This document shows positions 1 to 64,000 of a stretch of DNA of 64,000 nucleotides, in pieces. A program made the translations under genes and the position numbers. Location of the stretch: IMG/VR virus record IMGVR_UViG_3300045988_148900, positions 64,001 to 128,000 of that record; one strand, written 5' to 3'. How positions within the stretch are numbered: the stretch's first letter is position 1; every line of letters starts with the position of its first letter. Source of the DNA: a virus. A model generated the notes under the pieces. That model had not been told where the DNA came from and ran no database searches. It saw only the letters and a list, made by a program, of their open reading frames with translations.

Positions 1-711
1 TGACTGTAACTCTCCTCTTGCAGCCCGAGCTATAAGAGACGAATCAAAATTAATCAAACAACCTGCCTCTGCCATGCTAATATAGCTGCGAATAAATTTA
101 CCCGACATGGAATACTGCGAAACGGAAATCGGCTGATTACTCTCTATTACTGAAATCTCCTCCGCAGACAACACACGCGCCGACTCGCCTGCCCAACGCC
201 ACTGAAAACCATTATGTGCAGGACGAAGCCCTCTACAACACCGACAAATACTCGAATGATTGGAACCAGTCTGTGACGCGGCCTCCACCGCACTCTCGAA
301 CTGACCAACCAAACGACCAGCATAGTCATACTGCCAAACAGCCTTGGCCCTAAGTAACCCTAATGCATGGCGATCCTCAGCGGACGCCGCGGCCCACGTA
401 AAACCAATGCCTCCAGAAACTACATTGTAACCAAACGACGGATTAGTAGCCTTATAGAAATCAATAAAGTAAACCTCCTCATGGGCCAAAGAATCCAACA
501 AACTGACCACATCATCCATCTCAAAACGACGTAGAACTCGATACTCCCAAAGCTCAGGAGAATACTTCTTACGAGCAGCAGCTACCCTAAACCCAGAATA
601 AGAACCCGAACGAAACCAACATGCGCGACGTCTACGCTCATCGATAGTTATTCCAATATACACCTTCTCCTCCGGAGAAATGTACATATATACAACACCT
701 CTGTACTGCAT
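1..711 (-). CDS. GIY-YIG homing endonuclease (C-terminus beyond left window edge)
   Basis: Absent from the ORF track because no stop lies inside the window. My translation from the ATG (cat at 709-711) stays open for 237 codons to nt 1: MQYRGVVYMYISPEEKVYIGITIDERRRRACW (GVVY-x10-YIG-x6-R core). Two NUMOD/IENR1-like repeats follow (VWQYDYAGRLVGQFESAVEAASQTG; VSQYSMSGKFIRSYISMAEAGCLIN). Confidence 0.75.
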   Translation of the reverse strand, partial: MQYRGVVYMYISPEEKVYIGITIDERRRRACWFRSGSYSGFRVAAARKKYSPELWEYRVLRRFEMDDVVSLLDSLAHEEVYFIDFYKATNPSFGYNVVSGGIGFTWAAASAEDRHALGLLRAKAVWQYDYAGRLVGQFESAVEAASQTGSNHSSICRCCRGLRPAHNGFQWRWAGESARVLSAEEISVIESNQPISVSQYSMSGKFIRSYISMAEAGCLINFDSSLIARAARGELQS

Positions 712-786
712 AAAAAAAATCTGCAACAACAGCACAGCGTCCATTCCATACTGAAGTTGCAGACAAAACCATTCAAGAAAGAATGG
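712..786 (-). terminator. two tandem hairpins between SWIM gene and homing endonuclease
   Basis: Minus strand: CCATTC-N6-GAATGG (786-769) then TTTTG. Next TCTGCAAC-N28-GTTGCAGA (763-720) followed by T8 (719-712), which abuts the endonuclease ATG. Confidence 0.45.
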
Positions 787-848
787 TGATGACTATATCA
801 ACGTATACACTAAAATGGACGACGTGCTAACGTTAAACTTAACTGAAA

Positions 849-856
849 CAAAGATA
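849..856 (-). promoter_or_regulatory. host-type -7 box TATCTTTG
   Basis: Minus-strand TATCTTTG matches the Bacteroidota sigma-A -7 consensus TAnnTTTG. It lies after the SWIM gene stop and upstream of the endonuclease. Confidence 0.3.
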
Positions 857-882
857 ACATCTCCGAAGACAAAAAACAAATT

Positions 883-1542
883 TTATAGATCAATCTTTAT
901 GCGTTTGGCGGCAGCAGCTATTGCATCTGTCACCTCTTTGACTTGATCCATATTATTGGACCAATACTTTCTTAAGAACTTTGAAATCGAAGGAACCCAA
1001 AAAGGCAACGCCATACAAATCGCTCTGCAGTGCTTGCAGCTCGACTTGACCAATCTTGGATTCCTTATCTTAGGATAAGAGACCCGCCACGAACCAAATG
1101 CTGCATAATTATACTTAACAGCAACATACTGAAAAAAATAATAAAATGCAGCACAAGAGCAGTACAGTTTTATCCCCGAGTCCAGCAGCAGCTTATTCAG
1201 GTTCGTCCGCTTATTAACAATCAAGTCCGGACTCAAAGGATTGAACTGCAAAATGACCGTATACTTCTTACCCGGAGTAGTGACAGAGTTGCACTGAAAG
1301 CGAAGCTCGTTGGCAGCAGCGTCAATGCTAATAAGGTCAATGCCGTTGACCATCATGGAACGCTTCTTGACCTTTAGGAACTCCGTCTCCGAAAGTATCT
1401 TCTTATAAGTCGTCGTAGAGAGCTTAGACTCCGGCTTCATCCGAGACGACGGCTTAGGAAGGGTGCTTCCACTTTTACGAGTGGACGCATACTTCCGAGT
1501 ATTAGCCTTCGTGAGGCGAATTGGTTTATTAACCTTTGCCAT
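883..1542 (-). CDS. SWIM-type zinc-finger protein
   Basis: 219 aa, ATG verified. Basic N-terminus, then CSCAAFYYF...CKHC, a CxC...CxH SWIM pattern. Confidence 0.6.
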   Translation of the reverse strand: MAKVNKPIRLTKANTRKYASTRKSGSTLPKPSSRMKPESKLSTTTYKKILSETEFLKVKKRSMMVNGIDLISIDAAANELRFQCNSVTTPGKKYTVILQFNPLSPDLIVNKRTNLNKLLLDSGIKLYCSCAAFYYFFQYVAVKYNYAAFGSWRVSYPKIRNPRLVKSSCKHCRAICMALPFWVPSISKFLRKYWSNNMDQVKEVTDAIAAAAKRIKIDL

Positions 1543-1553
1543 AAAAACTGCTT

Positions 1554-3122
1554 CTACTCGGGAATAGCGGACGGAGCACCCGCGTCGGCAGCTCCGGCGG
1601 CTAAAGCAGCCCCAGCAGCTATCTCCTCAGCATCCATGCCTGCAGACGCTGCAGCCTCTGCGGCATCAAATCCCGGAGGAGTGGGAACATCTCCCGACGC
1701 GGAAGATTCGGACTCCAAGAGCCCCTCAGCGGCAGCCTGCTCGCGGTCAATAGCGTCAAACTTATCGTTCACGTACTTGCGAATCTCCTCAAGCCAACTC
1801 TGAATGGAATGAAGATTGGACGTATCATCCAACAAAGACTCCAAAGACGAAATGCGAGCTAAAGCCTCCTCGCGTGTCTCACTCGCATTCAAAGTATCAA
1901 AGAAGGCATTCGAGAAATCTGCAAAATTGGTGAGCGTATCAACAACATCTGAATCCTCGGACGTAGGAAGCTTCACGAGACGGAAAAAAACATCCGACTG
2001 CTCCAGAACATCTGCCGTAGACCGAAACCAATGATTGATAGTATCCTCCATCAAAGACCTACAAGACGCTACCATGCGAGAGTAACGAATATCACCTCTA
2101 ATCAACGAAACCGTGTTGGAGTCAAGCTGCTGATTGAAATCGGCATACGTCTTAGGAAAACGCATGGCAAGAAAAACGCGCCCAAGAGTGTAATCCAAGT
2201 CGGCCATCTCCTTGATATCAAAGGACGGAATATCCGTCACAATCTCAGGCTTACCAACACCCTTGCGATGAGGATGTACGGGAATGCCATCATCGAAACT
2301 CGCATTAGGCGTCATGGTAGTCTGTAACGACAGAGAATCTGCATTCAAAGTCTGAGAAATGTCATCAATAATCTCCTGAGTCCGATCACCCTGAGACGTG
2401 CCAACGTCAACCGTAGCAAACCTAACAACTCGAGCAAGCTTCTGACGATAACTATACATCGACCGCTCAACAGCGTACAAGTCCTGAGCTACAGAACTTA
2501 TATTCTTTAACTGAATAGGCTCCGGAATAACCCTATACTTAATCTCCGACCAATCAATTCCGTCAACATCCTCGGAACTCATATCTGACGTGATAATCTC
2601 CAAAGACGACTTCGAGTAATTCAAGAAGACCAATACATTCTCAAGAACGTGCCCATTACTATCATAAATGATAATAGTACCATCCCGACGCATATAAATA
2701 CCAACGTCCTCAATAAATGGAACAAGCTTAGCCTTCTTCCGGCGGGCAACAGCATCATCATATGTATGCAGAACATACATAGACAACCCCGTCTTCAAAA
2801 GATCAATAGCAGTCCACTTAGCAATACCATTCAAGGCGTCGCATAAGTCAGAAACACGCTGCCGCAAGACAACACTCTTGATAGTATCCAAACCCGAAAC
2901 ATAGACAGGAGAACTACCTATACAAACATCGTCGGCAGTAATGTCAACCATCGAGTTGATGAAGTCATGAGTCTCAATAGCATCAGCAATCCCTCCAGTC
3001 TGATTCACCGTCGACGACTGACCGTTAATACCCGTGTAAGTCTTACGAAGCGTGACACCCGGAGCAATGCCAAGAGTCCTGCCAATCATCAAACCAAAAG
3101 CCTGCAACGCGCCAGTATACAT
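1554..3122 (-). CDS. probable portal protein
   Basis: 522-aa ORF downstream of terL with an acidic/Ala-rich C-terminal tail. Size and position fit a portal, but no diagnostic motif is readable by eye. Confidence 0.5.
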   Translation of the reverse strand: MYTGALQAFGLMIGRTLGIAPGVTLRKTYTGINGQSSTVNQTGGIADAIETHDFINSMVDITADDVCIGSSPVYVSGLDTIKSVVLRQRVSDLCDALNGIAKWTAIDLLKTGLSMYVLHTYDDAVARRKKAKLVPFIEDVGIYMRRDGTIIIYDSNGHVLENVLVFLNYSKSSLEIITSDMSSEDVDGIDWSEIKYRVIPEPIQLKNISSVAQDLYAVERSMYSYRQKLARVVRFATVDVGTSQGDRTQEIIDDISQTLNADSLSLQTTMTPNASFDDGIPVHPHRKGVGKPEIVTDIPSFDIKEMADLDYTLGRVFLAMRFPKTYADFNQQLDSNTVSLIRGDIRYSRMVASCRSLMEDTINHWFRSTADVLEQSDVFFRLVKLPTSEDSDVVDTLTNFADFSNAFFDTLNASETREEALARISSLESLLDDTSNLHSIQSWLEEIRKYVNDKFDAIDREQAAAEGLLESESSASGDVPTPPGFDAAEAAASAGMDAEEIAAGAALAAGAADAGAPSAIPE

Positions 3123-3142
3123 ACAATCTCCATTTAAAAACT

Positions 3143-3174
3143 CAAACCAAAAGCGGCGGCACTAAACCGCCGCT
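3143..3174 (-). terminator. rho-independent terminator
   Basis: Minus strand AGCGGCGG-TTTAGTG-CCGCCGCT (perfect 8-bp stem) followed by TTTGGTTTG. Confidence 0.6.
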
Positions 3175-3181
3175 ATGAAAA

Positions 3182-3874
3182 CTAACCTATAACATTCGTG
3201 TGGCACTTGCCGTCCAACTCACTGAACTTGGCGTTCATGCGAGAACGAATAACTGCCGACGGACGCTGACCACCTCCCGTAAAGGTCCGAGACTTAATAA
3301 TATCCGACGCAGACATCTTAGCAACCTCGCTGCCACGAACAAAAGAGCCAGAACGCTCCGCGATAAGCTGAGACATACTAACTCGCTCACCCGGAGCATG
3401 CGACCCCGACCGAACCGCAACAATGTCCGAAACACAACCGCCACCAAAAGAATCTGACGACGCGGACGCAGGAGAAACATCTACAACACCTGCAGCTACC
3501 GGATCAGGAAAAGAAGCCATAATATCATCATCCGATACAGACACACCCGGCATATCCATAACAGAATCATCGGGAACAACATCTGAAGCAAACGATGTGT
3601 CATCCGACATCACATCCGCCATAGACTCACCACCTACAACAGGCGATACTGCCGGAATATCAGGAACTACCGCCGGAGCGGAATCCATAACAATGTCTTC
3701 GGGAACACCATCCCCAGCAGCAACCGTCGGCGAAACAAAAACATCCGACTCAGAAGAAACCGCAACAACTTCATCTGCCGACGAAGAAACACCTGAAACA
3801 ACATCTACCGAAACATCGGCAGACACACGAGCACCTTCCGTAGAATGTGCAGCTTTACGAGCTCGTCTAACCAT
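3182..3874 (-). CDS. acidic Ser/Asp/Val-rich protein
   Basis: 230 aa, low complexity (VSSSADEVVAVSSESDVFVSP...). ATG at 3874 lies 19 nt downstream of the phage motif, and a terminator follows the stop. Confidence 0.6.
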   Translation of the reverse strand: MVRRARKAAHSTEGARVSADVSVDVVSGVSSSADEVVAVSSESDVFVSPTVAAGDGVPEDIVMDSAPAVVPDIPAVSPVVGGESMADVMSDDTSFASDVVPDDSVMDMPGVSVSDDDIMASFPDPVAAGVVDVSPASASSDSFGGGCVSDIVAVRSGSHAPGERVSMSQLIAERSGSFVRGSEVAKMSASDIIKSRTFTGGGQRPSAVIRSRMNAKFSELDGKCHTNVIG

Positions 3875-3885
3875 AATACAAAAAT

Positions 3886-3907
3886 AATTTAACGGATATA
3901 TAATTGC
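3886..3907 (-). promoter_or_regulatory. phage-specific promoter-like motif GCAATTATATATCCGTTAAATT
   Basis: Exact consensus copy on the minus strand between the terL stop (3919) and the ATG at 3874. Confidence 0.5.
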
Positions 3908-3918
3908 TTAACGGAATC

Positions 3919-5913
3919 TCAGTCCGACGGCGCATCCATAGCATTCAAGATGTCCCAAACACCTCCTCGACGACGAGAACGCTGACTCATAGCAACAACA
4001 TCAGACGAGGTGAAAGACGAGCCTGTAGACGCTCGACCTGCAATCAAATCTCGCATCCGAGAGCTACCAACATCTGGAACATCCTCCGCATAACCAGAAA
4101 CCCGCGAAACGCCATGCCGACGATCGAAGGACATCCCCTCATAACCAAGACGCTTCATCATGCCCTCAATGCTCGTAGCACCACAAAGATTTATGCGACC
4201 ATCGTACAAGCTACTAAGGTCGCCATCCTGCGTACAAACCGTCTCCGACAAAAAGAAGGCACCAATGCAAGTCTGGAACTGGTCGTCTGTAGAACCATCG
4301 CGCTTAACAACACGATGCTTCGCAATATCATGAACAGCCTCACGAATCTCGGTATCCTGACGCTCCAAATACTGCATATGAATACGAGCATCGACAACCA
4401 TAGAAAGCCAAAGCAAATGCGGAATATCCGAACTATCCAAAGACATGCGAATATTCGGTAAATCCAGCCGCTCACAGACATTTTGTCGTAGCTGGGCGGA
4501 CTGGAATGCGTCGGAACTGAAAACAACGATATTTAGCCGATCTGCAAGCCAATAAAGCAAATCCTCAACCTTGGAAATCTTAAGCATCCCCGGAAACTGA
4601 GGAGGAACAAGATCCAAGTTGAAAACCTCCGAATGCTCAGCACGACCATCATCCATGAAACCGTCAAAGCGAACACAACACAACGACGCATGGTCGCCCG
4701 TCAAGGACAAGTCAAGGCACAAAGCATGCGGCCTATCCGTATCCACAAACTTACGCTCATCGAAAACAGAATTCAAAGGAACATCATCCTGATCCGAAAC
4801 AACAATGCTATCCTGAACCAAAGGACATGCCCGTCGAAGAGAATCAGAATAACAAGCCTTAACAGCGTCATAGTTCGTAATAAAACCTCCCTTAGACGCC
4901 GTAGACCGCCCACAATGGTTCTGAATAGCCAAGTAGATATTCTTCTTAAACTGAGGCTGCAAGTCAACTGGTACCTTCTCAAAGAACGACTGTGCCTTAG
5001 GACGCGGTAAACCAATAGAGCGAAGTAACGTATCCTTATGGGCCTTGCTCTGAACAACACAAGGTGACAACTGCTGATAACCACAGAAAACCTCGAACAT
5101 CTTCTTAGAATAGTTCTGGGGACAAATCTTATATTGAACAGCCGTGACAACTCGAGCATACGGATCATGCTCAAACTCCTCTATCTTCTGCTCTATAAAG
5201 GAAGACGCATAAGAAGCTGAGGAAATATAACAAGTAAACGAGATCAGCTTACCTCCTTCGCGAGTGAAACGTGAATGCATACGGTCCTCCAACTGCTGAG
5301 CCAAACGCTGAACCTCTGTATACTCGGACAACATACCATTGCCAACACCACTCCTAAAGTTTGCCTCGTCAAGAATAGCCCCAACAACATTCAAACCAAT
5401 AGCATGACTCTCTCCTGACGCAAACTCTATAGAAAAATTGTTGCCAAACTGGATAGACGACTGGATATCCTTCCGACGCGGAAAATGATTCTGAAACCAC
5501 GGAGCGTTATCTATCATCTGACGAAGCTGCTTAAAACCAGAACGCTCCGCGGCCTTCATCGAAACCGAAAAGTATAAAAAGTAAATAGGAGTGCCACGCA
5601 AAATGCCAAAGTAGCTATACAAGTCGCCCTGCATAAACCACCGATACAACCGATAGCAAACAATCATATTAGCGTAGCTCGACTTGCCCGATCCCAGAGA
5701 CCCAGTCAATATCAGCGAATTAACATCAGAACTCGTCCGCTTAGCCTCCTCTAACCAAAAAGGATAGACTCCCTCCAATGCCATATACTGAGGATCGGTA
5801 AGAAACGTGTAGAAATCTACAAGCTCATCCTCCCCGGCACCCAAGAAGTCCTTGACCGCAGAAACCACAGACCCTCCACTACGCTGCTTAAGTATATCGT
5901 CTATCCGACCCAT
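3919..5913 (-). CDS. terL: terminase large subunit
   Basis: Walker A LTGSLGSGKSSY, Walker B GAILDEANF, and a C-terminal domain of nuclease size. The track start at 5934 is TTG. The first ATG is 5913 (MGRIDDILKQ). Confidence 0.85.
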   Translation of the reverse strand: MGRIDDILKQRSGGSVVSAVKDFLGAGEDELVDFYTFLTDPQYMALEGVYPFWLEEAKRTSSDVNSLILTGSLGSGKSSYANMIVCYRLYRWFMQGDLYSYFGILRGTPIYFLYFSVSMKAAERSGFKQLRQMIDNAPWFQNHFPRRKDIQSSIQFGNNFSIEFASGESHAIGLNVVGAILDEANFRSGVGNGMLSEYTEVQRLAQQLEDRMHSRFTREGGKLISFTCYISSASYASSFIEQKIEEFEHDPYARVVTAVQYKICPQNYSKKMFEVFCGYQQLSPCVVQSKAHKDTLLRSIGLPRPKAQSFFEKVPVDLQPQFKKNIYLAIQNHCGRSTASKGGFITNYDAVKACYSDSLRRACPLVQDSIVVSDQDDVPLNSVFDERKFVDTDRPHALCLDLSLTGDHASLCCVRFDGFMDDGRAEHSEVFNLDLVPPQFPGMLKISKVEDLLYWLADRLNIVVFSSDAFQSAQLRQNVCERLDLPNIRMSLDSSDIPHLLWLSMVVDARIHMQYLERQDTEIREAVHDIAKHRVVKRDGSTDDQFQTCIGAFFLSETVCTQDGDLSSLYDGRINLCGATSIEGMMKRLGYEGMSFDRRHGVSRVSGYAEDVPDVGSSRMRDLIAGRASTGSSFTSSDVVAMSQRSRRRGGVWDILNAMDAPSD

Positions 5914-6034
5914 ACATCTAAAGAAAAGCCCCAAAGGAGGAGGGCCTGCACTCCCTCACTCCCCGGAGCAATACACATCCATCAATCTAATCTACTATCT
6001 GGCGAAATCCTCGTGCAGAAGGACTATATAAAAA

Positions 6035-6559
6035 CTAAGAACGCAAGTCAGCCAAGAAGTCATTAAGACCCGATAAATGATCATACTCGTCCGCCTGAAT
6101 CTCCTTAACCAGCCGCTCCGTCGTGTAGTCACCCAAATCCCGAGACAAATCAATAATCCGCTGATAATGACGAATAGCGCACTCCTCGGACTCGATATTC
6201 TGCTCCAGTATAGGAACGAGCTCCGAAACATTCTCCGGCGTGTGATACTCACACTCAGCTGTCGACTGAATATTGGCAAAGTCGAAAATGTGCGTCGGAA
6301 CATACTGAAGCTCATTCATACGATTGAGAAGCTTCACAAAATGATCATCAAGCTCATCTTTAGCTGTAGCATTGAAAAACTCCTCGATATTGGCTCGCTC
6401 CTGACCCACAAGATAAGGAGAGACGACACGATAAGCGTAAAAAGCGAGAATTTCTTCTGCCGCTGCAATTTCGAGCTCATTGCAAATAGACAGACGAGAC
6501 TCGTCGGGCAAAATATCATCTAACGAGTCGGAAATATACGAAGCAAAATCCCTGACCAT
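6035..6559 (-). CDS. bacterioferritin-like (ferritin-like di-iron) protein
   Basis: C-terminal 174 aa of track ORF 6035..6865, starting at the ATG at 6559. The helices align by eye with Bfr: AAEEILAFYAY / KDELDDH / ESEECAIRHY / EIQADEYDHL (ExxH ligand motifs). Confidence 0.65.
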   Translation of the reverse strand: MVRDFASYISDSLDDILPDESRLSICNELEIAAAEEILAFYAYRVVSPYLVGQERANIEEFFNATAKDELDDHFVKLLNRMNELQYVPTHIFDFANIQSTAECEYHTPENVSELVPILEQNIESEECAIRHYQRIIDLSRDLGDYTTERLVKEIQADEYDHLSGLNDFLADLRS

Positions 6560-6601
6560 ATTATAAAAAGATATATCCGGTAAACCCACATTGAATTTAC
6601 T

Positions 6602-6615
6602 GGATATATAATTGA
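6602..6615 (-). promoter_or_regulatory. phage promoter-like motif copy (TCAATTATATATCCAGTAAATT)
   Basis: Minus-strand copy 42 nt upstream of the ATG at 6559 and just after the stop of gene 6630..7430. Confidence 0.4.
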
Positions 6616-6629
6616 TTGTCCCATGCAAG

Positions 6630-7430
6630 CTACAGGTCGGCAAACTCGTCGAAATCCGACACACCACTCGACGCAGGAGTAGAACTAACAGACTCCGCAA
6701 CACCCGGAATCGACGAATCGAAGCCATCAATAACAGGAGGTTCCGGTAGAGTAATACCAGCCGGAGCAGGCTCCAAATAATCAGCAGGCTCATCAGTAGC
6801 CTTAGGCTCAATAGCATCCTGACGAGGAGCAACCGTCTTGCCTTTAGGCTTACGAACCTTCTCATCCGGAACCGCAGTAGTCGACGTGCCTACAACATCG
6901 GCAGGCTGCACAGCCGAGAATTCATCATAAGAAACATGATCCTCCGAATCAGCGGAACCAGCAGGAGCGTCGAAGCCATTCTCCGAACCAAACTCACGCT
7001 CAATAATAGCTACGAAACGATCCTTCTCCTCACGAGTCTTGAGACTCGAGAAAAGAGCAAGCAACCGACGATCCTCAGGAGAGAACGTGTCCTCAGGGAA
7101 CAACGACTTGCCCTGAGCAATCTTAGCCTCCAACTTCACAACCTCAAGAACGCGCTTCATGAGAATGTCGTACTCAACAGAACACTCCACACGAGTAAGC
7201 GTAGGCAACTCCTCAACAAGAAGAGTGTTGTAACGCTCATCCAAAGCACGCATCAAAGACATGCTCTCCTCAGCCATACTATGCATCTTCTGCAACGCAG
7301 AACAAGCCATAGTAGAGACCCCAAGCTGAACCGCCCGAAGCGCAACTCCCTGAGCCTGCTCGGACTCCATACCAAGACGTACCAACTGCTCCAAGTTCAT
7401 AACAGGAGCCAAAGACTTATTATCCTCCAT
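6630..7430 (-). CDS. hypothetical protein
   Basis: 266 aa, ATG verified. Helical N-half and acidic Pro-rich C-half. Tightly packed between the sigma-like gene and the ferritin-like gene. Confidence 0.65.
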   Translation of the reverse strand: MEDNKSLAPVMNLEQLVRLGMESEQAQGVALRAVQLGVSTMACSALQKMHSMAEESMSLMRALDERYNTLLVEELPTLTRVECSVEYDILMKRVLEVVKLEAKIAQGKSLFPEDTFSPEDRRLLALFSSLKTREEKDRFVAIIEREFGSENGFDAPAGSADSEDHVSYDEFSAVQPADVVGTSTTAVPDEKVRKPKGKTVAPRQDAIEPKATDEPADYLEPAPAGITLPEPPVIDGFDSSIPGVAESVSSTPASSGVSDFDEFADL

Positions 7431-7439
7431 GAAAAAAAA

Positions 7440-8000
7440 CTAAATATTATTGCAAAAATCTACCATCATATCCAAAACAGCCTCCGTAGCCTCCAACTCC
7501 GACTGTCGCTTATGAAGACCACGCTGGCAAAACACAAGCAACGACGGCACTAAACGCCGCGGAACATCAATACGTGAGAAACCAGCATCGCCAGAAAGAT
7601 AAGGAAGCAAATCGGAAAGCTCCGACGGTACAATCTCCGGAACCTTACCCTTCGACGGCGAAACAGACTCAAGCCTATCTTCACGGTTCAATCTACGTAA
7701 CAAATTGCCAGCCTCATTGCGAATCATCGTATAAAGATAATTATACGGTGACATCGACTTATCGAAACGATCGTGACGCTCCATAATAGTCATCAAAGCC
7801 TGACTACGCAAATCGTCAAAGTCCTGATAATACTTGCCAAAGTGAGTATTCAAAACAATACTGATAACCTTGTGAATCTCGTCAAGCTCCCGAGACGTAA
7901 CCTCAGAAACAGGATGAAGATAAAACTGAAGAAGTATCTTCTTATCTATCGCAACACGAGCGGTAGAAGAACTGACAAGTATCTCTGACGAATCACACAT
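7440..8000 (-). CDS. sigma-70 region-2-like protein (gp55-like size and architecture)
   Basis: 186 aa. DDLRSQALMTIMERHDRFDKSMSPYNYLYTMIRNEAGNLLRR follows the sigma-70 region 2 pattern. No recognisable region-4 HTH. Confidence 0.55.
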   Translation of the reverse strand: MCDSSEILVSSSTARVAIDKKILLQFYLHPVSEVTSRELDEIHKVISIVLNTHFGKYYQDFDDLRSQALMTIMERHDRFDKSMSPYNYLYTMIRNEAGNLLRRLNREDRLESVSPSKGKVPEIVPSELSDLLPYLSGDAGFSRIDVPRRLVPSLLVFCQRGLHKRQSELEATEAVLDMMVDFCNNI

Positions 8001-8245
8001 GGCTGTAGTAACTTTTTAAGTAATCCAAAACTCGAAAACGTGTGGTCCTATCAGCTAAAGGCCACCAATAAACACACTTCAACTCCTCTTTATGAACATG
8101 AGGCTTACATCGGTAATCTACAGTAGTCCACGTGCGGGGCTTGAATGAACTCGTAAGATGCGGACGTGTAAACTCCTCTATGACATCGGACGTCTTTAAC
8201 AACGACGGCAACCAAAAAGGCCGTGTATCATCAAAAGATAAACAC
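7993..8245 (-). pseudogene. 3' part of a phage ORF split by the tnpB element
   Basis: Reading frame ...CLSFDDTRPFWLPSLLKTSDV...YYSHV* continues the frame of 9509..9630 once the element and one TSD copy are removed. Confidence 0.7.
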
Positions 8246-8271
8246 AGGTGATTATATACAATTCTACACTG
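8246..8271. repeat. terminal inverted repeat, tnpB 3' side (copy A)
   Basis: AGGTGATTATATACAATTCTACACTG. Includes the tnpB stop codon and is identical to the copy B repeat at 50837-50862. Confidence 0.8.
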
Positions 8272-9442
8272 CACATATTGGCGTTTCATCGACTTCGTAA
8301 CCTCCGTCTCCACGCCCATCGAACCGTCCCACCGACGGCAAAAACATCGCTAAACCCTCTCTCAAAATGTTGCTGGCGGCATTTAAGTCTCGGTCGTGGA
8401 CCGTACCACATTGTGGACACGCCCAAGTCCTATTGCCTAACGTAAGACCGTCGTTCTTGTAGCCGCAACACCCACAGGTCTTGCTACTCGGGAAGAAACG
8501 GTCGATCTTTAAAACCGTCTTACCCAACCAACGCGCCTTATATTCCAAGACACGAACGAACTCAAACCAACATACACTCTGGATGGATTTAGCTAATCTA
8601 TGGTTACCCATCATGCCCTTAACATTCAAGTCCTCGATAAAAATGGCTTGGTTCTCACCTAAAATACCGTTGACTGCATGATGGATAAAGTTATGAATTA
8701 AATTACGTTTCTTAGCATATAGTTTATTGATTTTTAATCTTATCTCCGCACGGCGACGACTGCCTTTCTGTCGTCTTGCTTCTATTTTCTGCAAGCGGGA
8801 TATCCGACGATCGATGACGTCCGCGAAACGCGGATTAGGTATCTTGCGACCGTCGGAGGTAACCACAAAGTCCTTCAAACCCAAGTCCAGCCCGACACAC
8901 TTGGACTGGCTTGTGATAGGCGTGGGTTTAAGCTCAGGAACACCCGTCTCGACAAGGCAACTCACCCAAAAGAGTCCGCAGCCGTCGCAACTTACCGTGA
9001 CGTTACGTAACTGACCCGCAAACCGACGATCCTGCTTATAGCGTACTAAACCAATCTTCGATAGTTTGATGTGACTACTTTCCTGATCGACACCACAATG
9101 GGTGGACGGAAAACGACATGATAGCTTGCTCCGATGCTTCGACTTAAACCTTGGAAAACCCTGATGCGTCCGGAAAAACATCCGGTAAGCACTATACATA
9201 TCTCGAACCGACTGAACCAAACAAACCGCAGGAACGTCATACAACCATGCGTACTCGGACTTCAGGCCCGTCATCAAGTTAATACATTCGAACTCCGACA
9301 AGGACGTCTTATCTGTCTTGTAAGCCTTAATCTTAATATCAAGCGTAGCATTATAAACAAACCGACAACAACCGAACGTCTGACGCAACATTGCCTGCTG
9401 CGTCTTGTTCGGATAAAGCCGATATTTATAAGCACGCTTCAT
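8264..9442 (-). CDS. tnpB: TnpB RNA-guided nuclease family protein
   Basis: 392 aa. RuvC triad contexts GLDLGLKD / FIEDLNV / HDRDLNAA, and zinc finger CGCCGY...CPQCG. ATG verified. Confidence 0.9.
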   Translation of the reverse strand: MKRAYKYRLYPNKTQQAMLRQTFGCCRFVYNATLDIKIKAYKTDKTSLSEFECINLMTGLKSEYAWLYDVPAVCLVQSVRDMYSAYRMFFRTHQGFPRFKSKHRSKLSCRFPSTHCGVDQESSHIKLSKIGLVRYKQDRRFAGQLRNVTVSCDGCGLFWVSCLVETGVPELKPTPITSQSKCVGLDLGLKDFVVTSDGRKIPNPRFADVIDRRISRLQKIEARRQKGSRRRAEIRLKINKLYAKKRNLIHNFIHHAVNGILGENQAIFIEDLNVKGMMGNHRLAKSIQSVCWFEFVRVLEYKARWLGKTVLKIDRFFPSSKTCGCCGYKNDGLTLGNRTWACPQCGTVHDRDLNAASNILREGLAMFLPSVGRFDGRGDGGYEVDETPICAV

Positions 9443-9446
9443 ATCA

Positions 9447-9454
9447 CAAAGATA
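9447..9454 (-). promoter_or_regulatory. host-type -7 box TATCTTTG upstream of tnpB
   Basis: Minus-strand TATCTTTG lies 4 nt before the tnpB ATG and matches TAnnTTTG. Confidence 0.35.
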
Positions 9455-9482
9455 GTTATTTATTTACATCTATGCAAGACGG

Positions 9483-9508
9483 TAGTGTAAAATTGTATGT
9501 AATCACCT
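9483..9508. repeat. terminal inverted repeat, tnpB 5' side (copy A)
   Basis: The reverse complement AGGTGATTACATACAATTTTACACTA matches the other end at 23/26. Confidence 0.8.
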
Positions 9509-9630
9509 AAACACAAACCAATACGCTGATGCGTAGTGTAATAATGCTCCGCGCGACATATCCAACGACATATAATCCTCCGCCGCCAACTACCAACACC
9601 ACTCAGAATACTCCAAACTATCCTCTTCAT
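9509..9630 (-). pseudogene. 5' part of the phage ORF split by the tnpB element
   Basis: ATG at 9630 (MKRIVWSILSGVG...HQRIGLCL) runs into the element. The track start at 9675 is TTG. The TSD sits in the same codon phase on both sides. Confidence 0.65.
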
Positions 9631-9701
9631 CTCACCTATGACAACCTTAACTTTTGACTGTATAAATCCCTCCAAAAACCAGTTTCCGAAGCACGACTCC
9701 T

Positions 9702-10724
9702 CTACCTATTTCCAGACCGCGTGCTCACAGTACGCTCTATTAACGACCTAAGCAAAACTTCAACACCTACCTCCGACCCCAAAGCCTGCTGAGCCAAAGG
9801 AGAAAAGAAGAACCCAAACAGAGTCTTACCCAAACCTGCCTTCTGAAGCCGAAACTCAACAGAACCCTCATCAGTAGTAGCGTAAATATTACGCAACAAC
9901 AAACCAACGGACATCCGAACATCTATAGTCGGATACAACAGCAACTCCGAAAGAAGAGACGACGGATCTGTACCCCCAGACTTCGAAAAGCAAGCAACAA
10001 TGAAATCACGGAACTTGAAGTAAGAACTATCCAAAGCACGCGGACCCGCAAGCTCATAGAACTGAAGAAGCTGAAGAGCATTACGCATATGACCCTCCGA
10101 CTTCATAGCCAAAATGTGAAGCTCGTCCGCAGACAACCGAGTACCACGACTCGCAGCGATCTTAGCAACATGAGCCTCAACCAACGGAAGAGGAATAGTA
10201 CTAATGTCGATATTCACACACCGAGACTTCAAAGTAGGCGAAATATCCTCCGTACCACAAAACATGAAAATAGTATTAGGAACACCCTCCTCAACCGTCT
10301 TCAAAAGAGCATCACTACTACTACGAGAAATGGCCTGAACCTCGTCCAAGACCACAACACGACGCCCTTCCGGCACTACCATAAGCTGCTCCTTAAGACG
10401 TCTAATCCCCTCAATATTGCCCACAACCGTACCATCAAGCTCCCAGTAAAGACTCGAGTTGGACGCAGAAGCCTCCTGACACCCAGCACACGCATTACAA
10501 ACGTCGTCCTTGTGCTTAAACTCCGTACAATTCATAGCTCTGCCAAAAATACGAGCTATGCTTGACTTCCCTGAACCGAAGCTTCCCTTCAAAAACAAGG
10601 CCCGGGCTGCAATCCCGTCAGCATGGGCTATACGCTTCAGAGTCGTAACAGCCAAATCCTGACCAACCATCTCGCCAAAGGTCTTCGGCCTATACAAATT
10701 AGCTAAATTCTGATCCTGCGCCAT
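9702..10724 (-). CDS. clamp-loader ATPase (DnaX/RFC-like)
   Basis: YRPKTFGEMVGQD, Walker A GSFGSGKSS, Zn module CTEF..C.AC.GC, Walker B VVVLDEV, SRC motif LKSRC. Confidence 0.8.
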   Translation of the reverse strand: MAQDQNLANLYRPKTFGEMVGQDLAVTTLKRIAHADGIAARALFLKGSFGSGKSSIARIFGRAMNCTEFKHKDDVCNACAGCQEASASNSSLYWELDGTVVGNIEGIRRLKEQLMVVPEGRRVVVLDEVQAISRSSSDALLKTVEEGVPNTIFMFCGTEDISPTLKSRCVNIDISTIPLPLVEAHVAKIAASRGTRLSADELHILAMKSEGHMRNALQLLQFYELAGPRALDSSYFKFRDFIVACFSKSGGTDPSSLLSELLLYPTIDVRMSVGLLLRNIYATTDEGSVEFRLQKAGLGKTLFGFFFSPLAQQALGSEVGVEVLLRSLIERTVSTRSGNR

Positions 10725-10727
10725 AAA

Positions 10728-11060
10728 CTACTCCTCCGGCTTGAACAAAGAATAAAGAAGATCTGCGTCCAAGGAAACCCAGAAATCTATATCAGCATCA
10801 TGAAAAACCTCCGAGTGCGATATCCACTCGTCCGTGTCATGGTAAACAACTTCAACGATAAAACCACTCGTGAGAAAAGCTAAAACCGAAGACCCAACAC
10901 GAGGATGTTGATCAGAAGGCTTATAAGAACGCACATCCGGACCGAAAAGATTCTCAAGGACCGCTATAACGCCTCGCCGACACGAACCATAACTCAGAAG
11001 CCGATCCAACTCCGAAAGCCTCCGGGCTATCCCATCAACAAATGAATCAAGCTGCTTCAT
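10728..11060 (-). CDS. hypothetical protein
   Basis: 110 aa, ATG verified. Preceded by a degenerate motif copy (GCAATTATAACTCC, 11083-11095). Confidence 0.6.
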   Translation of the reverse strand: MKQLDSFVDGIARRLSELDRLLSYGSCRRGVIAVLENLFGPDVRSYKPSDQHPRVGSSVLAFLTSGFIVEVVYHDTDEWISHSEVFHDADIDFWVSLDADLLYSLFKPEE

Positions 11061-11094
11061 TGCCTTAACCCAAAAAATATAGGAGTTATAATTG

Positions 11095-11862
11095 CTACTC
11101 CCTACCTAAACACTTGAATAACTTCTCAATATGAGATACAGCTGCACCCTCCTTAGAGTACATAAGATTACGCTTCTCGTTGGACCAAATAAGCTCCCAA
11201 CGCCCCCAATCCGGCTCCGTATACTCTGAAAGATAAACATCACAATGATTATCGTCTACCTGGGAACAGGCCCAACGGTAAAAAGCAGCATGATCAAAAG
11301 CATTAGACTTCCCATCGCCTGTCTTGTATCCTGAAACGCTGCGGTAAGGAATATCATTGTAAACCATTGATTCTGAGGGTATTACGAGATCTCTGTAGTC
11401 TCCGCTGAACAACTTGACGTCACGCATGCCGCTATGATACTTCATGGTGAACTGACGATAGATAGATGCACGGTTCCGGTCCTGATACATCTTCCCTGCG
11501 TAGCCCTGAAAGTAAGTGGCCTTAAAGGAGCAGCAGAAGCCAACATAAGCTATAAACCAAGACTGATACTCGTCCTTATGAGCCCGGATGTAAAGGTAAT
11601 CCTCCTTAGAAACCTCCTCCGGAAAGGTGTCTGCAGGAAAGCACCACTCACAGGTGCGCTCATCGAAGTAAACCTTCTCCTGAAGGTATTTGAACATGTC
11701 AACAATGACATGATTATACTCATTGCCCCAACGAGGACCACTCATGGCGGTAACAACATTGAAACCACCACCAAAGGCATCCACAAATAACTGATCCGGC
11801 GAACGCCTACGAGACTCCAAGATTGGAATTATCTGCTCAAGGATGCCTCCCTTGCTACCCAT
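11095..11862 (-). CDS. N6-adenine DNA methyltransferase (Dam/D12 class)
   Basis: FVDAFGGGFNV (FxGxG SAM motif) and YNDIPY (DPPY-type motif IV). The track start at 11871 is GTG and the ATG is at 11862. Confidence 0.75.
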   Translation of the reverse strand: MGSKGGILEQIIPILESRRRSPDQLFVDAFGGGFNVVTAMSGPRWGNEYNHVIVDMFKYLQEKVYFDERTCEWCFPADTFPEEVSKEDYLYIRAHKDEYQSWFIAYVGFCCSFKATYFQGYAGKMYQDRNRASIYRQFTMKYHSGMRDVKLFSGDYRDLVIPSESMVYNDIPYRSVSGYKTGDGKSNAFDHAAFYRWACSQVDDNHCDVYLSEYTEPDWGRWELIWSNEKRNLMYSKEGAAVSHIEKLFKCLGRE

Positions 11863-11894
11863 GTAAACCACTGTAAATCTGTGTTTTATAAAGT

Positions 11895-12494
11895 TTAACT
11901 GAACCTGAACTTCAAATTAGACAAAAACTGCTCCGTAAGATCATTAAAAGGCATGTCTGGAAACATTAACGTAACACGCTTCCCATAACTGCTGTAAAAC
12001 GACTGAACCTTAGAACCAGCACGAAGACCCGTGTTCGTCTCCTTGCCAAAGTCATTATCACAACAATAAGAAATATCATCAAACAAAGACAATACAATAT
12101 GAGTAGCTTTTCGATTGCCTGCCAAGGACGTAAAACCTAAGACATTACGATCCGGAAAACACAGCTTAGCAGACAGGTAATCAGAAACACCCTCAGTGAT
12201 AATAACAGAGCGATCCTGTAGATTTAATAACGAAAGACCTACAAGACCAAAATGATCTATAACCGTATCCTTAACCTTTGAACCAACGGAGCGCGTATAC
12301 CAAAAAGATACCCGCGCTCCAGATGGATTAGGAAGCCGCTCGATCACATCTACAGAAACACTCTCCGTAATAAGATTATTACGAACCTCAACACCTCCGC
12401 GAACCCCGCCCCACAACTCCAGCAACTGAAGCCACTGGTAGTTCTTAAGACGAAAGCCATCCGGAAGACGAATGTGATCAAGCGGCAAAAGCAT
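11895..12494 (-). CDS. Toprim-domain protein (DnaG-like)
   Basis: VIITEGVSDYLS ... YCCDNDFGKETNTG gives the Toprim E...DxD signature. Confidence 0.6.
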   Translation of the reverse strand: MLLPLDHIRLPDGFRLKNYQWLQLLELWGGVRGGVEVRNNLITESVSVDVIERLPNPSGARVSFWYTRSVGSKVKDTVIDHFGLVGLSLLNLQDRSVIITEGVSDYLSAKLCFPDRNVLGFTSLAGNRKATHIVLSLFDDISYCCDNDFGKETNTGLRAGSKVQSFYSSYGKRVTLMFPDMPFNDLTEQFLSNLKFRFS

Positions 12495-12499
12495 GACAA

Positions 12500-12808
12500 C
12501 TACTCTGACGCCTCGCCCGAAACCCCAGCAGCCTCAGCAGACGGCGAAACAATAGGCTCCAAATAATAGAACCCGCCCCAACGACTCCGAATCTTGAATA
12601 CGTCGCCGACGAGATGCTGAACCTTATTCTTGATGACACGCAAATTGCGAATCTCGACCTCTAACTTCGTGCACAAGTCCGTAACACTCACACGATCCCC
12701 AACAGGAACCTCCGTCAAAAGACGCCAGAAAGAAGCCTGCATGTGAGTAAGATCAACACTTACACCATCCTTCAAAACTACACTCTCACGATCTACACTT
12801 CTTGCCAT
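12500..12808 (-). CDS. winged-helix DNA-binding protein (OmpR/PhoB-type C-terminal domain-like)
   Basis: LTHMQASFWRLL..VSVTDL..RNLRVIKNKVQHLVG..IRSRWGGFYYL follows the Trans_reg_C pattern. Confidence 0.5.
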   Translation of the reverse strand: MARSVDRESVVLKDGVSVDLTHMQASFWRLLTEVPVGDRVSVTDLCTKLEVEIRNLRVIKNKVQHLVGDVFKIRSRWGGFYYLEPIVSPSAEAAGVSGEASE

Positions 12809-13133
12809 AATTTAAAACTTTTGTTAAAATAAAATCTATAAAGACATCTAAAATGGACTCCAAGCCTGCATAAGGACAGTACGGAAACCTAAGCTCACCA
12901 TACTGTGCGTCGCAAGACCCGCTAAGTAAGCCCTCAATCTGTAAAAACGAATCGTCTGAAACGCGTACAAGCCTAATGAAGCCAAAGACACCTAAATCGT
13001 CCCAGCCAAAACTTACACAACCACGAGTTGGGATGACAGGAGACAACAACGGCGACTGAGGCTGAACTATAAGGACATTCATCAGCTCCCACCGCAAACG
13101 ACGACGCAACTCGAACTCTAAATCAAAATCCAT
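12786..13133 (-). CDS. hypothetical protein
   Basis: 115 aa, ATG verified. A TACTTTTG box (13138-13145) lies just upstream. Confidence 0.5.
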   Translation of the reverse strand: MDFDLEFELRRRLRWELMNVLIVQPQSPLLSPVIPTRGCVSFGWDDLGVFGFIRLVRVSDDSFLQIEGLLSGSCDAQYGELRFPYCPYAGLESILDVFIDFILTKVLNYGKKCRS

Positions 13134-13175
13134 AACGCAAAAGTAAGTAGAATAAAATTGATAAACAAATTGTAT

Positions 13176-16028
13176 CTACCGCATTGACGCTAAAAAAGAC
13201 TTGCTAAGACACTCCTCGCACAACGTGAACCCTTTGCCGGAACCCACATCAAGCACTGCAGGACGGCCACAGCACTTACAAGAATGAAACTCACGAGAAC
13301 GCAAGGTAGTAACGCAATCAACTGCAGTACCCCTAAAAAGCTTGTTCGGGTGAACACGCTTCGGACGTAAAACCGCCTGAATGTAATACCACGGATTACA
13401 ACGCACCGGAATGACTAAGACACCCTTAGATCCTCCGCGACCGTCTGAGACGACCAATGGGGCGGAAAGCGGCCCAGACCTCAACATATATGGCTTATAC
13501 TTGTCTCCCTCCAAATGTAAGGTAGAACCGTCATACTTAGGAAGCACAAAAGACCAAACGTCCATAGGCAAATCCGACCGGAAAGAAAACAGATTCAAAT
13601 CATCCAACGAAATTGGAATATCAGAAACATCATCTGAAACCCCAAGAACCTCAAAGGACACACTACGGGAATTTAACCCCTGAAAGAACTGACTAACAGC
13701 CGAAACATCATTATAAGACCGAAACTCCAAGTCCACAAGCTGGCTCCCGCCAACATCCCAATGACTATCCGGATAACTCTGACCATAAAGAGAATTAACC
13801 TGCGACACCCGAATAAAAGAATCACAAAGACCCTGATTACACCTTAAAAGACTTGACGCAAAAAGATGCGACGTGGCGCGCGGATTTAGAATTCTGCCAT
13901 AGGACGTCCTCTTTAATCTGAAACGCAGAATATGGGCCGCCTCTGGCTTCTTGTGGGCCTTTATATCGTCGGCGGAGATGGTCGAAGGCAAAGAACGACG
14001 AGACGCAAGACCCGAACGCCCGCAGGCATGGCAATCTGAAACACGAACACCCGGAGAACCTGAAAGAAAACCATCAGATCCTAACGAGACATCCGCAAAC
14101 TGAAAGACCGGATTATTCGAAACCAAAAAAGACGAACAAACACCCCTACACGAATCGGTGCGCAAACACCGAGGCATGCTGAAATCCGGAAAACCTGACG
14201 ACGAAAGACCCTTACGCTCCTGATACCGACGAACGCCATCCAAGCTCGTATGAACCCAATGCAACAACGATATGTAACCATTAAATGAACGCTTATCGAA
14301 GAAGCCTGACTCATCACTACCAATCATAGTACGAAGAGACTTAAAGAAAGGCAAGTCGCGTAAAGACCGCAGCTTATACAAGTTCGAACCCGACGCAACC
14401 TCCCGATGAAGCAACGGAGTCAGACGACGACCAAAGGACACCAAAGCCTGCTCAAGCAGCGTGCTATAACGATAACCATTAACCTCAAAGCGAACACCAA
14501 GCTCGTCCGTGAACCGAGAATACCACTCAGTCGAAATCCACTGACCGTCGTCAAAACTAAGACGAGCAGCGCGCTTCTCAATACACTCCAAAGGCGTCAA
14601 CGGATACTGAACCAAAGGCGTAGCCTTAAACCGTATAGGTAACTTGCCCCCACGACTTGCAGCATACGTAAGCCAACGCTTCGTGAAGCCATAAAGCCAC
14701 TGCCAGTCCGACTCCTCCTCGTAACCCGAAAGAACAAGACCAATCTTAATATCCAAGCAACCCCTATGAATCATGAAGCGCATATAAGACTCCAAAGCCT
14801 CCTCCGAAAGACCCTTATTATAAAGACTGTTCCATATCCGAGGACTAACACCCTCAATAGGAGCCGTGCCGCGACGAAAACCTAAGGCGAAAAGAAGCTC
14901 CATAGCATCTTCATCCTTCCCAAGCTCCTCCATGCGCATATTGCTGAACGTAACCGTAGGAAACACATCCTGAACCTTAGCTACCGTGCCCTTCCAATCC
15001 GTCAAATAGTTGAGATTATAGGCGGCGAGCTTAACCGTATCCGACGCACTCCGAAGCTTAGCAACACGCGCCATAGAAACAATGGTATCCTGAGACTCCT
15101 CCTGTAAGCCACCCGCAAGATGACCCTCAGCACAGAAAGAACAGTTGCCCGCAAAACCACAACCCTCGGCGGCCGAAACCATAGCCAAATTGGTATTACC
15201 ACCATTGCCGCGAATATAACCCGCAGCAGCCCCAAGCAAACCCTCAGGCTTGGACGAACCCAGACAGAAAGTAGCATGATCTGGAGCATCTGCACGAACA
15301 CGACATGTAGACACAATCCTATTACCGCACCACTCAAAAGAATAAGACTGCGGCTGGTAAAAACAAAAAGAACCTTGACTATACCATAAGTAATTCAAAT
15401 ATTGATCCACCGTAGTAGTAGACCGTGGAAAAGAACCCATAGCGTCAAAAAGAAGCTTCTCGTCCCACGTCTGACCCAAATACATGAAGTCTAAGTAACT
15501 ATAACGACCGTCACCAAGAGACCCAAACAAAACATCAGCATAAACAACAGACGCACCTCCCGCATAAATAAGAGGAACATCGGTACGACCATTCCGCTCC
15601 GTGTACGACAACGGAATAGGCTTATCGCACCTGCTGAACGTAGCAAGCATCCACGGAACAACCGGAATCTCATAAAGACACGAAATACTAAAACCAACAA
15701 TGTCAAAATGAGACGGATCGAGATGAGACGAAATACCAATAGCATAAGGAACCTGCTCCTTATCATACCAGCGTATATCATCCCTATGCGGTAGAAACGC
15801 AAAGTCTATAAATACGCCCGGACAGCAAGTCTTAACCCAGTCGAGCAAGACCGTAGGAGTCATCGAATGAGTCTTATCAAAAGACGACGACGGAAAGACT
15901 ATAAGCAACTTCAGATTAGAAGCAGCATAAGCGTCCATAGACATCAGACCTGCATCCGGGTTGTAAAACTCACACCCGTCATGCAAGACTGACTTGTAAC
16001 TCTCTATAAACCGCTCGCTACGTGTCAC
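13176..16028 (-). CDS. large radical-SAM-like protein (TIGR03960-type layout) with C-terminal extension
   Basis: 950 aa. AEGCGFAGNCSFCAEG gives a CX5CX2C cluster. FDIVGFSISCLYE..PLIYAGGASV lies upstream. GTAPIEGVSPRIWNSLYNKGLSEE / IKIGLVLSGYEEESDW / FKATPLVQYPLTP lie downstream. C-terminal CKCCG..CEEC ribbon. GTG start overlaps the upstream TGA. Confidence 0.7.
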   Translation of the reverse strand: MTRSERFIESYKSVLHDGCEFYNPDAGLMSMDAYAASNLKLLIVFPSSSFDKTHSMTPTVLLDWVKTCCPGVFIDFAFLPHRDDIRWYDKEQVPYAIGISSHLDPSHFDIVGFSISCLYEIPVVPWMLATFSRCDKPIPLSYTERNGRTDVPLIYAGGASVVYADVLFGSLGDGRYSYLDFMYLGQTWDEKLLFDAMGSFPRSTTTVDQYLNYLWYSQGSFCFYQPQSYSFEWCGNRIVSTCRVRADAPDHATFCLGSSKPEGLLGAAAGYIRGNGGNTNLAMVSAAEGCGFAGNCSFCAEGHLAGGLQEESQDTIVSMARVAKLRSASDTVKLAAYNLNYLTDWKGTVAKVQDVFPTVTFSNMRMEELGKDEDAMELLFALGFRRGTAPIEGVSPRIWNSLYNKGLSEEALESYMRFMIHRGCLDIKIGLVLSGYEEESDWQWLYGFTKRWLTYAASRGGKLPIRFKATPLVQYPLTPLECIEKRAARLSFDDGQWISTEWYSRFTDELGVRFEVNGYRYSTLLEQALVSFGRRLTPLLHREVASGSNLYKLRSLRDLPFFKSLRTMIGSDESGFFDKRSFNGYISLLHWVHTSLDGVRRYQERKGLSSSGFPDFSMPRCLRTDSCRGVCSSFLVSNNPVFQFADVSLGSDGFLSGSPGVRVSDCHACGRSGLASRRSLPSTISADDIKAHKKPEAAHILRFRLKRTSYGRILNPRATSHLFASSLLRCNQGLCDSFIRVSQVNSLYGQSYPDSHWDVGGSQLVDLEFRSYNDVSAVSQFFQGLNSRSVSFEVLGVSDDVSDIPISLDDLNLFSFRSDLPMDVWSFVLPKYDGSTLHLEGDKYKPYMLRSGPLSAPLVVSDGRGGSKGVLVIPVRCNPWYYIQAVLRPKRVHPNKLFRGTAVDCVTTLRSREFHSCKCCGRPAVLDVGSGKGFTLCEECLSKSFLASMR

Positions 16029-16402
16029 CGCTTATTGAAGTGATAAGATAAACCATAGAGCCCATTACATGGACTATCATCCAAAGTGTAGCCATAATCC
16101 CACATGGTGTTAATCTGAGCCTGCGTAGGATAACCAACACACATAGGATGACGATAAGAGGCATCAACCTGAACAGAAATATAACCTCGCTGAGTCATGT
16201 AATCATCCGGATGAGGAACAAAGGGAAAACGCTGCTGAGCAATGCATCTATGAAGAGACATTATGCTAACCGCTATGAGCTCCGAGGTATCACCATCCTC
16301 CGGCCTGTAGTACAGCACATTGCCATCCGGAGCAACCCAAAACTCGTTACGAATCCGACGCTCCGCCTCTAATAACCACTCGTCCTCAACACCCGTACCC
16401 AT
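16025..16402 (-). CDS. hypothetical protein
   Basis: 125 aa, ATG verified. Its stop overlaps the next gene's start (GTGA). Confidence 0.6.
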   Translation of the reverse strand: MGTGVEDEWLLEAERRIRNEFWVAPDGNVLYYRPEDGDTSELIAVSIMSLHRCIAQQRFPFVPHPDDYMTQRGYISVQVDASYRHPMCVGYPTQAQINTMWDYGYTLDDSPCNGLYGLSYHFNKR

Positions 16403-16420
16403 CTCCTAAGCTTAAAAAAA

Positions 16421-16933
16421 CTACATATCCGACAAGTCGTAATCGCACGGCACGTAACCCCGAGACTCCAAAGCTGCGGCCATACGCGCCGCGCGCTCCA
16501 TAGGCCAGTCATAACCCACAGTCTTCGGCAGAAGAAGCCACGCGGAAGACAACAACGTGTAAACCTCAGACTCGAAATCCACAGAACCGTCCGTCGGCCG
16601 AGAAAGCATGTACATGTAATGACCATCGGCGGACTTCCCAACCGACCGTCCGTAAGCATAAACGTTAACTACAAGACAATTTACATCGCCGAGACCATGC
16701 AACGTAGCATCTGAACTCTGAGGACTCCGACGAACCAAAACCCTGAGCTCGCAACCATCCTGATATTCATCGTACTGACGCTCATCAAGATATCGATAAG
16801 CGTCTCTACGAATGCAATAAGGGTCATCGAAGGCAAGAACGCCGCAGATGCTACTGTCATCATCCGCACGGCTAATAGTCATGTTAGGACATACAGAAAG
16901 CCGCGCCAAACACATTCCAAAATCGTTTTTCAT
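16421..16933 (-). CDS. hypothetical protein
   Basis: 170 aa, ATG verified. Preceded by a variant motif (GAGATTATATACCATTTTAAT, 16947-16958 core). Confidence 0.6.
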   Translation of the reverse strand: MKNDFGMCLARLSVCPNMTISRADDDSSICGVLAFDDPYCIRRDAYRYLDERQYDEYQDGCELRVLVRRSPQSSDATLHGLGDVNCLVVNVYAYGRSVGKSADGHYMYMLSRPTDGSVDFESEVYTLLSSAWLLLPKTVGYDWPMERAARMAAALESRGYVPCDYDLSDM

Positions 16934-16982
16934 AGCACATTAAAATGGTATATAATCTCCAAAACTAAAATAGCTTCAACAA

Positions 16983-17372
16983 TCAACAACACATGGCTCG
17001 ACGTAAGCTCGAACGTAAGATATCGCAGCGAAGATCGTAATTCGGACACCAGCGATCACTGACTGCATCGAGTGTCATCAAGCGGTTACGCGGAACCCCC
17101 TTAGGACTACGTGACAAGTAACGTACTGAGCAATAAACATAGCACACAGAGTAACCAAAGCGTACACGATAGATGCTACCACGAAGGCAATCCCTATCGG
17201 GCTGCTTATCATAACCATGCAAACCGCAAACGCACTTCACGGTAGCAGCAACCCCATGACCCGGAAAGCCTGCGGATATACATGTGGAGATAACAGAGCG
17301 GAGGATAGACTTCTCACTCTTAAACTCACTCCCTAACAAAGCAGGCGATAAAACTCTCGACAAAGATTCCAT
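16983..17372 (-). CDS. hypothetical Cys-rich protein
   Basis: 129 aa, ATG verified. First gene after a strong terminator and a TATCTTTG box. Confidence 0.55.
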   Translation of the reverse strand: MESLSRVLSPALLGSEFKSEKSILRSVISTCISAGFPGHGVAATVKCVCGLHGYDKQPDRDCLRGSIYRVRFGYSVCYVYCSVRYLSRSPKGVPRNRLMTLDAVSDRWCPNYDLRCDILRSSLRRAMCC

Positions 17373-17391
17373 CTCGTAGCTAATTATACCA

Positions 17392-17399
17392 CAAAGATA
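17392..17399 (-). promoter_or_regulatory. host-type -7 box TATCTTTG
   Basis: Minus-strand TATCTTTG lies 19 nt upstream of the ATG at 17372 and directly after the terminator at 17451-17487. Confidence 0.4.
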
Positions 17400-17450
17400 A
17401 AAACGTTAAATTAATAAAACAAATAAAAACCATGGAAAATTGCTTCTATC

Positions 17451-17487
17451 GCAAAAAAAGATGGATGGAGACATACGACTCCATCCA
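17451..17487 (-). terminator. rho-independent terminator
   Basis: Minus strand GGATGGAG-TCGTATGT-CTCCATCC (perfect 8-bp stem) followed by ATCTTTTTTTG. Confidence 0.7.
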
Positions 17488-17541
17488 CCATCGACTACAT
17501 TTGCAAAGCTCCTAAAAGGAAGCTACTACCATAAACGTAAA

Positions 17542-19863
17542 CTAATCCTTCTTAGGCTCGTAAGACTCCGGAGAAACATCAATACTCGGATAAGCTGCCT
17601 TAGCGGCATTAACGATCTTCTTAACAAGACCCGCAACATCAAGGTCGCCGGAATACCAAGTAGGTTTCTCCGTCATCTTATTCGCGTAAGCAATAGCCGC
17701 ACGGGCGCGGGCAAGACTGTTCAGAGGATAGTGACACTTGCCGTCATTCACATCCGGAGAATCCTTCGGGAAAACACAATCCGTCCGAGGAGCATCGGCA
17801 GAATCATTAACTGCAACCACATTAAACCCGTCGAAGTAAGAATTCAGAATGCGAACTGCGGCAGCAATAGTATCTGAAGCGTCGCCTCCAAAAGCCTCAA
17901 AATCGCCAAGCAAGTCCTTAAGTTCCGAAAGACCCGGCGTGGGAACTTTCCACGAAGCTACAGTAGCATCACCATCAAAAACCGAGATATGAGCCACATT
18001 AAGTTTACCATTCAAGGCAGACCGCAAACCCAAATTGGTGCTCTCAAAGTCAAATTTGACACCGCCAGACTCTACGGGAATAAACACCTCGATAGAACCA
18101 TCCCCAGCCTGATCGAAGGTATAACCTTCTCCGTGGAGAAGCAAAAGCAAATCTGTCATATCAATACCCGGATCATCTGACGAGTCTACAACCCACTTCA
18201 TCGAAGAAGCATAGTAAGGATCATCTTTATGCTCCTCGACAAAAGACTTAGCCTGTGCCAGATTGTGGTCGTAATCCTCCTTGATCAACTCGGAAATTGA
18301 ATGATTCTTACCATTGGGCGAAAAATACTCAATCCCATACAGATCACGACCCTTCTCATCCTGCTTGCCAAGACTACCCAAATAACCAATGGTCTGACCA
18401 AGAGACATCAAATCCACACCATCCCAGTTAATCGTATCGGATGTCTTCGCCCAATCGGCATCCTGATAAGGATTCACAACACCCGGACGAACAAACTCCG
18501 GTGTAAGACCCGACTCCGAAACATAAACACTATCCGAAACCTTCGCCGAATCCGACACGCCAATATTAGCCTTCTTTACACTCTGAACAACATCGATAAA
18601 GTCATAGGCATCATCTGCTGCCTGCACAAACCAAAGAAGTGCCAAAAGAGACTCAACCTTCTTGTAAAAGTCAAAAGGTACGACAGTTTCATAAGGATCA
18701 GAATCTGCATCTGACGGATTCTCGTAAGAGTAGAATACAATCTTATCCGGATACAACGAAATATGACCCTCATTGCCGTCGCCAAGCTTGTAGTAACCGG
18801 AAACAAGGTCCTTGGTATCATCCTCGACTGTAAAAGCACTATCCTCATGAAGACGCTTAGAAACTGTATCGAACCACAACGAACGATCGATATCTCCTGA
18901 TACTGAAATCTTAGTATCTCCGTCGGAAACAGCAGAGACACCAACCCGTTGGCCCTGATACCACCGAGTAGGGGTCGAGTCTTCAACCTTCCCAAGCGAC
19001 GCCAAATCACCATACACATGTGACGCCTTAGCGTCAATGCCGTAATCGAAACCACGACGCTTGCCATCCGACGTCCGAGCCTCAACCGTAATCTTAGGCT
19101 CCTTGTCCTTACTGTAAGCCTTAACACTCACAATAGCACCTCCGAGGTCCTTCAAATCCAAAGTAATACCCTTAATCTCTGCGGGCTTACCGGAAACCTT
19201 GAAGTTCTCCTTCACAAGCTTCAAAGCACCCGAAATCTTAGAAAGATCAGAAGCCTTCGAATCCGAAACCTTAGCGCGCTGAACAGGCTTGCCTACACGC
19301 TGACCTCCGTCCACCTTCGAAATATAATCCCGACCCCGAGTGACTCCAGAACCCGAAGGACGAGCATGATTGACAGGACGACCCAAACGCTCTCCAGACA
19401 TATAACGAACAGGAGAACCACCATTCCGATTCTTGGCGTCCACATACACCGCATCAGACACCTTCAAGTCCTCCAGCTTATCTACATCCTCCCCGGCATG
19501 CTTCTGTAAGACGTCAATAAACCGACGGAACTTATTGAGCTTCTCGCCAGCCTCCTTGCCAGAAATACCCAAGAAACGAGCCAAGTCTCCCATCTCTGAC
19601 TCTGACAAATTACGCTTACTCGAACCCTCAACTACCACGGACTCCCCGTCCAAGTACACATCCACATAGACAAAAGGAGCATCCGGCTTCTCGCCCGTGT
19701 AAATACGATACCCATCACGACGAGGCATAACCGTAACAAAAGACTCAAGACCCGCCTTACGCAAAGCACCCTCAAGGTACTCCTTAAGACGCTCGTTGGA
19801 GTCACAAACACGAGAATAGCTGTCACATACAACCTCCTCGAAAAAACCACCCTGTTTACCCAT
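17542..19863 (-). CDS. large hypothetical protein (possibly virion-associated)
   Basis: 773 aa from the ATG at 19863. The track start at 19890 is TTG. No motif recognised by eye. Confidence 0.65.
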   Translation of the reverse strand: MGKQGGFFEEVVCDSYSRVCDSNERLKEYLEGALRKAGLESFVTVMPRRDGYRIYTGEKPDAPFVYVDVYLDGESVVVEGSSKRNLSESEMGDLARFLGISGKEAGEKLNKFRRFIDVLQKHAGEDVDKLEDLKVSDAVYVDAKNRNGGSPVRYMSGERLGRPVNHARPSGSGVTRGRDYISKVDGGQRVGKPVQRAKVSDSKASDLSKISGALKLVKENFKVSGKPAEIKGITLDLKDLGGAIVSVKAYSKDKEPKITVEARTSDGKRRGFDYGIDAKASHVYGDLASLGKVEDSTPTRWYQGQRVGVSAVSDGDTKISVSGDIDRSLWFDTVSKRLHEDSAFTVEDDTKDLVSGYYKLGDGNEGHISLYPDKIVFYSYENPSDADSDPYETVVPFDFYKKVESLLALLWFVQAADDAYDFIDVVQSVKKANIGVSDSAKVSDSVYVSESGLTPEFVRPGVVNPYQDADWAKTSDTINWDGVDLMSLGQTIGYLGSLGKQDEKGRDLYGIEYFSPNGKNHSISELIKEDYDHNLAQAKSFVEEHKDDPYYASSMKWVVDSSDDPGIDMTDLLLLLHGEGYTFDQAGDGSIEVFIPVESGGVKFDFESTNLGLRSALNGKLNVAHISVFDGDATVASWKVPTPGLSELKDLLGDFEAFGGDASDTIAAAVRILNSYFDGFNVVAVNDSADAPRTDCVFPKDSPDVNDGKCHYPLNSLARARAAIAYANKMTEKPTWYSGDLDVAGLVKKIVNAAKAAYPSIDVSPESYEPKKD

Positions 19864-20055
19864 AACAGCTGAAATATAGAAATAAAACAATAACTACTTC
19901 TGACGACCGGAACTACGACGATTCGCAGGGTAACGACCCGGAACACTCGAACCAATATCCGACATCCGAGTAACACCGTCGGAACAATCCTGCGCCTTCA
20001 TAGGATAATCCCCATACTGATCGATGTAGATAGCCTCGTAACGGGAATTGTCATC

Positions 20056-20919
20056 CTAGAGAAAACCCTCCTGAAACAAAGACAAGGCGACATCATCATA
20101 GTTTATTTTTTGATCTGCAGACTCTACGGCCGAAAATAACAACGTAGGCTTGCCGGACGCTGCATCTACTGCTACTACATGAACAAAACCTGCGTCTGCG
20201 TAAATGTCGCCCGAACGAGGTGTATCTCCCGTCACAAACTTAGGAACCCCGGCATTATCTACACGAATAAGTCCATTCGTATACCCATCGCCAAGAGGAG
20301 CTACAACAAAATAAGCCTTATCGCCATAAACACCATCAAGCATAGGATCGCCGAACTCCTTACGAAGATCGCGCGCAGCACCCTCCAAGAAGTCATTGGC
20401 AAAATCCTGACCAACGCTATCTGAAACACCATACTTGCGCGACGCGTCCCCCTCAAACTCAGCGTAACTATAGGCTACATCGGAATCCGGATAATCCCCA
20501 TACTTCTCCATGTAAGCATCCTCGTAGTACTCCGAGTCCTCCGGAAGAGCATCCTCGTCCAAAAGAATCTCCGCAACACTGGCATTATCCTCATGGCTGA
20601 AGTAAACCTCGTCAAGAACTTCGACGGCACCCGACTTACCGTAAACCTTCACCAAATAAACACTCCCCGGAATAACCGTAACATCTGCATCCGTAGACGC
20701 AGGACAAAAAGTACTATACGGCTTACCATTACCGTCCACACGAACCACAGCCTCAGAGACCCCAGAAGTGTGAGGAACACCCAAAAAGTAAAAGGTATCA
20801 CCGTACTTGTTTTTATACGGGAACCCAAACTCCTGCATGAGGCGATCGGCCTCCGACAAGACATCAGCCTCCGACAGCTGAATATCGCTCAACGACATAT
20901 CCTCTACAAACGAACTCAT
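20056..20919 (-). CDS. hypothetical protein with internal duplication
   Basis: 287 aa. Two repeats of about 85 aa (EFGFPYKNKYGDTFYFLGVP... / EFGDPMLDGVYGDKAYFVVAP...). A TAACTTTG box lies at 20948-20955. Confidence 0.65.
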   Translation of the reverse strand: MSSFVEDMSLSDIQLSEADVLSEADRLMQEFGFPYKNKYGDTFYFLGVPHTSGVSEAVVRVDGNGKPYSTFCPASTDADVTVIPGSVYLVKVYGKSGAVEVLDEVYFSHEDNASVAEILLDEDALPEDSEYYEDAYMEKYGDYPDSDVAYSYAEFEGDASRKYGVSDSVGQDFANDFLEGAARDLRKEFGDPMLDGVYGDKAYFVVAPLGDGYTNGLIRVDNAGVPKFVTGDTPRSGDIYADAGFVHVVAVDAASGKPTLLFSAVESADQKINYDDVALSLFQEGFL

Positions 20920-20979
20920 AACTATACAAATTTTTGTTTTGACAAAGCAAAGTTAATTAAAATAGTGCAAACGTCCAAA

Positions 20980-21792
20980 TCATCGCTGCTCCTTAGGCAT
21001 CCGGGCCAGCTTAACATCATTCTTAAAAGGATTCAAGACGGACAACGTGAACTTGGAGCCACTCTTACCTGCAGACCCGGAAACATTCAAAAGAAAACCA
21101 TGATCCATATCATGCGACGGAACATAGGTCATCTGAAGCTCATAATCACCCGACACCGGATTGGCCGAAACATACTTGAGAAAATCCTTGCCCTTAAAGC
21201 TGTCCGTAAGAGGCTTGTTGACAACCCGAGACTGAAGATCCTCCAAGGCCGCCTTATCCTCCGCGGAAAGACGCCCATCCTCCTGACGCGACGAAGCCTT
21301 ACCCAACGCCTCTATGAATGACTTGTAAGCCGACCAATCCAAAGCAAGAATAATAGGCATCGAAAAAGTCATAGACGACAAAGACGCATCGGTGACTCCT
21401 GACGCACCCAAAAGATAAAAACCCTCCGGAAGCTTACAAGACCCATAACCAATCATGGTCGTCTTCGTAGCATCTAAAGCACTCTTAGCGTCCGCCTCCT
21501 TAAGCAAAGAATCGATAGCCTTCTTCTGCTTCTCGTCCCAATCCCTGTCAGCCTCAAGCTCCTTACGGATGGACTCCCAGATGCCCCAAATACCTAAACC
21601 CCCAAGAAGACTCTTGCCAACAGCTCGACGAAAATCCTTAAACTCACTCTTCAAGGCCCGACCAATAGCACTACCCTTTGGCTTATCACCCGACGCATCT
21701 ACAACAGAAAGGCTGTCCAAAATGCGAACCGCATCCTCGACAGACAAATCCGAGTCAAAACCCGAAACACACTCATAGAAATTATCTCCCAT
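20980..21792 (-). CDS. hypothetical protein
   Basis: 270 aa, ATG verified, on the coding strand. Confidence 0.65.
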   Translation of the reverse strand: MGDNFYECVSGFDSDLSVEDAVRILDSLSVVDASGDKPKGSAIGRALKSEFKDFRRAVGKSLLGGLGIWGIWESIRKELEADRDWDEKQKKAIDSLLKEADAKSALDATKTTMIGYGSCKLPEGFYLLGASGVTDASLSSMTFSMPIILALDWSAYKSFIEALGKASSRQEDGRLSAEDKAALEDLQSRVVNKPLTDSFKGKDFLKYVSANPVSGDYELQMTYVPSHDMDHGFLLNVSGSAGKSGSKFTLSVLNPFKNDVKLARMPKEQR

Positions 21793-21797
21793 ACAAA

Positions 21798-22415
21798 CTA
21801 CCTCCTACGAGACTGACGCAACTTTCTATAAAACGGCATGACATCATAGTAACGAAGACGATCAGACCCTAACTTATCAAAAGCAAGATCCAAAGCAGAA
21901 GACCATAAAGACTGAGACATCTCCGGATAGGGAATCTTGCTAAGCTCCGAACGAGTCTGATAAACCATCCAACGCCTCTTCGCATCCGGAGAAACGCCCG
22001 ACGAAACACTACGAGAAGGTGACGACGGACGAGAAGACGACAAGGACTCAGCAAAACTGCCAAAGTCGCCAACACGCGGCGAAACAACAGGATCAAAATC
22101 TATATCCGTGCCATCCTTCGGGAAAGAATGATAACCATCACTCCCATCCTCCGGAAACAAATCCTCAACAAGCCAAGCGGTATCCGTCTCTCCGCGAAAA
22201 CGGTAAGTGACACCATCAATCTCAACCAAAGAACCTACAGAACCACTCGACGCATCCAAAACCTCATCCGACGTCAAAAGTGCAAAAGCCGACGAGTCCG
22301 AAACACGGCAGAGACTATAAACAACGCCACCACGAACACCATCCGAACGCAACGACGAAAGACCCCGACGACGACACTCCGACGCACTCAATCCCGAAAG
22401 AAGCTCTATGACCAT
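21798..22415 (-). CDS. hypothetical protein
   Basis: 205 aa. The ATG at 22415 lies 20 nt downstream of an exact phage motif copy. Confidence 0.6.
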   Translation of the reverse strand: MVIELLSGLSASECRRRGLSSLRSDGVRGGVVYSLCRVSDSSAFALLTSDEVLDASSGSVGSLVEIDGVTYRFRGETDTAWLVEDLFPEDGSDGYHSFPKDGTDIDFDPVVSPRVGDFGSFAESLSSSRPSSPSRSVSSGVSPDAKRRWMVYQTRSELSKIPYPEMSQSLWSSALDLAFDKLGSDRLRYYDVMPFYRKLRQSRRR

Positions 22416-22427
22416 GAAGCTACGTTA

Positions 22428-22449
22428 AATTTAACGGATATATAATTGC
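22428..22449 (-). promoter_or_regulatory. phage promoter-like motif GCAATTATATATCCGTTAAATT
   Basis: Exact consensus copy on the minus strand, directly downstream of the terminator at 22464-22496. Confidence 0.5.
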
Positions 22450-22463
22450 TTATGCCGCAGACG

Positions 22464-22496
22464 AAAAAACTGCCGAAATGGAGAAGATCTCGGCGG
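22464..22496 (-). terminator. rho-independent terminator
   Basis: Minus strand CCGCCGAG-N11-TTCGGCAG (imperfect 8-bp stem) followed by T6. Confidence 0.5.
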
Positions 22497-22542
22497 AAAC
22501 AAAAACATAAAAACAAAAAAAAGAAGCCTAAAGGCGCATAAC

Positions 22543-23757
22543 CTACTGCTGCATGAGAACCGACCGAACGCAGTAAACAGCGTCGCCCAAATCTACAACA
22601 AGACTACTCGACGAACAGCTGTACTTCGTGTCTGCAGTGCTCTTCGACAGAACACCCAACAGAACCGGAATGGAGACAACAATAGCTCCGCCCGAACTCT
22701 GACCCAACTTGTATGCAAACGTATACTTCGCGTCCTCGCCATCCTTACGATGGGCCGTGACAACAAAGTCATTTGGATTGAAATCTACACGAACCGTGTC
22801 CGTAAAGTAATCCAAAGAACCGATAACCGTAAGAAGCTGACGGAAGGCACCATCCTCAACAAGAACAGACTGGTCATACAAAAAAGCACTCTTAAAAAGA
22901 GGACTCATGAAACGACCAACAGCCTCACCCGACGTGTAAGCAAAACGAAGATAATGAGAACCACCGAAATTCATCGACATGTGATCATCCGAAAAACAAG
23001 CCGAAGTGTCGCCGTCATTCGTCGCCGCAAGGGTGGACACCACGTCTACTAAAATGCGTGACAAAATACAGTCGTGGGACCCAAAGAAAGACTTCATGCG
23101 ACCCAAGATGGACCCGATGTTGATATATGAGTACCCATCACGCGTAATCAGCTGACGCTCCGACGTACGCTCCGAGTAGGCAAGCAACGACGAAAACGTC
23201 AGGAGATTCCGACGAATATGATCCCCGTCCAGCTTATCGGTCATCTGCTCGTACTGAAAATCATAAACAGACGCGTCGAAAGGCTGAGTCTCAACATAAA
23301 CCAAGTTGCCCGAAAAATAAGCATACAACCCCGGCTGACCAGAACCAGACGACGCATCCTGAGACACCAAGACAAGATGAGCCACAACGTTCCCGAAAAG
23401 CTTCTTCAGGTGAACAATAGGAATGGAAAAACCACGAAGAGTCTTGCCAGACGAATTCACAAAACGATACACAAGCTGATAAGCCGAATTGTCGTACTTG
23501 ACATAAACCCAATCCGCCGTAGCGTAAAGGTAAACATTCTTCCCAGACAACGACGCAGCGAGCTTCGACAGACAATCCAAAACATGAAGCATCGGCGTAG
23601 CCTCAAGCTTCGGAAGCGAAACATAACTCTCGTAAGGAAGACCTGACGTAACCTCCGAAATGCCGGAAATCACCTGATCAACACCATCGCCATCCAAACC
23701 ATCCAAAGGTGACATAGGATCGAAACCCGACGAACTCAAATCCTCAACATTGCTCAT
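22543..23757 (-). CDS. possible DnaN-like sliding clamp
   Basis: 404 aa. The C-terminal third (VRVDFNPNDFVVTAHRKDGEDAKYTFAYKLGQSSGGAIVVSIPVLLGVLSKS...VVDLGDAVYCVRSVLMQQ) parallels E. coli DnaN domain III by eye. Clamp-loader genes are present nearby. Confidence 0.4.
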   Translation of the reverse strand: MSNVEDLSSSGFDPMSPLDGLDGDGVDQVISGISEVTSGLPYESYVSLPKLEATPMLHVLDCLSKLAASLSGKNVYLYATADWVYVKYDNSAYQLVYRFVNSSGKTLRGFSIPIVHLKKLFGNVVAHLVLVSQDASSGSGQPGLYAYFSGNLVYVETQPFDASVYDFQYEQMTDKLDGDHIRRNLLTFSSLLAYSERTSERQLITRDGYSYINIGSILGRMKSFFGSHDCILSRILVDVVSTLAATNDGDTSACFSDDHMSMNFGGSHYLRFAYTSGEAVGRFMSPLFKSAFLYDQSVLVEDGAFRQLLTVIGSLDYFTDTVRVDFNPNDFVVTAHRKDGEDAKYTFAYKLGQSSGGAIVVSIPVLLGVLSKSTADTKYSCSSSSLVVDLGDAVYCVRSVLMQQ

Positions 23758-23779
23758 ATAAAATAAAAGTTAAAATTAA

Positions 23780-24688
23780 CTACTTGCCCTTCTTCTGAAC
23801 GGACGCAGCACCAAGAATACCATCACAGTAACTAACAACATCGTCTGGAGCAACCATACGCAAAGCGTCCATAAAACTCAAGTCCTCACCTCCGCTGCTA
23901 TTACGAAGCAACTCCAAAAGAGTATCGTAACTCATAATAGACGGATCGGAAGAGGTAACCGACTCCGTCTTAAAACCCGAAACCGAAAAAATATCCGACG
24001 CGGAACGTGCCACAGAGACCTCCAAAAGACTATGCCGTATCGAGTCGTTCTCTACTTCAACGTAAACAGCCTTCGGAACCCTATCCGACGTGGAAACACG
24101 ACGGTTCCGAAACAAACTACCCGGACGAACAACAGTGATACGATCATTAACAACATAGTCGGCATACTCGACATGATCATGACCAAGTAAGACCAAAGCA
24201 GGAGACGAACAACCAACAAGGTCGGAAACCGAAACCGTAAAACGACCATCCTTCTGCTCCAAGAAACCGTGATAAACCAAAAGCTGAGGCTTATCTCGTG
24301 TCTCCAAAGGAAGCTGGCCGCCAACATAGCAGTCCGGATAAGACACAACCGTGTTATCCATAAAGCCTACAACCCCCGACGCGCCCAGCGTGTACAAGGC
24401 ACAACGCTTAGCGTTCTCGTCCGCCCTATATAACATATCATGATTACCCCACACACATAGGGCGGTATAACGGCACCCGGACAGAACATCCATAACACCA
24501 TTCACCGCCTCATAAGGAACCGTAGCCTTATCGAATATATCACCACCAAGAAGAAGTGTAGCATCTAACTCGTTGGCCTTAGCAACACACCACCGAAGCT
24601 TCTGCAACACGTCATCCAAAGGATTGCCCGTCCGAACAGCACAAACCGTGTTAATATGTAAATCCGTGACAAAAAGAAACCTGCTCAT
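23780..24688 (-). CDS. sbcD: SbcD/Mre11-type nuclease (metallophosphoesterase)
   Basis: FVTDLH, GGDIFD, WGNHD and LLGHDH phosphoesterase motifs. Confidence 0.85.
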   Translation of the reverse strand: MSRFLFVTDLHINTVCAVRTGNPLDDVLQKLRWCVAKANELDATLLLGGDIFDKATVPYEAVNGVMDVLSGCRYTALCVWGNHDMLYRADENAKRCALYTLGASGVVGFMDNTVVSYPDCYVGGQLPLETRDKPQLLVYHGFLEQKDGRFTVSVSDLVGCSSPALVLLGHDHVEYADYVVNDRITVVRPGSLFRNRRVSTSDRVPKAVYVEVENDSIRHSLLEVSVARSASDIFSVSGFKTESVTSSDPSIMSYDTLLELLRNSSGGEDLSFMDALRMVAPDDVVSYCDGILGAASVQKKGK

Positions 24689-24691
24689 AGG

Positions 24692-25015
24692 CTAAACAAG
24701 CGTATCTGCATCAACCCCAAAAATACCAAAAAGGTCTGAAATCTCCCTATAGGTAATACAAGGACCACTAAAATCCATAGTAGTACTTTCGTCCCGGAAA
24801 ACACGAACAAAGTTCTCGCCACCCGGAAAGGTGACGACAAACTCAACGCGAACCGTCGTAAAGTCAGGAAGACAGTACTCTAAAATGAAGTCCCGACCAT
24901 CTCTAATCAACTTGAAGTCACACCCATACTCCTCAGACAGAAGACGAACCAACAAAAGAGCCCGATCAAAATTAGACCCGCCAATGAAAGAACTCGAAAA
25001 ACTACCAAAAGTCAT
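24692..25015 (-). CDS. hypothetical protein
   Basis: 107 aa, ATG verified. Confidence 0.55.
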   Translation of the reverse strand: MTFGSFSSSFIGGSNFDRALLLVRLLSEEYGCDFKLIRDGRDFILEYCLPDFTTVRVEFVVTFPGGENFVRVFRDESTTMDFSGPCITYREISDLFGIFGVDADTLV

Positions 25016-25017
25016 AA

Positions 25018-25221
25018 CTAACCCTCCAACTTTGACTCCAACTCAAAATAATAACCAAAAGTATGCTCTTCCGGGACCCCAACGGCGGTAGCTAACTCGC
25101 ATAAGCACCCGTCTAAAGGATCACACACGTCATATAGAGAACAAGACTGACCACAAACGAAATCAGGACTATTACGAAGAACATGACGGACGCCGTCAAT
25201 CTCTACAACTACACGATCCAT
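25018..25221 (-). CDS. hypothetical protein
   Basis: 67 aa from the ATG at 25221. The track start at 25227 is TTG. Confidence 0.5.
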   Translation of the reverse strand: MDRVVVEIDGVRHVLRNSPDFVCGQSCSLYDVCDPLDGCLCELATAVGVPEEHTFGYYFELESKLEG

Positions 25222-25281
25222 AAGCAAATACCAATATCTACAACCACGAACCTTGTGAACATAAAGAACAAGACCGTAACA

Positions 25282-26004
25282 TCACAACTTAACTACACTA
25301 CGAACTACACGTATCTCAACATGACACGCGCCGCGCAAGTCAAAACCACGAGCCTGAAGCTCCTCCAAAAGCTCTCGAGAACTAATCCCAGAAAAAAGAG
25401 GATTGACAGCCTCCTTGGACTCCAAAGGAGCCGTACCGTCAACTGAAAGCTCCGTGGTGACACGCGGGGCCGAAACTGGAGGCAAAGACGAAGAATCAGC
25501 CGCAGTCGCCGACAAAGGCTTCAAGTTCTTCGGAATAGACACACCTGAAACAGGAACGCCATTCCGGGCAACAACGCGACGAGACGGAACATGTAAAGAA
25601 AGACCATCCCGAACTGCCTTATTCCGCAACGCCGCAGCGCGGGACTTATTACGAGCCTGCGCGTAAGAAGTACAACACGACTTGCACCAACCCTTATGAC
25701 CATCCCTATTACGAGGATCTGGCGAAAACTCCGACAGTGGCTTCACTGTCTGACAACGAGCACAAAGCTTGATATTCTGGGCACGCATATCTGCCCTCGA
25801 CAACAAACCTAAAGCATCCCCACTCAACGACGAAACCGACGGCGTAGAACGAGAACCGCACGCCCGACGAGACGACGAACGATTGCAAGCACGCTGGCAA
25901 TCCTTACACCAGCACTGAAGACCATCCTTATTCTTGCTCGACCGCGAAAAGCTACTAACAGGCAGAACTCGACCACAATGAGAACACCGCATTACATCAC
26001 TCAT
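25282..26004 (-). CDS. protein with duplicated CxxC...CxxC zinc-ribbon modules
   Basis: CSHCGRVLPVSSF..KDGLQCWCKDC and CARCQTVKPLSEF..RDGHKGWCKSC. Confidence 0.6.
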   Translation of the reverse strand: MSDVMRCSHCGRVLPVSSFSRSSKNKDGLQCWCKDCQRACNRSSSRRACGSRSTPSVSSLSGDALGLLSRADMRAQNIKLCARCQTVKPLSEFSPDPRNRDGHKGWCKSCCTSYAQARNKSRAAALRNKAVRDGLSLHVPSRRVVARNGVPVSGVSIPKNLKPLSATAADSSSLPPVSAPRVTTELSVDGTAPLESKEAVNPLFSGISSRELLEELQARGFDLRGACHVEIRVVRSVVKL

Positions 26005-26045
26005 GACAACACTATATTAAAATCATGGAAACAGCTCCACAACGA

Positions 26046-26053
26046 CAAAGATA
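26046..26053 (-). promoter_or_regulatory. host-type -7 box TATCTTTG
   Basis: Minus-strand TATCTTTG about 40 nt upstream of the ATG at 26004. Confidence 0.35.
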
Positions 26054-26093
26054 ATTAATGTTATTTAATTGTCAAAATGTAGAGGCCATAAAA

Positions 26094-26318
26094 CTACACA
26101 ACTTGATCACCCCAGTACCTACTGACGCGACTCAACTTCTTACCGCACCGACTACAACACTTGTAGAAAACAGGTACAACACGCTTCTTACAAGGAGAAC
26201 CACCAAAGGTAGTACTCGTAGACCAATGCGAAGCCCGACAACCACTCGAACGACGACGGGTAGTAAACACGTAAGCCACCTTATGACCAAAAAGACAACA
26301 CCACAACCTTCTAAACAT
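26094..26318 (-). CDS. small zinc-ribbon protein (DUF1660-like)
   Basis: 74 aa. WCCLFGHK...CSRCGKK resembles the LFGHKW...CxRCG pattern of DUF1660 prophage proteins. Confidence 0.5.
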   Translation of the reverse strand: MFRRLWCCLFGHKVAYVFTTRRRSSGCRASHWSTSTTFGGSPCKKRVVPVFYKCCSRCGKKLSRVSRYWGDQVV

Positions 26319-26330
26319 AACCCATGAAAA

Positions 26331-26720
26331 TCACTCACCCAAAATAGCGTCCTCAAGAGCTCGAGAAACAACGGGATGAAGAGCAATAGTATCCGAGGAC
26401 AAATCGCAAACGTAATCCAACAAAGTCTCTGAACTCAAAACAACACGCTCCCAAGCACCACACATGCGGGAAATCCGTGAACGAACAAAAGCCTCGAAAA
26501 CAAGACGATTGTCAACATCAGCCTCATCGCAACACTCCTCAGCAGCAAGCATGCGCCGAAGACGAAGCAACTCCTGCTTGGCTGGATCGTTGGCATCCCA
26601 AGAAACCCACTCATCCGAAAAATCCCAACGAGACGCGTAAAGGGCATCCAGAACACTAAAGAAACTATAAATACAATCAAAGTCGTCCTTAGACGGACGA
26701 GCCAAACTTACTCCTTTCAT
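26331..26720 (-). CDS. hypothetical protein
   Basis: 129 aa, ATG verified. Confidence 0.6.
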   Translation of the reverse strand: MKGVSLARPSKDDFDCIYSFFSVLDALYASRWDFSDEWVSWDANDPAKQELLRLRRMLAAEECCDEADVDNRLVFEAFVRSRISRMCGAWERVVLSSETLLDYVCDLSSDTIALHPVVSRALEDAILGE

Positions 26721-26759
26721 AAAAAAAGATTAAACGTTGGAACATTAACGCATAAACAT

Positions 26760-26786
26760 AAAAAAACGACGCCCGAAAAAGACGTC
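26760..26786 (-). terminator. rho-independent terminator abutting the IS right end
   Basis: Minus strand GACGTC-TTTTTCG-GGCGTC followed by GTTTTTTT. It starts 1 nt after the IS end. Confidence 0.5.
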
Positions 26787-26796
26787 TTGACATACT

Positions 26797-26816
26797 CCCA
26801 CGGCTAAAGCCGCGGG
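26797..26816 (-). repeat. IS right-end subterminal hairpin
   Basis: CCCGCGGC TTTA GCCGTGGG on the tnpB sense strand. It straddles the tnpB stop codon. Confidence 0.7.
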
Positions 26817-27934
26817 ATTCTTGACTCAGACATGGCCGCCACCGAGGTGGGCTTACTACCACTAATCAACGCGTCCATGCCCGAACGCCGAATGTTTAAC
26901 GCTGCGTTGAGATCACGATCATGATGCGTTCCGCACTGCGGACAAAGCCATGAACGGTCAACCAACCGAAGCTCTTTATTAACGTACCCGCATCCACTGC
27001 ACAGCTTGCTACTCGCAAACCACTTATCGACATGCACAACGTTCGTGTTGTACTTAGTAGCTACGAACTCCAAGCGCGACACGAATGATGCGTGGCTGAG
27101 ATCCGAAACCTTACGGCCCCATAAGCGACGCATACCATCAAGGATCAACGTCTCCAAGCAGATCGTAGAATAACACTGACAAAGATCATGCGCTAAGCGC
27201 CACTGATAATCGTCACGATGGTTGCTGATCCCACGATAGAGCCTGCTGAGTTCAAGACGCCGACGGCGGTGGTTATTTGAGCCTTTGACGGATTGGCTCA
27301 ACCGCCGATGCGCCTTACGGATATCACGAAGCGTCTGCTTAAAGAATTGAGGGTTCTCGTAACTGCGCCCGTCGGATAACGTCAAATACGTCTTCAAGCC
27401 AAAGTCAATGCCTACAACCGCACCATCATGTGTCGTGTTGCTGGATTCTACCTTAGCGTCGGTTACGACGTACAACCAAAAGTCGCCGCACGGAGCACGC
27501 TTAACGCGAACCGTCTTTATCGCACCATCAAAATTACGGGATTTATGAAATTTATAAGTCTTCTTAAGTCTGTTGATTGTGAAGCAATTGCCGTCTATCT
27601 TATACCCATAATGCAGCTTATAGGCAAAGGATTGAAAATCCGCGGCACATCGGAACTTAGGCGGCCGCTTGGCAAGCTTCTTGAAGAAACGTTGGTACGC
27701 AGCAGCAAGTCGCTGCAACACCTCAATGCTATTGTGTGAGTACAATAGATGCCGCTTGATGCGCTTTGTAAAATGCTTCTGCATGTCAACCGTTGAAACG
27801 TACTTGCCATACATACGGTAGTATCTACGTTGAAGCGCAAGTGCGTGGTTCCATACAAACGCACACTCCCGAAGCATCCGGTCCAACCATACGGTCCGAT
27901 GTGTCTTGTAGAGTTTGTATTTGTATGTCAACAT
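26804..27934 (-). CDS. tnpB: TnpB (IS605 OrfB family)
   Basis: 376 aa. GIDFGLKT / ...LETLILDG... / HHDRDLNAALNI, and zinc finger CSGCGY..CPQCG. A TATATTTG box lies at 27954-27961. Confidence 0.9.
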   Translation of the reverse strand: MLTYKYKLYKTHRTVWLDRMLRECAFVWNHALALQRRYYRMYGKYVSTVDMQKHFTKRIKRHLLYSHNSIEVLQRLAAAYQRFFKKLAKRPPKFRCAADFQSFAYKLHYGYKIDGNCFTINRLKKTYKFHKSRNFDGAIKTVRVKRAPCGDFWLYVVTDAKVESSNTTHDGAVVGIDFGLKTYLTLSDGRSYENPQFFKQTLRDIRKAHRRLSQSVKGSNNHRRRRLELSRLYRGISNHRDDYQWRLAHDLCQCYSTICLETLILDGMRRLWGRKVSDLSHASFVSRLEFVATKYNTNVVHVDKWFASSKLCSGCGYVNKELRLVDRSWLCPQCGTHHDRDLNAALNIRRSGMDALISGSKPTSVAAMSESRIPRL

Positions 27935-27973
27935 TACTGTACTCTTTATGCCACAAATATAAGAATAAAATAC

Positions 27974-27981
27974 TATCTTTG
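27974..27981 (+). promoter_or_regulatory. host-type -7 box TATCTTTG upstream of tnpA
   Basis: Plus-strand TATCTTTG lies 12 nt before the ATG at 27994. Confidence 0.4.
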
Positions 27982-27993
27982 CAAATAAAAACT

Positions 27994-28392
27994 ATGCGTA
28001 CACGTTGGCAGACGAATAAAGGCTCCGTCTATAATGTAGCCTATCATATCATCTGGTGCCCCAAGTACCGGAGGAAAGTTCTTACAGGAGATATTGCCGA
28101 GCGCTTCAAGGCTTTGCTCTATGAACAAGCCGCCAAGTTCGGATGGGTTATCGAGTCGCTGGAGGTCATGCCTGATCATGTACATCTATCCATTAAGGCT
28201 AATCCTATTGATCCGGTTGCGCGGATTGTGGCACAGCTTAAGGGCTACACGTCACACATGCTGCGGCTTGAATTTCCGTCGCTTCAGACGCGCATGCCGA
28301 CCCTCTGGACGCGATCCTATTACGTCGAGACGATAGGACACATTTCAGAGGATACGATACGTCGATATATTGAGGATCAGAAGAAAAAGTAG
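27994..28392 (+). CDS. tnpA: IS200-type Y1 (HUH) transposase TnpA
   Basis: 132 aa from the ATG at 27994: MRTRWQTNKGSVYNVAYHIIWCPKYRRKVL..MPDHVHLSI..YTSHMLR..LWTRSYYVETIG (HUH motif HVH and catalytic Tyr region). The upstream part of the track ORF is rejected. Confidence 0.9.
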   Translation: MRTRWQTNKGSVYNVAYHIIWCPKYRRKVLTGDIAERFKALLYEQAAKFGWVIESLEVMPDHVHLSIKANPIDPVARIVAQLKGYTSHMLRLEFPSLQTRMPTLWTRSYYVETIGHISEDTIRRYIEDQKKK

Positions 28393-28403
28393 GCTGCATT
28401 CAT

Positions 28404-28423
28404 CCCATGCCTAAAGGCATGGG
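28404..28423 (-). repeat. IS left-end subterminal hairpin
   Basis: CCCATGCC TTTA GGCATGGG, a perfect 8-bp stem with the same loop and orientation as the right-end hairpin. Confidence 0.7.
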
Positions 28424-28465
28424 CTTTCTGCAGCTTTAATTCGTAAACTATACAAAACAAAGACG

Positions 28466-28783
28466 CTAACGCTCCGGCGCCCCAAGCTCGCTGAAGCCCC
28501 CGAAAGGAATCGAGAAACCACGCTCCAAAGGACCTACAAGAGTGACAACAACATCTGTGCCGTCGGGCCGACACTTGCCGTAACAACCACCGAAGATAGG
28601 AACGGCACGCTGGCATAAACAAGGAGAATCCCGAAAGACACAAACACTGCACCAGCAGTAAGGCAACGCCGTAACCTCCGACGAATCCGTAGGACGCAAC
28701 AAATATAAATCCGACGCGCGCGTAACCGCATAAATGTTACCGCACAACGCAAAACGACCTCCGGCTGGAACGAAACCTCTCAT
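28466..28783 (-). CDS. hypothetical Cys-rich protein
   Basis: 105 aa from the ATG at 28783 (MRGFVPAGG...). The track start at 28810 lies inside the promoter-like motif. Confidence 0.55.
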   Translation of the reverse strand: MRGFVPAGGRFALCGNIYAVTRASDLYLLRPTDSSEVTALPYCWCSVCVFRDSPCLCQRAVPIFGGCYGKCRPDGTDVVVTLVGPLERGFSIPFGGFSELGAPER

Positions 28784-28790
28784 GGTATCC

Positions 28791-28804
28791 GGATATATAA
28801 TTGA
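28791..28804 (-). promoter_or_regulatory. phage promoter-like motif copy (TCAATTATATATCCGGATACC)
   Basis: Core AATTATATATCC on the minus strand, 7 nt before the ATG at 28783. Confidence 0.4.
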
Positions 28805-28822
28805 CGGCAACTGAAACAGACT

Positions 28823-29554
28823 CTACTCGTCTAAGGGCAAGCAAGACGGCTCTACTGACAGGGAGGCAACAGGAATACCCGTCAAACGAGCATCGTGGTA
28901 CCAGCATAAGTCGTAAGACGACGATAAGGACAAAAAGCCCGGCGACGCGGCATCTACCACTAACACGGAGGAGTCAAGAGTAATGCAAACCTCCGTAACA
29001 TCCAAAGAGAGAGCACACGAGGGAACAGCCCAACCATACAACACACTAAACTCCTTAAGCAGACACCTGCGGCCCGAAAAAACACGACCCGTAAGAACTC
29101 CATTCTCCGAAATCCAAACACTACCTACAGACCACCCAGAACTCTTAACAGGATGAAGCTCTAAAGACAAGTTACCCAGACGACGAATAAGAGTAAAACG
29201 ACAAGTAAAAGCGTCAGTAACGTAAGGACGAAAAGAGTAAAAGGACCGATCCCGGAAACAACTGCTATAGCGTATGTGCTGAAAAACACCCGAGCCGCAT
29301 TCATTCCACATGGAGTCCTCGAACGTCAAAGGACTAAACGGACAATAAGAACGCGCCCGAGACACATAGTCAAGCAAAATACCAACATCGCTATAACTCT
29401 CACTAAAGCTATCTACCAAAGACAAAATAGCCAAAGCAGAACTACGCAAAGCCGCATTAAACGAATCGTTGAAAGCAAGACCGCTAAGGTCGAACTCCTG
29501 ACGCGCGTAAGACGTAAAACCGCCCGACGAACGTACTACAACATCAGTATCCAT
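28823..29554 (-). CDS. hypothetical protein
   Basis: 243 aa, ATG verified. Confidence 0.6.
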   Translation of the reverse strand: MDTDVVVRSSGGFTSYARQEFDLSGLAFNDSFNAALRSSALAILSLVDSFSESYSDVGILLDYVSRARSYCPFSPLTFEDSMWNECGSGVFQHIRYSSCFRDRSFYSFRPYVTDAFTCRFTLIRRLGNLSLELHPVKSSGWSVGSVWISENGVLTGRVFSGRRCLLKEFSVLYGWAVPSCALSLDVTEVCITLDSSVLVVDAASPGFLSLSSSYDLCWYHDARLTGIPVASLSVEPSCLPLDE

Positions 29555-29562
29555 ACCAACAA

Positions 29563-30153
29563 CTATTTAACACGATGGGCAACACCGTCACTTATCTCGT
29601 AACAACGATCACACATGTCATCCGTCAAACGAGCGTCATGCGAAATCAACAAAATATCAAAATCAAAATCAGAGCATACCTTACGAACAAAAGACAAAAA
29701 ACGACCATAATGAGACGCACTGACCTGAGTCCACTGCTCGTCCAAAAACATAACACGACGGCTACCAAGCTTCAAGATCAAGTACAACGTGAAAACGAAG
29801 CTCACAACCGTAATAACACCACCACTCTGAGCAGTCGTCAAATCGCTAACGCAACCGTTACCGTAGTCCAGAACGAAGCAACCTCCGTCACTATCATAAA
29901 CAACCTTAGCATCCAAACCAAAGATGCTCTGAACTCCTACAGTAGCCAAGTCCTCGCACTGACGCAAACTCGAACACGTAAGCAACTCCTTAGCCTGACG
30001 TAAGTAATCCTTGCAACTCTGACATAACGTAAGCTCCGACGATAAAGAAGCACGCTGACGCTGGTAGCTATCAAGACGACTCGAACTCGACGACGCTAAC
30101 TCCCTGCAACGCCGATAAGACGAAAGAAAGGAACTATAACGGGACAAATCCAT
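29563..30153 (-). CDS. SbcC/Rad50-like ATPase, C-terminal lobe
   Basis: Signature-like AQSGG, Walker B RVMFLDEQW, H-loop LLISHD. Confidence 0.7.
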   Translation of the reverse strand: MDLSRYSSFLSSYRRCRELASSSSSRLDSYQRQRASLSSELTLCQSCKDYLRQAKELLTCSSLRQCEDLATVGVQSIFGLDAKVVYDSDGGCFVLDYGNGCVSDLTTAQSGGVITVVSFVFTLYLILKLGSRRVMFLDEQWTQVSASHYGRFLSFVRKVCSDFDFDILLISHDARLTDDMCDRCYEISDGVAHRVK

Positions 30154-30162
30154 AACCTAACC

Positions 30163-30543
30163 CTAAAAGTCGTCAGAACCAGCAGACGCAAAAGACCCGG
30201 AAGCACCCCCAACCCCGCCTGACGGAACGGACGGAGAACCAACCGACGGAACACCCACAACAACTGTCTCCGACGCATCTGACGACGACAAAGACGCAAA
30301 CTCACGCTCCCAAGACTCTATCTCCGATAAACGACTCGACAACTCACCCTCCAAACGAACACGATCCGAATCCAAACGCGACAACTCACTCTCCAAAGAC
30401 TCAACACTCGGACAAGAATCAAAACCAAGACTTATACACAACTCCGAAATCCGACCGTCAAGCTGACTCAAACGACCCTCAGCATCCCGAAGCTTCTGCT
30501 CAACAACTGACCGACGACGAGCTATCTCCACTAAATCAACCAT
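30163..30543 (-). CDS. coiled-coil protein (middle piece of the split SbcC/Rad50 locus)
   Basis: 126 aa from the ATG at 30543. Heptad-like LSQLDGRISEL...LESELSRLDSDRVRLEGELSSRLSEIE, with a Ser/Gly/acidic tail. Confidence 0.55.
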   Translation of the reverse strand: MVDLVEIARRRSVVEQKLRDAEGRLSQLDGRISELCISLGFDSCPSVESLESELSRLDSDRVRLEGELSSRLSEIESWEREFASLSSSDASETVVVGVPSVGSPSVPSGGVGGASGSFASAGSDDF

Positions 30544-30578
30544 AAAAAAAGATATATTAAAAATTAAAAACCAAAACA

Positions 30579-31778
30579 CTATACGTCCGACGAACTGCAA
30601 CCCAAAGAACCGCCACACAACGGACAAACAGCCGACGACGTCAAGACACGAAGACCTTCTATATGAGACGAAACGTCACCCCGGGAACGAAGCAAACCAA
30701 GAAGATCGGACAAAACACCACGACGTGACGAAATACTAACCATAGAACGACAGACAGACGAACAAACACCGTAAGACGAAACACCAACCCCAAGACTCGA
30801 AACAACTCCCGACAACGACGAACGACAAGAAACACTGCTCCGCAAAGACAACAAAAGGGAAATACGAGCAAGAAGAAGGCCGTAAGAACCGTCAGAACCT
30901 AAGTCAAAATAATAGCTCGTATAAGCTGATAAAACACGACGACCGCAAGAAAGGTAAGACAATAAAAAAACGCGACTCGAAGCAATACCTCGAAAATAAG
31001 AAACCCCTACAACGCGACGACAAACGGACGAAAGACTATCAAAACAAGACAAGCAAGACCTATAACCACAGACAACCCGAAACAACGACGAACGACGACC
31101 CAAAAGCAACAACAGCTGATAAACACAAGACCGACGTGACGAAACCGTGCCCAAAGACGATAACATATCCGATACAACCGAAAACAACGACGACCCAGAC
31201 GATAAGCAACCACGAAAACCCTCCAAAACAGCACGCTCCGTGTCAACCAAACTAGCCAACATACTCAAACCTCCCCGAAGCTCCGACGAACGACGACGAA
31301 GACCGTCTACGCACAAACCTAAGTCGTCCAAACCACGACCACTACCCAAGAACTCGCGAACCCTACTCTGACTATAACTCAATAACAACGGACTACGAAA
31401 CTGAGGCCAGAAACTCAACGAAACGATATCGCTACCGCTGCCCAAACTCCCGAAGCCAAGAAACGACGAAACACAACCCGGAACGTCGCGGCCAGGCTTA
31501 TCGTAAACAACACCGTCCAACTCGTAACGAGCACCAACCTTATTCCCCTTGACAACCCGAAGAACAGGACCAGCAACGCTGAAACGAACGCTAACGATAC
31601 TACAAGAACAACCCCACCGAACGCAACGACTACTCCACCGATTAGTAAAAGCACTAACCAAACCCCGGAACATACTACTCTTACCGCTGTAACTCTCACC
31701 TCGAACAACCGTAAGACCCCGAACGCCTATACGAACATCGCGGCAAGCCAAGTAATCCTTAACTATCAGATCAACCAT
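30579..31778 (-). CDS. SbcC/Rad50-like ATPase, N-terminal lobe plus coiled-coil arm ending at a CxxC hook
   Basis: Walker A VVRGESYSGKSSMF. A long S/R/L/V/G-rich arm follows. Ends ...SAVCPLCGGSLGCSSSDV (CxxC zinc-hook-like). Confidence 0.7.
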   Translation of the reverse strand: MVDLIVKDYLACRDVRIGVRGLTVVRGESYSGKSSMFRGLVSAFTNRWSSRCVRWGCSCSIVSVRFSVAGPVLRVVKGNKVGARYELDGVVYDKPGRDVPGCVSSFLGFGSLGSGSDIVSLSFWPQFRSPLLLSYSQSRVREFLGSGRGLDDLGLCVDGLRRRSSELRGGLSMLASLVDTERAVLEGFRGCLSSGSSLFSVVSDMLSSLGTVSSRRSCVYQLLLLLGRRSSLFRVVCGYRSCLSCFDSLSSVCRRVVGVSYFRGIASSRVFLLSYLSCGRRVLSAYTSYYFDLGSDGSYGLLLARISLLLSLRSSVSCRSSLSGVVSSLGVGVSSYGVCSSVCRSMVSISSRRGVLSDLLGLLRSRGDVSSHIEGLRVLTSSAVCPLCGGSLGCSSSDV

Positions 31779-31784
31779 AAAACT

Positions 31785-32051
31785 CTACAAATAGAGATAC
31801 AACCAGGAGAAACGACGACGAAGCCGTAAACTAACACGACGATTAAAAAGCTCCTCGTGAACTACAAACGACGCGTAATCAGACGAAGCGACATACACGA
31901 AGTCAACGGCGCCAACAAGGCGACGATAAACACGCAGGCCAAACAAACGCCAGTAAACATAATACTTAATATGACCCCTATAAGGAGAAACCGAAGAACC
32001 ATCGGGCGGACGACAAACAACACTCGCAAAAACAAGATCACTTATTACCAT
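31785..32051 (-). CDS. hypothetical protein
   Basis: 88 aa from the ATG at 32051 (MVISDLVFASV...). The upstream part of the track ORF crosses the repeat array and is rejected. Confidence 0.45.
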   Translation of the reverse strand: MVISDLVFASVVCRPPDGSSVSPYRGHIKYYVYWRLFGLRVYRRLVGAVDFVYVASSDYASFVVHEELFNRRVSLRLRRRFSWLYLYL

Positions 32052-32132
32052 AGACGAAAAATTTGTAAACAAATCAACGTAAAACAAAAAATACACCGCA
32101 AAGCACGAAGCATGCCTCCTACAAAAAAAAAC

Positions 32133-32315
32133 GGATATAGAATTGCTCCAAGCGGAAAAACTAAACTCTAAAATTCTGGATATAGAATTGCTCCAAGCAT
32201 GCATAAACACCCTAAAACAAGAAGCTATACACAAAATTCAGGATATAGAATTGCTGAAAGCAGAAACTAAAACAACACACAACAGATAAATCTCGGATAT
32301 AGAATTGCTGAAAGC
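32133..32315 (-). repeat. four direct copies of GCTT(TC/GG)AGCAATTCTATATCC (variant of the phage motif)
   Basis: Copies at 32133-32153, 32178-32198, 32241-32261 and 32295-32315. Start-to-start spacing is 45, 63 and 54 bp. Confidence 0.85.
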
Positions 32316-32419
32316 AGGCACTAAACAACACATAAATACCTGAAGCTGCACTTCATATAAACGCCGAAAGGCGCAGAAAACCAAAAGAATAGCTTGTTGA
32401 TGGTGCCCAAAGGCTACGC

Positions 32420-32460
32420 CAGAAGCACTCAAAAACCAGAAGCACTCAAAAACCAGAAGC
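32420..32460. repeat. 17-bp tandem repeat, 2.4 copies
   Basis: Plus strand CAGAAGCACTCAAAAAC twice, followed by CAGAAGC. Confidence 0.85.
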
Positions 32461-32470
32461 GAGGAAACAG

Positions 32471-32520
32471 CCCCAGACACCCGGACCCACACCCCCGGGC
32501 CCACCGCCCCCTAAAATCCC
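32471..32520 (-). other. G-tract cluster (G-quadruplex-capable) on the coding strand
   Basis: Minus strand GGGATTTTAGGGGGCGGTGGGCCCGGGGGTGTGGGTCCGGGTGTCTGGGG has seven runs of at least 3 G within 50 nt. Confidence 0.6.
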
Positions 32521-32521
32521 T

Positions 32522-32556
32522 AAAAGAAAAGAGCTCATCTAATAATAGATAAGCTC
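32522..32556 (-). terminator. rho-independent terminator after the recA-like gene
   Basis: Minus strand GAGCTTATC-TATTATTA-GATGAGCTC (9-bp stem, 1 mismatch) followed by TTTTCTTTT. Confidence 0.6.
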
Positions 32557-32595
32557 CTAAAATCTACATTTACGTATCTTTTGGCATATGCGTGA

Positions 32596-33672
32596 TCATA
32601 GCTCCTGAATCACCCCGTCAGAATCTACCGGAATCTCTGGAGAGGAGACAACTGACGTCATAGGGGAATATCCCGCAACGGACTCAGACGTGCCTCCCGT
32701 ACGCATAAACTCATACAACCGAGAGACAGACTCCTTCGGCATGCCATAGAGCTTCTTCTGACCAACGTACTTCTCGTCCGCCCACGGCATAAAGTAAGAA
32801 ACACCTGACTTCCGAATAACGCCTGACTCCAAGGCCATATCAATAACCGCGTAACGCTTGTCAACACCACGACCAAAAACCAGCTTCACCTTCTTCCGTA
32901 CAAACGGCTTGCAAAACTTATTCTTCGTAGTCTCCATGTAAAGCTCAACACCGAAAATCTCGTCAGGATTAGACGTCTCCGAACTCGGATCATCCTTCAA
33001 CTTCGTACCAACGGAAAGCTTCGTAATAATGTCAGGGACGTGCTGAGCCGCAAATCCGCCCGCCTGACGCTCTTTCGGAGCGTAAGGGTTAGACATACCC
33101 ATCTGAAGATTCGCACGCGCGTGAAACAGCCACAAAGACGAAATATTGGCATCCGCAAACCAGTTCTTAATAGCAGGCAGCAAATTCGCCTCCTGAAGAG
33201 CCTTGACACCCGGACGGCAGTCCCGAACAGACAGATTCTTGTCCGAATAAGCGGCAACCTCCGACATACTATCAATAATAACCAAACGGAAACCCCCATC
33301 ATCACTGAGAACCTTGCAAACGTCCTCAAGCTGACCATAATCACGAACCGTAAGATGGACCAATAAACCATCCATCTTAAACTTAGCCAAACCGAAAGCG
33401 GTAATCTGAGAGTCATTCCAAGCACGCTCCGTATCAATAATAGCAACCTTATAACCCTGACGACAGAAGCTACGAGCGATCTGGGCCGATATGGAAGACT
33501 TGCCACAGCCCGCGACCCCCCATAAGCCCAGAGAATAACCTACTGGTACTCCACCACCCCAAATCTCATTCAAGGCATCAATCCCTGAATCAATAAAGGT
33601 ATCAGGATTATCAACCCCATACTTCGCCAAAACATCCGACAAGGACAAACCTTCCTTCTCCTTTTTTGCCAT
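32596..33672 (-). CDS. RecA-family recombinase/ATPase (UvsX/Sak4/RadA-like)
   Basis: Walker A GVAGCGKSS and Walker B LVIIDSMS. 358 aa. Confidence 0.75.
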   Translation of the reverse strand: MAKKEKEGLSLSDVLAKYGVDNPDTFIDSGIDALNEIWGGGVPVGYSLGLWGVAGCGKSSISAQIARSFCRQGYKVAIIDTERAWNDSQITAFGLAKFKMDGLLVHLTVRDYGQLEDVCKVLSDDGGFRLVIIDSMSEVAAYSDKNLSVRDCRPGVKALQEANLLPAIKNWFADANISSLWLFHARANLQMGMSNPYAPKERQAGGFAAQHVPDIITKLSVGTKLKDDPSSETSNPDEIFGVELYMETTKNKFCKPFVRKKVKLVFGRGVDKRYAVIDMALESGVIRKSGVSYFMPWADEKYVGQKKLYGMPKESVSRLYEFMRTGGTSESVAGYSPMTSVVSSPEIPVDSDGVIQEL

Positions 33673-33777
33673 AAACTTAAGTTGTTAAATAATTATTGAA
33701 ATGAACCCCGAAACGAGGAGCGTGCAGTCTACACGCTTTTAATTTAGAATCTTCAAACCTTTTGACCAAAATTAGCC

Positions 33778-33821
33778 CCTAAATTTAAGCTCCACCCATT
33801 GGGAAAAAGTGGAAATTTAGG
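33778..33821. repeat. imperfect 44-nt inverted repeat upstream of the recA-like gene
   Basis: CCTAAATTT..TCCAC-N13-GTGGA-AATTTAGG. Confidence 0.5.
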
Positions 33822-33836
33822 ATAATCTGATTGCTT

Positions 33837-33986
33837 TTATAAATCTGAGAAGAACAACCAATCGTCATCCTCGATACATACCGACGGAGTAACAACACCT
33901 TCTTCTGAAGGTGAGGAAAGCACACTATCTGTATCTACAGGAGCTCCTGTAGCCTCGCTATTCACTTCCTTGACCATAACATACAT
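33837..33986 (-). CDS. possible small acidic protein (49 aa)
   Basis: Below the ORF-track size cutoff. My translation is MYVMVKEVNSEATGAPVDTDSVLSSPSEEGVVTPSVCIEDDDWLFFSDL*. The ATG lies 35 nt downstream of a motif variant. Confidence 0.3.
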   Translation of the reverse strand: MYVMVKEVNSEATGAPVDTDSVLSSPSEEGVVTPSVCIEDDDWLFFSDL

Positions 33987-34021
33987 GATGATAAAAAGTT
34001 AGACGCTCGTTGTAAGCACTC

Positions 34022-34035
34022 GGATATATAACCAA
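34022..34035 (-). promoter_or_regulatory. phage promoter-like motif, variant (TTGGTTATATATCCGAG)
   Basis: Core TTATATATCC on the minus strand between the RuvC-like gene's stop and the small ORF. Confidence 0.3.
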
Positions 34036-34107
34036 CCCGCTCCAGAAGCCTGCCTACAAACACATAAAACCACCATCCTAAACCACGAGGAACAAACCCA
34101 CGCATCA

Positions 34108-34734
34108 CTACTCCATGTACCAGCGATTACACAACTGGTAAGTATTCTTATACTCACCACGAAGAATCATATAACCTATATAAGCCAAGATGACCGCAGA
34201 CGCCTCGTCATGATTCAAGCGCAATCCATACTGAGCATCCACCCAGTCCACAATCATCCGCTTACCCTCCTCCTTAGAAATCTTATGAGGAGGCTCCTCT
34301 GGTATCTCGCCTTTCTTGGGCCTTTTCTTGGCTTTCTTTGGCCTTACAATTGAATTGATAGCTGTGGGCGGGATAAGATAAAATGGAACGCTGTGGGCAT
34401 CTTCCGGTGCGTCGTAGGACGAAGCTGACAATACCGACTCAAACTCCGTGTACATCATGCACTGCAAAGGAAGAAGATACGGACCCGATTGGGAACTAAG
34501 TGCACTATATTCCATGAACACAGCATCAAGCCTCACAGCATACTCATCAACCCACTCCTTAATAGCTCGTGCATGCCACACAGCAGCCGGAAAAGAATTG
34601 GAAAACTGAAAAATTGTACCCTCCTTATGAACCTTAGGAACGGAAATAGACGTAGTCGCTATTACTCCATCCTCGGAATCCAATAGACACACCCCCGTCC
34701 GACTAAAAGAACCATCGATACTCATCACTATCAT
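34108..34734 (-). CDS. RuvC-like Holliday junction resolvase
   Basis: SIDGSFSRTG, FMEY and HDEASAVILAY follow the RuvC/RNase H-fold catalytic pattern. Confidence 0.65.
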   Translation of the reverse strand: MIVMSIDGSFSRTGVCLLDSEDGVIATTSISVPKVHKEGTIFQFSNSFPAAVWHARAIKEWVDEYAVRLDAVFMEYSALSSQSGPYLLPLQCMMYTEFESVLSASSYDAPEDAHSVPFYLIPPTAINSIVRPKKAKKRPKKGEIPEEPPHKISKEEGKRMIVDWVDAQYGLRLNHDEASAVILAYIGYMILRGEYKNTYQLCNRWYME

Positions 34735-34745
34735 AGCTCATCAAA

Positions 34746-34778
34746 TTAAAAACCGGAGCACCATCGCTGGCACTCCGG
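34746..34778 (-). terminator. rho-independent terminator
   Basis: Minus strand CCGGAGTGCC-N6-GGTGCTCCGG (6+2 bp stem) followed by TTTTTAATTT. Confidence 0.5.
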
Positions 34779-34806
34779 CACTACACAACAAATATGCTAA
34801 CTCAAA

Positions 34807-35751
34807 TCAGAAGCCACCGTCAATAGGCATGTCACCAAAGGAGTCGTCAATAGGAGTAGCCTCCTCGAAGCCTATAGGACCCGGCATCTGACCAAAAGGC
34901 TGCGACCCTCCCATAGGTGCTCCAGCAGGTGCAGGACCTCCGTAAGATGGTGTCGGAGCACCTCCAACCGGAGGAATAGGCTGACCAGTATAAATCGGCT
35001 GACCCGACTGAGACGGAACACCCGCAGCCTGACCGTAACCTGACGACGGATAAGGCTGAACAGGAGTACCCTGAGGAAGCGAACCCCCATGATAGGGCAT
35101 CGCCGTCGGTGCCTGAGACGGCATCGGAGGAAGCTGCTGAGCAGGAGCCGACGCAGGAACACCCTGCGGACCAACACCACCCGCCTGAGACGACAACCAT
35201 TTACGATAGTTCTCTACCGACTGACTCGTAGTGGCGTCAACCTCCTGAAACAGACGGTCGATAACCTCCGGCTGTGCGCGAAGCTGCTCAAGACGCTGAG
35301 CAATACCCGGAGTAATGTTGAAACCAGCGAGCGTGTACTTCAAGGACGAGACATCCTTCCCGTCCTTATTCTTCCGAGTCTCCTTCGTGAAAGAAACCGC
35401 CTGTGCCTGCGGATTGACCTCCCAAGCACGCAGGTAATCCTGATACTGACTCTGAGTCAGACGAATGTACTCAACCGTGATAGACTCCGAACGAAGCGTA
35501 GCCTGAACAGACTGAATATCCGTATCCAAACGAGCTACCAAAAGAAAGTAGTAATTCGTCGGATTGAGCTTAAACTCAATCATCGACTCCTGATCGACCT
35601 CTACAGACCCGAAACCTGAAACATAAGCAATCTGCTTAGCCAGAACGTCCCGAACAAGAGGAATGAAATAGCCCGTATAACCCGGACCAATGTCGCATCG
35701 CTTGATGCCAAGAGTCGGAATACTCTCACCGAACCCTAATCTCTGTGCCAT
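34807..35751 (-). CDS. SSB-like protein with Q/P/G-rich linker and acidic C-terminal tip
   Basis: 314 aa. The C-terminal linker is rich in P, Q and G. It ends IDDSFGDMPIDGGF, like SSB tails (DDDIPF). Confidence 0.5.
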   Translation of the reverse strand: MAQRLGFGESIPTLGIKRCDIGPGYTGYFIPLVRDVLAKQIAYVSGFGSVEVDQESMIEFKLNPTNYYFLLVARLDTDIQSVQATLRSESITVEYIRLTQSQYQDYLRAWEVNPQAQAVSFTKETRKNKDGKDVSSLKYTLAGFNITPGIAQRLEQLRAQPEVIDRLFQEVDATTSQSVENYRKWLSSQAGGVGPQGVPASAPAQQLPPMPSQAPTAMPYHGGSLPQGTPVQPYPSSGYGQAAGVPSQSGQPIYTGQPIPPVGGAPTPSYGGPAPAGAPMGGSQPFGQMPGPIGFEEATPIDDSFGDMPIDGGF

Positions 35752-35761
35752 GTAATAATGA

Positions 35762-35776
35762 AAAATTAAAAGTTAA
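35762..35776 (-). promoter_or_regulatory. AT-rich upstream motif TTAACTTTTAATTTT
   Basis: The identical 15-mer occurs at 50726-50740. Both lie 7-10 nt before an ATG. Confidence 0.25.
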
Positions 35777-35794
35777 CTACCCAAATCTACGTAC

Positions 35795-36184
35795 CTACTG
35801 CCGCCAATTGTTAGTATATCTCGTCCGCTGAATCAACTCGAAATCTGCCCGCAACTCATTCAAACGTGCTAAGTAAACAAGAACTGCGTTGAGCCGCTCC
35901 TTAAAAGCCTTCTGAATGGCTACGACAGGACCACCTGATAAAACCATCTGAATAGACGAAAGCTCTGAAATGAGCTTGCTGCGCAACCTAACAAGCAAGT
36001 ACTCTGTACTCATGACTATATCATTCTTAGCCGACAAGGATAAGCCCATATTGCCTAACTTATCCAACTCACTGTCAAGCTGAGAAAAAAGCCCACTCAA
36101 CATACGCTCCTGAGCCTCGAACTTCTGCTGACAACTCCTAAGAGCATCAACAACTGAAATCTTAGCTGACCCACTACTCTCCAT
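35795..36184 (-). CDS. hypothetical coiled-coil protein
   Basis: 129 aa, ATG verified. Confidence 0.6.
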   Translation of the reverse strand: MESSGSAKISVVDALRSCQQKFEAQERMLSGLFSQLDSELDKLGNMGLSLSAKNDIVMSTEYLLVRLRSKLISELSSIQMVLSGGPVVAIQKAFKERLNAVLVYLARLNELRADFELIQRTRYTNNWRQ

Positions 36185-36464
36185 CGGAACCCGTCAACTC
36201 TACGACCACAACACCTCGACCATCCGACCGCCGAGTAGGCAGACACGGAAACATTGCACAAGCAAACTTATCATAAGCAAAAGCGCATGGACATGTTCCA
36301 TCCGAACGCACTTCACAAGCCTCATCCAAATGAAGTGTAAAAGTCTTGCCAAGTACACTCAAGCAATCATAATGAGCCAACAACTCGTAGTCCAACTTAA
36401 AGGGCTCCTCTATAGAAATAGAGGCACACGCTTCTACAGACTTCAATACCTTAACCTCTGACAT
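36174..36464 (-). CDS. hypothetical protein
   Basis: 96 aa from the ATG at 36464. The track start at 36470 is TTG. Confidence 0.5.
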   Translation of the reverse strand: MSEVKVLKSVEACASISIEEPFKLDYELLAHYDCLSVLGKTFTLHLDEACEVRSDGTCPCAFAYDKFACAMFPCLPTRRSDGRGVVVVELTGSDGE

Positions 36465-37146
36465 CTCCAAAATAGTTTCGTTTCAACAAATGCATATAAA
36501 ACCATAACTGACTCAAGTCCCTAAAATGCTTCCGGAAAAAAGGAGAAACAGAACGCGACGCCTCAACCGCACCTACAATACTCGGACGCAAACTGCTCTC
36601 CAATCTAACCTTAGCACGACGATAGTAAACCGAGTCGACGGCACTCAATACACGTATAATAAAAGTGTCCATACTCGCACTAACATGGCCTACGGACGTA
36701 ACCCAACACTCCTGAATAAAACGAGGCAAGAACCTAACACTCCCATACAGGTCGAATAACTCCGTAAAACGAGACGCCTCATCCTCGTAACAACGACCCG
36801 TGAACATGAAGTCCAAACACTCATCTATAAAAGAAGATCCATCAGAAGCCAGCGTCTTTAACGAACGCTTACGGGAACCAAAGACGCGCTGTGCGAAACC
36901 CAAAACCTCACGTCGAATAACATCTTCTGACCATACCTCGTCGAAAATCTGACGCGAAATGAAAATACAATCAGAATAATCAAAATCTAAAGACTCCCGC
37001 TCCGAACGTGACTTGATGTCACGATACTGAATGAAAGACGACGAAATAACAGCATTAGGACCTACAACACTGTAACCCGGAAATAAAAAAGGCAGAATAC
37101 GAAAGTAATCCGACTGCCCTAAAGAGATAACCCTTACGTTGCCCAT
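36451..37146 (-). CDS. hypothetical protein
   Basis: 231 aa, ATG verified. Confidence 0.6.
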   Translation of the reverse strand: MGNVRVISLGQSDYFRILPFLFPGYSVVGPNAVISSSFIQYRDIKSRSERESLDFDYSDCIFISRQIFDEVWSEDVIRREVLGFAQRVFGSRKRSLKTLASDGSSFIDECLDFMFTGRCYEDEASRFTELFDLYGSVRFLPRFIQECWVTSVGHVSASMDTFIIRVLSAVDSVYYRRAKVRLESSLRPSIVGAVEASRSVSPFFRKHFRDLSQLWFYMHLLKRNYFGDVRG

Positions 37147-37149
37147 GAT

Positions 37150-37332
37150 TTAGAACGACACGTAGACCACCCATAGCAAAAATGCCAGAAACCCAAGAGC
37201 TATGATAAAAGCAGCGACGCTCAACCAACCGCTCTCGACCTCAGCGTCGTCGCGCCGACGAACATACGGTGAATAGTACTCATCCCTATAGGGATCATCA
37301 TTCCGCCTGAAAAAATCACGCCAGTTACCCAT
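37150..37332 (-). CDS. small membrane protein
   Basis: 60 aa with a C-terminal hydrophobic helix, WLSVAAFIIALGFLAFLLWVVYV. Confidence 0.5.
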   Translation of the reverse strand: MGNWRDFFRRNDDPYRDEYYSPYVRRRDDAEVESGWLSVAAFIIALGFLAFLLWVVYVSF

Positions 37333-37334
37333 AT

Positions 37335-37751
37335 CTACTCTATTTTAGATGCCAATGACAACAACGAAATCTCCGTCTTGGACCCACCAACGGCCAACAA
37401 ACGAAGCGTATCGGAAAACTCTAAATGTTGAACAGCACTCGAAAAAGACCTGTCACTACCCATGAAGTCCTTCTCGGAATGAACGGACGTCAAAGATAGC
37501 GGTGTCTTAACAACCTCCGTAAAACGGCTTAACAGCACAGGGTCTACAATATCCAAAGACGAATAACAATCCACCATAGGATTCTCCTCTATGAACTTAA
37601 GCAACATGGAAAGCATCTGACCCGAAAAAGTGCTAATGTCACCCAAGACAATAGACGAACCCGGAACGTAAGCATCCACAAAATCCCGCAAGCCCTGAAC
37701 ATTACTCACGAAATTAATAAACCTACTTCTATCGCGAACAAGCAGCTTCAT
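37335..37751 (-). CDS. possible clamp-loader accessory subunit (delta'-like fragment)
   Basis: LLKFIEENPMVDCYSSLDIVDPVLLSRFTEVV resembles the LLKtLEEPP...SRC segment of delta'/RFC small subunits. No P-loop. Confidence 0.35.
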   Translation of the reverse strand: MKLLVRDRSRFINFVSNVQGLRDFVDAYVPGSSIVLGDISTFSGQMLSMLLKFIEENPMVDCYSSLDIVDPVLLSRFTEVVKTPLSLTSVHSEKDFMGSDRSFSSAVQHLEFSDTLRLLAVGGSKTEISLLSLASKIE

Positions 37752-37933
37752 GACTGAGCACTATCGGAAGCATCGAAATCTAAAAAGTGAAGTAAGGCTT
37801 CCTTACAGGAATACCAAATCATACAGCCTACGACCAGCAAGGAGAACACACCTATACACCCCACCAAGCACAAGGATAAAACCGTGAGAAGCAACTCCCA
37901 CCACGACAACCCATCCGGCAAAAACTCTACCAT
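37748..37933 (-). CDS. small membrane protein
   Basis: 61 aa with hydrophobic stretch WWELLLTVLSLCLVGCIGVFSLLVVGCMIWY. ATGA overlap with the next gene. Confidence 0.5.
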   Translation of the reverse strand: MVEFLPDGLSWWELLLTVLSLCLVGCIGVFSLLVVGCMIWYSCKEALLHFLDFDASDSAQS

Positions 37934-37936
37934 GCA

Positions 37937-38533
37937 CTAATCAACAATAGACAACACCAAACGAACTGCAACATCGGCAAGACCATCTAAGTTGGAAACA
38001 AGCAAGCTCTTCTGCTGAAAGCTCGTCAAGTCAAACTCCTGACGAAGAGGATCAACAACACCCATGTATACTGCCGAAATAAACGTACCTTCAGACAGAC
38101 AGCGAGTAGCTCCATAAATGCCCTGTAAGACACTATCATAAACAACCGCCGACGTTCGAGGCCACAACTTAACAGCCTCAGAAACATCCTTAGTCAAACC
38201 GAGACCACCCACAACAGGAACGTAATCTACTCTAAAATCCGCAGGCGTCGAAAGAGAATAAGAGCAAGCGTCAATAGAATGAAGAACAGACCCCACAACA
38301 ATCTTGCCCAAAACGCTATCATCAGGCAACGTCATTGGAGCATAACCGACGCGAATAACAATATCGTAGCATCTGGCAAGCTCGGACGACGTGTAAGCAC
38401 AAGCATCAAGAGCTAACCACCCAACAGACTCTACGCGCCAGTAAATGCCCGAAAGACGAGAATCCGCCAAGAACAAATCCCGAAGCAAAACACGCTCGTA
38501 CTCAGACGAGACTACAAATAAAACTCTAAACAT
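37937..38533 (-). CDS. hypothetical protein
   Basis: 198 aa from the ATG at 38533. The track start at 38539 is GTG. Confidence 0.55.
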   Translation of the reverse strand: MFRVLFVVSSEYERVLLRDLFLADSRLSGIYWRVESVGWLALDACAYTSSELARCYDIVIRVGYAPMTLPDDSVLGKIVVGSVLHSIDACSYSLSTPADFRVDYVPVVGGLGLTKDVSEAVKLWPRTSAVVYDSVLQGIYGATRCLSEGTFISAVYMGVVDPLRQEFDLTSFQQKSLLVSNLDGLADVAVRLVLSIVD

Positions 38534-38542
38534 AGCCACACA

Positions 38543-38770
38543 TTATCTATCCATTATCTTTTTTCGTATCTCCTCGCAACGCTCGTAAAAAACGACGGAT
38601 GCTCCATCTGAACTGAGAATCTTCTTAGCAACAGAACCATCTATACTGCCGGGACCATACAAGTCCGAGTCCTTCAAAATAATAGGATTATCATCAGCAT
38701 CGAAAACTCTACTCAATGCCTCCCGCGTATGATCAGAATCCACGACCTCCTTATAAAAATCTTTGGCCAT
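38543..38770 (-). CDS. hypothetical protein
   Basis: 75 aa, ATG verified. Confidence 0.5.
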   Translation of the reverse strand: MAKDFYKEVVDSDHTREALSRVFDADDNPIILKDSDLYGPGSIDGSVAKKILSSDGASVVFYERCEEIRKKIMDR

Positions 38771-38796
38771 AACTATCGAATATTAAAATAACTCCA

Positions 38797-38955
38797 CTAA
38801 TCAAGCAACTCATCTGCCTGCCACTTCTTGAAAAACCTACGACGCGACCGACTCAAAAAACGCTTCAAACCATTCCCCTTCTTCTTTCGAACATGTTTCA
38901 CCCACTCCCGAAGAAGCTTCTGATGATTTAATCTTAATGATGTCCTACGTTCCAT
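38797..38955 (-). CDS. small basic protein
   Basis: 52 aa from the ATG at 38955 (MERRTSLRLNHQKLLREWVKHVRKKKG...). Arg/Lys-rich. Confidence 0.4.
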   Translation of the reverse strand: MERRTSLRLNHQKLLREWVKHVRKKKGNGLKRFLSRSRRRFFKKWQADELLD

Positions 38956-39009
38956 AAGAACAAAAATAACAAAAAAACTCTGAAAACCCAAGAAGAATGA
39001 CCAACAAGG

Positions 39010-39969
39010 TCATTCTTCCGGACAAGGCGTATTAACAACACGCCGACTCAACGCCTGACAGAACTCCAAGTTAGGAACAGAGAAAACACTCTGACCCCAC
39101 GCGGCAAGCTGATCAAGCTGCGACAAAATGAGAGCCTCAATCGTAGCCGGATCACACGGAGCACCCCACTCCTTCCGACCATGATGACTGTAGATACAAT
39201 GCACAATTCGATCCAAAAGACCCTTCGAAAGCATAGAACCGTATTCCTGTACAAACACCTCCGCACTCTGAACCGAATGAGGACGCAACATCAAATCCTC
39301 CTCGTACTCGAAAGTATCCGAGTTGTACTCAAACAGTTTGCCATAGTCATGATACAAAGCCGCAAACGTCAGAACGAACAGATCCACATTCCACGGAAAC
39401 CACTTCCGAAGCCCATGAATAAATGTCAGAATCTGATAGGTGTGGTTAGCTAACCCGCCTGCCCAATTGTCATGAAAACGCTTAGCAGCAGGCATCGTAG
39501 AATAGGACTCATATAAAGCCGGAAGCTTCTCGAACAACACAGCAACCATCTTCTCGCGGACGGTCTCCGGAGCACGGACAGCCCCAGACTCGTCGGCCTG
39601 CGGAAGCCACGCCGAAAGCAACGCACGCAGAACCCCCGAGAACTTCTCGTAAGACGGAATTGGATTCACAAAGCAAGCCCACGCAGGATACTGCGACTGA
39701 AGCTTCGCGTCCTTCTGAAAACAACCCAAGTCACCAGCAATACGTGACTCGTCAAACCCTATGAAGCCCTTCGCGTTAGGCTCCGGAATACCATCGAAAA
39801 GAATGAGAACATGATCAGACAGCCGATCGGTACATTCCCACAAGTAACACTGCTTCTGAACCAACTCCGAGTCCACAAGCTGAAGAATGTTATAAGGCTT
39901 GCCATTAGACGACATGGCCGACGTACACTCCCGAACGTAATAAGCTACATAAGCTCCCGAATCTGACAT
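39010..39969 (-). CDS. HD-domain phosphohydrolase with N-terminal OB-like domain (YhaM-like)
   Basis: GKPYNILQLVDSE (OB-like), ALYHDYGK (HD) and HCIYSHHG. Confidence 0.65.
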   Translation of the reverse strand: MSDSGAYVAYYVRECTSAMSSNGKPYNILQLVDSELVQKQCYLWECTDRLSDHVLILFDGIPEPNAKGFIGFDESRIAGDLGCFQKDAKLQSQYPAWACFVNPIPSYEKFSGVLRALLSAWLPQADESGAVRAPETVREKMVAVLFEKLPALYESYSTMPAAKRFHDNWAGGLANHTYQILTFIHGLRKWFPWNVDLFVLTFAALYHDYGKLFEYNSDTFEYEEDLMLRPHSVQSAEVFVQEYGSMLSKGLLDRIVHCIYSHHGRKEWGAPCDPATIEALILSQLDQLAAWGQSVFSVPNLEFCQALSRRVVNTPCPEE

Positions 39970-39998
39970 GATAAAATGAAAATTAAATTCAACAATAT

Positions 39999-40029
39999 AC
40001 CGTAGCCAGCCGACTACGGTACAAAGATA
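39999..40029 (-). promoter_or_regulatory. TATCTTTG -7 box followed by a 5'-leader hairpin
   Basis: Minus-strand TATCTTTG (40029-40022), then ACCGTAG-N8-CTACGGT (40020-39999). About 50 nt upstream of the ATG at 39969. Confidence 0.35.
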
Positions 40030-40064
40030 GTAAAATTAAATTAAAAGCGCAAGAAAAAGTTGTA

Positions 40065-40367
40065 TTAAATGTTCGCATGGTAGACCGGAGTGGAACCGTC
40101 GAAAGCCGAAACAATAGATAACTGCTCCTCGATAGAGAGGTCATCGAAAGACCTAACAATACTACAGTGACCACCAACAACGGAACTACAGTCCTCTACG
40201 AAGATGTCCGGACACCCATTAAGACCCTCATCACGGACCCCGACGACAAGTGTGCTCGAAACCAGAAAACTCGTGCCTACCGGAAAGCTCAGAAGCAACC
40301 TGCGCCAGTCAGACACATAATCGACATAGACCTTCTGGAAAACACCTAAAAGAGACTCCTTTTTCAT
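40065..40367 (-). CDS. hypothetical protein
   Basis: 100 aa from the ATG at 40367 (MKKESLLGVF...). The track start at 40454 overlaps the HAD gene. Confidence 0.5.
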   Translation of the reverse strand: MKKESLLGVFQKVYVDYVSDWRRLLLSFPVGTSFLVSSTLVVGVRDEGLNGCPDIFVEDCSSVVGGHCSIVRSFDDLSIEEQLSIVSAFDGSTPVYHANI

Positions 40368-40390
40368 TGTAACAGATATTTGACATCGAA

Positions 40391-40861
40391 TTAGTAGTTG
40401 CCATCCGCAGGCTGGAACACTGTACATCCGTACTCCCGCCACATGGCGACGCAAGCCTTCCTATCCTCGAAGACTATAGTATGTGCAAGAGGTACTCCTC
40501 GACGAAGAAGCTCCTCGGCAAACTCACGCTTCAAAACATGATCAGGACGAAAGTCGTTATTCCCACGACAGAAAATGTCGCACTCACAAGGAAGACCCTG
40601 CTTCCGAAGCCACTCCCGAGTGGCAGGAATAAACCGCTGAGGACGACCTGTACAAACAATGCAATGATAACCCCCAAGAGGCGTGTCGCGTCCTAAATCT
40701 ACAAGAGAACGCACAACATGAATCACAGATTCGATAGGTGCGTCATCACCCACAGCAGCATAGAAAGAATCGTAATCCTTCTTATTGCCCTGAATAAAGT
40801 GAAGCCTATGACTCAAATCTGCAACCGTGCCGTCTAAGTCTAAAATTAAGTAACGAACCAT
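40391..40861 (-). CDS. HAD-superfamily phosphatase (T4 Pnk 3'-phosphatase-like)
   Basis: LILDLDGTV (DxDxT), CTGRP, CRGNNDFRPDHVLK and FEDR. Confidence 0.65.
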   Translation of the reverse strand: MVRYLILDLDGTVADLSHRLHFIQGNKKDYDSFYAAVGDDAPIESVIHVVRSLVDLGRDTPLGGYHCIVCTGRPQRFIPATREWLRKQGLPCECDIFCRGNNDFRPDHVLKREFAEELLRRGVPLAHTIVFEDRKACVAMWREYGCTVFQPADGNY

Positions 40862-40923
40862 AGTTGTAGTAATTAATGTATCACAATGATAGTAAAATTA
40901 ATCTAAACCGCAAAATGAAACAC

Positions 40924-40949
40924 AAAAAAAGTGCCTCACAAGAGGTACT
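40924..40949 (-). terminator. rho-independent terminator
   Basis: Minus strand AGTACCTC-TTGT-GAGGCACT (1 mismatch) followed by T7. Confidence 0.55.
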
Positions 40950-40972
40950 TAAACAGACAAACACAAAGGGCA

Positions 40973-42292
40973 TCAAAAAGTATAAGTACAACTACTGTCC
41001 TCCGTAGGAGACACACCAACTATCGACGATCGGGTATCCCCATCAGTCAATGGATATAACTCTACTCTTGAACCAGCAGGCATAGAATAGGTCTCAGAGC
41101 GACTGCCTGAAATATTATTGATAATGGACACAGACACCGCAAGAGTAGAAGCTGGAGCCTGTGGTAATGCCGACAACCGTAACGTAGGAAGAACTCCTGT
41201 AGAAGAACTCTGCAAAAGTCCCCTAATAGTCACAGTGGTTTTAACTGCCTCCCCTGCCTGAACCACATTAACTCTGCCTAACAGACCAAAATCAGGTAAA
41301 TTATATGAATACACATCCAAATAGCCTGTCCGATCTTGCCCAGTAGTATTAGCAGACCCAGACCTTACAAGAACCTGACTCTGAGTTGCACTATAAAATG
41401 GATTCTGGCTATCAACAACGAGCCAAGAAGTAGCAGACGTAAAGGTAACAGGAATAAACCTACTTGAAGTATCTAAACTCCCGGACGTAAAAGTGCAGAT
41501 ACCCGTATAATGAGCATACCCATACTGAGAAGACGCGGCCGCAGACGTTAACCGTGGACCATTCCAAGAAACGCGACTTATATCAGAGATGCCTACAACC
41601 GAATTAGCCTCCTGTTGCAACCCTGTTATAATATCACTGCCGGACCCAGAAATGGCATTCTCGGTAGCAGCATCTAAAGAAGTGGTGGAAATGCCAATAG
41701 TAAAAGTCAAGTTGGAATAAGACGGAGTAATAGTAGTGCCTAAGGAACTAAATAAACAAGACTTCGTAGTATTATTACCATTTGCCGTCCATGCTGCATC
41801 TGACGCAGAACCAGAATAAGATATCATCCGATAATACTCACTCGGATCATTCTCCCATAAGACACCTCCAACATAAAATGTGTCACCGATAGCCTCAACC
41901 TCCGTAGTAACCACAGCTCCAGAGGCATAAGTATCAGTTCTATCCTTGAAAACATCAAGAGTCAACGCAAGATTACATACACCAGCAGGAAATGTGAAAG
42001 AAGATGCAGAATCCACAATATTACCGTTGCAAACTAAAAAAGCACCCTTAATCTTAAGAGGACCATAGGTGGTGCTAACAATAGGATCAATGCCCGACTG
42101 AGCAATCTCTATCACAGCATTACCTCCCGGATGATTCGGAGTGACAACAATATTCATAACACGAGACGATCCCGTGTTATTAGCAGTAGTATAAACCTTA
42201 ATCGGCTGACTCTTAACAACAGGGTCCCACTCTATAGTAACCTTATCGGAGGCATCTGAACCCCACGGAAAGGAAGACGACGTAATAGCCAT
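40973..42292 (-). CDS. BACON/Ig-like domain-containing virion protein
   Basis: 439 aa. The N-terminal segment ...TTANNTGSSRVMNIVVTPNHPGGNAVIEIAQSG follows the BACON pattern (N.tg..R...i.v......v.i.Q.g). Confidence 0.55.
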   Translation of the reverse strand: MAITSSSFPWGSDASDKVTIEWDPVVKSQPIKVYTTANNTGSSRVMNIVVTPNHPGGNAVIEIAQSGIDPIVSTTYGPLKIKGAFLVCNGNIVDSASSFTFPAGVCNLALTLDVFKDRTDTYASGAVVTTEVEAIGDTFYVGGVLWENDPSEYYRMISYSGSASDAAWTANGNNTTKSCLFSSLGTTITPSYSNLTFTIGISTTSLDAATENAISGSGSDIITGLQQEANSVVGISDISRVSWNGPRLTSAAASSQYGYAHYTGICTFTSGSLDTSSRFIPVTFTSATSWLVVDSQNPFYSATQSQVLVRSGSANTTGQDRTGYLDVYSYNLPDFGLLGRVNVVQAGEAVKTTVTIRGLLQSSSTGVLPTLRLSALPQAPASTLAVSVSIINNISGSRSETYSMPAGSRVELYPLTDGDTRSSIVGVSPTEDSSCTYTF

Positions 42293-42296
42293 AATA

Positions 42297-44600
42297 CTAA
42301 CTCTGTTTTTCTAATGTGAACAAGTCGTTCGAAGCAATATAAGCATCCTCTATACCCTCAGCTGCGCCTACAAGAAAATCATTAGAGTCGGACGTTACCA
42401 ACTGAGACCCATCAGAAACCTTAAAGTAAATAGCCTCCTTAGACCCTCCAATAGGCATATCGATGGTGTATTTTTTTGATACAGCAGACGCCTGATCTGC
42501 TCCGACATATACATATACAGGAATACCATCCTGTGTAATAACAACACTCTGAGACACGGCTCCACTATAAGACGCCGTGACAGTTATACTCCGCTTATCC
42601 ATAGACTGATTCTCCGCAGCAGTAACTGTAGTGCCCGACAAAGCGAAACCTGACGCAGAACCAGACAAAGTAGGAGTAACAGACTCCGTCTCTACAATAC
42701 CTGACGAACCGGACGAATATACTGAGGTCTTACTCCTACTACACGAAGCTGAAATCGTAGAAGACCCACCCCCGTAACCAATAGTTGTAGGATCAGCCGA
42801 AATAGATATACCCCAAGCACCATAAGTATAACTCTCAATCTTGTTCTCAGCCTGAGTTAAATCAGCAGAATCTGTAAGAGCACCTACCGTCACAGTCAAA
42901 ACTCCGGACAAAGCTGAACCTACAACAATGCCACGGTCGGACGCGACCACAACACCCGCCCACAAATAAGAGGCTGACGGCTCCCAAGAAAAACCTGTGC
43001 CAGAAATAGACCAAGCTACTCGGGACGCATCTTGCAACTCTCCTACATAAGCTGAAGAATAGGTGGCCCGGCAAGTTGCGAAATGACGCCCTCCAGACGC
43101 CGGAAAACTACCATCAAAGGCAGCACCTCCTGCACTTGAGTATATCTTAACTGACTCTATCTCATTCGCTGCCTGATAAACATCTACAGTATCTGTAGCA
43201 GTGCGACCGCTGTAGGTGGCCGTAACAGTAAGCTCCCCAACCTTCGTTCGAACCTTTTCTGTAAACCCAAGAGTCGAAGCTGTGACTGGATCGGAGTAAG
43301 CATAAGTGACGTCGGCATACTGTGGAACCGTCTCTGAAGTGTAATCACCCGATGTATAATAAGTACGCTTCTTCTGAGTACAAGACGGATTACCCGAAGA
43401 TACAGTACCACCAGAAGCAGGAATATCTGCAACCGTAAGACTTACAGCCAAATTGGTGTAAGAATAATGAGTTATCGAGTTAGACGCCTGATAAACCGTA
43501 GCTGTGGCAGCACCACTCTGACCATTCATCGTAACGGTGGCCGTCAAGGCACCAATCTCTGTCTTGGCCTTCGCTGTAGTGCCTAAAGAAGGGGCTGATA
43601 CTGGATCAGAATAAGTAACCGTACCACCTGAAGTCAAAGGCGAAAGTTCCTGAGTAGCTCCAGAAGAATAACTCTGAACTCGAGACTGAGAATAAGTTAC
43701 AATACCTGAAGATACGGTTCCTCCCGAAGCCGGAATGTCCGAAACCGACAAAGAAACAACAGGCACGCCATAAGTAATCGTCGTAGCTTCATTCTTCGCC
43801 TGCGTAAACGTCACAGAAGTCTCTAAGCCTGAATACTTAGCTATCAAATCTGCCGTTCTAACCGAACCTACCTCTGTGCCTCGAGTGAATACATCTATCA
43901 CTACATAAGTAGACTCTAATTTCCTTGCAGACATCATGTCTAAATCAGTCGAAACCCACTGGGTATCCAGCATTGGAGCCAAAGAACGAGTGCCGCTGGT
44001 ATAAGTCGCATACAACTGACACCAGTAATTGTACATTCCTGCTGCGGAAATATTGAGCTTTAAGTCTTTGTCTCCAATCTCTCTAATCGCTAAAGAAGTG
44101 ACACCATTGGCAGCCTGAGAAATAACAACAGTCGATGACACAACCTGACCATCAAACGTATTAGAGTAGACCCCCGTGACCGTAATCTGACGAACTGTAC
44201 CAGAAACTGCGCCTCTATTCTCGGCCGTTACCACATCTCCTGAAATAGAAAAACCATCGGCAGAACCAGACAAAGTGGGAACTACCGTCTCGCTACTGAC
44301 CTGAACACCATTCCTGTAGGTTGCAAGGACTCCGCTGACCCTCGACGTGCCTCCTCCGACTCCAAGCATAGACGCAGAAGCGTTTAAAGTAAAAGCATAA
44401 GTATAAACCGCCTTCTCCTGAGTCACGCTAACAGTACAAACACCACCAAAAGCATTCTTAACCAATAAAGATGCAGTCCTATCTGACGTGGAAATATTCT
44501 CATCCGCAACAACCGTAACTAACTGACTGCCCGAATTGGACGGAGCAGACGCCGTCCAAGAACCCCCATCTGAAAACTCGCCTGAAACCAAATATGCCAT
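42297..44600 (-). CDS. multi-repeat BACON/Ig-like surface protein
   Basis: 767 aa with about 7 repeats ending (V/F/L)(T/Y/S)Q(A/E/D). Two near-duplicate modules of about 95 aa (VSLSVSDIPASGGTVSSG...VYQASN / VSLTVADIPASGGTVSSG...VYQAAN). Confidence 0.65.
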   Translation of the reverse strand: MAYLVSGEFSDGGSWTASAPSNSGSQLVTVVADENISTSDRTASLLVKNAFGGVCTVSVTQEKAVYTYAFTLNASASMLGVGGGTSRVSGVLATYRNGVQVSSETVVPTLSGSADGFSISGDVVTAENRGAVSGTVRQITVTGVYSNTFDGQVVSSTVVISQAANGVTSLAIREIGDKDLKLNISAAGMYNYWCQLYATYTSGTRSLAPMLDTQWVSTDLDMMSARKLESTYVVIDVFTRGTEVGSVRTADLIAKYSGLETSVTFTQAKNEATTITYGVPVVSLSVSDIPASGGTVSSGIVTYSQSRVQSYSSGATQELSPLTSGGTVTYSDPVSAPSLGTTAKAKTEIGALTATVTMNGQSGAATATVYQASNSITHYSYTNLAVSLTVADIPASGGTVSSGNPSCTQKKRTYYTSGDYTSETVPQYADVTYAYSDPVTASTLGFTEKVRTKVGELTVTATYSGRTATDTVDVYQAANEIESVKIYSSAGGAAFDGSFPASGGRHFATCRATYSSAYVGELQDASRVAWSISGTGFSWEPSASYLWAGVVVASDRGIVVGSALSGVLTVTVGALTDSADLTQAENKIESYTYGAWGISISADPTTIGYGGGSSTISASCSRSKTSVYSSGSSGIVETESVTPTLSGSASGFALSGTTVTAAENQSMDKRSITVTASYSGAVSQSVVITQDGIPVYVYVGADQASAVSKKYTIDMPIGGSKEAIYFKVSDGSQLVTSDSNDFLVGAAEGIEDAYIASNDLFTLEKQS

Positions 44601-44606
44601 AGCAAA

Positions 44607-45116
44607 CTAAGCCCATGTGGCATCTACCGTTACATCCAAAACTGATGATGTAATCCCTGTGTCAAAAGTACAAGTCACAGAACCTCCCGGAATATAAGTA
44701 CTCGCAGGACATACATCAACAACAAAGCAATAATGACTCAAAACATCCGTACTTGATTCAGCATTCTTCTTCAACTGAAAACAAATAAAAGAATCCGGAT
44801 GAGAAGAGTCAAAATACCAACGCCACTCATGAGCATCATAACTATTAATGCCCTCATCCGTCACTGACTGGCTAAAAGAAACATCGACTGACGGATAACA
44901 CTCTATCTCAACACAAGCCCGACGATCCATAACATCCACCGAAACAGAAGAGCTGCTCAAAGAAACAGAATCATCCGGAACAGGAACATCAGATGGCTTG
45001 TTAAGCAATACACTACAAGTGATATAATAATCACACGTAGGAATGGAAATGCACGACGCGTAAGGATTCACAAGCCCCGACGCATACTGAAACTTATTTA
45101 CAACAACATCTGCCAT
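44607..45116 (-). CDS. hypothetical protein
   Basis: 169 aa, ATG verified. Confidence 0.6.
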   Translation of the reverse strand: MADVVVNKFQYASGLVNPYASCISIPTCDYYITCSVLLNKPSDVPVPDDSVSLSSSSVSVDVMDRRACVEIECYPSVDVSFSQSVTDEGINSYDAHEWRWYFDSSHPDSFICFQLKKNAESSTDVLSHYCFVVDVCPASTYIPGGSVTCTFDTGITSSVLDVTVDATWA

Positions 45117-45119
45117 AAC

Positions 45120-45503
45120 CTACACCCTAATATCTAACAACTCATCCGTATGAACAACAGACGCAGTATCGAAAGACGACCCAACATAATGAATGCCGCA
45201 TGTTAAAACACCCGGAGCCAGATAACGCAAAAAATCAGGAGTCATAATCAAACTCCAAGACTCGCGACCCCGAACAATATAAGCACCCGAATCACCCTTC
45301 TTGCGATCCGACTCCGGAACAAAACCGCGACTATAATCCACAACCCATAAGCGAGTACTCAACTGCGACGTGTAAACACAAACCTCAATATCGTAATCCC
45401 GAACGTAAACAACATCAGAGCACTTATGAAGCGTGAAAGATAAATAAATATCCTCCTGACGATAAAAACGCCCTAAAGAACTATGGAACACATCACAACC
45501 CAT
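45120..45503 (-). CDS. hypothetical protein
   Basis: 127 aa from the ATG at 45503 (MGCDVFHSSL...). The longer track ORF would read through the promoter-like motif. Confidence 0.55.
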   Translation of the reverse strand: MGCDVFHSSLGRFYRQEDIYLSFTLHKCSDVVYVRDYDIEVCVYTSQLSTRLWVVDYSRGFVPESDRKKGDSGAYIVRGRESWSLIMTPDFLRYLAPGVLTCGIHYVGSSFDTASVVHTDELLDIRV

Positions 45504-45528
45504 GAATAGACCTCCGGAATGATTTGTG

Positions 45529-45542
45529 GGATATATAATTGC
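45529..45542 (-). promoter_or_regulatory. phage promoter-like motif copy (GCAATTATATATCCCACAAAT)
   Basis: Exact 14-nt core on the minus strand, 25 nt before the ATG at 45503. Confidence 0.45.
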
Positions 45543-45621
45543 ATAACCCAAAAGACACCCTAAAAGAAAAGACCCCAGAGTGAAAACCACTCCAGAGCCT
45601 CATGACTAAAGAACGCACAAA

Positions 45622-46437
45622 TTAAAACTGCTTGCCGCCATTACGGAAACTGCGACACTCATTGTAAAGCATCTTAGCCTTCACGTGCCACAAGAAATCC
45701 CACGAATTGGCCGCCATCCAACGATCCAAAAAGCGCAACGCCAAGCCTAAACGATTCGACGCCGGAATACCCATCCCAAACAAGATGCGATAAAACTCAC
45801 AAGCACAATCCGTAGGATGAGACGAAGCAAAAGCTGCCTTATAAGTGGCGTCGCACAAATAAGGCGAAACTCGAGCGACCTCCAAGGATCCCGTATTTGC
45901 CAGTAAAACATCGCCCCCCGAAAGCTCCCGAAGATAACCCGTACTGCTATTGACACACAAATACTTACTGCCAATCAAATCCAACGTGTAAATAGCTACA
46001 TCCGCAAGCTCCTCCTGAGGAGTGCCCTTCAAAAACTCCTCGTAAGCCGACTTATACACAGGAACAATAGAGTCAGTAAATGAAATAATTCTGTCCGGAT
46101 CAACAGTCGAACCAGAAGACACTCCATCTGCAAGCTCCTCGGACGACACGAGACGACGCATAAACAGATCCTCGAAAGACGTACTACCCGACGAAACCTT
46201 CTCCGGATGACGACGATAGACCTCAACGACCTCCGACATCTCACAAACAATCATAGCCATATTACGAGACGTCGGCCAGTCCTGCTCCCAGAAGCCATGT
46301 GAAGAGCTAATGCTATAGCACCAATCTGCAAGACGCAGAAACTCGACATCTGTAACAGAATAAGGTGCAGGCGAAGCATCCTCATACGAACGACTCTCGA
46401 AATCCGTAAGAACAGACGTAAATAATTTATTTTTCAT
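45622..46437 (-). CDS. MazG-like nucleotide pyrophosphohydrolase domain protein
   Basis: MAMIVCEMSEVVEVYRR and ELADVAIYTLDLIG match the MazG EXXE/helix patterns. The ATG is at 46437 and the track start is GTG. Confidence 0.5.
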   Translation of the reverse strand: MKNKLFTSVLTDFESRSYEDASPAPYSVTDVEFLRLADWCYSISSSHGFWEQDWPTSRNMAMIVCEMSEVVEVYRRHPEKVSSGSTSFEDLFMRRLVSSEELADGVSSGSTVDPDRIISFTDSIVPVYKSAYEEFLKGTPQEELADVAIYTLDLIGSKYLCVNSSTGYLRELSGGDVLLANTGSLEVARVSPYLCDATYKAAFASSHPTDCACEFYRILFGMGIPASNRLGLALRFLDRWMAANSWDFLWHVKAKMLYNECRSFRNGGKQF

Positions 46438-46449
46438 GAACACTTGTTG

Positions 46450-46701
46450 TTAAAAAGCCGAACAACTCGAACCCGAACTTACCCACCCATTAGGCGTAAA
46501 CCGAACCCAAAAAACAAAAGGTAAATCCGGAATGGTAAAGCAGACAACCGTAGCAACAAGACGACCATCTGGTGCATAATCGCGCTCCGTCTTAGCATGC
46601 TCTAAACGACGCCCCAAATAAAAACCAGAGCAAACATGCTGTATGATAGACGCCTCGCTAATACCGCGCATACGCTTATGAGGAAAGCCCTGCTTAACCA
46701 T
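46450..46701 (-). CDS. hypothetical protein
   Basis: 83 aa from the first ATG at 46701. The track start at 46758 is TTG, so the true start is uncertain. Confidence 0.4.
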   Translation of the reverse strand: MVKQGFPHKRMRGISEASIIQHVCSGFYLGRRLEHAKTERDYAPDGRLVATVVCFTIPDLPFVFWVRFTPNGWVSSGSSCSAF

Positions 46702-46765
46702 GCAACAATAAACGTAAAAAGCCGAGACACAATATCCCGGCTCTCTGGAAACAAACAAAAAACGC

Positions 46766-46966
46766 CTACTGTGATAACAGCTCCTTCAGCTGAGCAAGAC
46801 TCATGCGAAAAGCATAAGGACCCTCGGAATCATCTGCATAGCCTACAAACCATACCTTATCCGCAGCAAGCCCCTGACTATTAAAAACCGATAGCATATT
46901 AATAGGAGAAACCTGAGACTCTGAAACCTCACTACCAGACGACGCGCGTGAAACAGTATCTGCCAT
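46766..46966 (-). CDS. hypothetical protein
   Basis: 66 aa from the ATG at 46966 (MADTVSRASS...), 16 nt downstream of a motif copy. Confidence 0.5.
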   Translation of the reverse strand: MADTVSRASSGSEVSESQVSPINMLSVFNSQGLAADKVWFVGYADDSEGPYAFRMSLAQLKELLSQ

Positions 46967-46982
46967 AACCAATCAATTTAAC

Positions 46983-46996
46983 GGATATATAATTAC
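46983..46996 (-). promoter_or_regulatory. phage promoter-like motif copy (GTAATTATATATCCGTTAAATT)
   Basis: Minus strand, immediately after the terminator at 46995-47036. Confidence 0.45.
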
Positions 46997-47036
46997 AAAA
47001 ATGGTGCCGGAGAAACCTCGTAAGAAACCCGGCACC
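46995..47036 (-). terminator. hairpin terminator
   Basis: Minus strand GGTGCCGG-N18-CCGGCACC (perfect 8-bp stem) followed by ATTTTTG. Confidence 0.5.
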
Positions 47037-47176
47037 TCAAATGCTAAAATACTGCGTCTGGGAAAGAATCAACTACAAGAAATCCAACGCAGCTGCTGAA
47101 ATCGTATCTCACGACAAAAACCCAGCTTAAAATATCATCACTAACATTTCAACATGAGTGATGTCTCGTATACGTA

Positions 47177-47205
47177 AGAAAAAGCTCCTGATATGAATCA
47201 GGAGC
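47177..47205 (-). terminator. rho-independent terminator
   Basis: Minus strand GCTCCTGAT-TCAT-ATCAGGAGC (perfect 9-bp stem) followed by TTTTTCT. Confidence 0.65.
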
Positions 47206-47247
47206 CCACACTACAACAATATGGATCGAACTCGCCTAAGTCCATCC
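47177..47247 (-). ncRNA. candidate short phage transcript (motif to terminator)
   Basis: The promoter-like motif (47248-47261) is followed by ATGGA-N15-TCCAT and then the 9-bp-stem terminator. I found no ORF longer than about 6 codons. Confidence 0.25.
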
Positions 47248-47261
47248 GGATATATAATTGC
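47248..47261 (-). promoter_or_regulatory. phage promoter-like motif copy (GCAATTATATATCCGGATGG)
   Basis: Exact 14-nt core, 15 nt after the ligase stop. No protein gene follows it. Confidence 0.45.
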
Positions 47262-47276
47262 TACATTGAGCCAAAC

Positions 47277-48617
47277 CTACTCCCGAGGCAGACTCCGAAG
47301 ATAGGTGGCATCATAAATGCACTCCGACGCCGCCTTATCATTGCGGAAACGAATTAACTGTGGATTACGCAAGTGATAATACTTATCTAACCCGCACCCC
47401 TGAAGCTCTGCCACCATACCCATAAACTCTGGATTAAGCCGAGCAACACCCGCGTCCAAAACAGTAGCACGCTGCGACAAATGACCACTCAAAGGCAGAA
47501 CTGCAAACAGCTGAGAATGCTCTCTACCATCCTCGTCGCGGCAAACAATACTAAGATCCAACTGTGTAATACAAGACGCAGGACCGGAGCCTCCAGAAAC
47601 AAAGACATCAAAAGTATCATCAAGAACCTGTGGCGAGATGTCAGTACCAATGCGATGCTTCAACTTAACCCACACATCCTTAGAACGAGAACCCTTAGAG
47701 TTATAAAAAGCATCCCCATTATGAAACACAACACCCTCACCACCCCGGTTGAGAATAGAATCCAAAAAGGAAATCTTCTCGAATCGAGACCCAAGCACGC
47801 GAGGAATAGCACGCGCATTGACACCCGCGCGACGCAACATGTCTACACAAGACGAATAAGCATCCCAACCCTCATGAATAGGACGGTTGAGGTAATTACG
47901 ACGCCCAAAATACAAAGGACAGATAACGTTGAAAGTCAACATGTCGCGCCCCAAATGCTCCCGAAACCAAACCTGACAACGACGCGCGTCATCAGGAGAC
48001 ATAGAAAGCAACTCGTCAATAACCCCATCCTCAGTGCCGCAATCAATACCAGCCGACTTTGCATCCTGTAAAGTGCCATTCAAGGTCAACTCAACGTCAA
48101 CTGCAATGATAGTATCAGACGGAAAATTGTGATTGCTCCAAATCATAGGAGTGTAATCGATAATAGAACAGTCATCATTGATCCCACGACCAAAGATAAA
48201 CCAATCCAACGAACCCCCCATCGTATAAGACATCAATAACGCCCGAACGCCCTTAATCTTCTCCGTAGCCAACCACGCGGTAGAATCAAGGACAACATTT
48301 CTATCCTCCTCCGAAAGATCACTAAACCGAGAACATAGACAGAAGCTATCAATGCGCAAAGCATACCACACACACGGATGGACTATCTCCTTAATAGCTG
48401 ACAAATCCAAGACCTGTAGGCAAACAGGCTTTGATACAGAGTAACCCTTCTGAATCAAAGCCTTCTCGAACTCCGCAAGATAACGCAAGGCGCGCTGATA
48501 ATCCGCTATGACAACCTTCCCCCCACGACCCGACGGCTGAAGCAACGACGACAAAAATGACGGCTGATATAAAGCCTGCTTAGACGCCCATAAACGCTCG
48601 TAATCTGCCTTGACCAT
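47277..48617 (-). CDS. ATP-dependent nucleic-acid ligase (nucleotidyltransferase superfamily)
   Basis: Motif I TEKIKGVRAL (K-x-K-G-x-R), motif III IIAVDVEL, motif IV GGEGVVFH, motif V VWVKLKHR. Confidence 0.7.
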   Translation of the reverse strand: MVKADYERLWASKQALYQPSFLSSLLQPSGRGGKVVIADYQRALRYLAEFEKALIQKGYSVSKPVCLQVLDLSAIKEIVHPCVWYALRIDSFCLCSRFSDLSEEDRNVVLDSTAWLATEKIKGVRALLMSYTMGGSLDWFIFGRGINDDCSIIDYTPMIWSNHNFPSDTIIAVDVELTLNGTLQDAKSAGIDCGTEDGVIDELLSMSPDDARRCQVWFREHLGRDMLTFNVICPLYFGRRNYLNRPIHEGWDAYSSCVDMLRRAGVNARAIPRVLGSRFEKISFLDSILNRGGEGVVFHNGDAFYNSKGSRSKDVWVKLKHRIGTDISPQVLDDTFDVFVSGGSGPASCITQLDLSIVCRDEDGREHSQLFAVLPLSGHLSQRATVLDAGVARLNPEFMGMVAELQGCGLDKYYHLRNPQLIRFRNDKAASECIYDATYLRSLPRE

Positions 48618-48620
48618 ATA

Positions 48621-48830
48621 TTAAAAGTTTTTCCAAATAAGCAAAATACCATTATAAGTGCTACAGAACGCTACGGCGACTAAAATTACAGAAGCCATGA
48701 AATCAACGGAGTTGAAGTAGCTCTGACGGAACAACCCAAAGAATAAAACCCCAGCAGCCCCAAACAATAAAAGACCACAGACGAATAGCAAGAAGCCAAG
48801 AAAAAGCTCTGAGACAAATCGAATAACCAT
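48621..48830 (-). CDS. small membrane protein (two hydrophobic helices)
   Basis: 69 aa: LFLGFLLFVCGLLLFGAAGVLFFGLF and VILVAVAFCSTYNGILLIW. Confidence 0.55.
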   Translation of the reverse strand: MVIRFVSELFLGFLLFVCGLLLFGAAGVLFFGLFRQSYFNSVDFMASVILVAVAFCSTYNGILLIWKNF

Positions 48831-48835
48831 AGCTG

Positions 48836-49198
48836 TTACCTCCTAAGACACCCAACACACTTCAAAACCGTTCGTAGCTCGTCTGCAGAAGTCACCGTAC
48901 CTTCAAATACGGTAGCTAACCCACCAAAATCCGCCGCATCATAATAGTCACTTGCCAAAATCAGACAATAATGACCCCACGGACTACCCCCTGTATTCCC
49001 ATCCTCGATGAGAACAAAAAAGCCTCCGCTGTAGTCAAAAGCAGAACAGTGCGCCACTATATCAGCATAGCCACAATTCAAACCATCAGTAGCCACTAAC
49101 AGCTCATCCACATCCCGAAGATCCTTCGGAACCGGAACAATACCTGTCTCATCGTAAAACTGCCTCTCATTAGAGGTAGCTACATCCAACCAATCCAT
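48836..49198 (-). CDS. hypothetical protein
   Basis: 120 aa, ATG verified. Confidence 0.6.
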   Translation of the reverse strand: MDWLDVATSNERQFYDETGIVPVPKDLRDVDELLVATDGLNCGYADIVAHCSAFDYSGGFFVLIEDGNTGGSPWGHYCLILASDYYDAADFGGLATVFEGTVTSADELRTVLKCVGCLRR

Positions 49199-49204
49199 GA
49201 AAAA

Positions 49205-50128
49205 TTACTTCTTTAGAGTCTTCTTCTGCTTAACAGCCTCCTTACGGACCGTATCCATAGCATCCTGAACAACACCCTGAATATCACCACCCGTTACAGA
49301 AACCATCTGATCCTTATCGAACGCCGGACGCATCCAATCATCAAACAAACGATAACGTCTATGCCATTCCGGATTATAATAAAACCCACCTAAAGAGGTG
49401 TTAGAAATAACATGAACATCATGCTCCTCTGCAATAACCATCAAGGACTGCACAAAGGAACCAACATCAAGTAAAGACATGCTCTTAGCCAGACTCGACG
49501 AAAGACCTACATGAATATAAGTGAGATGTGGAGCTAACTCCGTAAAGACATCTAACGCGGCCCCAATGTCTGAAATCGGGTTGAGGTCCAACCACGTTAA
49601 GAAACGAGCCGTATGGAGAGATTTGAGACCATCAACGAGGACCGAACGAGGCGACGCTCCTACGCGCTGACCAAGCATGGCAGGAAGAGTCGTGCCGAAA
49701 GAAACAATGCCGCGACGAATACCAAGCATCGCAGCATAACCCGGATACTCCTTAGCCCAATCAAGATGATCCGTAACAAAAGTCGCCGGAACACCCATAG
49801 CATTACACAACGAGAAAGAACGACCTGTAAGCTCCAGAAGCTCTTCTCGCATAGGGTCCGCAACCATAGAGAAGAAGACACCACCATTAGCCCGAAGATC
49901 ATCAAGATTCTCCACAAGCTCCTTCTCAAAAACATGATAAGCATCCTCCGTGTTCTTAAAGCACCGCTTCAAAACAGGAGACAACACAGGAGTGTCTAAC
50001 CCAATGTTAGACTCGCTGTTAAACCAGCAAGCAGACGTCCGCTTCCCAAAAGAGTAAAAGTCACACGCCCAAGAAGTGTAATCGCAACCGACACCAACCG
50101 TCTTATGTAAAGCCTTATTGGAACCCAT
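49205..50128 (-). CDS. hypothetical protein
   Basis: 307 aa, ATG verified. No motif recognised. Confidence 0.65.
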   Translation of the reverse strand: MGSNKALHKTVGVGCDYTSWACDFYSFGKRTSACWFNSESNIGLDTPVLSPVLKRCFKNTEDAYHVFEKELVENLDDLRANGGVFFSMVADPMREELLELTGRSFSLCNAMGVPATFVTDHLDWAKEYPGYAAMLGIRRGIVSFGTTLPAMLGQRVGASPRSVLVDGLKSLHTARFLTWLDLNPISDIGAALDVFTELAPHLTYIHVGLSSSLAKSMSLLDVGSFVQSLMVIAEEHDVHVISNTSLGGFYYNPEWHRRYRLFDDWMRPAFDKDQMVSVTGGDIQGVVQDAMDTVRKEAVKQKKTLKK

Positions 50129-50190
50129 AATATTAAACCAAACAAATGAAAAACATTACCAACTTCAACGTACGACAGCACATAAAATCG

Positions 50191-50718
50191 TCAATGAGTT
50201 GCAAACCAGTCGCGAATGAAGTCAAACACCTCGCCAAAGAAGGGAAGAACAGACGAAACAGCCTCCTTTTTGTCGGGAGTAGCAAGGTTCCATATAAACA
50301 TAACCGTTATATAGACAAACCAAAAGCCAAAGCAATAAAGCAACCGAGCCTTCAAGACCTCCCACCGAAGACCTAAATAACTAACCGAAAAATAGTACTT
50401 AATAGGAATAGCCATCGGCACAGCAAAGGTGAAAAGAGCATAAAGAATAACCGACAGGATAACTCCAACCGTACACTGATCTGCCGTAAGGCACGTATCT
50501 GCGTCAAGAATAGGATAACACGAAATACCCCAAAGCAAGAACGACAACAAGGCAAAAATAACCAGCGAACCAGACTCTACAACAATATTGAAAAGAATCT
50601 TGAAAAGAGAAGAAAGAACCCCACCAATACCAGACGACTGCTTCTTTGAGGACTCCTCATGCAAGAGAGCTAACACTGCATCATCAAAACCACTCTTGGC
50701 CTTAGCTTTAGCAAACAT
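50191..50718 (-). CDS. polytopic membrane protein
   Basis: 175 aa with about 4 hydrophobic segments. ATG verified. Confidence 0.6.
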   Translation of the reverse strand: MFAKAKAKSGFDDAVLALLHEESSKKQSSGIGGVLSSLFKILFNIVVESGSLVIFALLSFLLWGISCYPILDADTCLTADQCTVGVILSVILYALFTFAVPMAIPIKYYFSVSYLGLRWEVLKARLLYCFGFWFVYITVMFIWNLATPDKKEAVSSVLPFFGEVFDFIRDWFATH

Positions 50719-50725
50719 AGAATTG

Positions 50726-50740
50726 AAAATTAAAAGTTAA
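50726..50740 (-). promoter_or_regulatory. AT-rich upstream motif TTAACTTTTAATTTT
   Basis: Identical to 35762-35776. Lies 7 nt before the ATG at 50718. Confidence 0.25.
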
Positions 50741-50798
50741 ACACCTACTTAAGTCACTGCAAATGTATGTTAATTAATTTAATCTATCAAATAAAATT

Positions 50799-50823
50799 AA
50801 AAAAAAGTGACCCGAATGTCACT
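50799..50823 (-). terminator. rho-independent terminator
   Basis: Minus strand AGTGAC-ATTCGG-GTCACT followed by T8. Confidence 0.6.
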
Positions 50824-50836
50824 TTTAATTACATGT

Positions 50837-52099
50837 AGGTGATTATATACAATTCTACACTGCATATATTGGCGTTTCACCGACTTCGTAACCTCCGTCT
50901 CCACGCCCCTCAAACCGCCCCACCGACGGCAGTATCTCCACTAAACCCGCACGCAAAATGTTGATGGCGGCATTTAAGTCACGGTCGTGGACCGTACCAC
51001 ATTGTGGACACGTCCAAGATCGGTCCTTAAGTGTAAGACCATCGTTCTTATAACCGCAACAACCACAAGTCTTGCTGCTCGGGAAGAAACGGTCGATCTT
51101 TAAAACCGTCTTACCAAGCCACCGCGCCTTGTAATCCAAGACACGAACAAACTCGGACCAACAAATGTTTTGAATGGATTTAGCCAAACTGTGATTACCC
51201 ATCATACCCTTAACATTCAAGTCCTCGATAAACACGGCTTGGTTCTCACCCAGTATCGAGTTGACTGTATGATGGATAAAGTTATTAATCAAATTACGTT
51301 TCTTAGCATATAACTTATTGATTTTAAGTCTTATCTCCGCACGGCGTCTACTGCCTTTCTGGCGGCGGGACTCGATCTTCTGCAGACGCGATATGCGGCG
51401 ATCTATAACATCCGCGAAACGCGGATTAGGTATCTTACGTCCATCGGATGTAACTATGAAGTCCTTCAACCCCAAGTCAAGACCAACGCACTTAGACTGG
51501 CTTGTGATAGGCGCGGGTTTAAGCTCAAGAACACCCGTCTCCACAAGACAACTAACCCAATAACGTCCGCAACCATCGCAGCTCACCGTGATGTTACGTA
51601 ACTGCCCTTTGAACCGACGATCTTGCTTATATTTAATCAAACCGATTTTCGGCAATTTAATGTGACGCGTTTCTTGGTCTACAGAGCAGAAGGGAACCGA
51701 AAATCTACACGATAATTTACTACGATGTTTGGACTTAAACTTTGGGTAACCCTGCTTGATCTTAAAGAATTGCTGATAAGCACTATCCATGTCATAGACT
51801 GCCTGCGGCAGACATACATGCGGAACAACACGCAACCACTCATGCTCTTCCTTAAGACCTGTAATTAACTTGATGCAGTCGAACTTAGACAACGTCGTCT
51901 TATCCGCCTCATATGCCTTTATCTTAGCAGCAAGTGTGGCGTTATAAATGAACCGACAACAATCGAACGACTGACGCAACATCGCCTCCTGCGTCTTGTT
52001 CGGATAAAGTCGGTATTTATAGGCACGCTTCATGATGCTAATATAGTTGTTTATTTACGTCTATGCAAGCTGTTAGTGCAAAATTGTATGTAATCACCT
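50837..52099 (-). mobile_element. tnpB-only element with TIRs and 6-bp TSD (copy B, 1263 bp)
   Basis: Same ends as copy A (50837-50862 and 52074-52099, 22/26 as inverted repeats). Flanked by direct ACATGT at 50831-50836 and 52100-52105. Confidence 0.8.
50855..52033 (-). CDS. tnpB: TnpB RNA-guided nuclease family protein
   Basis: 392 aa. About 85% identical to the copy A protein by eye. RuvC D/E/D contexts and the zinc finger are intact. Confidence 0.9.
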   Translation of the reverse strand: MKRAYKYRLYPNKTQEAMLRQSFDCCRFIYNATLAAKIKAYEADKTTLSKFDCIKLITGLKEEHEWLRVVPHVCLPQAVYDMDSAYQQFFKIKQGYPKFKSKHRSKLSCRFSVPFCSVDQETRHIKLPKIGLIKYKQDRRFKGQLRNITVSCDGCGRYWVSCLVETGVLELKPAPITSQSKCVGLDLGLKDFIVTSDGRKIPNPRFADVIDRRISRLQKIESRRQKGSRRRAEIRLKINKLYAKKRNLINNFIHHTVNSILGENQAVFIEDLNVKGMMGNHSLAKSIQNICWSEFVRVLDYKARWLGKTVLKIDRFFPSSKTCGCCGYKNDGLTLKDRSWTCPQCGTVHDRDLNAAINILRAGLVEILPSVGRFEGRGDGGYEVGETPIYAV

Positions 52100-52343
52100 A
52101 CATGTATTTCTGCTCCCAAGCTTCAAGAGCTGATTCTAACTCAGGAGGAATTAATTCTGAACGATCGATATCCCTAATCGTAGTCAGAAAAGACTCAATG
52201 CTACTAACCAAAGGACGAGTATCTGTCAACAACTGAGCCTCAGCAAGATCAACAGCCTTCAAGCAATCGAATCTGTCAAACTTGCCAGAAGTATGCAGAA
52301 GAATAAACTCCTCAGCATCTGAACTATAAGGACGACGTTTCAT
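52098..52343 (-). CDS. hypothetical protein
   Basis: 81 aa. The present TAG stop is built from the last 2 nt of the element plus the first TSD base. The pre-insertion sequence would give TAA at the same codon. Confidence 0.6.
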   Translation of the reverse strand: MKRRPYSSDAEEFILLHTSGKFDRFDCLKAVDLAEAQLLTDTRPLVSSIESFLTTIRDIDRSELIPPELESALEAWEQKYM

Positions 52344-53157
52344 CGGAGACTACCATGAAGTATTTACCCAACTTGTTCTTGGAGATGAAAGCCTGAAAGG
52401 CCGGATCATCATCCTCTACATCCGGAACCTCAAAAACATAATCAAAGAAGGTCTTCACCTCCGGCTCCAAGCCTGAACGCATTTTTATATAGGCTCGTAA
52501 ACTCTTCCGAAACTCAGCAGGCTCCGTGTTCCGTAACTGAGAAACAACCTCAAAGCACTTCTTAGCTACTCGAGCATCCGACCATACGGTAAGGTCGGAA
52601 TCCAAGGAAGCATCCTGAACAGAATACAAAGCCATCCGAAGAAGAGTGGAATCCCCATGAGCCTCTTCCATAGCATCAATAGACAACTTACGACCATCGG
52701 CACTATAACCCTTAACACCACCACGAATACCATCAAGAAGCCGATTCTTAACGCACCCACGGACATAAGTCTCAAAAGATACATGTGTCGAATTGGCATA
52801 CCGATCGATCAATGTCATATACGGAATGCCGTCGGCTGCTGCTTTGGCATAGTCACCATCAAAATAGTACTTCTTGCCGTTATAACGACACTTAGGCTGT
52901 AAGTACTGCTGGTAGAAGATGTAGACCAAATCGGACCAGTCTCCACCAAAGGTAGGCCAGAAACGATGGATGTCCATCTCGATAGCATCCTGAATGAGCT
53001 TAAACATGTAGGCCCGAAGGTCCTCTAAAGACATGTCGTAGCTGCCAATGCCACGACGACCTAAGCAATGAACCCAGATATTCTTCTCGGTATACCCTAA
53101 GCCCATCAACTCAACCTCCGTATGACCACGGAGAAACTGATACGATTCCTGATTCAT
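52324..53157 (-). CDS. hypothetical protein (weak sigma region-2-like segment)
   Basis: 277 aa. SFETYVRGCVKNRLLDGIR loosely resembles sigma region 2.3-2.4. Otherwise unassigned. Confidence 0.55.
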   Translation of the reverse strand: MNQESYQFLRGHTEVELMGLGYTEKNIWVHCLGRRGIGSYDMSLEDLRAYMFKLIQDAIEMDIHRFWPTFGGDWSDLVYIFYQQYLQPKCRYNGKKYYFDGDYAKAAADGIPYMTLIDRYANSTHVSFETYVRGCVKNRLLDGIRGGVKGYSADGRKLSIDAMEEAHGDSTLLRMALYSVQDASLDSDLTVWSDARVAKKCFEVVSQLRNTEPAEFRKSLRAYIKMRSGLEPEVKTFFDYVFEVPDVEDDDPAFQAFISKNKLGKYFMVVSDETSSL

Positions 53158-53247
53158 GTTGTGTAGTATAGAGCTGCCAGCAACATCGCCGACAGCACCA
53201 CAAAACTACAAAATAGAATTCAAAAAAACAAAGAAAAGTTGCTAAAA

Positions 53248-54414
53248 CTATGACACTTTCTTCTTAGAACCGCCGAGAGGCAAGCTAAACACCTTCGATA
53301 AGTCTCCCGTAACTGACAACTCGTCAAGAACATTCATGACATCAGCAGGAATGCCAAAAAAGTCGCAAACATCTAAAGAGCCAAAGAAATCGCCCGAAAC
53401 ATCCTCCTCGACAAACTCGACGGACGAAAAAACCGACGACGGCCAATCGTCAAAGATCAAATCAAACCTATCGCTCTCTACGGACTCCCGAATAAAAGCA
53501 TCTGGAGAAACACGACAGGTGCGTAAGGAGCACACAGGAACACCCTCCATAAGACCTACAATAAGACCATCTAAAATGTAAGCCAACGTGTCCTTAAAGA
53601 ACATCTTAAAGGCATCCGGGAAAACCAAACGACGAACATTAGCAGGCAAACCACAACGCAAGGCATTCACGAACTTCATAGTATACTCCCGGATGAGATC
53701 CACAACACCTATGAAAAGCGTAGAACATGGCCACTCGGACTGGATAGTATACGCCAAAGGAGAACCCGGAGTCTGAGTTAAAGAAACACCATCCAAAGCA
53801 CGACAAAGAGTCTTCATGACCCACACCTCCCACTCAGACGACACTACACCAACATGGGAATGTGTGCCCCTATCAAAAATACCTCGAAGCAAATCATTCG
53901 AAACGTCAATGCCAAGCTGGAATCCAAAGTCATACGGATGAACGACACTTAAATTAAGGCTCCCTAACAGGCAATCAATAATATCACTGGCATGTACCCC
54001 ATAAAGAAACGACGTCTGCAACTTAGCATGCTTAGTAGTGTCACCATACAAAACTAAGTTCTCAAGAAGAGCCTTGAAGCCCTCAACTGAATCAATACGA
54101 CCATCACCAAAAAGAACCGAAAAGATGACATTATGAGTAGCCGTAAACATTACCACCCAAGTACCACGATCCGGATAATCATCAGACGGATCAGGAGTGA
54201 AAAAGCCTATACTCCCAGCAGATAAGTACCGAAACGCCCGAACCCCATCGACATCTGCCTCGAAATAATCCATAACAGAACTGTTCAACCCATCAGAATG
54301 AGCGATAAACCAGTCGGAAACCTTCTTCATCTGAGCCTGAACAGAATCTAAGGTGAAGTCCTCCTTAAACAGAAAGCAACACCCGTCCACCGGACGACTT
54401 GCAAGATCACTCAT
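53248..54414 (-). CDS. hypothetical protein
   Basis: 388 aa from the ATG at 54414 (MSDLASRPVDG...). 8-nt ATGAGTGA overlap with the upstream stop. Confidence 0.6.
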   Translation of the reverse strand: MSDLASRPVDGCCFLFKEDFTLDSVQAQMKKVSDWFIAHSDGLNSSVMDYFEADVDGVRAFRYLSAGSIGFFTPDPSDDYPDRGTWVVMFTATHNVIFSVLFGDGRIDSVEGFKALLENLVLYGDTTKHAKLQTSFLYGVHASDIIDCLLGSLNLSVVHPYDFGFQLGIDVSNDLLRGIFDRGTHSHVGVVSSEWEVWVMKTLCRALDGVSLTQTPGSPLAYTIQSEWPCSTLFIGVVDLIREYTMKFVNALRCGLPANVRRLVFPDAFKMFFKDTLAYILDGLIVGLMEGVPVCSLRTCRVSPDAFIRESVESDRFDLIFDDWPSSVFSSVEFVEEDVSGDFFGSLDVCDFFGIPADVMNVLDELSVTGDLSKVFSLPLGGSKKKVS

Positions 54415-55336
54415 TAGACGGCAAGAAATTAAGAACAACAGGCGACAACGAGTTACCCCACTCCACGGACGTAGACCGAAGATGAACCAATAATGACTCC
54501 ACAAAAGCATCCGTGAACTTCGACATAGTACTTTCGAGAGTATAAAGAGTATGTGCCTCAAAAGCCTTATCGAAACGACGATAAACAGACTCGTACATCA
54601 AACGCAAAAAACGAAGCATCATCATAACCTCCTCCGGATGAGTGTCAAGCCGCAACTCAGAGTAAGTGCTATAAAACAAAGGACAAACCTTCTCCATGAA
54701 AAAGTCTAACCCCTCCAAAGACGACGAACCAGCATCCATAGGAACTCTAAAGGTAGACATCAGACCAAAGAAATTAACCATCGAGAGCACACTGAAATAC
54801 TCAGCGCATACCTCTGCGCATACCACAGCATTGGCATTGGCCAATGCAGGAATACACACATCCGGAGCAGCAGTAGCCTCAAGATTTATATTCCTGAAAA
54901 CCCTACTCGTCCTGCCTCGCAAACGAGAACGGTAAACATCCTCCTGATGGCCCATGATATCACGATAAGAACCCCCGGAAACCCACCGCCGAAGCGTATG
55001 AAGATATTTCAAAGGCTCAGAACCCGAATGATGGAACTCAAAAATAAAGTAACCCCTATTGCACTTCAGTAAAACACGCCAAAAAACAAACTCAGACGAT
55101 TCCGGCGAGCTAAGCGTATACTTCCGAGCCCAGATGCCCTCTTGAGGTAAACAGACAAAATTACCCACATGTAAGCCCGCAATGGGCATGGAATCCTCAC
55201 TGCAATTAGCCGCCTCCCACCGAAGAACATCGAGCATCTCTGCAATAATAACATCCCGAGAAGTCGATAAGTCCCAACGACGATAAATATCACACCTAAA
55301 AGGATATGATCCTAAAACCTCTTCGCACATGACCAT
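54407..55336 (-). CDS. hypothetical protein
   Basis: 309 aa, ATG verified. Confidence 0.65.
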   Translation of the reverse strand: MVMCEEVLGSYPFRCDIYRRWDLSTSRDVIIAEMLDVLRWEAANCSEDSMPIAGLHVGNFVCLPQEGIWARKYTLSSPESSEFVFWRVLLKCNRGYFIFEFHHSGSEPLKYLHTLRRWVSGGSYRDIMGHQEDVYRSRLRGRTSRVFRNINLEATAAPDVCIPALANANAVVCAEVCAEYFSVLSMVNFFGLMSTFRVPMDAGSSSLEGLDFFMEKVCPLFYSTYSELRLDTHPEEVMMMLRFLRLMYESVYRRFDKAFEAHTLYTLESTMSKFTDAFVESLLVHLRSTSVEWGNSLSPVVLNFLPSNE

Positions 55337-55353
55337 TAAAAATGATTGTTAAA

Positions 55354-55572
55354 TTAATCGTCGGCGCATAAAGCCTTGCCGCGACGACCTCGGTGGTATC
55401 CACGTAAAGAAGCAAGCTCCTCAAGACGAGAACAACGCTCGCGAACAGAGGCAAGATACAAACCCAACTCCTCAGCAGTCATGAAAAAAGTGTAATTATC
55501 GCTCTTAGTCCAAATACTCTGCGCCATAGACTCTGCAATACCCGGAGCCTCCCTCTCTGCACCAAAACTCAT
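55354..55572 (-). CDS. hypothetical protein
   Basis: 72 aa from the ATG at 55572. The track start is TTG. Confidence 0.5.
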   Translation of the reverse strand: MSFGAEREAPGIAESMAQSIWTKSDNYTFFMTAEELGLYLASVRERCSRLEELASLRGYHRGRRGKALCADD

Positions 55573-55581
55573 AAACAACTC

Positions 55582-56163
55582 CTAAAAGTTAACACCCACA
55601 TTAAGAGTCCAAGCATACTTATCATCGAACCGAATGCCTCCCAGACCCACCTTATACTTCTGCCGGAAATCCAAGCCCACAAAGCCTGTCTGTGTCCGGA
55701 AATCCAAACTCGTGCCCACCATAACCCACGGCGTAAGCAACCGAGGCTTGGAAACAACCTCACGGACAGTCATAACCTCCTTAAATAAAGGAACAATGTC
55801 TGCCGACGCTGCCTGAATCTCATTCTCGGAAACAACACACCGAACCTTAAAAGTCCCCGTCGTATCTGTACTGAAGTCCAACTCATAATGATATCGAGCA
55901 AAGTACTTCGACAAGACGGCAACGGTGTCAACCGGAACATAGACGGGAACACCAACCGTATCAACCCGCAAAGGACTGCCCTTATCAATGAAAACCGGAG
56001 TCGGCTTGTCGAAAGTAATCTTCACAGGAACACCCGGAAGATACTTCACGACCGTAGACTCCGTAACACTTACTGAACGAACCCCAAGATAGTAACCACT
56101 ACCAAAAAGTAGGGCTAAACCCAGAAGCACGCAGACAAACTCCCATATATTACTACGTTTCAT
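55582..56163 (-). CDS. membrane-anchored protein
   Basis: 193 aa with an N-terminal signal-anchor, MKRSNIWEFVCVLLGLALLFGSGYYL. Confidence 0.6.
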   Translation of the reverse strand: MKRSNIWEFVCVLLGLALLFGSGYYLGVRSVSVTESTVVKYLPGVPVKITFDKPTPVFIDKGSPLRVDTVGVPVYVPVDTVAVLSKYFARYHYELDFSTDTTGTFKVRCVVSENEIQAASADIVPLFKEVMTVREVVSKPRLLTPWVMVGTSLDFRTQTGFVGLDFRQKYKVGLGGIRFDDKYAWTLNVGVNF

Positions 56164-56194
56164 GTAGTAAGTAAACGTAAACTACAACACTAAA

Positions 56195-56437
56195 TTACAC
56201 CATCAACCTCAAACCACCCTCTGTCATACCTAAAGCGTACTCTCTGGCTTCGATATCAGATAACCCAGAAGCAATAGCAGAATCAAACCACCCCCAGAAA
56301 TACTCCTGAATTTCAGGACTCCAAGACATAATACACTTATCAATACAATCCATATACATGAGATTAAAAACAAGACCCGAAACTCCCAAGACAGAAGAAT
56401 CAGGTCCTGAATAATATGACAATAAAAGGCTACTCAA
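56195..56437 (-). CDS. hypothetical protein
   Basis: 80 aa. TTG start in an 8-nt overlap (TTGAGTAG) with the upstream stop. No upstream in-frame ATG. Confidence 0.4.
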   Translation of the reverse strand: MSSLLLSYYSGPDSSVLGVSGLVFNLMYMDCIDKCIMSWSPEIQEYFWGWFDSAIASGLSDIEAREYALGMTEGGLRLMV

Positions 56438-56969
56438 AAGTCATAACCAAAGGCTCCGGATACCCAACAGTAAAATTATAAGATTGAACCGCCGTGACAT
56501 CCTTCAAAGCCTTGATGGTTATCTCATGCTTACGAGTAACACCGTAAGTGGCCATAGCATACGCCTCCAGCTTAGACAGGAAGTCTTTAAGCTGAACACA
56601 CGTAAGTATGACTTGAGAACCATCGAAGCCATAGAGTGTAAACTCAACATCATCAGCTGAGTCCTGAGCCTGCAGCCGGAACAAAGACCGAGACGACTTA
56701 CCAAGCCAAAGATTAACCCCATTAACACTACAAGTGTTTACCTCCTCGCTACTATCATAAGCATAGAGACCCGCAAGGGCTACCGCCTTTGCATCCTCTA
56801 AGATAATTACCGGATCACGAAGAACAGGACGACCATCCTCATCCTCTACAATCTCCTTACCTTTAGACTGACCATCCAACAGCGACTGCCACTCCTCATC
56901 CGTAAGCTCTATGCCATTTTTAATCTTGACGTCGTAAAAACCACCGTCGCCTTTCTTCCACCACATCAT
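56430..56969 (-). CDS. tail-fibre-associated protein (DUF4376-like)
   Basis: 179 aa. The N-terminus ...IELTDEEWQSLLDGQSKGKEIVEDEDGRPVLRDP is typical of fibre-neighbour proteins. Lies downstream of the tail fibre. Confidence 0.4.
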   Translation of the reverse strand: MMWWKKGDGGFYDVKIKNGIELTDEEWQSLLDGQSKGKEIVEDEDGRPVLRDPVIILEDAKAVALAGLYAYDSSEEVNTCSVNGVNLWLGKSSRSLFRLQAQDSADDVEFTLYGFDGSQVILTCVQLKDFLSKLEAYAMATYGVTRKHEITIKALKDVTAVQSYNFTVGYPEPLVMTFE

Positions 56970-57008
56970 AACTATGTAAATTTTTTAACAATCACCCTGT
57001 ATTAACGT

Positions 57009-57227
57009 CTATGCTATTCCTAACTTCGTCTTCAGCTGAGCAATAAAGTCTACATCCTCAAGCAACTCGTCAGCCGACTTTACCCCGATATTTGTACGAG
57101 CCTGTTGCTTTTGAACATCTGTTAGATCTTGACTTACATTATATCTTACAGAATCAAAATGCAAGTCTGTGGCACTAACAGCTGTGAACTGTTTAGTACT
57201 TATATTATAGGAAAATTGACTAACCAA
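57009..57227 (-). CDS. orphan fibre-motif ORF (no ATG)
   Basis: 72 codons containing LTDVQKQQARTNIGV, the module-initial motif of the tail fibre. The only candidate start is TTG. Confidence 0.3.
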   Translation of the reverse strand: MVSQFSYNISTKQFTAVSATDLHFDSVRYNVSQDLTDVQKQQARTNIGVKSADELLEDVDFIAQLKTKLGIA

Positions 57228-57256
57228 ACTAACACCACTCCAAGCATTAAAGTATA

Positions 57257-60200
57257 TTATATTATATTATTAGAATAGACTGATTTAAGAAATACAGAAG
57301 CTTTTGAATAACTCTCAGGAGTATTGGTTAAAACTATACCATTGGCATTCTCAACAACGGCAGCCGTAGAATCATCCAAAATCGTACCCAGTAAAGAATA
57401 ATCTACCTGTACGAAGTCTAAACCTATATTAGATAAGACCGTATTTTTTTGAGTATCAGTAAGATTCTGACCTTCACTATACCTTACAACATCAGTAGCA
57501 TAACCAGCCGAAATCAAAGAAAGTTTTTTGCTGGTATGAGATAAAGTCAGAACAAACCAAACTCTTGCGTTAAACTCGCTGACAAAAGTAGTAGTAACAG
57601 TATTAGAACTACCCACAAAATACAAAGATGGCGCATTATTTCCATCCGGGACGTTCTCTAAAAACACACCTTTAGCGGTCAGTAACTTATTATAAGTACT
57701 ATCATCCAACGTAGAGCCAATCAGTGAATAGTCTACGTGCACCAAAGGAAGCCCGATATTAGACAGGGCCATGTCTTTTTGAGTATTGGTTAGATTCTGA
57801 TTCAAATTACTTACTACTAACTTTGATGTCTGAACTAAGCTAAGTGTCTTATTCGGAATGTTCAAAACAAAATAATTTATATCCTGAAAATTCTCGATAG
57901 AAGAAAAAGTAATAGTACTGACTAATTTTGACCCAACAGTAAATACTACTGAGCGTATGTAATCATCAGGAGTATTAGTCAAGATAATCCCTTTGGCATT
58001 TACAAGCTGAGACAGTCTATCGTCGGATAAAGTAGTCGCTAATTCAGAGTAATCTACAATGACAAAATCAAGACCTATATTAGACAAAGCCGTATCCTGC
58101 TGCGATGTGGTTAAATTCTGAACCTCGGCGTATCTTACCGAACCTCCATAAGTTAAACCGGAACTTAGACCTGACAATAATTTTGTAGACTTGTTAAGTG
58201 CGAATATAGAATACGTATTTCCCGTAACAAAGCTTACGAAGATACAAGACCCAGATGTATTATTGCCTTTAATGAAAACCGTCGGATTCCTGTAATCGGA
58301 TGGTGTATCAACTAAAACAATACCTCGGGCATTATCAACAACTGCAAGCATCTCGTCCGACAGTGTAGTACCCAAAAGAGAGTACGGAATTCTAACAAGA
58401 TCAATACCTATGTTGCCCAAGGCTTTATTCTTATTATCATCAGAAACACTACTCTGATCACGATCAAAAGAAACCGCACTCGGATCGTATAAGTATGCGA
58501 AACTCGAAGTAATAACCCCGGTCGCCTCATTGACATTCAAAGCCGTACAGAAACTGTTGCTGAACTGTCCGTAAAAACGACGGCTACCACCTGACGTGAT
58601 AGAAAAATTATAGAGTAAGCCTGTCTCCTGCACCAATAAGGCGGTGGCCGAAAGACGTGCGGCTTTCTCATCGTCCGAAACAGCATCCGAGGAACCAATA
58701 GCAGACTCCGAGATCACATGAACCTTCCAACCTAAATTCTCGAACGCCTGTGATTGTTGTGCACCCGACAAAGAAGTAAGACGATCAAACCTGAGGGCTC
58801 CTGGATCATTTAAAAACAAATTACCATTAAAAACAAATGTTTTCGACGCCTTCTTATAGGAACAATATAAAGCCAAAGTATTAGACCACAGGCTATAAAA
58901 AATAGGCTCGGGTACACTCGCAAAATTGGAAGATGTGAAAATATGATTATCTGCATTATATATACCCACGCCAGTATTAGTACCATCAACAGTCAGTAAA
59001 ACAGCAGCTCCTGCCAGTAACTTAGCATCCTCCTCATCCGTGAGAACGACAGACGTTGCACCCTCCGGGAATTTTAATACAACCAAGTCTAAACCTAAGT
59101 TTGACCAAGCCTGCTCCTGCTGCGCACTCGTCAAAGCTGGATTTTGGACGGTAAAATGCAAGCTCAAAGCATCTTGAAAATTGTAGCTATTAAGAGCAGA
59201 CACCACGCCCGTAGATCGTGTAATAGATAGTATCGCAATAATAGAATTAGACACAGAACGAGTGAAAGTAATCCTATTCGAATCTAAAGTCCCCAATAAA
59301 AACAAATCCCCCGTATCAGTAAACAGAAGAACCTTAGAAGCAGCTACCTGTTCTATTTCCTCCGCCGATAAAGTAGACCCTAAAAAGCTACTATCCGTAA
59401 CATAGACCTTCATGCCTAAGTTGGCAAACGCCTGTGCCTGTTCAGTAGCAGACAGAGTCTGCATTTTTATAGATACCGCATTAGGATCTATGAAACTTGC
59501 CGAAGTAAGAAAACGAAATAGTTTAGTGGACTTAGTGTAAATACACTGTAAAATATATCTGTTGTTTCTTACTGCCCAAAAACTTACTTGATCCCCTCCT
59601 TGATAGTCACTAAAATATATTTTAGTAAGTACCTCTTTGCCCGCAGCTACCGTGCCACGCAAGATAACTCCTTTACACGACAACAATCTATCCTCCTGAT
59701 CATCGGTAAGTGTCGCCTGACCATTGACAAGATCGATAATCATCAGGTCAGCACCTATATTTTCCAATGCTTGATTCTGAGCCGAAAGACTCAAAGACTG
59801 GGCAATATCCGTCCTAACCACCTTCGAGGCAAAATCAGCAGACGTGACATGATCATTGATGCGCGCCTGAAGATCAACAGAAAGACAATCCCAGTCAATG
59901 GAATTCTTAAGAACCGTGGCATGGATGACATTATTCTCGTCTATAGAAATCTGAATCCGATCGCCAATAGAACCAACATATTCCTTGACAAAGGCACTAA
60001 CCGGAATACTCGTGGTAGTACCATCAGCATTATCAAACTCAATGCTCTCGGTCTCTGCGTTATAACGTAAGGCCAGCTGCTCGATAGGCAAGTCAATCTC
60101 TACAGACGCACCAGCAAGAGTCGTGAACGTAATCTTATAAGACGACGAATCGTAAGCCGGAAGACCTACACAAGTATTAAGCAACTCGCGAATGTCAGCA

Positions 60201-60979
60201 TGAGAAGTAGACGACGTATTATGAATAGATATGCTCTCCGTAACAGACTCCAAAGACGCCTTCTTACTCAACTCCTCCGTAACAGACGCCTGTGACATGA
60301 TAAGATTAGAACTATTACCAGTCGTATCTACAACAGCATCAACACCAACCTTCTGGAGAAGCTCCTCAGTAACGGCATTCTGAGACAGGACAGCAGTAGT
60401 ACTGTTACCCGGACCCTGAACAATCTCAAAAATATCAACCTGATCTGCAATATACTGCTTGAGGTTATCCGTAGTGACAAAACCACTCAGAAAATCTATA
60501 ACCTCAGGAAGCGTGTCGATGCTCAAATCAGGAACTGCCGTAAACGAGTCAATAGTATAATCAAGATTCTGTGACAGCTCCGTGGAATTGAACGTCTTAT
60601 ACTTCATCTCCCCAATAGCCCCAACCTGAGAAATAAAGAGTAAGTCCTTCTCGTAAAGATAAGACACCGTAAGCAAGATAGGATAATATCCGGCAGCCCG
60701 CAAGGACAAAACCAAAATGCTATTCTCCTGCCCAAGAACGACTGACAAATAAAAAGCATCTGAAACCCCCGAAGCCATAGGCTCCGAGTCTACAACACCA
60801 TCTACGCTCCGATAAACATCATACATGACAGAACTGCCAAACGACTGACATATACGAAGTAATACCGACTTCTCCTGAAAGGACAATGAAAGTGATTGGG
60901 CTGTAGAAGCAACTAAACCCGCAACGGCACTCATCTGAGCAACAGGACTCTCCAAGGGACGATAAGTTACAAGAGACAT
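57257..60979 (-). CDS. modular tail fibre protein
   Basis: 1240 aa from the ATG at 60979. Eight tandem modules each begin L(T/S)xxQ(K/Q)xxAxxN(I/L)G (e.g. LTDTQKNTVLSNIGLDF). The N-terminal region has (S/T)Q(N/A)(A/S)VTEEL repeats. Confidence 0.8.
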   Translation of the reverse strand: MSLVTYRPLESPVAQMSAVAGLVASTAQSLSLSFQEKSVLLRICQSFGSSVMYDVYRSVDGVVDSEPMASGVSDAFYLSVVLGQENSILVLSLRAAGYYPILLTVSYLYEKDLLFISQVGAIGEMKYKTFNSTELSQNLDYTIDSFTAVPDLSIDTLPEVIDFLSGFVTTDNLKQYIADQVDIFEIVQGPGNSTTAVLSQNAVTEELLQKVGVDAVVDTTGNSSNLIMSQASVTEELSKKASLESVTESISIHNTSSTSHADIRELLNTCVGLPAYDSSSYKITFTTLAGASVEIDLPIEQLALRYNAETESIEFDNADGTTTSIPVSAFVKEYVGSIGDRIQISIDENNVIHATVLKNSIDWDCLSVDLQARINDHVTSADFASKVVRTDIAQSLSLSAQNQALENIGADLMIIDLVNGQATLTDDQEDRLLSCKGVILRGTVAAGKEVLTKIYFSDYQGGDQVSFWAVRNNRYILQCIYTKSTKLFRFLTSASFIDPNAVSIKMQTLSATEQAQAFANLGMKVYVTDSSFLGSTLSAEEIEQVAASKVLLFTDTGDLFLLGTLDSNRITFTRSVSNSIIAILSITRSTGVVSALNSYNFQDALSLHFTVQNPALTSAQQEQAWSNLGLDLVVLKFPEGATSVVLTDEEDAKLLAGAAVLLTVDGTNTGVGIYNADNHIFTSSNFASVPEPIFYSLWSNTLALYCSYKKASKTFVFNGNLFLNDPGALRFDRLTSLSGAQQSQAFENLGWKVHVISESAIGSSDAVSDDEKAARLSATALLVQETGLLYNFSITSGGSRRFYGQFSNSFCTALNVNEATGVITSSFAYLYDPSAVSFDRDQSSVSDDNKNKALGNIGIDLVRIPYSLLGTTLSDEMLAVVDNARGIVLVDTPSDYRNPTVFIKGNNTSGSCIFVSFVTGNTYSIFALNKSTKLLSGLSSGLTYGGSVRYAEVQNLTTSQQDTALSNIGLDFVIVDYSELATTLSDDRLSQLVNAKGIILTNTPDDYIRSVVFTVGSKLVSTITFSSIENFQDINYFVLNIPNKTLSLVQTSKLVVSNLNQNLTNTQKDMALSNIGLPLVHVDYSLIGSTLDDSTYNKLLTAKGVFLENVPDGNNAPSLYFVGSSNTVTTTFVSEFNARVWFVLTLSHTSKKLSLISAGYATDVVRYSEGQNLTDTQKNTVLSNIGLDFVQVDYSLLGTILDDSTAAVVENANGIVLTNTPESYSKASVFLKSVYSNNII

Positions 60980-60999
60980 GCGCAACACAATTATTTAAC

Positions 61000-61013
61000 G
61001 GATATATAATTGC
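61000..61013 (-). promoter_or_regulatory. phage promoter-like motif copy (GCAATTATATATCCGTTAAATA)
   Basis: Exact 14-nt core, 20 nt before the tail fibre ATG and just after the terminator at 61046-61074. Confidence 0.5.
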
Positions 61014-61045
61014 TACCCCACCCTACAGACATTAAAACATAACTA

Positions 61046-61074
61046 ACAAAAGCAGACCACATTAAAGTGATCTG
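61046..61074 (-). terminator. rho-independent terminator
   Basis: Minus strand CAGATCAC-TTTAAT-GTGGTCTG (8 bp including one G-U pair) followed by CTTTTGTT. Confidence 0.5.
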
Positions 61075-61088
61075 TAACTCCTACGTAA

Positions 61089-61343
61089 CTAACTCTCCTG
61101 TCGCATCCGTCGAAGAACTTCCTGCCACTCGCAATCCATGTCGCGCCAATAGGTATAACCCTCCGGAGTCATACAAAACTGAAAGGCCTCGAGAATGTAA
61201 AAAGGAGGCCGACTGACCGGATCACAAACATAGGAATGAAAAGACTGACGACCCAAATTAAACGTGAACTTCTCGAAAGCTCCTCGATCCTTCAGAAAGG
61301 ACTCAAATGCAATAACAAATCTGTTGTTAACAAGCATGACCAT
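61089..61343 (-). CDS. hypothetical protein
   Basis: 84 aa, ATG verified. Confidence 0.55.
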   Translation of the reverse strand: MVMLVNNRFVIAFESFLKDRGAFEKFTFNLGRQSFHSYVCDPVSRPPFYILEAFQFCMTPEGYTYWRDMDCEWQEVLRRMRQES

Positions 61344-61467
61344 TAATAGCTAACCCAAGTGAATGTCAACAAAAAGCATCGGCGTGAAGACAGTATTAAA
61401 CAAATAAGCAATATCCTAACAGTGAGCCGACTCGACAACTCGGATGATACGTAAAACTCTAAAATGC

Positions 61468-61938
61468 CTACTCAACGTGAATTTGAATCCCACGACCAGA
61501 ATCCCACGTAGACTTCAAAAGAGAGTACAACTTCTTAAACGTCTCACTGCTCTGCATGACTGCACCTACAACCGTATTGCGACCCACAAGAATACAACCA
61601 TCCGTATCCTCCGGATAATTGCCGATATGAATGAGAATGCCCTCAAAGCCCGGAACCCCTACCAAACGTGGCAAGTAACCATCACAGAACGAATACTGAG
61701 CACGCTGAGAATACTTAGGTGACTTAACGTTCAATGTGACAGAATAAGTACCACGAGGAATAGCTGTCTTACCATAAACCTTCTTCGAAGCAATCTCCGA
61801 CTCTGACATGTCAGCGGTAAGACCCCTATCCACATCCTCCATCGTGTCGCAGAAAAACTCACCATCGACATACAATTTCCCGATGGTATACTTCGGTCCC
61901 TTAAAATGCCGATCCAAAAACAAATGCAAGTCTTCCAT
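61468..61938 (-). CDS. DUF5675-like protein (possible cell-wall-active enzyme)
   Basis: 156 aa. YTIGKLYVDGEFFCDTMED and GILIHIGNYPEDTDGCILVG. The H..G...D.GC segment is reminiscent of YkuD-type catalytic motifs. Confidence 0.45.
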   Translation of the reverse strand: MEDLHLFLDRHFKGPKYTIGKLYVDGEFFCDTMEDVDRGLTADMSESEIASKKVYGKTAIPRGTYSVTLNVKSPKYSQRAQYSFCDGYLPRLVGVPGFEGILIHIGNYPEDTDGCILVGRNTVVGAVMQSSETFKKLYSLLKSTWDSGRGIQIHVE

Positions 61939-61943
61939 ATCCT

Positions 61944-62561
61944 CTATTCACTAAATGTTGCTGATATGCCATAGAAACCAACCGCCTTGCCATAACACAA
62001 GGCCACACGTGCAAGATGATCTACACCCGGAGGAGTCGTAGGCTTATTAAGTGTTAAAGCCACAGATACATCCCACACTCCAGCAGTAGAAGACTCAGCA
62101 TAAGTAATAGCTCCTACTGAAACCCAGTAATCAGAAGCCACAAGCGCAGGTGCATGGCGCACAAAAGTAGTGCCGAGATCGTAGATAGAAGCTGACAACG
62201 TATCAACATGAGCTAAAAAATTGGGATATGATACTGTGAACTTAGCAACCTGCGTGGATGGATTATCACTATAAACATGCACATACTTATTCGACGCCGT
62301 ACCTGTAATAACAACACCACCCTGTGTGAAGGTTAAAACCGACGGTGTAAAACCAGACGGAGGACTCGTCAAGTCAAAAGTGAGACGCATCGTGCGGGTA
62401 TAAGACGTCAGATTATCTGTATACGACAAGGAAACAGACTTATTAAGAACATCCTGTGACGGGACGACCGTCACAACATCATCCGTACCATCATTCCATG
62501 GAATAGATAATGGCCCAGTGACCGATAAAACCTTAGCTTGTTTAACTATTCTTTGTGACAT
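61944..62561 (-). CDS. hypothetical protein (tail-module neighbourhood)
   Basis: 205 aa from the ATG at 62561 (MSQRIVKQAKV...). 20-nt overlap with the upstream gene. Confidence 0.55.
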   Translation of the reverse strand: MSQRIVKQAKVLSVTGPLSIPWNDGTDDVVTVVPSQDVLNKSVSLSYTDNLTSYTRTMRLTFDLTSPPSGFTPSVLTFTQGGVVITGTASNKYVHVYSDNPSTQVAKFTVSYPNFLAHVDTLSASIYDLGTTFVRHAPALVASDYWVSVGAITYAESSTAGVWDVSVALTLNKPTTPPGVDHLARVALCYGKAVGFYGISATFSE

Positions 62562-64000
62562 ACAAATAATCCGTTGAAGATCCATACCTACCGTATACCA
62601 AGTTCGTCGGGTAATAACCATCTGACGGACGGAAATAAGTCCCAGTACCTACTGCCGTAAGACGATAGTACACCTGTACCGCAACAGTCGACTCCCAGAA
62701 CTGCGGAACCCACCTATCCGACGACGCTACCCAAGAGTTAAAACCACTCTCAATAGTCATAGTATAATCCCCGGAAACCGCCTCCAAAAGACTGGAAATA
62801 GGAATTGCAATAGCAACCTGAGCCCCACCACTACTCAAAACAAGAATAGAGTTTGACTCAATAGTCCGAGTATGACCATCGTAGGACAATACCAATGTCG
62901 CCTTCGCGTAACTTGCATAAATAGACTCCCACTCACTCGTGGGAACTACAAAGTATAAACTACCAAACTCTGTAAAACCGCGACCAGTGCGATAAACACT
63001 AAAATGGTAAATTTTATTTGATAAATTAACATTGTTGCTGAAGGTGACCGTAATGGCGTTGTCGTACTCCACATATGAAGAGCCCCCACTTGAAATCACA
63101 CGCCGCGTATAACTAAGTGTTCCCGGATAAAGACACGTCGAACCACCTGTAACAACCATACCATTAACAGCGGTATCCTTTACCGCCTTATAATGATTCG
63201 ACGCAGAAAGAGAGCTTCCCACAGAAACATCGAAATCATCTACAGAAATAGTAGTATCTACTGTCTTAGTATAACCAGAAACGTATGTCAAAACTCCATG
63301 AAGAATGAACTGATAGCGCACAACGGCATCATAAGGCTCAAGCAAAATAGAAGTCTGGACAGGACGCGAACTACCACCTGCATCCAGATCCAAATAATAC
63401 AAGGATGACTGCTCATCGTAAGTATTAGCATCCCGGGTGATATGACCCGCATCTAAGGCATAATATGACATAGCAGCCGTATAGGTAGCATGAAGACTAA
63501 AGTAAGCACCGAAGGATGCCTCAGGGACTGCTGGAACATTCTCGTCCGCAATAATAGGGCTGGCGCAAGTCAAAACATAATCTACACCGCCAACATCATT
63601 AGCCTCCGTAGTTAACCCAAGACCACTCCCATCAAAGACCATGGGATAATCCGAAAATGGATGAGAAGCCGATACTGACACTGCGAAGCCTTCCGGAAGC
63701 GTGACATCTGAACCTATATAAGCCTTCTCGATACTCCCATCTGTGTAAACCTTCTCCACATAGGGCCTATGAAACCGACAAGTGTAATTATACTGCCTAT
63801 TGTAGGCATAACGCAACTTCCGAGAAGCATGGGACGGGGACGCCATAGGCTCCTGATTCAGCAAAGGCGCAAACTGATCATCATTGCTACTCGTAAGCGA
63901 ATAAGCCTCGTAACGTATCCAACCCCAATTGCTGAAAGTAACAGCACCCTGTGAAACCGTAGTCGACGCCCGAAGCTGACCCTGCTGAACCCAAATCTCC
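62542..64000 (-). CDS. hypothetical virion protein (N-terminus beyond right window edge)
   Basis: The track start at 63864 is TTG. My translation of 63865-64000 in the same frame has no stop (…EIWVQQGQLRASTTVSQGAVTFSNWGWIRYEAYSLTSSNDDQFAPL…), so the gene continues past the window. Confidence 0.6.
   Translation of the reverse strand, partial: EIWVQQGQLRASTTVSQGAVTFSNWGWIRYEAYSLTSSNDDQFAPLLNQEPMASPSHASRKLRYAYNRQYNYTCRFHRPYVEKVYTDGSIEKAYIGSDVTLPEGFAVSVSASHPFSDYPMVFDGSGLGLTTEANDVGGVDYVLTCASPIIADENVPAVPEASFGAYFSLHATYTAAMSYYALDAGHITRDANTYDEQSSLYYLDLDAGGSSRPVQTSILLEPYDAVVRYQFILHGVLTYVSGYTKTVDTTISVDDFDVSVGSSLSASNHYKAVKDTAVNGMVVTGGSTCLYPGTLSYTRRVISSGGSSYVEYDNAITVTFSNNVNLSNKIYHFSVYRTGRGFTEFGSLYFVVPTSEWESIYASYAKATLVLSYDGHTRTIESNSILVLSSGGAQVAIAIPISSLLEAVSGDYTMTIESGFNSWVASSDRWVPQFWESTVAVQVYYRLTAVGTGTYFRPSDGYYPTNLVYGRYGSSTDYLYVTKNS

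Follow-up and report, generated by a model that had tools for sequence, protein, structure and literature searches.

A 21-base motif, GCAATTATATATCC-N3-AAAT, recurs in a 64-kb stretch of phage DNA (the whole of which we call the window) and is probably a phage-specific single-element promoter, read by the core RNA polymerase of a Bacteroidales host together with a 186-aa sigma-70-family protein that the phage itself encodes. The computational case is built from the statistics and conservation of the motif, the sigma-like nature of this protein and an unsuccessful search for a phage RNA polymerase. A preliminary description of this DNA had already proposed a phage-specific promoter, and what that proposal leads one to expect of strand, intergenic location, terminators, distance to the ATG and conservation at orthologous positions is observed; from this we infer its function, namely promoter activity, the start site, the timing and the pairing of sigma and motif, the last by way of their co-occurrence and of precedent in other phages.

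Distribution, architecture and conservation of the motif

Exact copies of TATATATCC are found nine times on the minus strand of the window and never on the plus strand. As the minus strand carries every gene in the window, the motif was correctly assigned to the coding strand, and all nine cores listed in the preliminary description were recovered (3894, 6602, 22436, 28791, 34022, 45529, 46983, 47248 and 61000). With up to three mismatches permitted, the full 22-mer gives 5 matches in the window against 0.00 expected and an 18-mer 10 against 0.65. The claim that the copies are exclusively intergenic also holds: intergenic DNA makes up just 8.7% of the window but contains 9/9 exact copies and 4/4 variants (P = 2.8e-10). 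A weight-matrix scan at 10 bits or more recovered 13 coding-strand sites, all of them intergenic, and a single borderline site on the opposite strand. Most window genes start without the motif.

The sites are unequal in strength. Six of the nine copies deserve the designation strong (33-38 bits), while those at 28791 and 47248 preserve only its upstream core (18-20 bits) and the one at 34022 (GTTGGTTATATATCC) is weak (5.6 bits). Two further degenerate copies had been proposed. The one near 11083 (13.9 bits) is probably real because two relatives carry it without a single base change across a mosaic breakpoint, whereas the one near 16947 is unsupported, as it scores 3.5 bits and is missing from one close relative. 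Conversely, four tandem copies of the variant GCAATTCTATATCC at 32126-32308 had been overlooked.

Architecturally, the motif is one contiguous conserved block with an invariant part of 14 bp and a conserved AAA 6-8 nt downstream of TATATAT. An upstream -35-type box is lacking, with each of the 30 nt upstream (-35 to -6) carrying at most 0.4 bit. This agrees with the earlier idea of a -10-only promoter with a TATATA core, as does the presence in the window of a small sigma with a clear region 2, which had gone unnoticed. Four copies (61000, 46983, 45529 and 22436) have a hairpin with a T-run, typical of a terminator, within 40 nt upstream, in line with the report that several directly follow one. 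An ATG 7-42 nt downstream opens an ORF at eight of the nine cores; the exception, 47248, precedes an ORF-less hairpin RNA with a terminator. Several GTG/TTG "starts" run across the motif and are artefacts, as had been suspected, so the motif serves to correct gene starts.

The motif is widely conserved in related phages: 151 exact ATTATATATCC copies are present in ~17 metagenomic phage contigs, always on one strand per contig. It is retained upstream of orthologues that are 40-66% identical in protein while the flanks have diverged, and at least 8 orthologous motif positions are common to two groups of relatives (A and B). In contig L117, terminators lie directly upstream of both motif copies. 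In a phage with a 55% identical sigma, intergenic DNA contains GCAATTATATATC[G/T]; in another, with a 28% identical sigma, it contains three copies of GGTTATATATTT, i.e. the same TTATATAT core with altered flanks. No clear motif was seen in two short contigs with distant sigma homologues (L182 and L183), and a profile search for related loci with a smaller sigma alignment returned mostly the same contigs and one distant phage (L193). Across 185,579 species genomes, the only contigs with repeated copies are phage-like ones placed in the bin of a Muribaculaceae MAG; the other matches are scattered singles (one double) across many phyla, consistent with chance. In our literature search we found neither these phages nor their motif described.

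These phages have genomes of 70-140 kb and turn up in gut metagenomes from humans and rabbits. The group-A pan-genome is T4-like in having a gp23-type capsid, a gp20-type portal, a clamp loader and UvsX-like and DnaB-like proteins. TerL shares 26-28% identity with the terminases of Vibrio siphophages, and the window has no tRNAs. A crAss-like identity was rejected, since the sole nucleotide match among GenBank phages is a ~1.2-kb tail-fibre segment of cr108_1. In the window and the genome of the relatives, the motif stands at the start of the operons for the portal, the gp23-like capsid, the tail module and the tail fibre. It had been described as preceding structural and late-looking genes; this is broadly true, but it also lies upstream of a predicted non-coding RNA, a number of small genes with no known function and one ferritin-like gene.

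This RNA (47178-47247) has a fold z-score of -3.05, agrees with a terminator scan and is conserved in contigs 143886 and 029747_6; Rfam matched no family to it or to anything else in the window. With the motif copy at 47241-47261 and its terminator it constitutes a stand-alone motif-RNA-terminator unit.

Table 1. Motif copies and associated features in the window (distances to the ATG counted from the CC of the motif).
Feature	Position	Strand	Bits	Context and conservation
Full motif GCAATTATATATCCGTTAAAT	3887..3907	-	38.2	ATG of gene 3182-3874 at 19 nt, portal gene next; also precedes the orthologous gene in groups A and B; a chance TAnnTTTG box downstream, only 4 nt from the ATG
Full motif TCAATTATATATCCAGTAAAT	6595..6615	-	33.1	Upstream of ferritin-like gene 6035-6559 (Pfam ferritin); 3' part is one arm of a 14-nt inverted repeat, 6571-6609; orthologous group B site keeps the motif with a different hairpin
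Gene for 186-aa sigma-70-family protein	7440..8000	-		Candidate reader of the motif
Degenerate copy AGCAATTATAACTCCTATATTTT	11075..11095	-	13.9	Upstream of 10728-11060 and the clamp-loader gene; same bases in two relatives, upstream flank differs
Host-type Bacteroidetes promoter TTTG-N20-TACTTTTG	13138..13169	-		Heads operon with Toprim, clamp-loader and sigma genes
Full motif	22429..22449	-	38.2	Terminator hairpin 22464-22496 just upstream; ATG of 21798-22415 at 20 nt; retained upstream of orthologues 40% identical
Core-only copy GTCAATTATATATCCGGATACC	28784..28804	-	20.0	ATG of 28466-28783 at 7 nt
Array of four variants GCAATTCTATATCC-N3-(A/T)TTT	32126..32308	-	15.5-18.0	Spacings 54, 63 and 45 nt; precedes gene 31785-32050; similar arrays in group A relatives, two loci
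Weak copy GTTGGTTATATATCCGAGTGC	34015..34035	-	5.6	Upstream of 49-aa ORF 33837-33986; unchanged in contig 146455
Full motif TGCAATTATATATCCCACAAAT	45522..45542	-	36.4	Downstream of terminator 45562-45601; heads operon 45120-45503, 44607-45116, 42297-44600 (BACON), 40973-42292
Full motif	46976..46996	-	33.6	Directly after terminator 46997-47036; ATG of 46766-46966 at 16 nt
Predicted ~70-nt non-coding RNA	47178..47247	-		Two hairpins; the second has a T-run and is an intrinsic terminator
Core-only copy	47241..47261	-	17.8	Precedes ORF-less RNA
Full motif	60993..61013	-	37.2	Downstream of hairpin 61045-61074; ATG of 1240-aa tail-fibre-like gene 57257-60979 at 20 nt

A phage-encoded sigma-70-family protein and the host-type promoters

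The candidate reader is a sigma-70-family protein with a clear region 2: residues 54-106 match the Pfam profile Sigma70_r2 (PF04542; E = 1.2e-8, 35 bits against a cut-off of 24), and the match to TIGR02937 likewise covers region 2 only (profile positions 17-84). An AlphaFold2 (AF2) model based on 54 homologues from an exhaustive HMMER search attains a pLDDT of 89.5 and has an ECF-like fold, and a PDB sequence profile search with the same homologues matches ECF sigmas; a five-sequence alignment had yielded an unusable model (pLDDT 46.6) and an empty PDB search. The top Foldseek matches are region 2 of sigmaE (probability 1.0, TM 0.63 target-normalised) and ECF sigmas, the full-length alignment to sigmaE having an rmsd above 15 A. 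Region 4 has no sequence match in Pfam or NCBIfam; a C-terminal three-helix domain (126-185) that is confident in the model could be its equivalent.

The protein thus resembles the ECF (group 4) sigmas, such as E. coli sigmaE, in its best profile and structural matches, which cover region 2, in aligning over its full length with 1or7_A and 6jbq_F, and in its size (175-205 aa for these). It differs from them in scoring 32 bits, below the curated ECF family cut-off of 42.9, in lacking a region 4 detectable by sequence, and in that its putative promoter is not of the bipartite -35/-10 type.

Homologues of this sigma, of which there are 81 representatives at 50% clustering, are present in six motif-bearing contigs and a rabbit-gut relative, that is in all those where the corresponding region is covered. 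Its gene is situated within an operon of replication genes that also includes the clamp-loader gene, a synteny that recurs in L183. The sigma gene stands behind a host-type promoter, directly in L117 and via the operon in the window. The phage has 8 such intergenic bipartite promoters with a shared ATTAAATTAAT spacer. Like the motif, these Bacteroidetes housekeeping promoters are intergenic and on the coding strand; unlike it, they have the -33 TTTG and -7 TAnnTTTG boxes. The motif was rightly set apart from the host-type box in the preliminary description, and the absence of both boxes rules it out as a host sigmaA promoter. A scan for E. coli-type sigma-70 promoters showed no enrichment (36 against 30 +/- 5 expected).

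By description, a close likeness is to phiEco32 (Kuravirus, E. coli), whose gp36, likewise a small phage sigma-70-family protein, is expressed before its targets, structural genes included, and brings the host core enzyme to a lone A/T-rich element of high conservation, tAATGTAtA, which lacks a -35 box and has the start 6-8 bp downstream (PMC8948821). The present phage differs in its consensus, in its longer invariant block (14 bp plus AAAT), in the phylum of its host (Bacteroidota) and, going by the model, in the folded C-terminal domain of its sigma; no partner resembling gp79 of phiEco32 was identified in it. A comparable likeness is to T4, where gp55, similar in its ~185-aa size and in the position of its gene among replication genes, reads late promoters without a -35 element (PMC2988020). 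The motif, too, is a single -10-region element without an upstream one, and the phage shares with T4 a gp23-like capsid, a gp20-like portal, a clamp loader and UvsX-like genes, although here all genes are on one strand. Neither a sliding clamp nor a homologue of gp33, the co-activator in T4 late transcription, was identified in it. Nevertheless, the sigma was rejected as a gp55 homologue: hhalign gives a probability of 0.2% against T4 gp55, PHROG 234 matches gp55 (2.9e-69) but not this protein, and gp55 structures are absent from its top 50 Foldseek matches. The best reading is that it would act in the manner of gp55 or gp36 while belonging to neither family, with the motif marking middle or late promoters.

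Other readers and other roles for the motif

It is unlikely that the motif is a true promoter with a different reader, be it an unrecognised phage RNA polymerase, for example a highly divergent multisubunit or single-subunit enzyme among the unannotated proteins of 770-920 aa, or the host holoenzyme with a sequence-specific phage activator. A near-invariant consensus of 14-21 bp does come closer to the promoters of single-subunit polymerases than to sigma elements, and a number of large proteins could be assigned to no family (13176-15944 and 17542-19863, of 773-922 aa, and clusters of 750-814 and 604-619 aa). However, neither the window nor the group-A pan-genome, all but ~6 kb of which was covered, yielded an RNA polymerase gene. 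No large protein of the window or the relatives has a Pfam RNA polymerase domain, the T7-like RNA_pol (PF00940) included, in a scan that covered the majority of the window proteins and, outside the window, the group-A clusters of ~175 aa or more, and a regular-expression search for the NADFDGD-type catalytic motif was negative in clusters of 250 aa or more. PHROGs and Pfam matched the ten largest window proteins only to portal, weakly to BACON and weakly to ligase-like families, and the large non-window proteins (912, 682, 1304 and 1276 aa) have a composition that looks structural or acidic and are without Pfam matches. Furthermore, the presence of a phage sigma implies use of the host core enzyme; with another reader, this sigma would be left without a target.

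The spacing between motif and start codon bears on a role in RNA, either as an endoribonuclease processing site or as an enhancer of translation initiation in a host that does without Shine-Dalgarno pairing. The distance from CC to ATG is mostly 16-21 nt in the window, and over 98 non-redundant sites it has a mode of 19-20 nt and a median of 21 nt; such tightness and the strict strandedness would suit this role, as would A/T-rich sequence before start codons in Bacteroidetes-type initiation. Still, we regard it as very improbable: for about a fifth of the non-redundant copies the ATG is 57-196 nt away, one copy is followed by a predicted non-coding RNA that lacks a start codon, most genes of the window do without the motif, and little read-through RNA is expected at the copies directly downstream of strong intrinsic terminators.

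Certain local features might instead point to another kind of DNA site, such as the operator of a repressor or activator, or a recombination boundary for module exchange between related phages. For instance, the palindrome ATCCGGAT occurs in the sites at 28791 and 47248, an inverted repeat spans 6571-6609, the tandem variant arrays resemble iterons, and similarity between relatives ends exactly at the motif at 11090 and 45537. Yet most sites are not palindromic, and neither an operator nor a recombination site needs a strict orientation and a fixed distance to the start codon. Mosaic breakpoints at promoters, for their part, are a known by-product of conserved regulatory sequences, as in the promoter-stem-loop cassettes of T4-type phages. 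Hence, we consider a site of this kind highly improbable. Finally, while the named families nearest to the phage sigma are those of ECF sigmas, among them the Bacteroides-type subfamily TIGR02985, which makes a host paralogue of similar specificity conceivable, exploitation by the phage of a promoter for a host alternative sigma (e.g. a Bacteroidales ECF sigma) is extremely improbable given that ECF promoters are normally bipartite (-35/-10) and that repeated copies are confined to the phage-like contigs noted above.

A putative transcription programme and its implications

If the phage sigma reads the motif, the host sigmaA holoenzyme would transcribe the early and replication operons from the TTTG/TAnnTTTG promoters, and the sigma would be made from one of these early operons, starting at 13138-13169. 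It might then redirect the core polymerase to the ~13 motif sites of the window (~20 per genome), which would drive the operons for portal, capsid, tail and tail fibre together with some small genes and a single small RNA. Sigma region 2 would bind the TATATAT core as a -10-like melting element, and the conserved A-run 6-8 nt downstream of this core would be the likely start site, giving leaders of ~15 nt.

Several observations sit less easily with this reading. The sigma has, in its model, a folded C-terminal domain (126-185), yet a -35 box at the usual spacing is missing; and the 14-bp invariant block is longer than typical -10-only elements. The 7 nt between CC and ATG at one site would, given the proposed start site, imply an mRNA with almost no leader. 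Some genes behind the motif (the ferritin-like gene and small ORFs) have no obvious late character, and a simple division into early and late is made less clear-cut by a degenerate copy ahead of the clamp-loader and sigma genes.

Sigma replacement is a textbook mechanism and well known in phages; what is new here is most likely the phage family and the consensus. To our knowledge, the transcription programmes of Bacteroidales phages beyond the crAss-like ones are essentially unstudied. More speculatively, and with considerable doubt, the sigma and its TATATAT-core promoters may constitute an undescribed transcription family of Bacteroidales phages that have T4-type heads, in which late transcription might be tied to replication by way of the clamp, as hinted by the clamp-loader-sigma synteny, in which the arrays (32126-32308 and a second locus) might act not as promoters of the ordinary kind but as transcription-primed replication origins or as sinks for sigma, and from which an orthogonal module for Bacteroides might be derived. 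For an uncharacterised family of gut phages, these results provide a regulatory map, with host-type early promoters, a phage sigma and ~20 putative cognate promoters per genome, in which the motif marks operon boundaries and flags one small RNA. The compact sigma and its 21-bp promoter are also a plausible orthogonal expression part for Bacteroides.

Strand, position and anatomy of the repeated motif

When the frequency of the 21-base signal with its TATATAT core is compared by strand and inside genes, as the preliminary description had proposed, all nine exact copies of TATATATCC in the window fall in intergenic DNA of the coding (minus) strand, precisely where that description had placed its nine cores, and none is found on the plus strand. 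As intergenic sequence makes up 8.7% of the window once gene starts are refined, the wholly intergenic placement has P = 2.8e-10. Allowing up to three mismatches, we recovered five window matches to the motif 22-mer against 0.00 expected, and ten to its 18-mer core against 0.65 expected. A weight matrix built from 101 non-redundant instances scored six coding-strand sites at 33-38 bits, two core-only sites (28799 and 47256) at 18-20 bits, four variant sites at 15-18 bits and the degenerate site at 11090 at 13.9 bits, with 34030 (5.6 bits) and 16954 (3.5 bits) ranking next; the last of these, earlier put forward as a degenerate copy near 16947, was over-called and is not conserved in the related contig 029747_6. 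The top plus-strand score (10.1 bits, at 6570) belongs to the inverted partner of the copy at 6610. A position directly after a hairpin terminator, attributed to several copies, holds for four (61008, 46991, 45537 and 22444), which lie at most 40 nt downstream of a hairpin and T-run.

The preliminary description had overlooked four GCAATTCTATATCC copies arranged in tandem (32126-32308). They lie in a 500-nt intergenic region (32100-32595, minus strand) adjoining the UvsX-like gene, and these variant motifs show an A-to-C change and ATTT instead of AAAT. Two further repeats share the region: a 17-nt unit in 2.5 tandem copies (32419-32460) and a 14-nt one rich in G (32472-32504). A second variant array is found 5' of the tail module in close relatives (029747_6 110088-110291, equivalent to about 10653-10873 of locus L003). 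Possible roles of such arrays are those of stacked promoters, a sink for sigma or an origin primed by transcription.

The motif logo reads G-C-A-A-T-T-A-T-A-T-A-T-C-C, three variable bases and A-A-A-T; the loci behind it were collected with a pattern that already contained these bases, and AAAT is also carried by six of the nine window copies, which are free of that bias. No conserved box was found in the 30 nt 5' of the motif, where each position holds at most 0.4 bit, and hence the motif is without a -35-type box. Across 98 sites, the CC ending the invariant block most often lies 19-20 nt from the next ORF's ATG (median 21 nt, interquartile range 19-33 nt). Behind the copy at 47256 there is no ORF; it precedes a ~70-nt sequence, kept in two group A relatives and matching no Rfam family, in which the second predicted hairpin is a strong intrinsic terminator (z = -3.05), and together they are a predicted minimal promoter-RNA-terminator unit. 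Upstream of the ferritin-like gene, a 14-nt inverted repeat (6571-6609) takes in the 3' half of the motif as one of its arms. At the orthologous group B site a hairpin of different sequence occupies the same place, which suggests a conserved 5'-UTR stem or a gene-specific operator.

Conservation among related phages

Two pattern scans of IMG/VR recovered over 110 loci on some 17 contigs, whose lengths are 15-142 kb. One set of relatives, group A (143886, 029747_6, 146455 and 119172), shows 87-97% nucleotide identity with the window. The other, group B (099149, 120231, 115942, 105530, 106436, 023490_5, 023490_14, 008299_14, 008299_185 and three 7000000624 contigs), has in common with it a terminase gene of about 77% nucleotide identity, and by megablast almost nothing besides this gene and mobile TnpB copies (~83%). 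Conservation in relatives, another check named earlier, is borne out by 151 exact ATTATATATCC copies, which keep to one strand in every contig (for example, strand counts of 0/18, 17/0 and 14/0). The motif is kept 5' of orthologous genes though the flanks diverge: these are the ferritin-like gene (protein 66% identical), a 205-aa gene (40% identical), a 230-aa gene preceding the portal gene, a 235-aa gene preceding the gp23-like capsid gene, the first gene of the tail module, and genes for products of 604-619 aa, 148 aa and 1220-1304 aa, the last an acidic protein. A further relative, binned with a rabbit-gut Muribaculaceae MAG, has a sigma protein 67% and a TerL 72% identical to those of the window; there, the motif keeps to the G-rich strand apart from a single opposite-strand match to the 10-mer core, in locus L138. 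Among close relatives, similarity ends precisely at the motif's upstream margin at 11075-11095 and 45522-45542, and thus candidate promoters coincide with boundaries of mosaic modules.

A sigma-70-family protein as candidate reader of the motif

The candidate reader matches Pfam Sigma70_r2 (E = 1.2e-8, above the curated cut-off), and in region 2 only TIGR02937 and a Bacteroides-type ECF subfamily. A word-indexed search recovered only five close clusters of homologues; an exhaustive HMMER search gave 81 representatives, mostly of 175-205 aa and matching end to end. The AlphaFold model (54-sequence alignment, pLDDT 89.5) has two helical domains (20-111 and 126-185), for which the best Foldseek match is region 2 of E. 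coli sigmaE bound to -10 DNA, with full-length ECF sigmas next (probability 1.0, though E is only 0.06), and the sequence profile likewise picks out ECF sigmas among PDB sequences (lowest E = 7e-4). While ECF sigmas are thus closest in fold and profile, the protein falls below the ECF family cut-offs and the motif is not a bipartite promoter.

A homologue is present in all motif-bearing contigs that cover the corresponding region (six IMG/VR contigs and the rabbit-gut relative). In locus L117, with a sigma 55% identical, there are two intergenic copies of GCAATTATATATC[G/T], each preceded by a terminator, and a TTTG...TATCTTTG promoter of its own precedes the sigma gene. In L193 (28% identical), three intergenic coding-strand copies of GGTTATATATTT have the same TTATATAT core and different flanks. 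As co-occurrence, a shared core with changed flanks is the pattern expected if sigma region 2 reads TATATAT.

The sigma gene ends an operon that includes the Toprim and clamp-loader genes and starts at one of eight host-type bipartite promoters (TTTG-N17-21-TAnnTTTG), all intergenic on the coding strand of the window, with none on its other strand. A spacer, ATTAAATTAAT, is common to several of these and recurs in the distant relatives L117 and L182. We propose that the host sigmaA holoenzyme would transcribe the TAnnTTTG-driven operons, including that of the sigma gene, and that the sigma would then steer core polymerase to the motif. The targets would be virion-gene operons, some small genes and a small RNA: the earlier claim of structural and late-looking genes stands for the portal, capsid, tail and tail-fibre operons, but the motif also precedes the ferritin-like gene, small genes and the small RNA. 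If TATATAT serves as a -10-like element, transcription would probably begin at the conserved A-run that follows it by 6-8 nt, with leaders of some 15 nt and almost no leader on the mRNA at 28799; the CC/G position is an alternative start. The A-run spacing resembles that of phiEco32 gp36 promoters, which start 6-8 bp downstream (PMC8948821). In its proposed working, the system is like phiEco32 gp36 and T4 gp55, with a small phage sigma, a single-element promoter without a -35 box and late-gene targets (PMC8948821, PMC2988020); the likeness to gp36 is one of mode rather than of compared sequence, and no homology to gp55 is detectable.

A less probable reader of the motif is an unseen phage polymerase or activator, for which several large proteins without annotation, and about 6 kb of the genome beyond the fetched loci, leave room; the window and the group A remainder fetched (all but those 6 kb) yielded neither an RNA polymerase domain nor a catalytic polymerase motif. 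An RNA-level signal would agree with the one-strand limitation and the spacing, but copies directly behind terminators, the ORF-less unit carrying the motif and the long leaders of about a fifth of copies make it highly improbable. About as improbable is an operator or recombination site: it would account for those copies that are palindromic and for the mosaic junctions at 11090 and 45537, but not for the strict orientation. Least likely is membership in a host ECF regulon, because a genome-collection scan found repeated copies in phage-like contigs only.

Gene content, host and novelty of the phage

Every credible ORF of the window is encoded on the minus strand. GC and AT skews of the plus strand stay at about -0.2 and +0.25 over the whole length, with no switch anywhere in the 64 kb, and the coding strand, rich in G and T, is extremely asymmetric in composition (G 27%, T 34%, A 20%, C 18%).

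Coordinates of annotated features in the window
Feature	Position	Details
Host-type bipartite promoters	53201-53232, 50760-50791, 27954-27985, 26046-26076, 20948-20979, 17392-17423, 13138-13169, 849-880	minus strand
Portal	1554-3122	T4 gp20-type
TerL	3919-5913	by tblastn
Ferritin-like	6035-6559	
Sigma	7440-8000	186 aa
TnpB elements, three	8264-9442, 26804-27934, 50855-52033	IS605 OrfB / Cas12f-like
Clamp loader	9702-10724	
Toprim	11895-12494	weak match, E = 0.023, below Pfam cut-off
Metallophosphatase	23780-24688	
Tad3-like	28823-29554	243 aa; Pfam Tad3 (inhibitor of type I Thoeris), E = 8e-13; candidate anti-defence protein
RecA/UvsX-like	32596-33672	
HD domain	39010-39969	
PNKP-type phosphatase	40391-40861	
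Motif-driven ORF-less RNA	47178-47247	minus strand; ~70 nt, predicted; two hairpins, intrinsic terminator

The fetched loci cover the rest of the group A genome almost completely, and this remainder encodes a gp23-type capsid protein, a DnaB-like helicase, an M23 peptidase, an SNF2 helicase and a methylase. Relatives have a DNA polymerase A with an intein (LAGLIDADG) and an intein in the clamp loader (L036 5994-10070; L183 2072-3979). The TerL of one group B contig, at 1101 aa compared with 664 aa in the window, may likewise contain an intein. Two TnpB genes lie on 1263-bp copies (8245-9508 and 50837-52099) that are 81% identical to each other; these are missing at the same spot in close relatives and found at different spots in others, and hence look recently mobile. 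A host-type TAnnTTTG box stands just 5' of at least two of the three TnpB genes (8264-9442 and 26804-27934).

BACON domains, the host-type promoters, a crAss-like tail-fibre segment and MAG binning provide evidence for a Bacteroidales host. This segment, about 1.2-1.6 kb of a 1240-aa tail-fibre-like gene (58110-60409), is ~90% identical in nucleotide sequence to NC_055878.1 20442-22559, a hypothetical protein gene of the otherwise unrelated crAss-like phage cr108_1 (Steigviridae), and is probably a receptor-binding module exchanged between phages sharing a host.

Literature searches found no published description of the phage group or the motif, nor was a close GenBank phage found; the system therefore appears to be new, and of a kind already known, a phage sigma with a single-element promoter. 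The result is a solid and useful annotation of moderate interest.

Follow-up and report, generated by a model that had tools for sequence, protein, structure and literature searches.

How does a single tnpB gene come to sit between inverted repeats in the middle of a phage ORF, and does it help the element that carries it? The window analysed here is the 64,000-nucleotide stretch at positions 64,001 to 128,000 of the IMG/VR record IMGVR_UViG_3300045988_148900. A first-pass annotation, made from the letters alone, had described at 8246-9508 a unit with tnpB as its only gene, bounded by 26-bp inverted repeats and a 6-bp duplication. It proposed that the unit was either moved in trans by a staggered-cut (DDE-type) transposase or represented an undescribed class of tnpB transposon. 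We call this element copy A and its relative in the same window copy B; the features of both are collected in Table 1.

Table 1. Coordinates of the two elements, their cargo and their insertion sites (positions in the window)
Feature	Position	Strand	Remarks
Copy A	8247..9507	-	Non-autonomous IS1595-family element, 1261 bp, GG...CC termini, tnpB and predicted omega-RNA scaffold
Copy A target-site duplication, low-coordinate	8239..8246	.	TAAACACA; same as 9508-9515; single in the empty sites of related phage contigs L026-L028
Copy A target-site duplication, high-coordinate	9508..9515	.	TAAACACA
Copy A right end (RE) terminal inverted repeat, tnpB 3' side	8247..8270	+	GGTGATTATATACAATTCTACACT
Copy A left end (LE) terminal inverted repeat, tnpB 5' side	9484..9507	-	GGTGATTACATACAATTTTACACT
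tnpB of copy A	8264..9442	-	392 aa, ISDra2-like; stop codon within RE repeat
Predicted omega-RNA scaffold	8247..8338	-	Four helices (8254-8338) and single-stranded AAUCACC tail
Predicted guide region	8227..8246	-	TGTGTTTATCTTTTGATGAT; RE read-through into flank; predicted from geometry only
Candidate TAM GTTT (minus strand)	9515..9518	-	Three bases 5' of the duplication and the first duplicated base
Interrupted 122-codon phage ORF, N-terminal part	9508..9630	-	ATG at 9630
Interrupted 122-codon phage ORF, C-terminal part	7993..8246	-	
Copy B	50838..52098	-	Same element family as copy A, 8-bp duplication on both flanks
Copy B target-site duplication, low-coordinate	50830..50837	.	TACATGTA
Copy B target-site duplication, high-coordinate	52099..52106	.	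TACATGTA
Copy B tnpB	50855..52033	-	392 aa, intact, 82% identical to copy A protein
Terminator-like hairpin and T-run	50802..50828	-	Just downstream of copy B RE flank; sequence read directly

Copy A is real, and its limits lie one base further in at each end than first drawn. The 23/26 match between its ends holds up (a dinucleotide-preserving shuffle expects 0), but the true inverted repeat is 24 nt long. The duplication is 8 bp instead of 6: AAACAC does stand on either side of copy A, and the bases next to this 6-mer are duplicated too. All 8 bases are repeated in 31 of the 32 related elements that have the inner 6-mer repeated. Where the outer bases are not T...A, 19 of 20 such elements still repeat the full 8 bp; the outer two bases are therefore part of the target, outside the element itself. 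A 6-bp duplication as the mark of an unusual IS1595 subgroup is ruled out, since the outer bases are also duplicated. Copy B and further copies show the same left/right mismatches as copy A, at positions 10 and 19 of the repeat. The element is also less strand-skewed than the phage, as had been noted by hand count (AT skew 0.06 for copy A, 0.02 for copy B and 0.26 on average for the phage, sd 0.10).

Relatives that lack the insertions confirm both sites, with three contigs per site showing the site empty and the 8-mer once. Deletion of copy A restores the 122-codon ORF that it was said to split, and this ORF is intact and contiguous in L026-L028. Copy B is 87-91% identical to copy A at the DNA level (aligned segments) and separates the stop codon from the terminator of an 81-aa ORF (52098-52343, minus strand). 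The first G of copy B completes the TAG stop. The 8-mer TACATGTA occurs once in the three related contigs in which site B is empty, and in two of them, L030 and L031, the hairpin at 50802-50828 is contiguous with the stop codon of the 81-aa ORF. Before copy B inserted, this terminator-like hairpin belonged to that ORF.

Which transposase could have moved these elements? The defining traits of the IS1595 family are 8-bp duplications together with zinc-finger and DDE_Tnp_IS1595 domains, and Merlin elements, which are related to it, have terminal GG (PMC8101967). The ends and the 8-bp duplication of copies A and B are those of the IS1595 family. Autonomous elements whose ends are near-identical, and whose IS1595 transposase is intact, are common in similar gut-phage contigs. 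L103 and L184 encode a 307-aa transposase matching NF033547 transpos_IS1595 (7e-57) and PF12762 (3e-42), together with a weak, below-cutoff match to the IS1595 zinc-ribbon family. The repeats of the L184 element enclose the transposase and are identical to the copy A right-end repeat at 22 of 24 positions; for the L196 element the figure is 19/24. Altogether we found 237 transposase-encoding stretches in viral contigs. Among the 80 that we examined, 40 have a repeat pair and 18 of these 40 an exact 8-bp duplication, and cargo genes usually lie beside the transposase. However, tnpB was found inside the repeats in none of these 40 autonomous elements (from 80 of 237 loci), so the link between TnpB and IS1595 rests on the shared ends and the duplication length. 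In the 64-kb window the best tblastn match to an IS1595 transposase has E = 0.04, and none is significant. Because copy A encodes tnpB only and the window has no transposase match, the element is non-autonomous and falls short of a complete IS. The first of the two proposals, in which a staggered-cut DDE transposase moves the element in trans, thus finds support in the IS1595 ends, the 8-bp duplication and autonomous partners with repeats identical at 22 of 24 positions.

The cargo is a single intact tnpB, as had been reported, whose 392-aa product has the HTH_OrfB_IS605, OrfB_IS605 and Cas12f1-like_TNB domains (Pfam: PF12323, PF01385, PF07282). It scores 325 bits against NCBIfam guided_TnpB, above the 100-bit cutoff; its best NCBIfam score, 388 bits, is to IS200_TnpB and falls under the 425-bit cutoff of that family. 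ISDra2 TnpB (8exa) is similar (E = 1e-67), and the closest solved chain is 9yyg (E = 2.6e-79, residue-by-residue alignment). The RuvC motifs DLG, IEDL and DRD and the CxxC...CxxC zinc finger are all kept. Having the catalytic residues of RNA-guided nucleases, copy A TnpB is a predicted nuclease.

The tnpB stop codon (8264-8266) lies 17 nt from the element end at 8247. Covariation, which had been proposed as a check, supports a four-helix consensus for an omega-RNA scaffold that overlaps the tnpB 3' end and runs to the right end. In scaffold alignment A1, 98.6% of cells are paired and 8 of 19 pairs have compensatory changes, as compared with at most 2 in slid controls. The last predicted hairpin uses the inner half of the right-end repeat. 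The suggestion of functionally distinct ends is therefore plausible from the sequence, since the right-end repeat would form the loop and 3' arm of this hairpin. At a permissive threshold, Rfam gave no family match in 8150-9600, and so lends no support to an intron, an IStron or a described omega-RNA family. The predicted guide agrees with the empty sites of L027 and L028 at positions 1-16.

How widespread are such elements? We found 77 distinct repeat-bounded elements in phage contigs. At least five TnpB lineages occur within these ends, with a mutual identity of only 22-43% where compared, and miniature elements of 185 bp and about 335 bp keep mainly the scaffold. The repeats vary slightly among lineages; that of the 403-aa TnpB lineage, for example, ends in ...AATTACC. 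A megablast search with 7000-11000 had no match among GenBank phages, and distant blastn of the element gave short tnpB-internal similarities only. Scanning a genome collection with the repeat pattern returned 20 matches, approximately the chance expectation; several of them, such as L039, L040 and L042, are chance matches, but L037 gave the first link to IS1595. A greater loss of the duplication in TnpB carriers than in miniature elements was not significant (16/40 versus 8/13, p = 0.21), and 22 of 40 autonomous elements have lost it, as often as TnpB carriers. For L177, a microhomology deletion was considered and rejected: the removed 176 bp start and end with GTGTTT, yet no copy of the 6-mer is kept.

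If the nuclease matters to the element, the insertion sites might carry its signature. GTTT, the candidate TAM of copy A, is found at 5 of 8 sites of the 392-aa lineage and at 0 of 45 sites of other lineages; T[TA]AT at 12 of 16 sites of the 407-aa lineage and at 7 of 9 miniature elements with the scaffold of that lineage; and TAAA at 6 of 6 sites of the 403-aa lineage. At the mirrored right-end position, each group has zero or one motif match. Among 18 autonomous elements, GTTT occurs in none, TAAA in one and T[TA]AT in three on each side. Comparisons of own with other lineages give Fisher p-values of 2e-5 to 4e-8 for GTTT, TAAA and T[TA]AT, and of 1.6e-3 for a weaker AAA[CT] motif; these p-values are optimistic, because the motifs were picked after viewing the same data and many of the loci are related and stem from one large co-assembly (sample 3300045988). 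In copies without a duplication, the lineage motif precedes the right-end flank in undeleted genomes in 15 of 22 cases. Copy B is preceded by GAAAT and not by GTTT. Where an element lies just 3' of its lineage motif, the empty site combines that motif with the guide match, which is what TnpB homing requires. The insertion sites thus suggest that the nuclease may aid the spread of the element.

We think it probable that copies A and B belong to a non-autonomous IS1595 lineage of large gut-phage genomes, with TnpB and its omega RNA as sole cargo, acting as a homing drive. Both repeats would be bound by an IS1595 transposase that acts in trans, coming from another part of the phage, from a co-infecting phage or from the host, and that pastes the element in with 8 bp between the staggered cuts. 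Processing of the tnpB transcript would give an omega RNA whose scaffold ends in the right-end-repeat hairpin, and the guide would be the phage DNA just past the right end, from the duplicated 8-mer onward. An unoccupied allele would present motif and guide match, a valid TnpB target. An occupied allele should be protected, because ...CACC would precede the guide match at the right end and the element would split the one at the left end. In mixed phage populations TnpB would cut element-free genomes, which would then acquire the element through recombinational repair (homing); this would account for the finding that nearly all copies fixed in phage lineages are motif-adjacent. IS605-family TnpB attacks vacant sites as a homing nuclease (PMC10690162). 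Against this reading, one review holds that an OMEGA module should be of little advantage to cut-and-paste DDE elements, since their excision already leaves a break (PMC13565253).

It is tempting to go further and to hypothesize that IS1595 has repeatedly captured unrelated TnpB/omega-RNA modules, which serve as RNA-guided homing drives between co-infecting phage genomes. This wider proposal is tentative, and taken jointly with the steps that follow we give it somewhat less than an even chance. The transposase would supply new sites, and only insertions 3' of a cognate TAM would sweep, since the vacant allele is then a target. The guide-RNA-only miniature elements would parasitise TnpB in trans. 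Copies without a duplication would be the product of drive or transposition at a neighbouring TAM site that collapses the interval.

Could TnpB instead be a passenger? A non-autonomous IS1595 element whose TnpB is passive or otherwise employed would still show lineage motifs if transposase variants had their own target preference in each lineage. The autonomous elements do show a mild preference, with T as the first duplicated base in 10 of 18 and A as the eighth in 12 of 18, and their T[TA]AT matches, equal on both sides, point the same way, as do the slight repeat differences among lineages noted for the 403-aa TnpB and the missing motif at copy B. However, this preference is symmetric, whereas the motif is one-sided and fixed to the orientation of tnpB and omega RNA, where a two-fold symmetric transpososome should give either. 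Nearly the same repeats go with different motifs (GTTT in the 392-aa and T[TA]AT in the 407-aa lineage), and a motif is common to a TnpB lineage and the miniature elements with its scaffold, while autonomous elements are without it. We regard passive cargo as unlikely. An explanation that gives TnpB a more direct part is that TnpB and omega RNA, nuclease-active and either guided as in CAST or tethered at the TAM, steer DDE insertion itself, and not later selection. Roughly 75-100% of sites do adjoin the motif at a constant distance, even at the right-end junctions of duplication-less copies, as such steering would produce, but a drive acting after insertion gives the same pattern. Moreover, a guide is copied from the flank only once the element has inserted, so none can be available for a site not yet occupied; recruitment of the transposase would then fall to TAM binding alone, and an adaptor such as TniQ or TnsC is absent. 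TnpB also keeps its catalytic residues, and guided insertion seems to us quite improbable.

Two further explanations do without an IS1595 transposase, and we find both scarcely credible. A canonical IS200/IS605 (IS1341-type) or IS607 element with a Y1 or serine TnpA, in which the inverted and flanking repeats are incidental, would suit the ISDra2-like TnpB, its best NCBIfam score to IS200_TnpB and the short conserved motif 5' of the left end, like IS605 targets. Yet distinct 8-bp duplications were checked against empty sites at two loci and are exact in approximately 30 more elements, and the duplication separates the motif from the element. The ends are inverted repeats common to DDE elements and not asymmetric subterminal hairpins, and no Y1 or serine recombinase was seen that could explain them, a possibility that the first-pass annotation had raised against its own reading. 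The sole tnpB gene and a window without a transposase might also fit a new transposon class, in which both the staggered cut and the movement are the work of TnpB itself or of an unknown enzyme. However, the ends and duplication length fit a known DDE family, and similar phage contigs hold autonomous members of that family in abundance; TnpB cleaves 15-21 nt from the TAM, away from the duplication.

An undescribed class is in any case not needed, since a connection of TnpB with DDE transposons is already published. Altae-Tran et al. 2023 (PMC10691335) describe six DDE-associated TnpB branches (DDE-1 to DDE-6), as well as solo TnpBs that share their ends. The elements reported there resemble ours in their inverted terminal repeats and in a tnpB 3' end within 250 bp of the transposon end, and mobilisation in trans was likewise deduced from ends common to transposase-bearing elements. 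In contrast to that account, we did not find tnpB and a transposase in one repeat pair (40 autonomous elements), and several unrelated TnpB lineages use one end set here. The DDE families linked to TnpB in these sources, as far as cited, are IS630 (PMC10691335) and ISL2 and IS1031 (PMC13565253). IS1595 is not mentioned for TnpB in the main text of PMC10691335 or in the cited part of PMC13565253, and in the literature we found no report of a TnpB-IS1595 link or of the geometry of motif and duplication. Compared with IS1595 members (a family related to IS1016 and Merlin, some with passenger genes), copies A and B share the GG-starting inverted repeats and the 8-bp duplication. They differ in lacking a zinc-ribbon and DDE_Tnp_IS1595 transposase, in their TnpB and omega-RNA cargo and in residing in phages. 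The one-sided site motif is found only in guide-RNA-bearing elements, in contrast to autonomous members.

Several other systems share part of this design. Like the IS1341 group of IS200/IS605, the elements have an ISDra2-like TnpB and a predicted omega RNA that extends over the gene 3' end to the right end. As in IS605 homing, the guide would derive from the flank, and the short motif 5' of the left end would make the vacant site a target. However, IS605 elements lack both inverted repeats and a duplication and carry asymmetric subterminal hairpins instead, and their TAM is the TnpA target and abuts the left end, whereas here the motif overlaps the first duplicated base only. Unlike IS607, there is no serine recombinase TnpA, and duplication and inverted repeats are present. 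Fanzor1 occurs in eukaryotic and viral transposons with terminal inverted repeats. One example, a non-autonomous element of Spodoptera frugiperda ascovirus 1a (PMC10711439), likewise has a TnpB-family nuclease as sole cargo, terminal inverted repeats with a target-site duplication and two viral copies; there too the repeat contributes to the guide-RNA scaffold, and the RNA continues beyond the duplication. That system is eukaryotic, whereas ours is bacterial and phage-borne with a prokaryotic TnpB, and the DDE family is identified only here. The 185-bp and approximately 335-bp relatives share the ends and duplication of autonomous DDE elements, as MITEs do, but unlike MITEs they have kept a structured guide-RNA scaffold, and their insertion sites show the motif of the TnpB lineage to which that scaffold belongs.

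TnpB is understood to work in homing alongside the scarless transposases of IS605 and IS607, and one review describes its presence in DDE elements as rare and of doubtful benefit (PMC13565253). In crAss-like phages, tnpB genes are sporadic (PMC11054128), and by analogy these genes may be cargo of the same kind. The elements form a large natural data set from gut-phage genomes, with at least five TnpB lineages, guide-RNA-only miniatures, autonomous IS1595 partners and many matched empty sites. The predicted target is motif, 8-bp duplication and right-end flank, and the idea of TnpB as a drive is therefore directly testable. The site geometry also predicts TAMs for several compact nucleases, with a scaffold 3' end of ...AAUCACC. 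If the homing-drive reading is true, then TAM, duplication, guide and drive would be readable straight from population genomics, and these phage elements would show what benefit an OMEGA module brings to a DDE transposon.

The 26-mer AGGTGATTATATACAATTCTACACTG occurs in the window at 8246 and again at 50837. An inverted partner with 3 mismatches occupies 9483-9508, and shuffled sequence gave zero comparable matches to either. The second occurrence belongs to a second element, at 50837-52099 by the first, uncorrected delimitation. We call the two elements copies A and B, with the right end on the 3' side of tnpB and the left end on its 5' side. As the first-pass annotation had it, the tnpB gene of copy A is intact (sequence reading of 7900-9800 and an ORF listing), and its 392 amino acid product has all three Pfam domains of IS605-type OrfB/TnpB. 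The TnpB of copy B, also intact, is 82% identical to it. The flanking hexamers differ between the copies (AAACAC at copy A, ACATGT at copy B), and in both the matching extends one base outward on each side, giving 8-mers. Because these outer bases are T and A in the window, the length of the duplication is decided not by the window but by the relatives: of 32 repeat-bounded elements in which the inner 6-mer is duplicated, 31 duplicate all eight bases, among them 19 of the 20 whose “first” or “last” base is other than A or T. The element therefore reads GG...CC. The ends and duplication annotated earlier are real, but the 26-bp repeats and 6-bp duplication become 24 nt and 8 bp. A 108 amino acid ORF that starts inside copy A, out of frame with tnpB, crosses the right-end repeat in frame with the C-terminal part of a phage ORF split by the element, making a truncated or fused product of the latter possible.

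When copy A and one repeat are deleted, this phage ORF of 122 codons is restored. Three related phage contigs (L026-L028), retrieved with the clamp-loader gene adjoining copy A, are collinear over the site and all without the element. They read ...GTATTGGTT TGTGTTTA TCTTTTGAGG..., with the repeat present once, and in 3/3 the ORF is unbroken, as had been predicted. For copy B, contigs L029-L031 were retrieved with the adjoining 277 amino acid gene, and L030 and L031 read ...GAGA TACATGTA ATTAAAAGTGAC..., again with a single 8-mer. The alignment with uninserted relatives suggested in the first-pass annotation thus finds the repeat single in the empty sites at both loci, which makes copies A and B genuine insertions, each with a duplication of its target. 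Copy B is inserted after the stop codon of an 81 amino acid ORF and before that ORF's terminator, its terminal G re-forming the stop codon. The window itself holds the empty version of sites that tnpB elements occupy in relatives; related phages therefore differ mainly in the position of their tnpB elements. Two empty alleles, in L028 and L029, are changed exactly at the predicted recognition site, and may be escape variants or chance. Separately, a 26-nt motif (...ATTTAACGGATATATAATTGCT) with 7 dispersed copies in the window and a cluster of 4 close copies resembles a promoter or regulatory site of the phage.

Coordinates of the elements, sites and neighboring features
Feature	Source	Position	Detail
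Copy A, corrected	window	8247-9507	24-nt repeats, 8-bp duplication TAAACACA
Copy A tnpB	window	9442 to 8264 (minus)	392 aa
Copy B, corrected	window	50838-52098	24-nt repeats, 8-bp duplication TACATGTA
108-aa ORF	window	7993-8319 (minus)	ATG at 8319
Sites empty in window	window	~38971, ~46705, ~61274-61367	occupied in L015/L175, L157 (415-aa lineage), L010/L007
26-nt motif	window	3883-3908, 6591-6616, 22425-22450, 32122-32147, 45518-45543, 46972-46997, 60989-61014
26-nt motif cluster	window	32126-32325	4 copies
Changed empty allele, copy A site	L028	~5817	GGCTT, not GGTTT, 5' of target
Changed empty allele, copy B site	L029	~6055	TACAGTA in place of TACATGTA
Copy A insertion	L177	336-1598	metagenome contig ERZ1106963.315
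Autonomous elements with cargo	L053; L052	593-3807; 781-3740
Abutting or nested cluster	L166	3908-5425
tnpB element in resident tnpB	L003	2485-3810
Same resident tnpB, intact	L139	1811-2495
Extra tandem copies of ATAATCACCT	L014	7201-7231	after right end
bAvd-like protein and reverse transcriptase	L048	5789-7752	Melainabacteria MAG

Which transposase moves these elements? A strict repeat pattern matched 8 viral loci and a degenerate one, at the least, more than 120 among the matches listed. In an Aquimarina locus from a genome scan (L037), a decayed IS1595-type transposase lies within the same repeats, and its full-length relatives lie in elements with similar repeats and cargo. The phage contigs L103/L184 and L137/L190 have an intact 307 amino acid protein enclosed by repeats reading GGTGATTATATACAACTTTACAC, a type 22/24 identical to the right end of copy A. 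The L103 protein matches NF033547 transpos_IS1595 (7e-57) and PF12762 (3e-42), and weakly, below cutoff, the IS1595 zinc-ribbon family. In viral contigs, a protein-based scan located 237 stretches encoding such a transposase; the repeat pair is present at 40 of 80 loci taken from these, with an exact 8-bp duplication in 18 of the 40. Some contigs combine an autonomous element with tnpB or miniature elements (e.g., 3300014572_000003, the source of L019, L063, L086, and L222). No IS1595 transposase was found in the 64-kb window, and no tnpB inside the autonomous elements examined (the 40 with a repeat pair). Judging from these sequences, copies A and B very probably belong to the IS1595 family, and they are non-autonomous elements with TnpB as cargo, apparently mobilised in trans. 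The central proposal of the first-pass annotation, a DDE transposase acting in trans, is supported by the IS1595-type ends, the 8-bp duplications, and the autonomous relatives. Autonomous IS1595 elements of this lineage (L052, L053, L184-L240) regularly bear cargo (KilA-N protein, RhuM, small lipoprotein- or OMP-like ORFs) and measure 2.8-5.5 kb, much above plain IS size. In L048, a gene pair resembling a diversity-generating retroelement adjoins a repeat-like match, probably by coincidence.

The search for further copies found many related repeat-bounded elements, 77 of them distinct among the matches listed, and metagenomes, scanned with a string specific to the 392 lineage, contributed human-gut contigs. 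The TnpB carriers (1226-1351 bp) represent at least five TnpB lineages, named by protein length: 392 (both window copies), 371/402, 407, 403, and 415 amino acids. The 392 type is ~43% identical to the 371 type and 22% identical, over half the length only, to the 407 type. There are also internal-deletion derivatives (L080, L167) and miniature elements of 185 bp and ~335 bp, which consist mainly of the 3' non-coding/overlapping RNA region of the 371/402 and 407 lineages. In L166 three elements with ends in common lie within 1.5 kb: a decayed carrier, a fragment of 257 bp, and a scaffold-only element of 185 bp. In L003 the first 686 bp of a resident tnpB have given way to a second, repeat-bounded tnpB element, and in L014 the element's terminal 10 nt recur in tandem.

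The last ~95 nt before the right end are conserved far above the upstream coding sequence. In a structure alignment of 15 sequences from the 392 and 371/402 lineages, a common four-helix fold has 98.6% of cells paired and compensatory changes in 8/19 pairs, against at most 2 when the partners are slid by 1 to 3 columns. The covariance check thus supports a structured, predicted omega-RNA scaffold, for which Rfam has no matching family. The inner half of the right-end repeat provides the loop and 3' arm of the scaffold's last hairpin, which would explain concretely why the left/right differences noticed in the first-pass annotation are conserved. The predicted omega RNA would end ...AAUCACC and then run on into the flank. 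Fanzor RNAs are a parallel, as their scaffolds include TIR and TSD sequence (PMC10711439). The 392 amino acid TnpB is similar to ISDra2 TnpB (E = 1e-67), with RuvC motifs and zinc finger kept.

With sites oriented by tnpB or scaffold, these elements lie 3' of a 4-mer (the first base of the duplication and the three on its 5' side) that differs by lineage: GTTT for 392 (5/8 sites), TAAA for 403 (6/6), T[TA]AT for 407 (12/16) and for ~335-bp elements with the 407-type scaffold (7/9), and AAA[CT] for 371/402 (4/9). At the opposite end, the mirrored position has 0-1 matches in each group. In Fisher tests of own versus other lineages, P is 2e-5 to 4e-8 for GTTT, TAAA, and T[TA]AT and 1.6e-3 for AAA[CT], the motifs having been chosen from the data tested and the loci being related to each other. 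Copy B is preceded by GAAAT, not GTTT. Could the transposase itself produce such a preference? Autonomous elements lack a guide RNA, and their sites have no more than a mild, symmetric preference for T...A (GTTT 0/18, TAAA 1/18, T[TA]AT 3/18 on each side). Alone, a symmetric DDE transpososome could not yield a motif that follows the orientation and the lineage of the cargo. Most simply, the 4-mer would be the TAM. In an unoccupied genome, the TAM followed by the 8-mer and right flank would be the target of the guide; in an occupied one, that sequence would follow ...CACC at the right end, while at the left end the element would split it. The predicted guide of copy A, TGTGTTTATCTTTTGA, agrees over 16 nt with the empty alleles in L027 and L028, where the match comes after GGTT or GGCT. 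A one-sided, lineage-specific motif adjoining the duplication points to TnpB-driven spread, and we lean slightly towards the motif being a TAM that homing explains.

Over half of the carriers lack the 8-bp repeat, as do over half of the autonomous elements and ~40% of the miniature ones. Against the available comparators, the element stands in place of 22-686 bp of phage DNA, and whenever an intermediate shares the left junction, the DNA is missing beyond the right end (L005 vs L001 and L006; L016 vs L009; copy A vs L177). L177 has the copy A insertion with an identical left junction (element 93.5% identical), but its right end meets the phage ORF 176 bp deeper, at window position 8069, with GTGTGTTT immediately before the junction; L177 thus shows that the phage can do without the 122-codon ORF that the element interrupts. 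This junction immediately follows GTTT. In undeleted genomes the lineage's own motif precedes the new right flank for 15 of 22 copies without a duplication, so that the right end would abut a valid predicted target elsewhere. Such forms may arise by intramolecular transposition, discussed for IS copies lacking duplications (PMC11708052), by recombination between two nearby copies, or by collapse during break repair.

IS200/IS605 and IS607 elements lack both inverted repeats and duplications (PMC13565253), in agreement with the first-pass annotation; copies A and B differ in having both. Its alternative of an undescribed tnpB transposon class was an overstatement. Altae-Tran et al. 2023 (PMC10691335) had already described six DDE-transposase-associated TnpB branches, all with inverted terminal repeats, along with solo TnpBs that have the same ends and are presumably mobilised in trans. 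The DDE families named for TnpB association in a review are IS630, ISL2, and IS1031 (PMC13565253). In the literature searched, which takes in the main text of PMC10691335, TnpB is nowhere linked to IS1595. In epsilon crAss-like phages, two unrelated tnpB genes occur sporadically, their ends not analysed (PMC11054128). TnpB in DDE transposons is thus already known; new here, judged against that literature, is TnpB/omega-RNA as the sole cargo of IS1595-family non-autonomous phage transposons.

Follow-up and report, generated by a model that had tools for sequence, protein, structure and literature searches.

We analyzed a 64,000-nucleotide stretch of a viral genome from IMG/VR (positions 64,001 to 128,000 of record IMGVR_UViG_3300045988_148900), which we refer to as the window. 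An open reading frame (ORF) of 950 amino acids lies on the minus strand at positions 13176-16028, with its stop codon at 13176-13178. The ORF list gives its start codon as GTG. The only longer ORF in the window is one of 1243 amino acids at 57257-60988, in line with a sequence-only reading that had ranked the gene second in size. The start codon overlaps the stop codon of the preceding 125-aa ORF (16025-16402) in a minus-strand GTGA motif at 16025-16028. This motif can be read directly in the sequence (cGGTGAc) and indicates translational coupling of the 950-aa gene to the upstream ORF, as had been proposed. We considered whether the upstream coupled gene corresponds to the DUF4406 gene found at the same position in a related locus (L001) and rejected this, as the gene is not conserved. 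The 950-aa ORF is a genuine gene and not a chance reading frame, because it has full-length homologues (98, 59, 44, 43 and 34% identity), shares its N-terminal start (MTRS...) with them, belongs to a 667-cluster family and occurs as an identical copy (P0391) on contigs of up to 134.6 kb. The 667 clusters (50% identity) were those matched by a family profile search, 242 of them below 1e-30, and probably also include some cellular TIGR03960 proteins. Homologues and an AlphaFold2 (AF2) model assign the gene to a TIGR03960/TIGR03936-like phage clade of radical SAM proteins, and this clade has been seen in metagenomes only.

The gene belongs to a co-directional, tightly packed run that also contains Toprim-like, Dam-like and clamp-loader genes. 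The DnaX-like clamp loader gene (9702-10724, minus strand) was identified by its match to PF13177 (E = 2.3e-19). Four or five small genes separate it from the radical SAM gene: a 115-aa ORF, a 102-aa ORF, the Toprim-like gene (11895-12494), the Dam-like gene (11095-11871) and a 110-aa ORF. The Dam-like ORF gave a slightly sub-threshold Pfam match to D12/Dam-class methyltransferases (E = 5.9e-4), and its orthologue in L001 carries PF02086, which agrees with the earlier call of a Dam-type methylase. The extreme base-composition skew noted in that reading is also evident, with strong strand skew over the whole window (GC -0.12 to -0.30, AT +0.13 to +0.55). Its placement of the gene in a replication module is confirmed by the clamp loader and Toprim-like genes in the same run and by adjacency to the clamp loader in distant phages. 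A 404-aa ORF at 22543-23757 was tried as a sliding clamp and rejected; it has no sequence support, and we therefore claim no clamp for the window. We looked for a DNA polymerase in the 782-aa and 1243-aa ORFs and found no Pfam or PDB match. The only match to the 1243-aa ORF was a hypothetical protein of uncultured phage cr108_1. No tRNA genes are present in the window.

The predicted protein consists of a Rossmann-like N-domain, a radical SAM core, a linker with four cysteines, a pseudouridine-synthase-like domain and a zinc ribbon, in that order. The N-terminal domain (approximately residues 38-250; 15279-15917, minus strand) resembles the Radical_SAM_N2 and B12-binding folds. It matched PF19864 below the 29-bit cut-off (22.8 bits, E = 6.7e-5), and Foldseek matches to MgmA, MiaB and MtaB cover this domain plus the core. 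Sub-threshold PF19864 matches were obtained for five of seven close relatives, and distant relatives scored above the cut-off (35-76 bits). These results are compatible with the B12-like segment described from the sequence. The N-domain is acidic (pI 4.9). Among 85 diverse relatives, no cysteine before residue 290 is invariant or near-invariant. PF02310, the B12-binding profile, had no match in the window protein or its clade.

The predicted [4Fe-4S] cluster loop (15132-15161, minus strand) reads C290-GFAGN-C296-SF-C299. This CX5CX2C spacing departs from the canonical CxxxCxxC, as the sequence-only reading had pointed out, and a glycine precedes C290. The loop aligns to the sequence GC--LRGCRFC of bona fide TIGR03960 proteins. 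C290, C296, F298 and C299 are invariant in the 85 relatives, so the retention of all three cluster cysteines was upheld. The loop between the first two cysteines ranges from three to eight residues across the family, a demonstration that one family's cluster loop can accommodate this range. Because the three cysteines are invariant and the first loop varies in length, CX5 is, by alignment, a clade-level variation on the canonical spacing. Variant cysteine spacings are known and accepted across the radical SAM superfamily (PMC9477430), and the CX5CX2C loop of HcgA binds a functional cluster (PMC10100467).

The cluster loop belongs to a radical SAM core supported by invariant columns, Foldseek and hhalign (approximately residues 280-560; 14349-15191, minus strand). 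R365, G393, K405 and D441 are invariant in the 85 relatives, and N338, E392, R397, K428 and E437 are near-invariant. Most of these residues are also present in cellular TIGR03960 proteins, and R365, K405 and D441, together with the cluster cysteines and F298, are common to both groups. The window protein deviates at W399 (codon TGG at 14832-14834, minus strand), a position in the motif EG-x-S-x-R-[IL]-R-N at which 81 of the 85 relatives and all 10 of the cellular TIGR03960 proteins compared have arginine. Every one of 15 members sampled from the 90%-identity cluster carries this tryptophan, a fixed substitution. A tryptophan in place of a near-invariant arginine next to E-G-x-S-x-R could alter or weaken activity. 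Combined with the unusually low scores against curated profiles, it might suggest that this phage lineage carries a decaying or repurposed copy, catalytically impaired and retained as a structural or binding protein. We consider this very unlikely. Many contigs maintain the full-length ORF at 97-100% identity, the cysteine triad and other invariant residues being intact, the same architecture is found in relatives at 59%, 44% and 43% identity, and the deviation is confined to one near-invariant position.

Inteins interrupt the catalytic core of many relatives; there are six or more insertion sites, of which up to three are occupied in a single protein. The commonest site lies directly before the third cluster cysteine, which serves as the +1 residue. 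A 218-aa insertion in the 1170-aa homologues had no significant similarity to the gp41-1 intein (E = 0.22), and its assignment as a putative intein is based on motifs. Inteins are biased toward replisome proteins (PMC4760082). In weighing activity, we counted the invariant residues, the loop precedent from HcgA and the inteins in the core.

The C-terminal half begins with a cysteine-rich linker (C621, C631, C666 and C669; 14022-14168, minus strand). These cysteines are 85-87% conserved in the 85 relatives and align to a DC...C..C..C pattern in cellular fusion proteins. They form a probable second metal site for zinc or an auxiliary Fe-S cluster. The linker is followed by a predicted TIGR03936/DUF2344-like domain with a putative pseudouridine-synthase-like fold (approximately residues 696-904; 13317-13943, minus strand), which was recognized by hhalign, Foldseek and Pfam clan membership. 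Comparison of residues 580-950 with cellular fusions by hhalign (93.6%, E = 2e-7) covered only the first half of the TIGR03936/DUF2344 domain. The full alignment of the broad family profile to these fusions runs collinear through residue 904. The PF10105 (DUF2344) profile had no match in the window protein or its close clade and matched one member (P0283) of an 845-aa phage branch. DUF2344 is a member of the Pfam clan PseudoU_synth (PMC7955657), and Foldseek returned weak matches to TruA (1vs3, 8q70) and PUS3 (9enf), with E values of about 5e-3 to 1e-2 and TM scores of about 0.47-0.49; for TruA, E was 4.6e-3 and TM 0.49. G761 is the sole near-invariant residue of the domain, and no equivalent of the catalytic aspartate was identified in it. 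The domain is basic (pI 8.8), as are the C-terminal modules overall (pI 8.7-9.5).

The protein ends in a zinc ribbon and a terminal helix (13179-13316, minus strand). The ribbon cysteines are spaced C917-x2-C920...C937-x2-C940 and are near-invariant in alignment A3. Only some family members have the ribbon, and it is missing from the four cellular fusions used for hhalign, in which the match stops at residue 904. The long C-terminal extension ending in a zinc ribbon, as first described, thus comprises a probable TIGR03936/DUF2344-like domain indicated by hhalign and Foldseek and a ribbon visible as four cysteines in the sequence.

Establishing the identity of the protein required its relatives. 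Alone, it produced nothing above threshold in Pfam, NCBIfam, PHROGs, PDB sequences or a tblastn search against INPHARED. Its score against Radical_SAM (PF04055) was 14.5 bits (E = 0.041), below the gathering threshold of 29.5, and TIGR03960 gave no match at E <= 10. Seven relatives (P0150, P0171, P0187, P0223, P0229, P0243 and P0264) passed the PF04055 cut-off at 35-53 bits. The proposed HMMER searches against TIGRFAM and Pfam therefore had a divided outcome: the window protein failed every curated threshold, and distant family members passed those of PF19864 and PF04055. TIGR03960 has a curated cut-off of 462.3 bits; phage relatives scored 54-120 bits (E = 1e-15 to 1e-34), and bona fide cellular proteins scored 690-724 bits.

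Profile comparisons and structure prediction linked the phage clade to the cellular family. The close clade (A1) aligned by hhalign to a bona fide TIGR03960+TIGR03936 fusion (L020) with 98.1% probability (E = 1.2e-13) over residues 45-551; in this alignment the cluster loops match up, the phage loop having a two-residue insertion. The broad family profile (A2) aligned to four cellular fusions with 100% probability (E = 2e-55), with residues 1-904 of the query on residues 5-846 of 849. An AF2 model built from 7 sequences (pLDDT 52) was replaced by one built from 85 sequences, which reached a pLDDT of 94.5 and a pTM of 0.94. Foldseek matched this model to MgmA (6.6e-9), MiaB (1.8e-7), MtaB, AprD4, LipA, BioB, MqnE, HydE and SPL, and its C-terminal part to TruA and PUS3. 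The model and these matches display the partial (beta/alpha)6 TIM-barrel of the radical SAM core, so structure prediction favored the original identification.

We weighed the possibility that this is no radical SAM protein and that the cysteine motif and weak profile matches are coincidental. The window protein itself has only sub-threshold Pfam matches and nothing in NCBIfam, PHROG or PDB sequences, as this would predict. The transitive homology through cut-off-passing family members, the hhalign probabilities of 98-100%, the resemblance of a high-confidence model to many radical SAM structures and the invariant cysteine triad all argue the other way. We regard coincidence as having a negligible chance; it is effectively refuted by the cut-off-passing relatives, hhalign and Foldseek. 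Homology is established by the threshold-passing distant members, the hhalign probabilities, the end-to-end alignment and the invariant cysteine triad. We conclude from these alignments and the model that the 950-aa protein is a very divergent phage version of bacterial TIGR03960+TIGR03936 (DUF2344) fusions. The sequence-only reading had described a TIGR03960-type layout, including the motifs GTAPIEG, IKIGLVLSGYEEESDW and FKATPLVQYPLTP, all of which occur in the 950-aa sequence. The layout stands as collinear homology detected by hhalign. Curated-profile membership does not: on its profile scores the protein is outside TIGR03960 in the strict sense, because these fall well short of the 462-bit cut-off.

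The structural matches raised the possibility of a class B (cobalamin-dependent) radical SAM methyltransferase, or a related enzyme, whose substrate is a small molecule or protein, such as a nucleotide precursor or a replisome side chain, and not a nucleic-acid polymer. MgmA, a B12-dependent methylator of protein glutamine, is the best structural match, the NCBI name of TIGR03960 is 'B12-binding radical SAM protein', and PF02310 is found in a few cellular relatives as well. The PF02310 result for the window protein and its clade points away from this assignment, although cobalamin binding cannot be revealed by sequence alone. A small-molecule substrate would also leave the basic pseudouridine-synthase-like domain and the zinc ribbon unexplained. 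We judge this reading improbable.

We compared the genomic context of the gene in other phages and in bacteria. In the phage loci L010-L016, the radical SAM gene immediately precedes a co-directional DnaX-like clamp loader gene, an adjacency also found in six further contexts. In an independent sample anchored on clamp loaders, all 9 positive loci showed it. Wherever a divergent phage locus could be inspected, the clamp loader lies just downstream and usually a beta clamp upstream, and the adjacency to both persists at only 21-28% identity between phages. Genes upstream of the radical SAM gene in phages encode the beta clamp, SbcCD, a PD-(D/E)XK nuclease and RecA, and a uracil-DNA glycosylase (UDG) gene is immediately upstream in two lineages. 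Of 80 phage loci that have a related clamp loader, 71 lack the radical SAM gene, which is therefore not a general part of the replisome. In these 71 loci, the genes upstream of the clamp loader were heterogeneous, with no common replacement.

Cellular homologues occupy a different neighborhood. According to its TIGRFAMs description, TIGR03960 is associated in genomes with RNase E/G and with the cluster of L21, L27 and Obg. In the one genome for which we mapped the cellular fusion, that of Geomonas (P0377), it is located beside RNase E/G, L21, L27 and Obg. The phage clade does not share this association and has the beta clamp and clamp loader instead. Homologues in phages are found by the clamp loader and those of bacteria by RNase E/G. 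Microcystis phage MaAM05 was examined as a carrier among isolate phages and rejected. Its gene, among rpsA, ispH, trpS and ispG, looks like a cellular TIGR03960 gene, and we therefore count no cultured phage carrier.

This context bears on whether the phage protein does the same job as its cellular relatives. That job could be the radical modification of rRNA, tRNA or another structured RNA, by which the phage would adjust translation or RNA processing; early or middle co-expression alone would then explain the position of the phage gene in the replication module. The active-site residues are largely identical to those of cellular TIGR03960, the cellular fusion adjoins RNase E/G, L21, L27 and Obg, a pseudouridine-synthase-like fold handles RNA, and the tRNA enzymes MiaB and MtaB are among the closest solved structures. 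Set against this are the lack of tRNA genes in the window and the persistence, at such low identity, of the clamp-loader and beta-clamp neighbors, a linkage stronger than co-expression usually gives. Clade-specific substitutions and the added zinc ribbon in the phage clade also suggest a shifted substrate. We therefore find a shared RNA function doubtful, and the leading competitor among the alternatives.

The explanation that we prefer, to which we assign an even chance as a whole, is that the gene encodes a competent radical SAM enzyme, descended from the bacterial fusions and adapted to phages, with a nucleic-acid substrate and a reaction tied to phage genome replication. Its parts differ in strength. 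An active radical SAM enzyme of the TIGR03960-TIGR03936 lineage is very probable given the alignments and model. A nucleic-acid substrate is marginally favored; here we counted the basic C-terminal modules beside the acidic N-domain, the PseudoU clan, the MiaB/MtaB-like architecture and the RNase E/G-L21-L27-Obg neighbors of the cellular homologue. Replication-coupled action on DNA is a tentative proposal. The adjacency to the clamp loader is kept in many uncultured phages, and an action on nucleic acid during replication is therefore probable. Among the points against a DNA and replication role, the neighbors of the cellular gene suggest RNA and ribosome biogenesis instead, and phage gene order may persist through co-expression without direct functional coupling.

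We propose that C290, C296 and C299 would hold a [4Fe-4S] cluster at which SAM could be reductively cleaved to yield a 5'-deoxyadenosyl radical. The basic C-terminal half, with its Cys4 linker, pseudouridine-synthase-like domain and zinc ribbon, may grip the nucleic-acid substrate and expose one of its bases or sugars to the radical. In these phages the reaction would be tied to genome replication, most likely by modifying the phage DNA as it is copied, or else a nucleotide or primer associated with replication. A stronger version, which is speculative and which we think unlikely, makes the enzyme a dedicated, near-essential replication component of a large uncultured phage assemblage that carries out a radical-based co-replicative step on DNA, primers or precursors. 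On this view its gene, placed between those of the sliding clamp and clamp loader, would have been colonized by inteins in the manner of replisome proteins. One possibility for this step is a new DNA base hypermodification that uses the pseudouridine-synthase-like domain as a base-handling module.

TIGR03960/TIGR03936 is a widespread, uncharacterized bacterial family that can be approached afresh through the phage clade: active-site residues are retained in a gene that has moved to a DNA-replication neighborhood conserved over very deep divergence. Our literature searches found no substrate for the cellular family and no mention of the identifiers TIGR03960, TIGR03936 or PF19864; DUF2344 was discussed only for its Pfam clan placement. 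Searches for TIGR03960, for DUF2344, for YgiQ in phages, and for radical SAM together with inteins and clamp loaders returned no description of the family. If phage DNA or replication intermediates are modified, this would be a new phage genome chemistry relevant to restriction and CRISPR evasion. It would also hint at the substrate of the cellular family and provide a first functional handle on TIGR03960/TIGR03936. The analysis also supplies the correct annotation for a core gene that comes out of standard pipelines as 'hypothetical' or mislabeled as 'YgiQ'.

We compared the phage protein to characterized radical SAM systems. HcgA (HmdB) has the same CX5CX2C spacing, binds a [4Fe-4S] cluster and cleaves SAM (PMC10100467), but it belongs to an unrelated HydE/BioB-like subfamily and has no accessory domains in common with the phage protein; the shared spacing is convergent. 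The class B cobalamin-dependent enzyme MgmA (PDB 9ccb) is the best structural match over the Rossmann-like domain and core (E = 6.6e-9, TM 0.58 on the target). Its identity to the phage protein is only about 10%, and the phage protein, roughly double its length, has additional C-terminal modules and gave no PF02310 match. MiaB, MtaB and RimO share the three-part layout of a Rossmann-like N-domain, a radical SAM core and a C-terminal substrate-binding domain (Foldseek E = 1.8e-7 for MiaB 7mjz and 6.1e-6 for MtaB). The phage family has no conserved counterpart of the three-cysteine auxiliary cluster in their N-terminal UPF0004 domain, and the phage protein has a pseudouridine-synthase-like domain in place of the TRAM domain, for which it gave no match. 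The only NCBIfam match was a negligible one to TIGR01578 (E = 0.28). TruA-type pseudouridine synthases resemble the C-terminal domain in fold and share the Pfam clan of DUF2344. The phage domain has no recognizable sequence motif of these enzymes, and it is probably a binding module and not a second catalyst.

The closest known systems are the bacterial TIGR03960/TIGR03936 fusions, represented by L020 (849 aa) and the Geomonas protein P0377. Identity to the phage protein is only about 21-25%. The phage protein has CX5CX2C where the fusions have CX3CX2C, a 34-residue insertion in the cysteine linker and the C-terminal zinc ribbon, and its clade carries specific substitutions at E120, E301, N338, G383, G435 and Q527. 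Inteins are, in addition, frequent in relatives of the phage protein. The domain order is nevertheless the same, and the proteins are collinear end to end. Both have a PF19864-type N-domain, a cysteine triad with a C-x-F-C ending, a cysteine-rich linker and an alignable first half of the DUF2344 domain, and they share R145, G158, G185, R365, E392, R397, K405, K428, E437 and D441.

The radical SAM-like gene (13176..16028, minus strand) is the second-longest ORF of the window, as the sequence-only reading had stated. It encodes 950 amino acids, and its GTG start (from the ORF list) overlaps the TGA of an upstream 125-aa ORF as GTGA, the overlap noted by that reading. The quoted cysteine motif is present as G-C290-GFAGN-C296-SF-C299, and the C-terminal extension ends in the described zinc ribbon, C917-x2-C920...C937-x2-C940. 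Full-length homologs at 98, 59, 44, and 43% identity, together with a large group at 34%, confirm that the ORF is real. An identical protein was found on contigs of up to 134.6 kb. The strong base-composition skew that had been reported runs throughout the window: GC skew stays negative and AT skew positive over all 64 kb, with a cumulative GC skew of -6.3 and no switch point. The minus strand carries nearly all of the long ORFs, and the 64 kb yielded no tRNA genes.

The protein had been assigned a TIGR03960-type layout, an assignment said to be at risk if no significant radical SAM profile match was found. Searched alone, the protein scored 22.8 bits against Pfam Radical_SAM_N2 (cut-off 29) and 14.5 bits against Radical_SAM (cut-off 29.5). 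It matched neither TIGR03960 nor any PHROG or PDB sequence, and tblastn gave no match among 50,697 deposited phage records. Because the single sequence failed at every curated threshold, which by that criterion would count against the assignment, we used more sensitive homology tests. Searching 1.84 billion representative proteins with a profile built from the close phage clade gave matches to 667 clusters, of which 242 fell below 1e-30. The more remote relatives in this set exceed the gathering thresholds for PF19864 (Radical_SAM_N2) and PF04055 (Radical_SAM). They also match NCBIfam TIGR03960 at E values of 1e-15 to 1e-34, which are significant and far under the 462-bit family cut-off. The expected profile matches were thus obtained with distant relatives but not with the window protein itself.

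For comparison, we drew bona fide cellular representatives of TIGR03960 and TIGR03936 from GTDB genomes. One of these, an 849-aa fusion (L020), scored 690 and 142 bits against TIGR03960 and TIGR03936, respectively. hhalign aligned the close phage clade with this single fusion at 98.1% probability over residues 45-551, placing the cluster loops GCGFAGNCSFC (phage) and GC--LRGCRFC (L020) in the same register. The C-terminal 370 residues alone aligned with cellular fusions at 93.6%, spanning the Cys-rich linker and the first half of TIGR03936. An 85-sequence family profile aligned with the cellular fusions end to end (1-904 versus 5-846 of 849, E 2e-55), and this collinearity bears out the proposed layout.

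The 85-sequence alignment yielded a confident AlphaFold2 model (pLDDT 94.5, pTM 0.94). The top Foldseek matches in the PDB were radical SAM enzymes with a Rossmann-like N-domain, namely MgmA (6.6e-9), MiaB (1.8e-7), MtaB, and AprD4, followed by LipA, BioB, and others. These matches support the structural interpretation made from the sequence. The pseudouridine synthases TruA and PUS3 appeared lower down and would fit the modeled C-terminal domain; DUF2344 belongs to the Pfam pseudouridine synthase clan (PMC7955657). BFVD gave no full-length structural match. The fold and domain order comprise a Rossmann-like N-domain (residues ~38-250), a radical SAM core (~280-560), a linker with four conserved cysteines (C621, C631, C666, and C669), a DUF2344/pseudouridine-synthase-like domain (~696-904), and the zinc ribbon (905-950), which is absent from cellular fusions and present in only part of the phage family. 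The C-terminal half is basic (pI 8.7-9.5 versus 4.9 for the N-domain).

Residues C290, C296, F298, and C299 are invariant across 85 diverse relatives, and the cysteine loss in homologs that had been named as a threat to the assignment is absent. Among the 388 relatives fetched, the spacer between the first two cysteines is three residues long in 137, four in 18, five in 67, six in 13, and seven and eight in one each. The canonical CX3 spacing occurs mainly in the branch nearest the cellular family, and CX5 is the usual spacing in the 900-950-aa clade, to which the window protein belongs. Given this spread from CX3 to CX8 and the distribution of CX5 by clade, CX5CX2C reads from the alignments as a clade-specific lengthening of a Gly/Ser-rich loop at the same kind of site. 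The loop is therefore as described, but it is atypical only as a clade variant of the canonical motif. HcgA binds a functional cluster through CX5CX2C (PMC10100467), and a superfamily catalog lists spacings of 4 to 11 (PMC9477430). Ten cellular TIGR03960 proteins share most of the family-invariant core residues with the phage family, namely R145, G158, G185, R365, E392, R397, K405, K428, E437, and D441. This identity argues for the same basic chemistry in the phage and cellular proteins.

Residue 399 is Trp in the window protein (TGG, 14832-14834, minus strand). The corresponding residue is an Arg within the motif E-G-x-S-x-R-[IL]-R-N in 81 of the 85 relatives and in all ten cellular TIGR03960 proteins. 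The Trp is present in every one of the 15 members sampled from the 90%-identity cluster, indicating that W399 is a fixed feature of this phage lineage rather than an error. This substitution speaks for an impaired copy in the lineage, an explanation that we consider very unlikely. The protein is very probably an active radical SAM enzyme of the TIGR03960/TIGR03936-like lineage.

The gene had been placed in a replication module, and its surroundings agree. Upstream in the co-directional run are an SbcD-like gene (23780-24688), several unknown ORFs, a 782-aa unknown ORF, and three small ORFs. Downstream are two small ORFs, Toprim-like and Dam-like genes, a 110-aa ORF, and a DnaX-like clamp loader, past which lie a TnpB insertion and sigma factor, ferritin-like, terminase-like, and portal genes. 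Relatives at 33-59% identity have the same gene order. Even at 21-24% identity, the radical SAM gene ends just upstream of the DnaX-like clamp loader on the same strand, no more than ~1.8 kb before it or overlapping its start. This adjacency was seen in loci L010-L016, in six further contexts with precomputed Pfam annotation, and in all nine gene-positive loci among 80 IMG/VR loci that were sampled independently with the clamp loader as anchor. The gene is absent from 71 of those 80 loci, which marks it as a lineage-specific addition and not a general part of the replisome. A beta sliding clamp lies 1.5-3.5 kb upstream in five of six annotated contexts, preceded by SbcCD and a PD-(D/E)XK nuclease, and RecA is found further upstream in the single annotated context that extends that far. 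No beta clamp, SbcCD, PD-(D/E)XK nuclease, or RecA was seen in the sixth (L028). A UDG-family gene lies directly upstream of the radical SAM gene in two lineages.

We propose that the Cys triad would bind [4Fe-4S] and that SAM would be cleaved to a 5'-deoxyadenosyl radical. In MiaB and MtaB, tRNA is held by the C-terminal domain. By analogy, the basic C-terminal half may bind nucleic acid and present a nucleotide, and we lean toward a nucleic-acid substrate. In phages, the enzymatic step would be tied to replication, and replication-coupled action on DNA is a possible function that we advance tentatively. The main rival is RNA modification, as in the cellular family, whose Geomonas member adjoins RNase E/G, L21, L27, and Obg; for the phage protein we find it somewhat doubtful. 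Ranked below it, as improbable, is a class B-type reaction whose substrate would be a small molecule or a protein.

The window copy of the gene has no intein, and many relatives carry them. Relatives of 1154-1170 aa have a 218-aa insertion exactly between F298 and C299, and those of 1506-1586 aa have a second, LAGLIDADG-type intein straight after the first, with no extein residue between. In window-protein numbering, insertions map to 289/290, 298/299, ~336-339, 366/367, ~380-389, 426-434, and 469/470, all within the catalytic core. Single proteins contain up to three insertions and reach 2148 aa (carriers include P0007, P0006, P0089, P0135, and P0137). The most frequent site is 298/299, where the third cluster cysteine is the +1 residue of the mini-intein. 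This mini-intein often begins with a non-nucleophilic residue; it has a Trp two residues past the His of block B, contains a block F Cys, and ends in T-H-Q/N, a signature that we take to be that of class 3 inteins (Tori et al. 2010). Searched against solved inteins, the insertion gave a single, insignificant sequence match. Clamp-loader orthologs in related phages are 660-760 aa long versus 340 aa in the window (L002 7276-9399; L001 14472-16463; L004-L008), and at least one has intein Pfam matches (PF14890, Hint_2), indicating that both the radical SAM and clamp-loader genes have been invaded in this phage group. Inteins prefer conserved sites of replisome-network proteins (PMC4760082). One 1277-aa homolog (P0355) has a reverse-transcriptase domain (PF00078) besides its radical SAM domains, perhaps a group II intron ORF that the gene prediction ran through.

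Several other window genes, all on the minus strand, were annotated. A ferritin/rubrerythrin-like gene (6035-6865; PF00210, E 3.5e-15) and a sigma-70 region 2 gene (7440-8000) lie between the replication and terminase/portal genes, and both are conserved in the related contigs L002, L005-L008, and L017; the ferritin-like product might provide the Fe-S enzyme with iron or protect its iron supply. Three genes encode TnpB/IS605 OrfB (Cas12f-like TNB) proteins of 376-392 aa (8264-9442, 26804-27934, and 50855-52033), two confirmed by Pfam and the third recognized by sequence motifs and blastp matches. One lies between the clamp loader and sigma factor genes, and related copies occur in L001, L007, and L017. 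A 243-aa ORF (28823-29554) with a Tad3 (type I Thoeris inhibitor) domain (PF25185, E 8.4e-13) is a candidate anti-defense gene. The largest ORF (1243 aa, 57257-60988) had no Pfam, PHROG, or PDB match. Over 74% of its length, this ORF shares 48% identity with a hypothetical protein from cr108_1 (MT774385.1), an uncultured phage of the human gut that is presumably crAss-like, judging by its name. No other window gene among those tested matched deposited phages.

Close relatives of the window protein come from gut metagenomes. The contig that carries the 59%-identical homolog (L017) was binned with a Muribaculaceae MAG from rabbit gut, and one window ORF has a weak BACON domain; both point to a Muribaculaceae or other Bacteroidales strain as the probable host. 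The family is absent from deposited isolate phages, the lone apparent exception being 'Microcystis phage MaAM05' (L027, MW495066.1). We rejected this record as an isolate carrier; the matching region encodes rpsA, ispH, ispG, trpS, and mqnC and looks like a bacterial chromosome, making its phage status doubtful.

That a phage encodes a radical SAM gene is no surprise. More striking is that this one is deeply conserved, laden with inteins in its relatives, and retained between clamp and clamp loader, which opens both the phage function and that of the bacterial family to experiment. Our literature search found no paper describing this phage protein. Its counterpart among known proteins is the functionally uncharacterized TIGR03960-TIGR03936 fusion; we do not file the phage protein as a TIGR03960 member because it misses the family's curated score. 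The window protein descends from the fusion and probably works like it, but differs in loop length, zinc ribbon, and clade-specific substitutions, and most clearly in genomic context.
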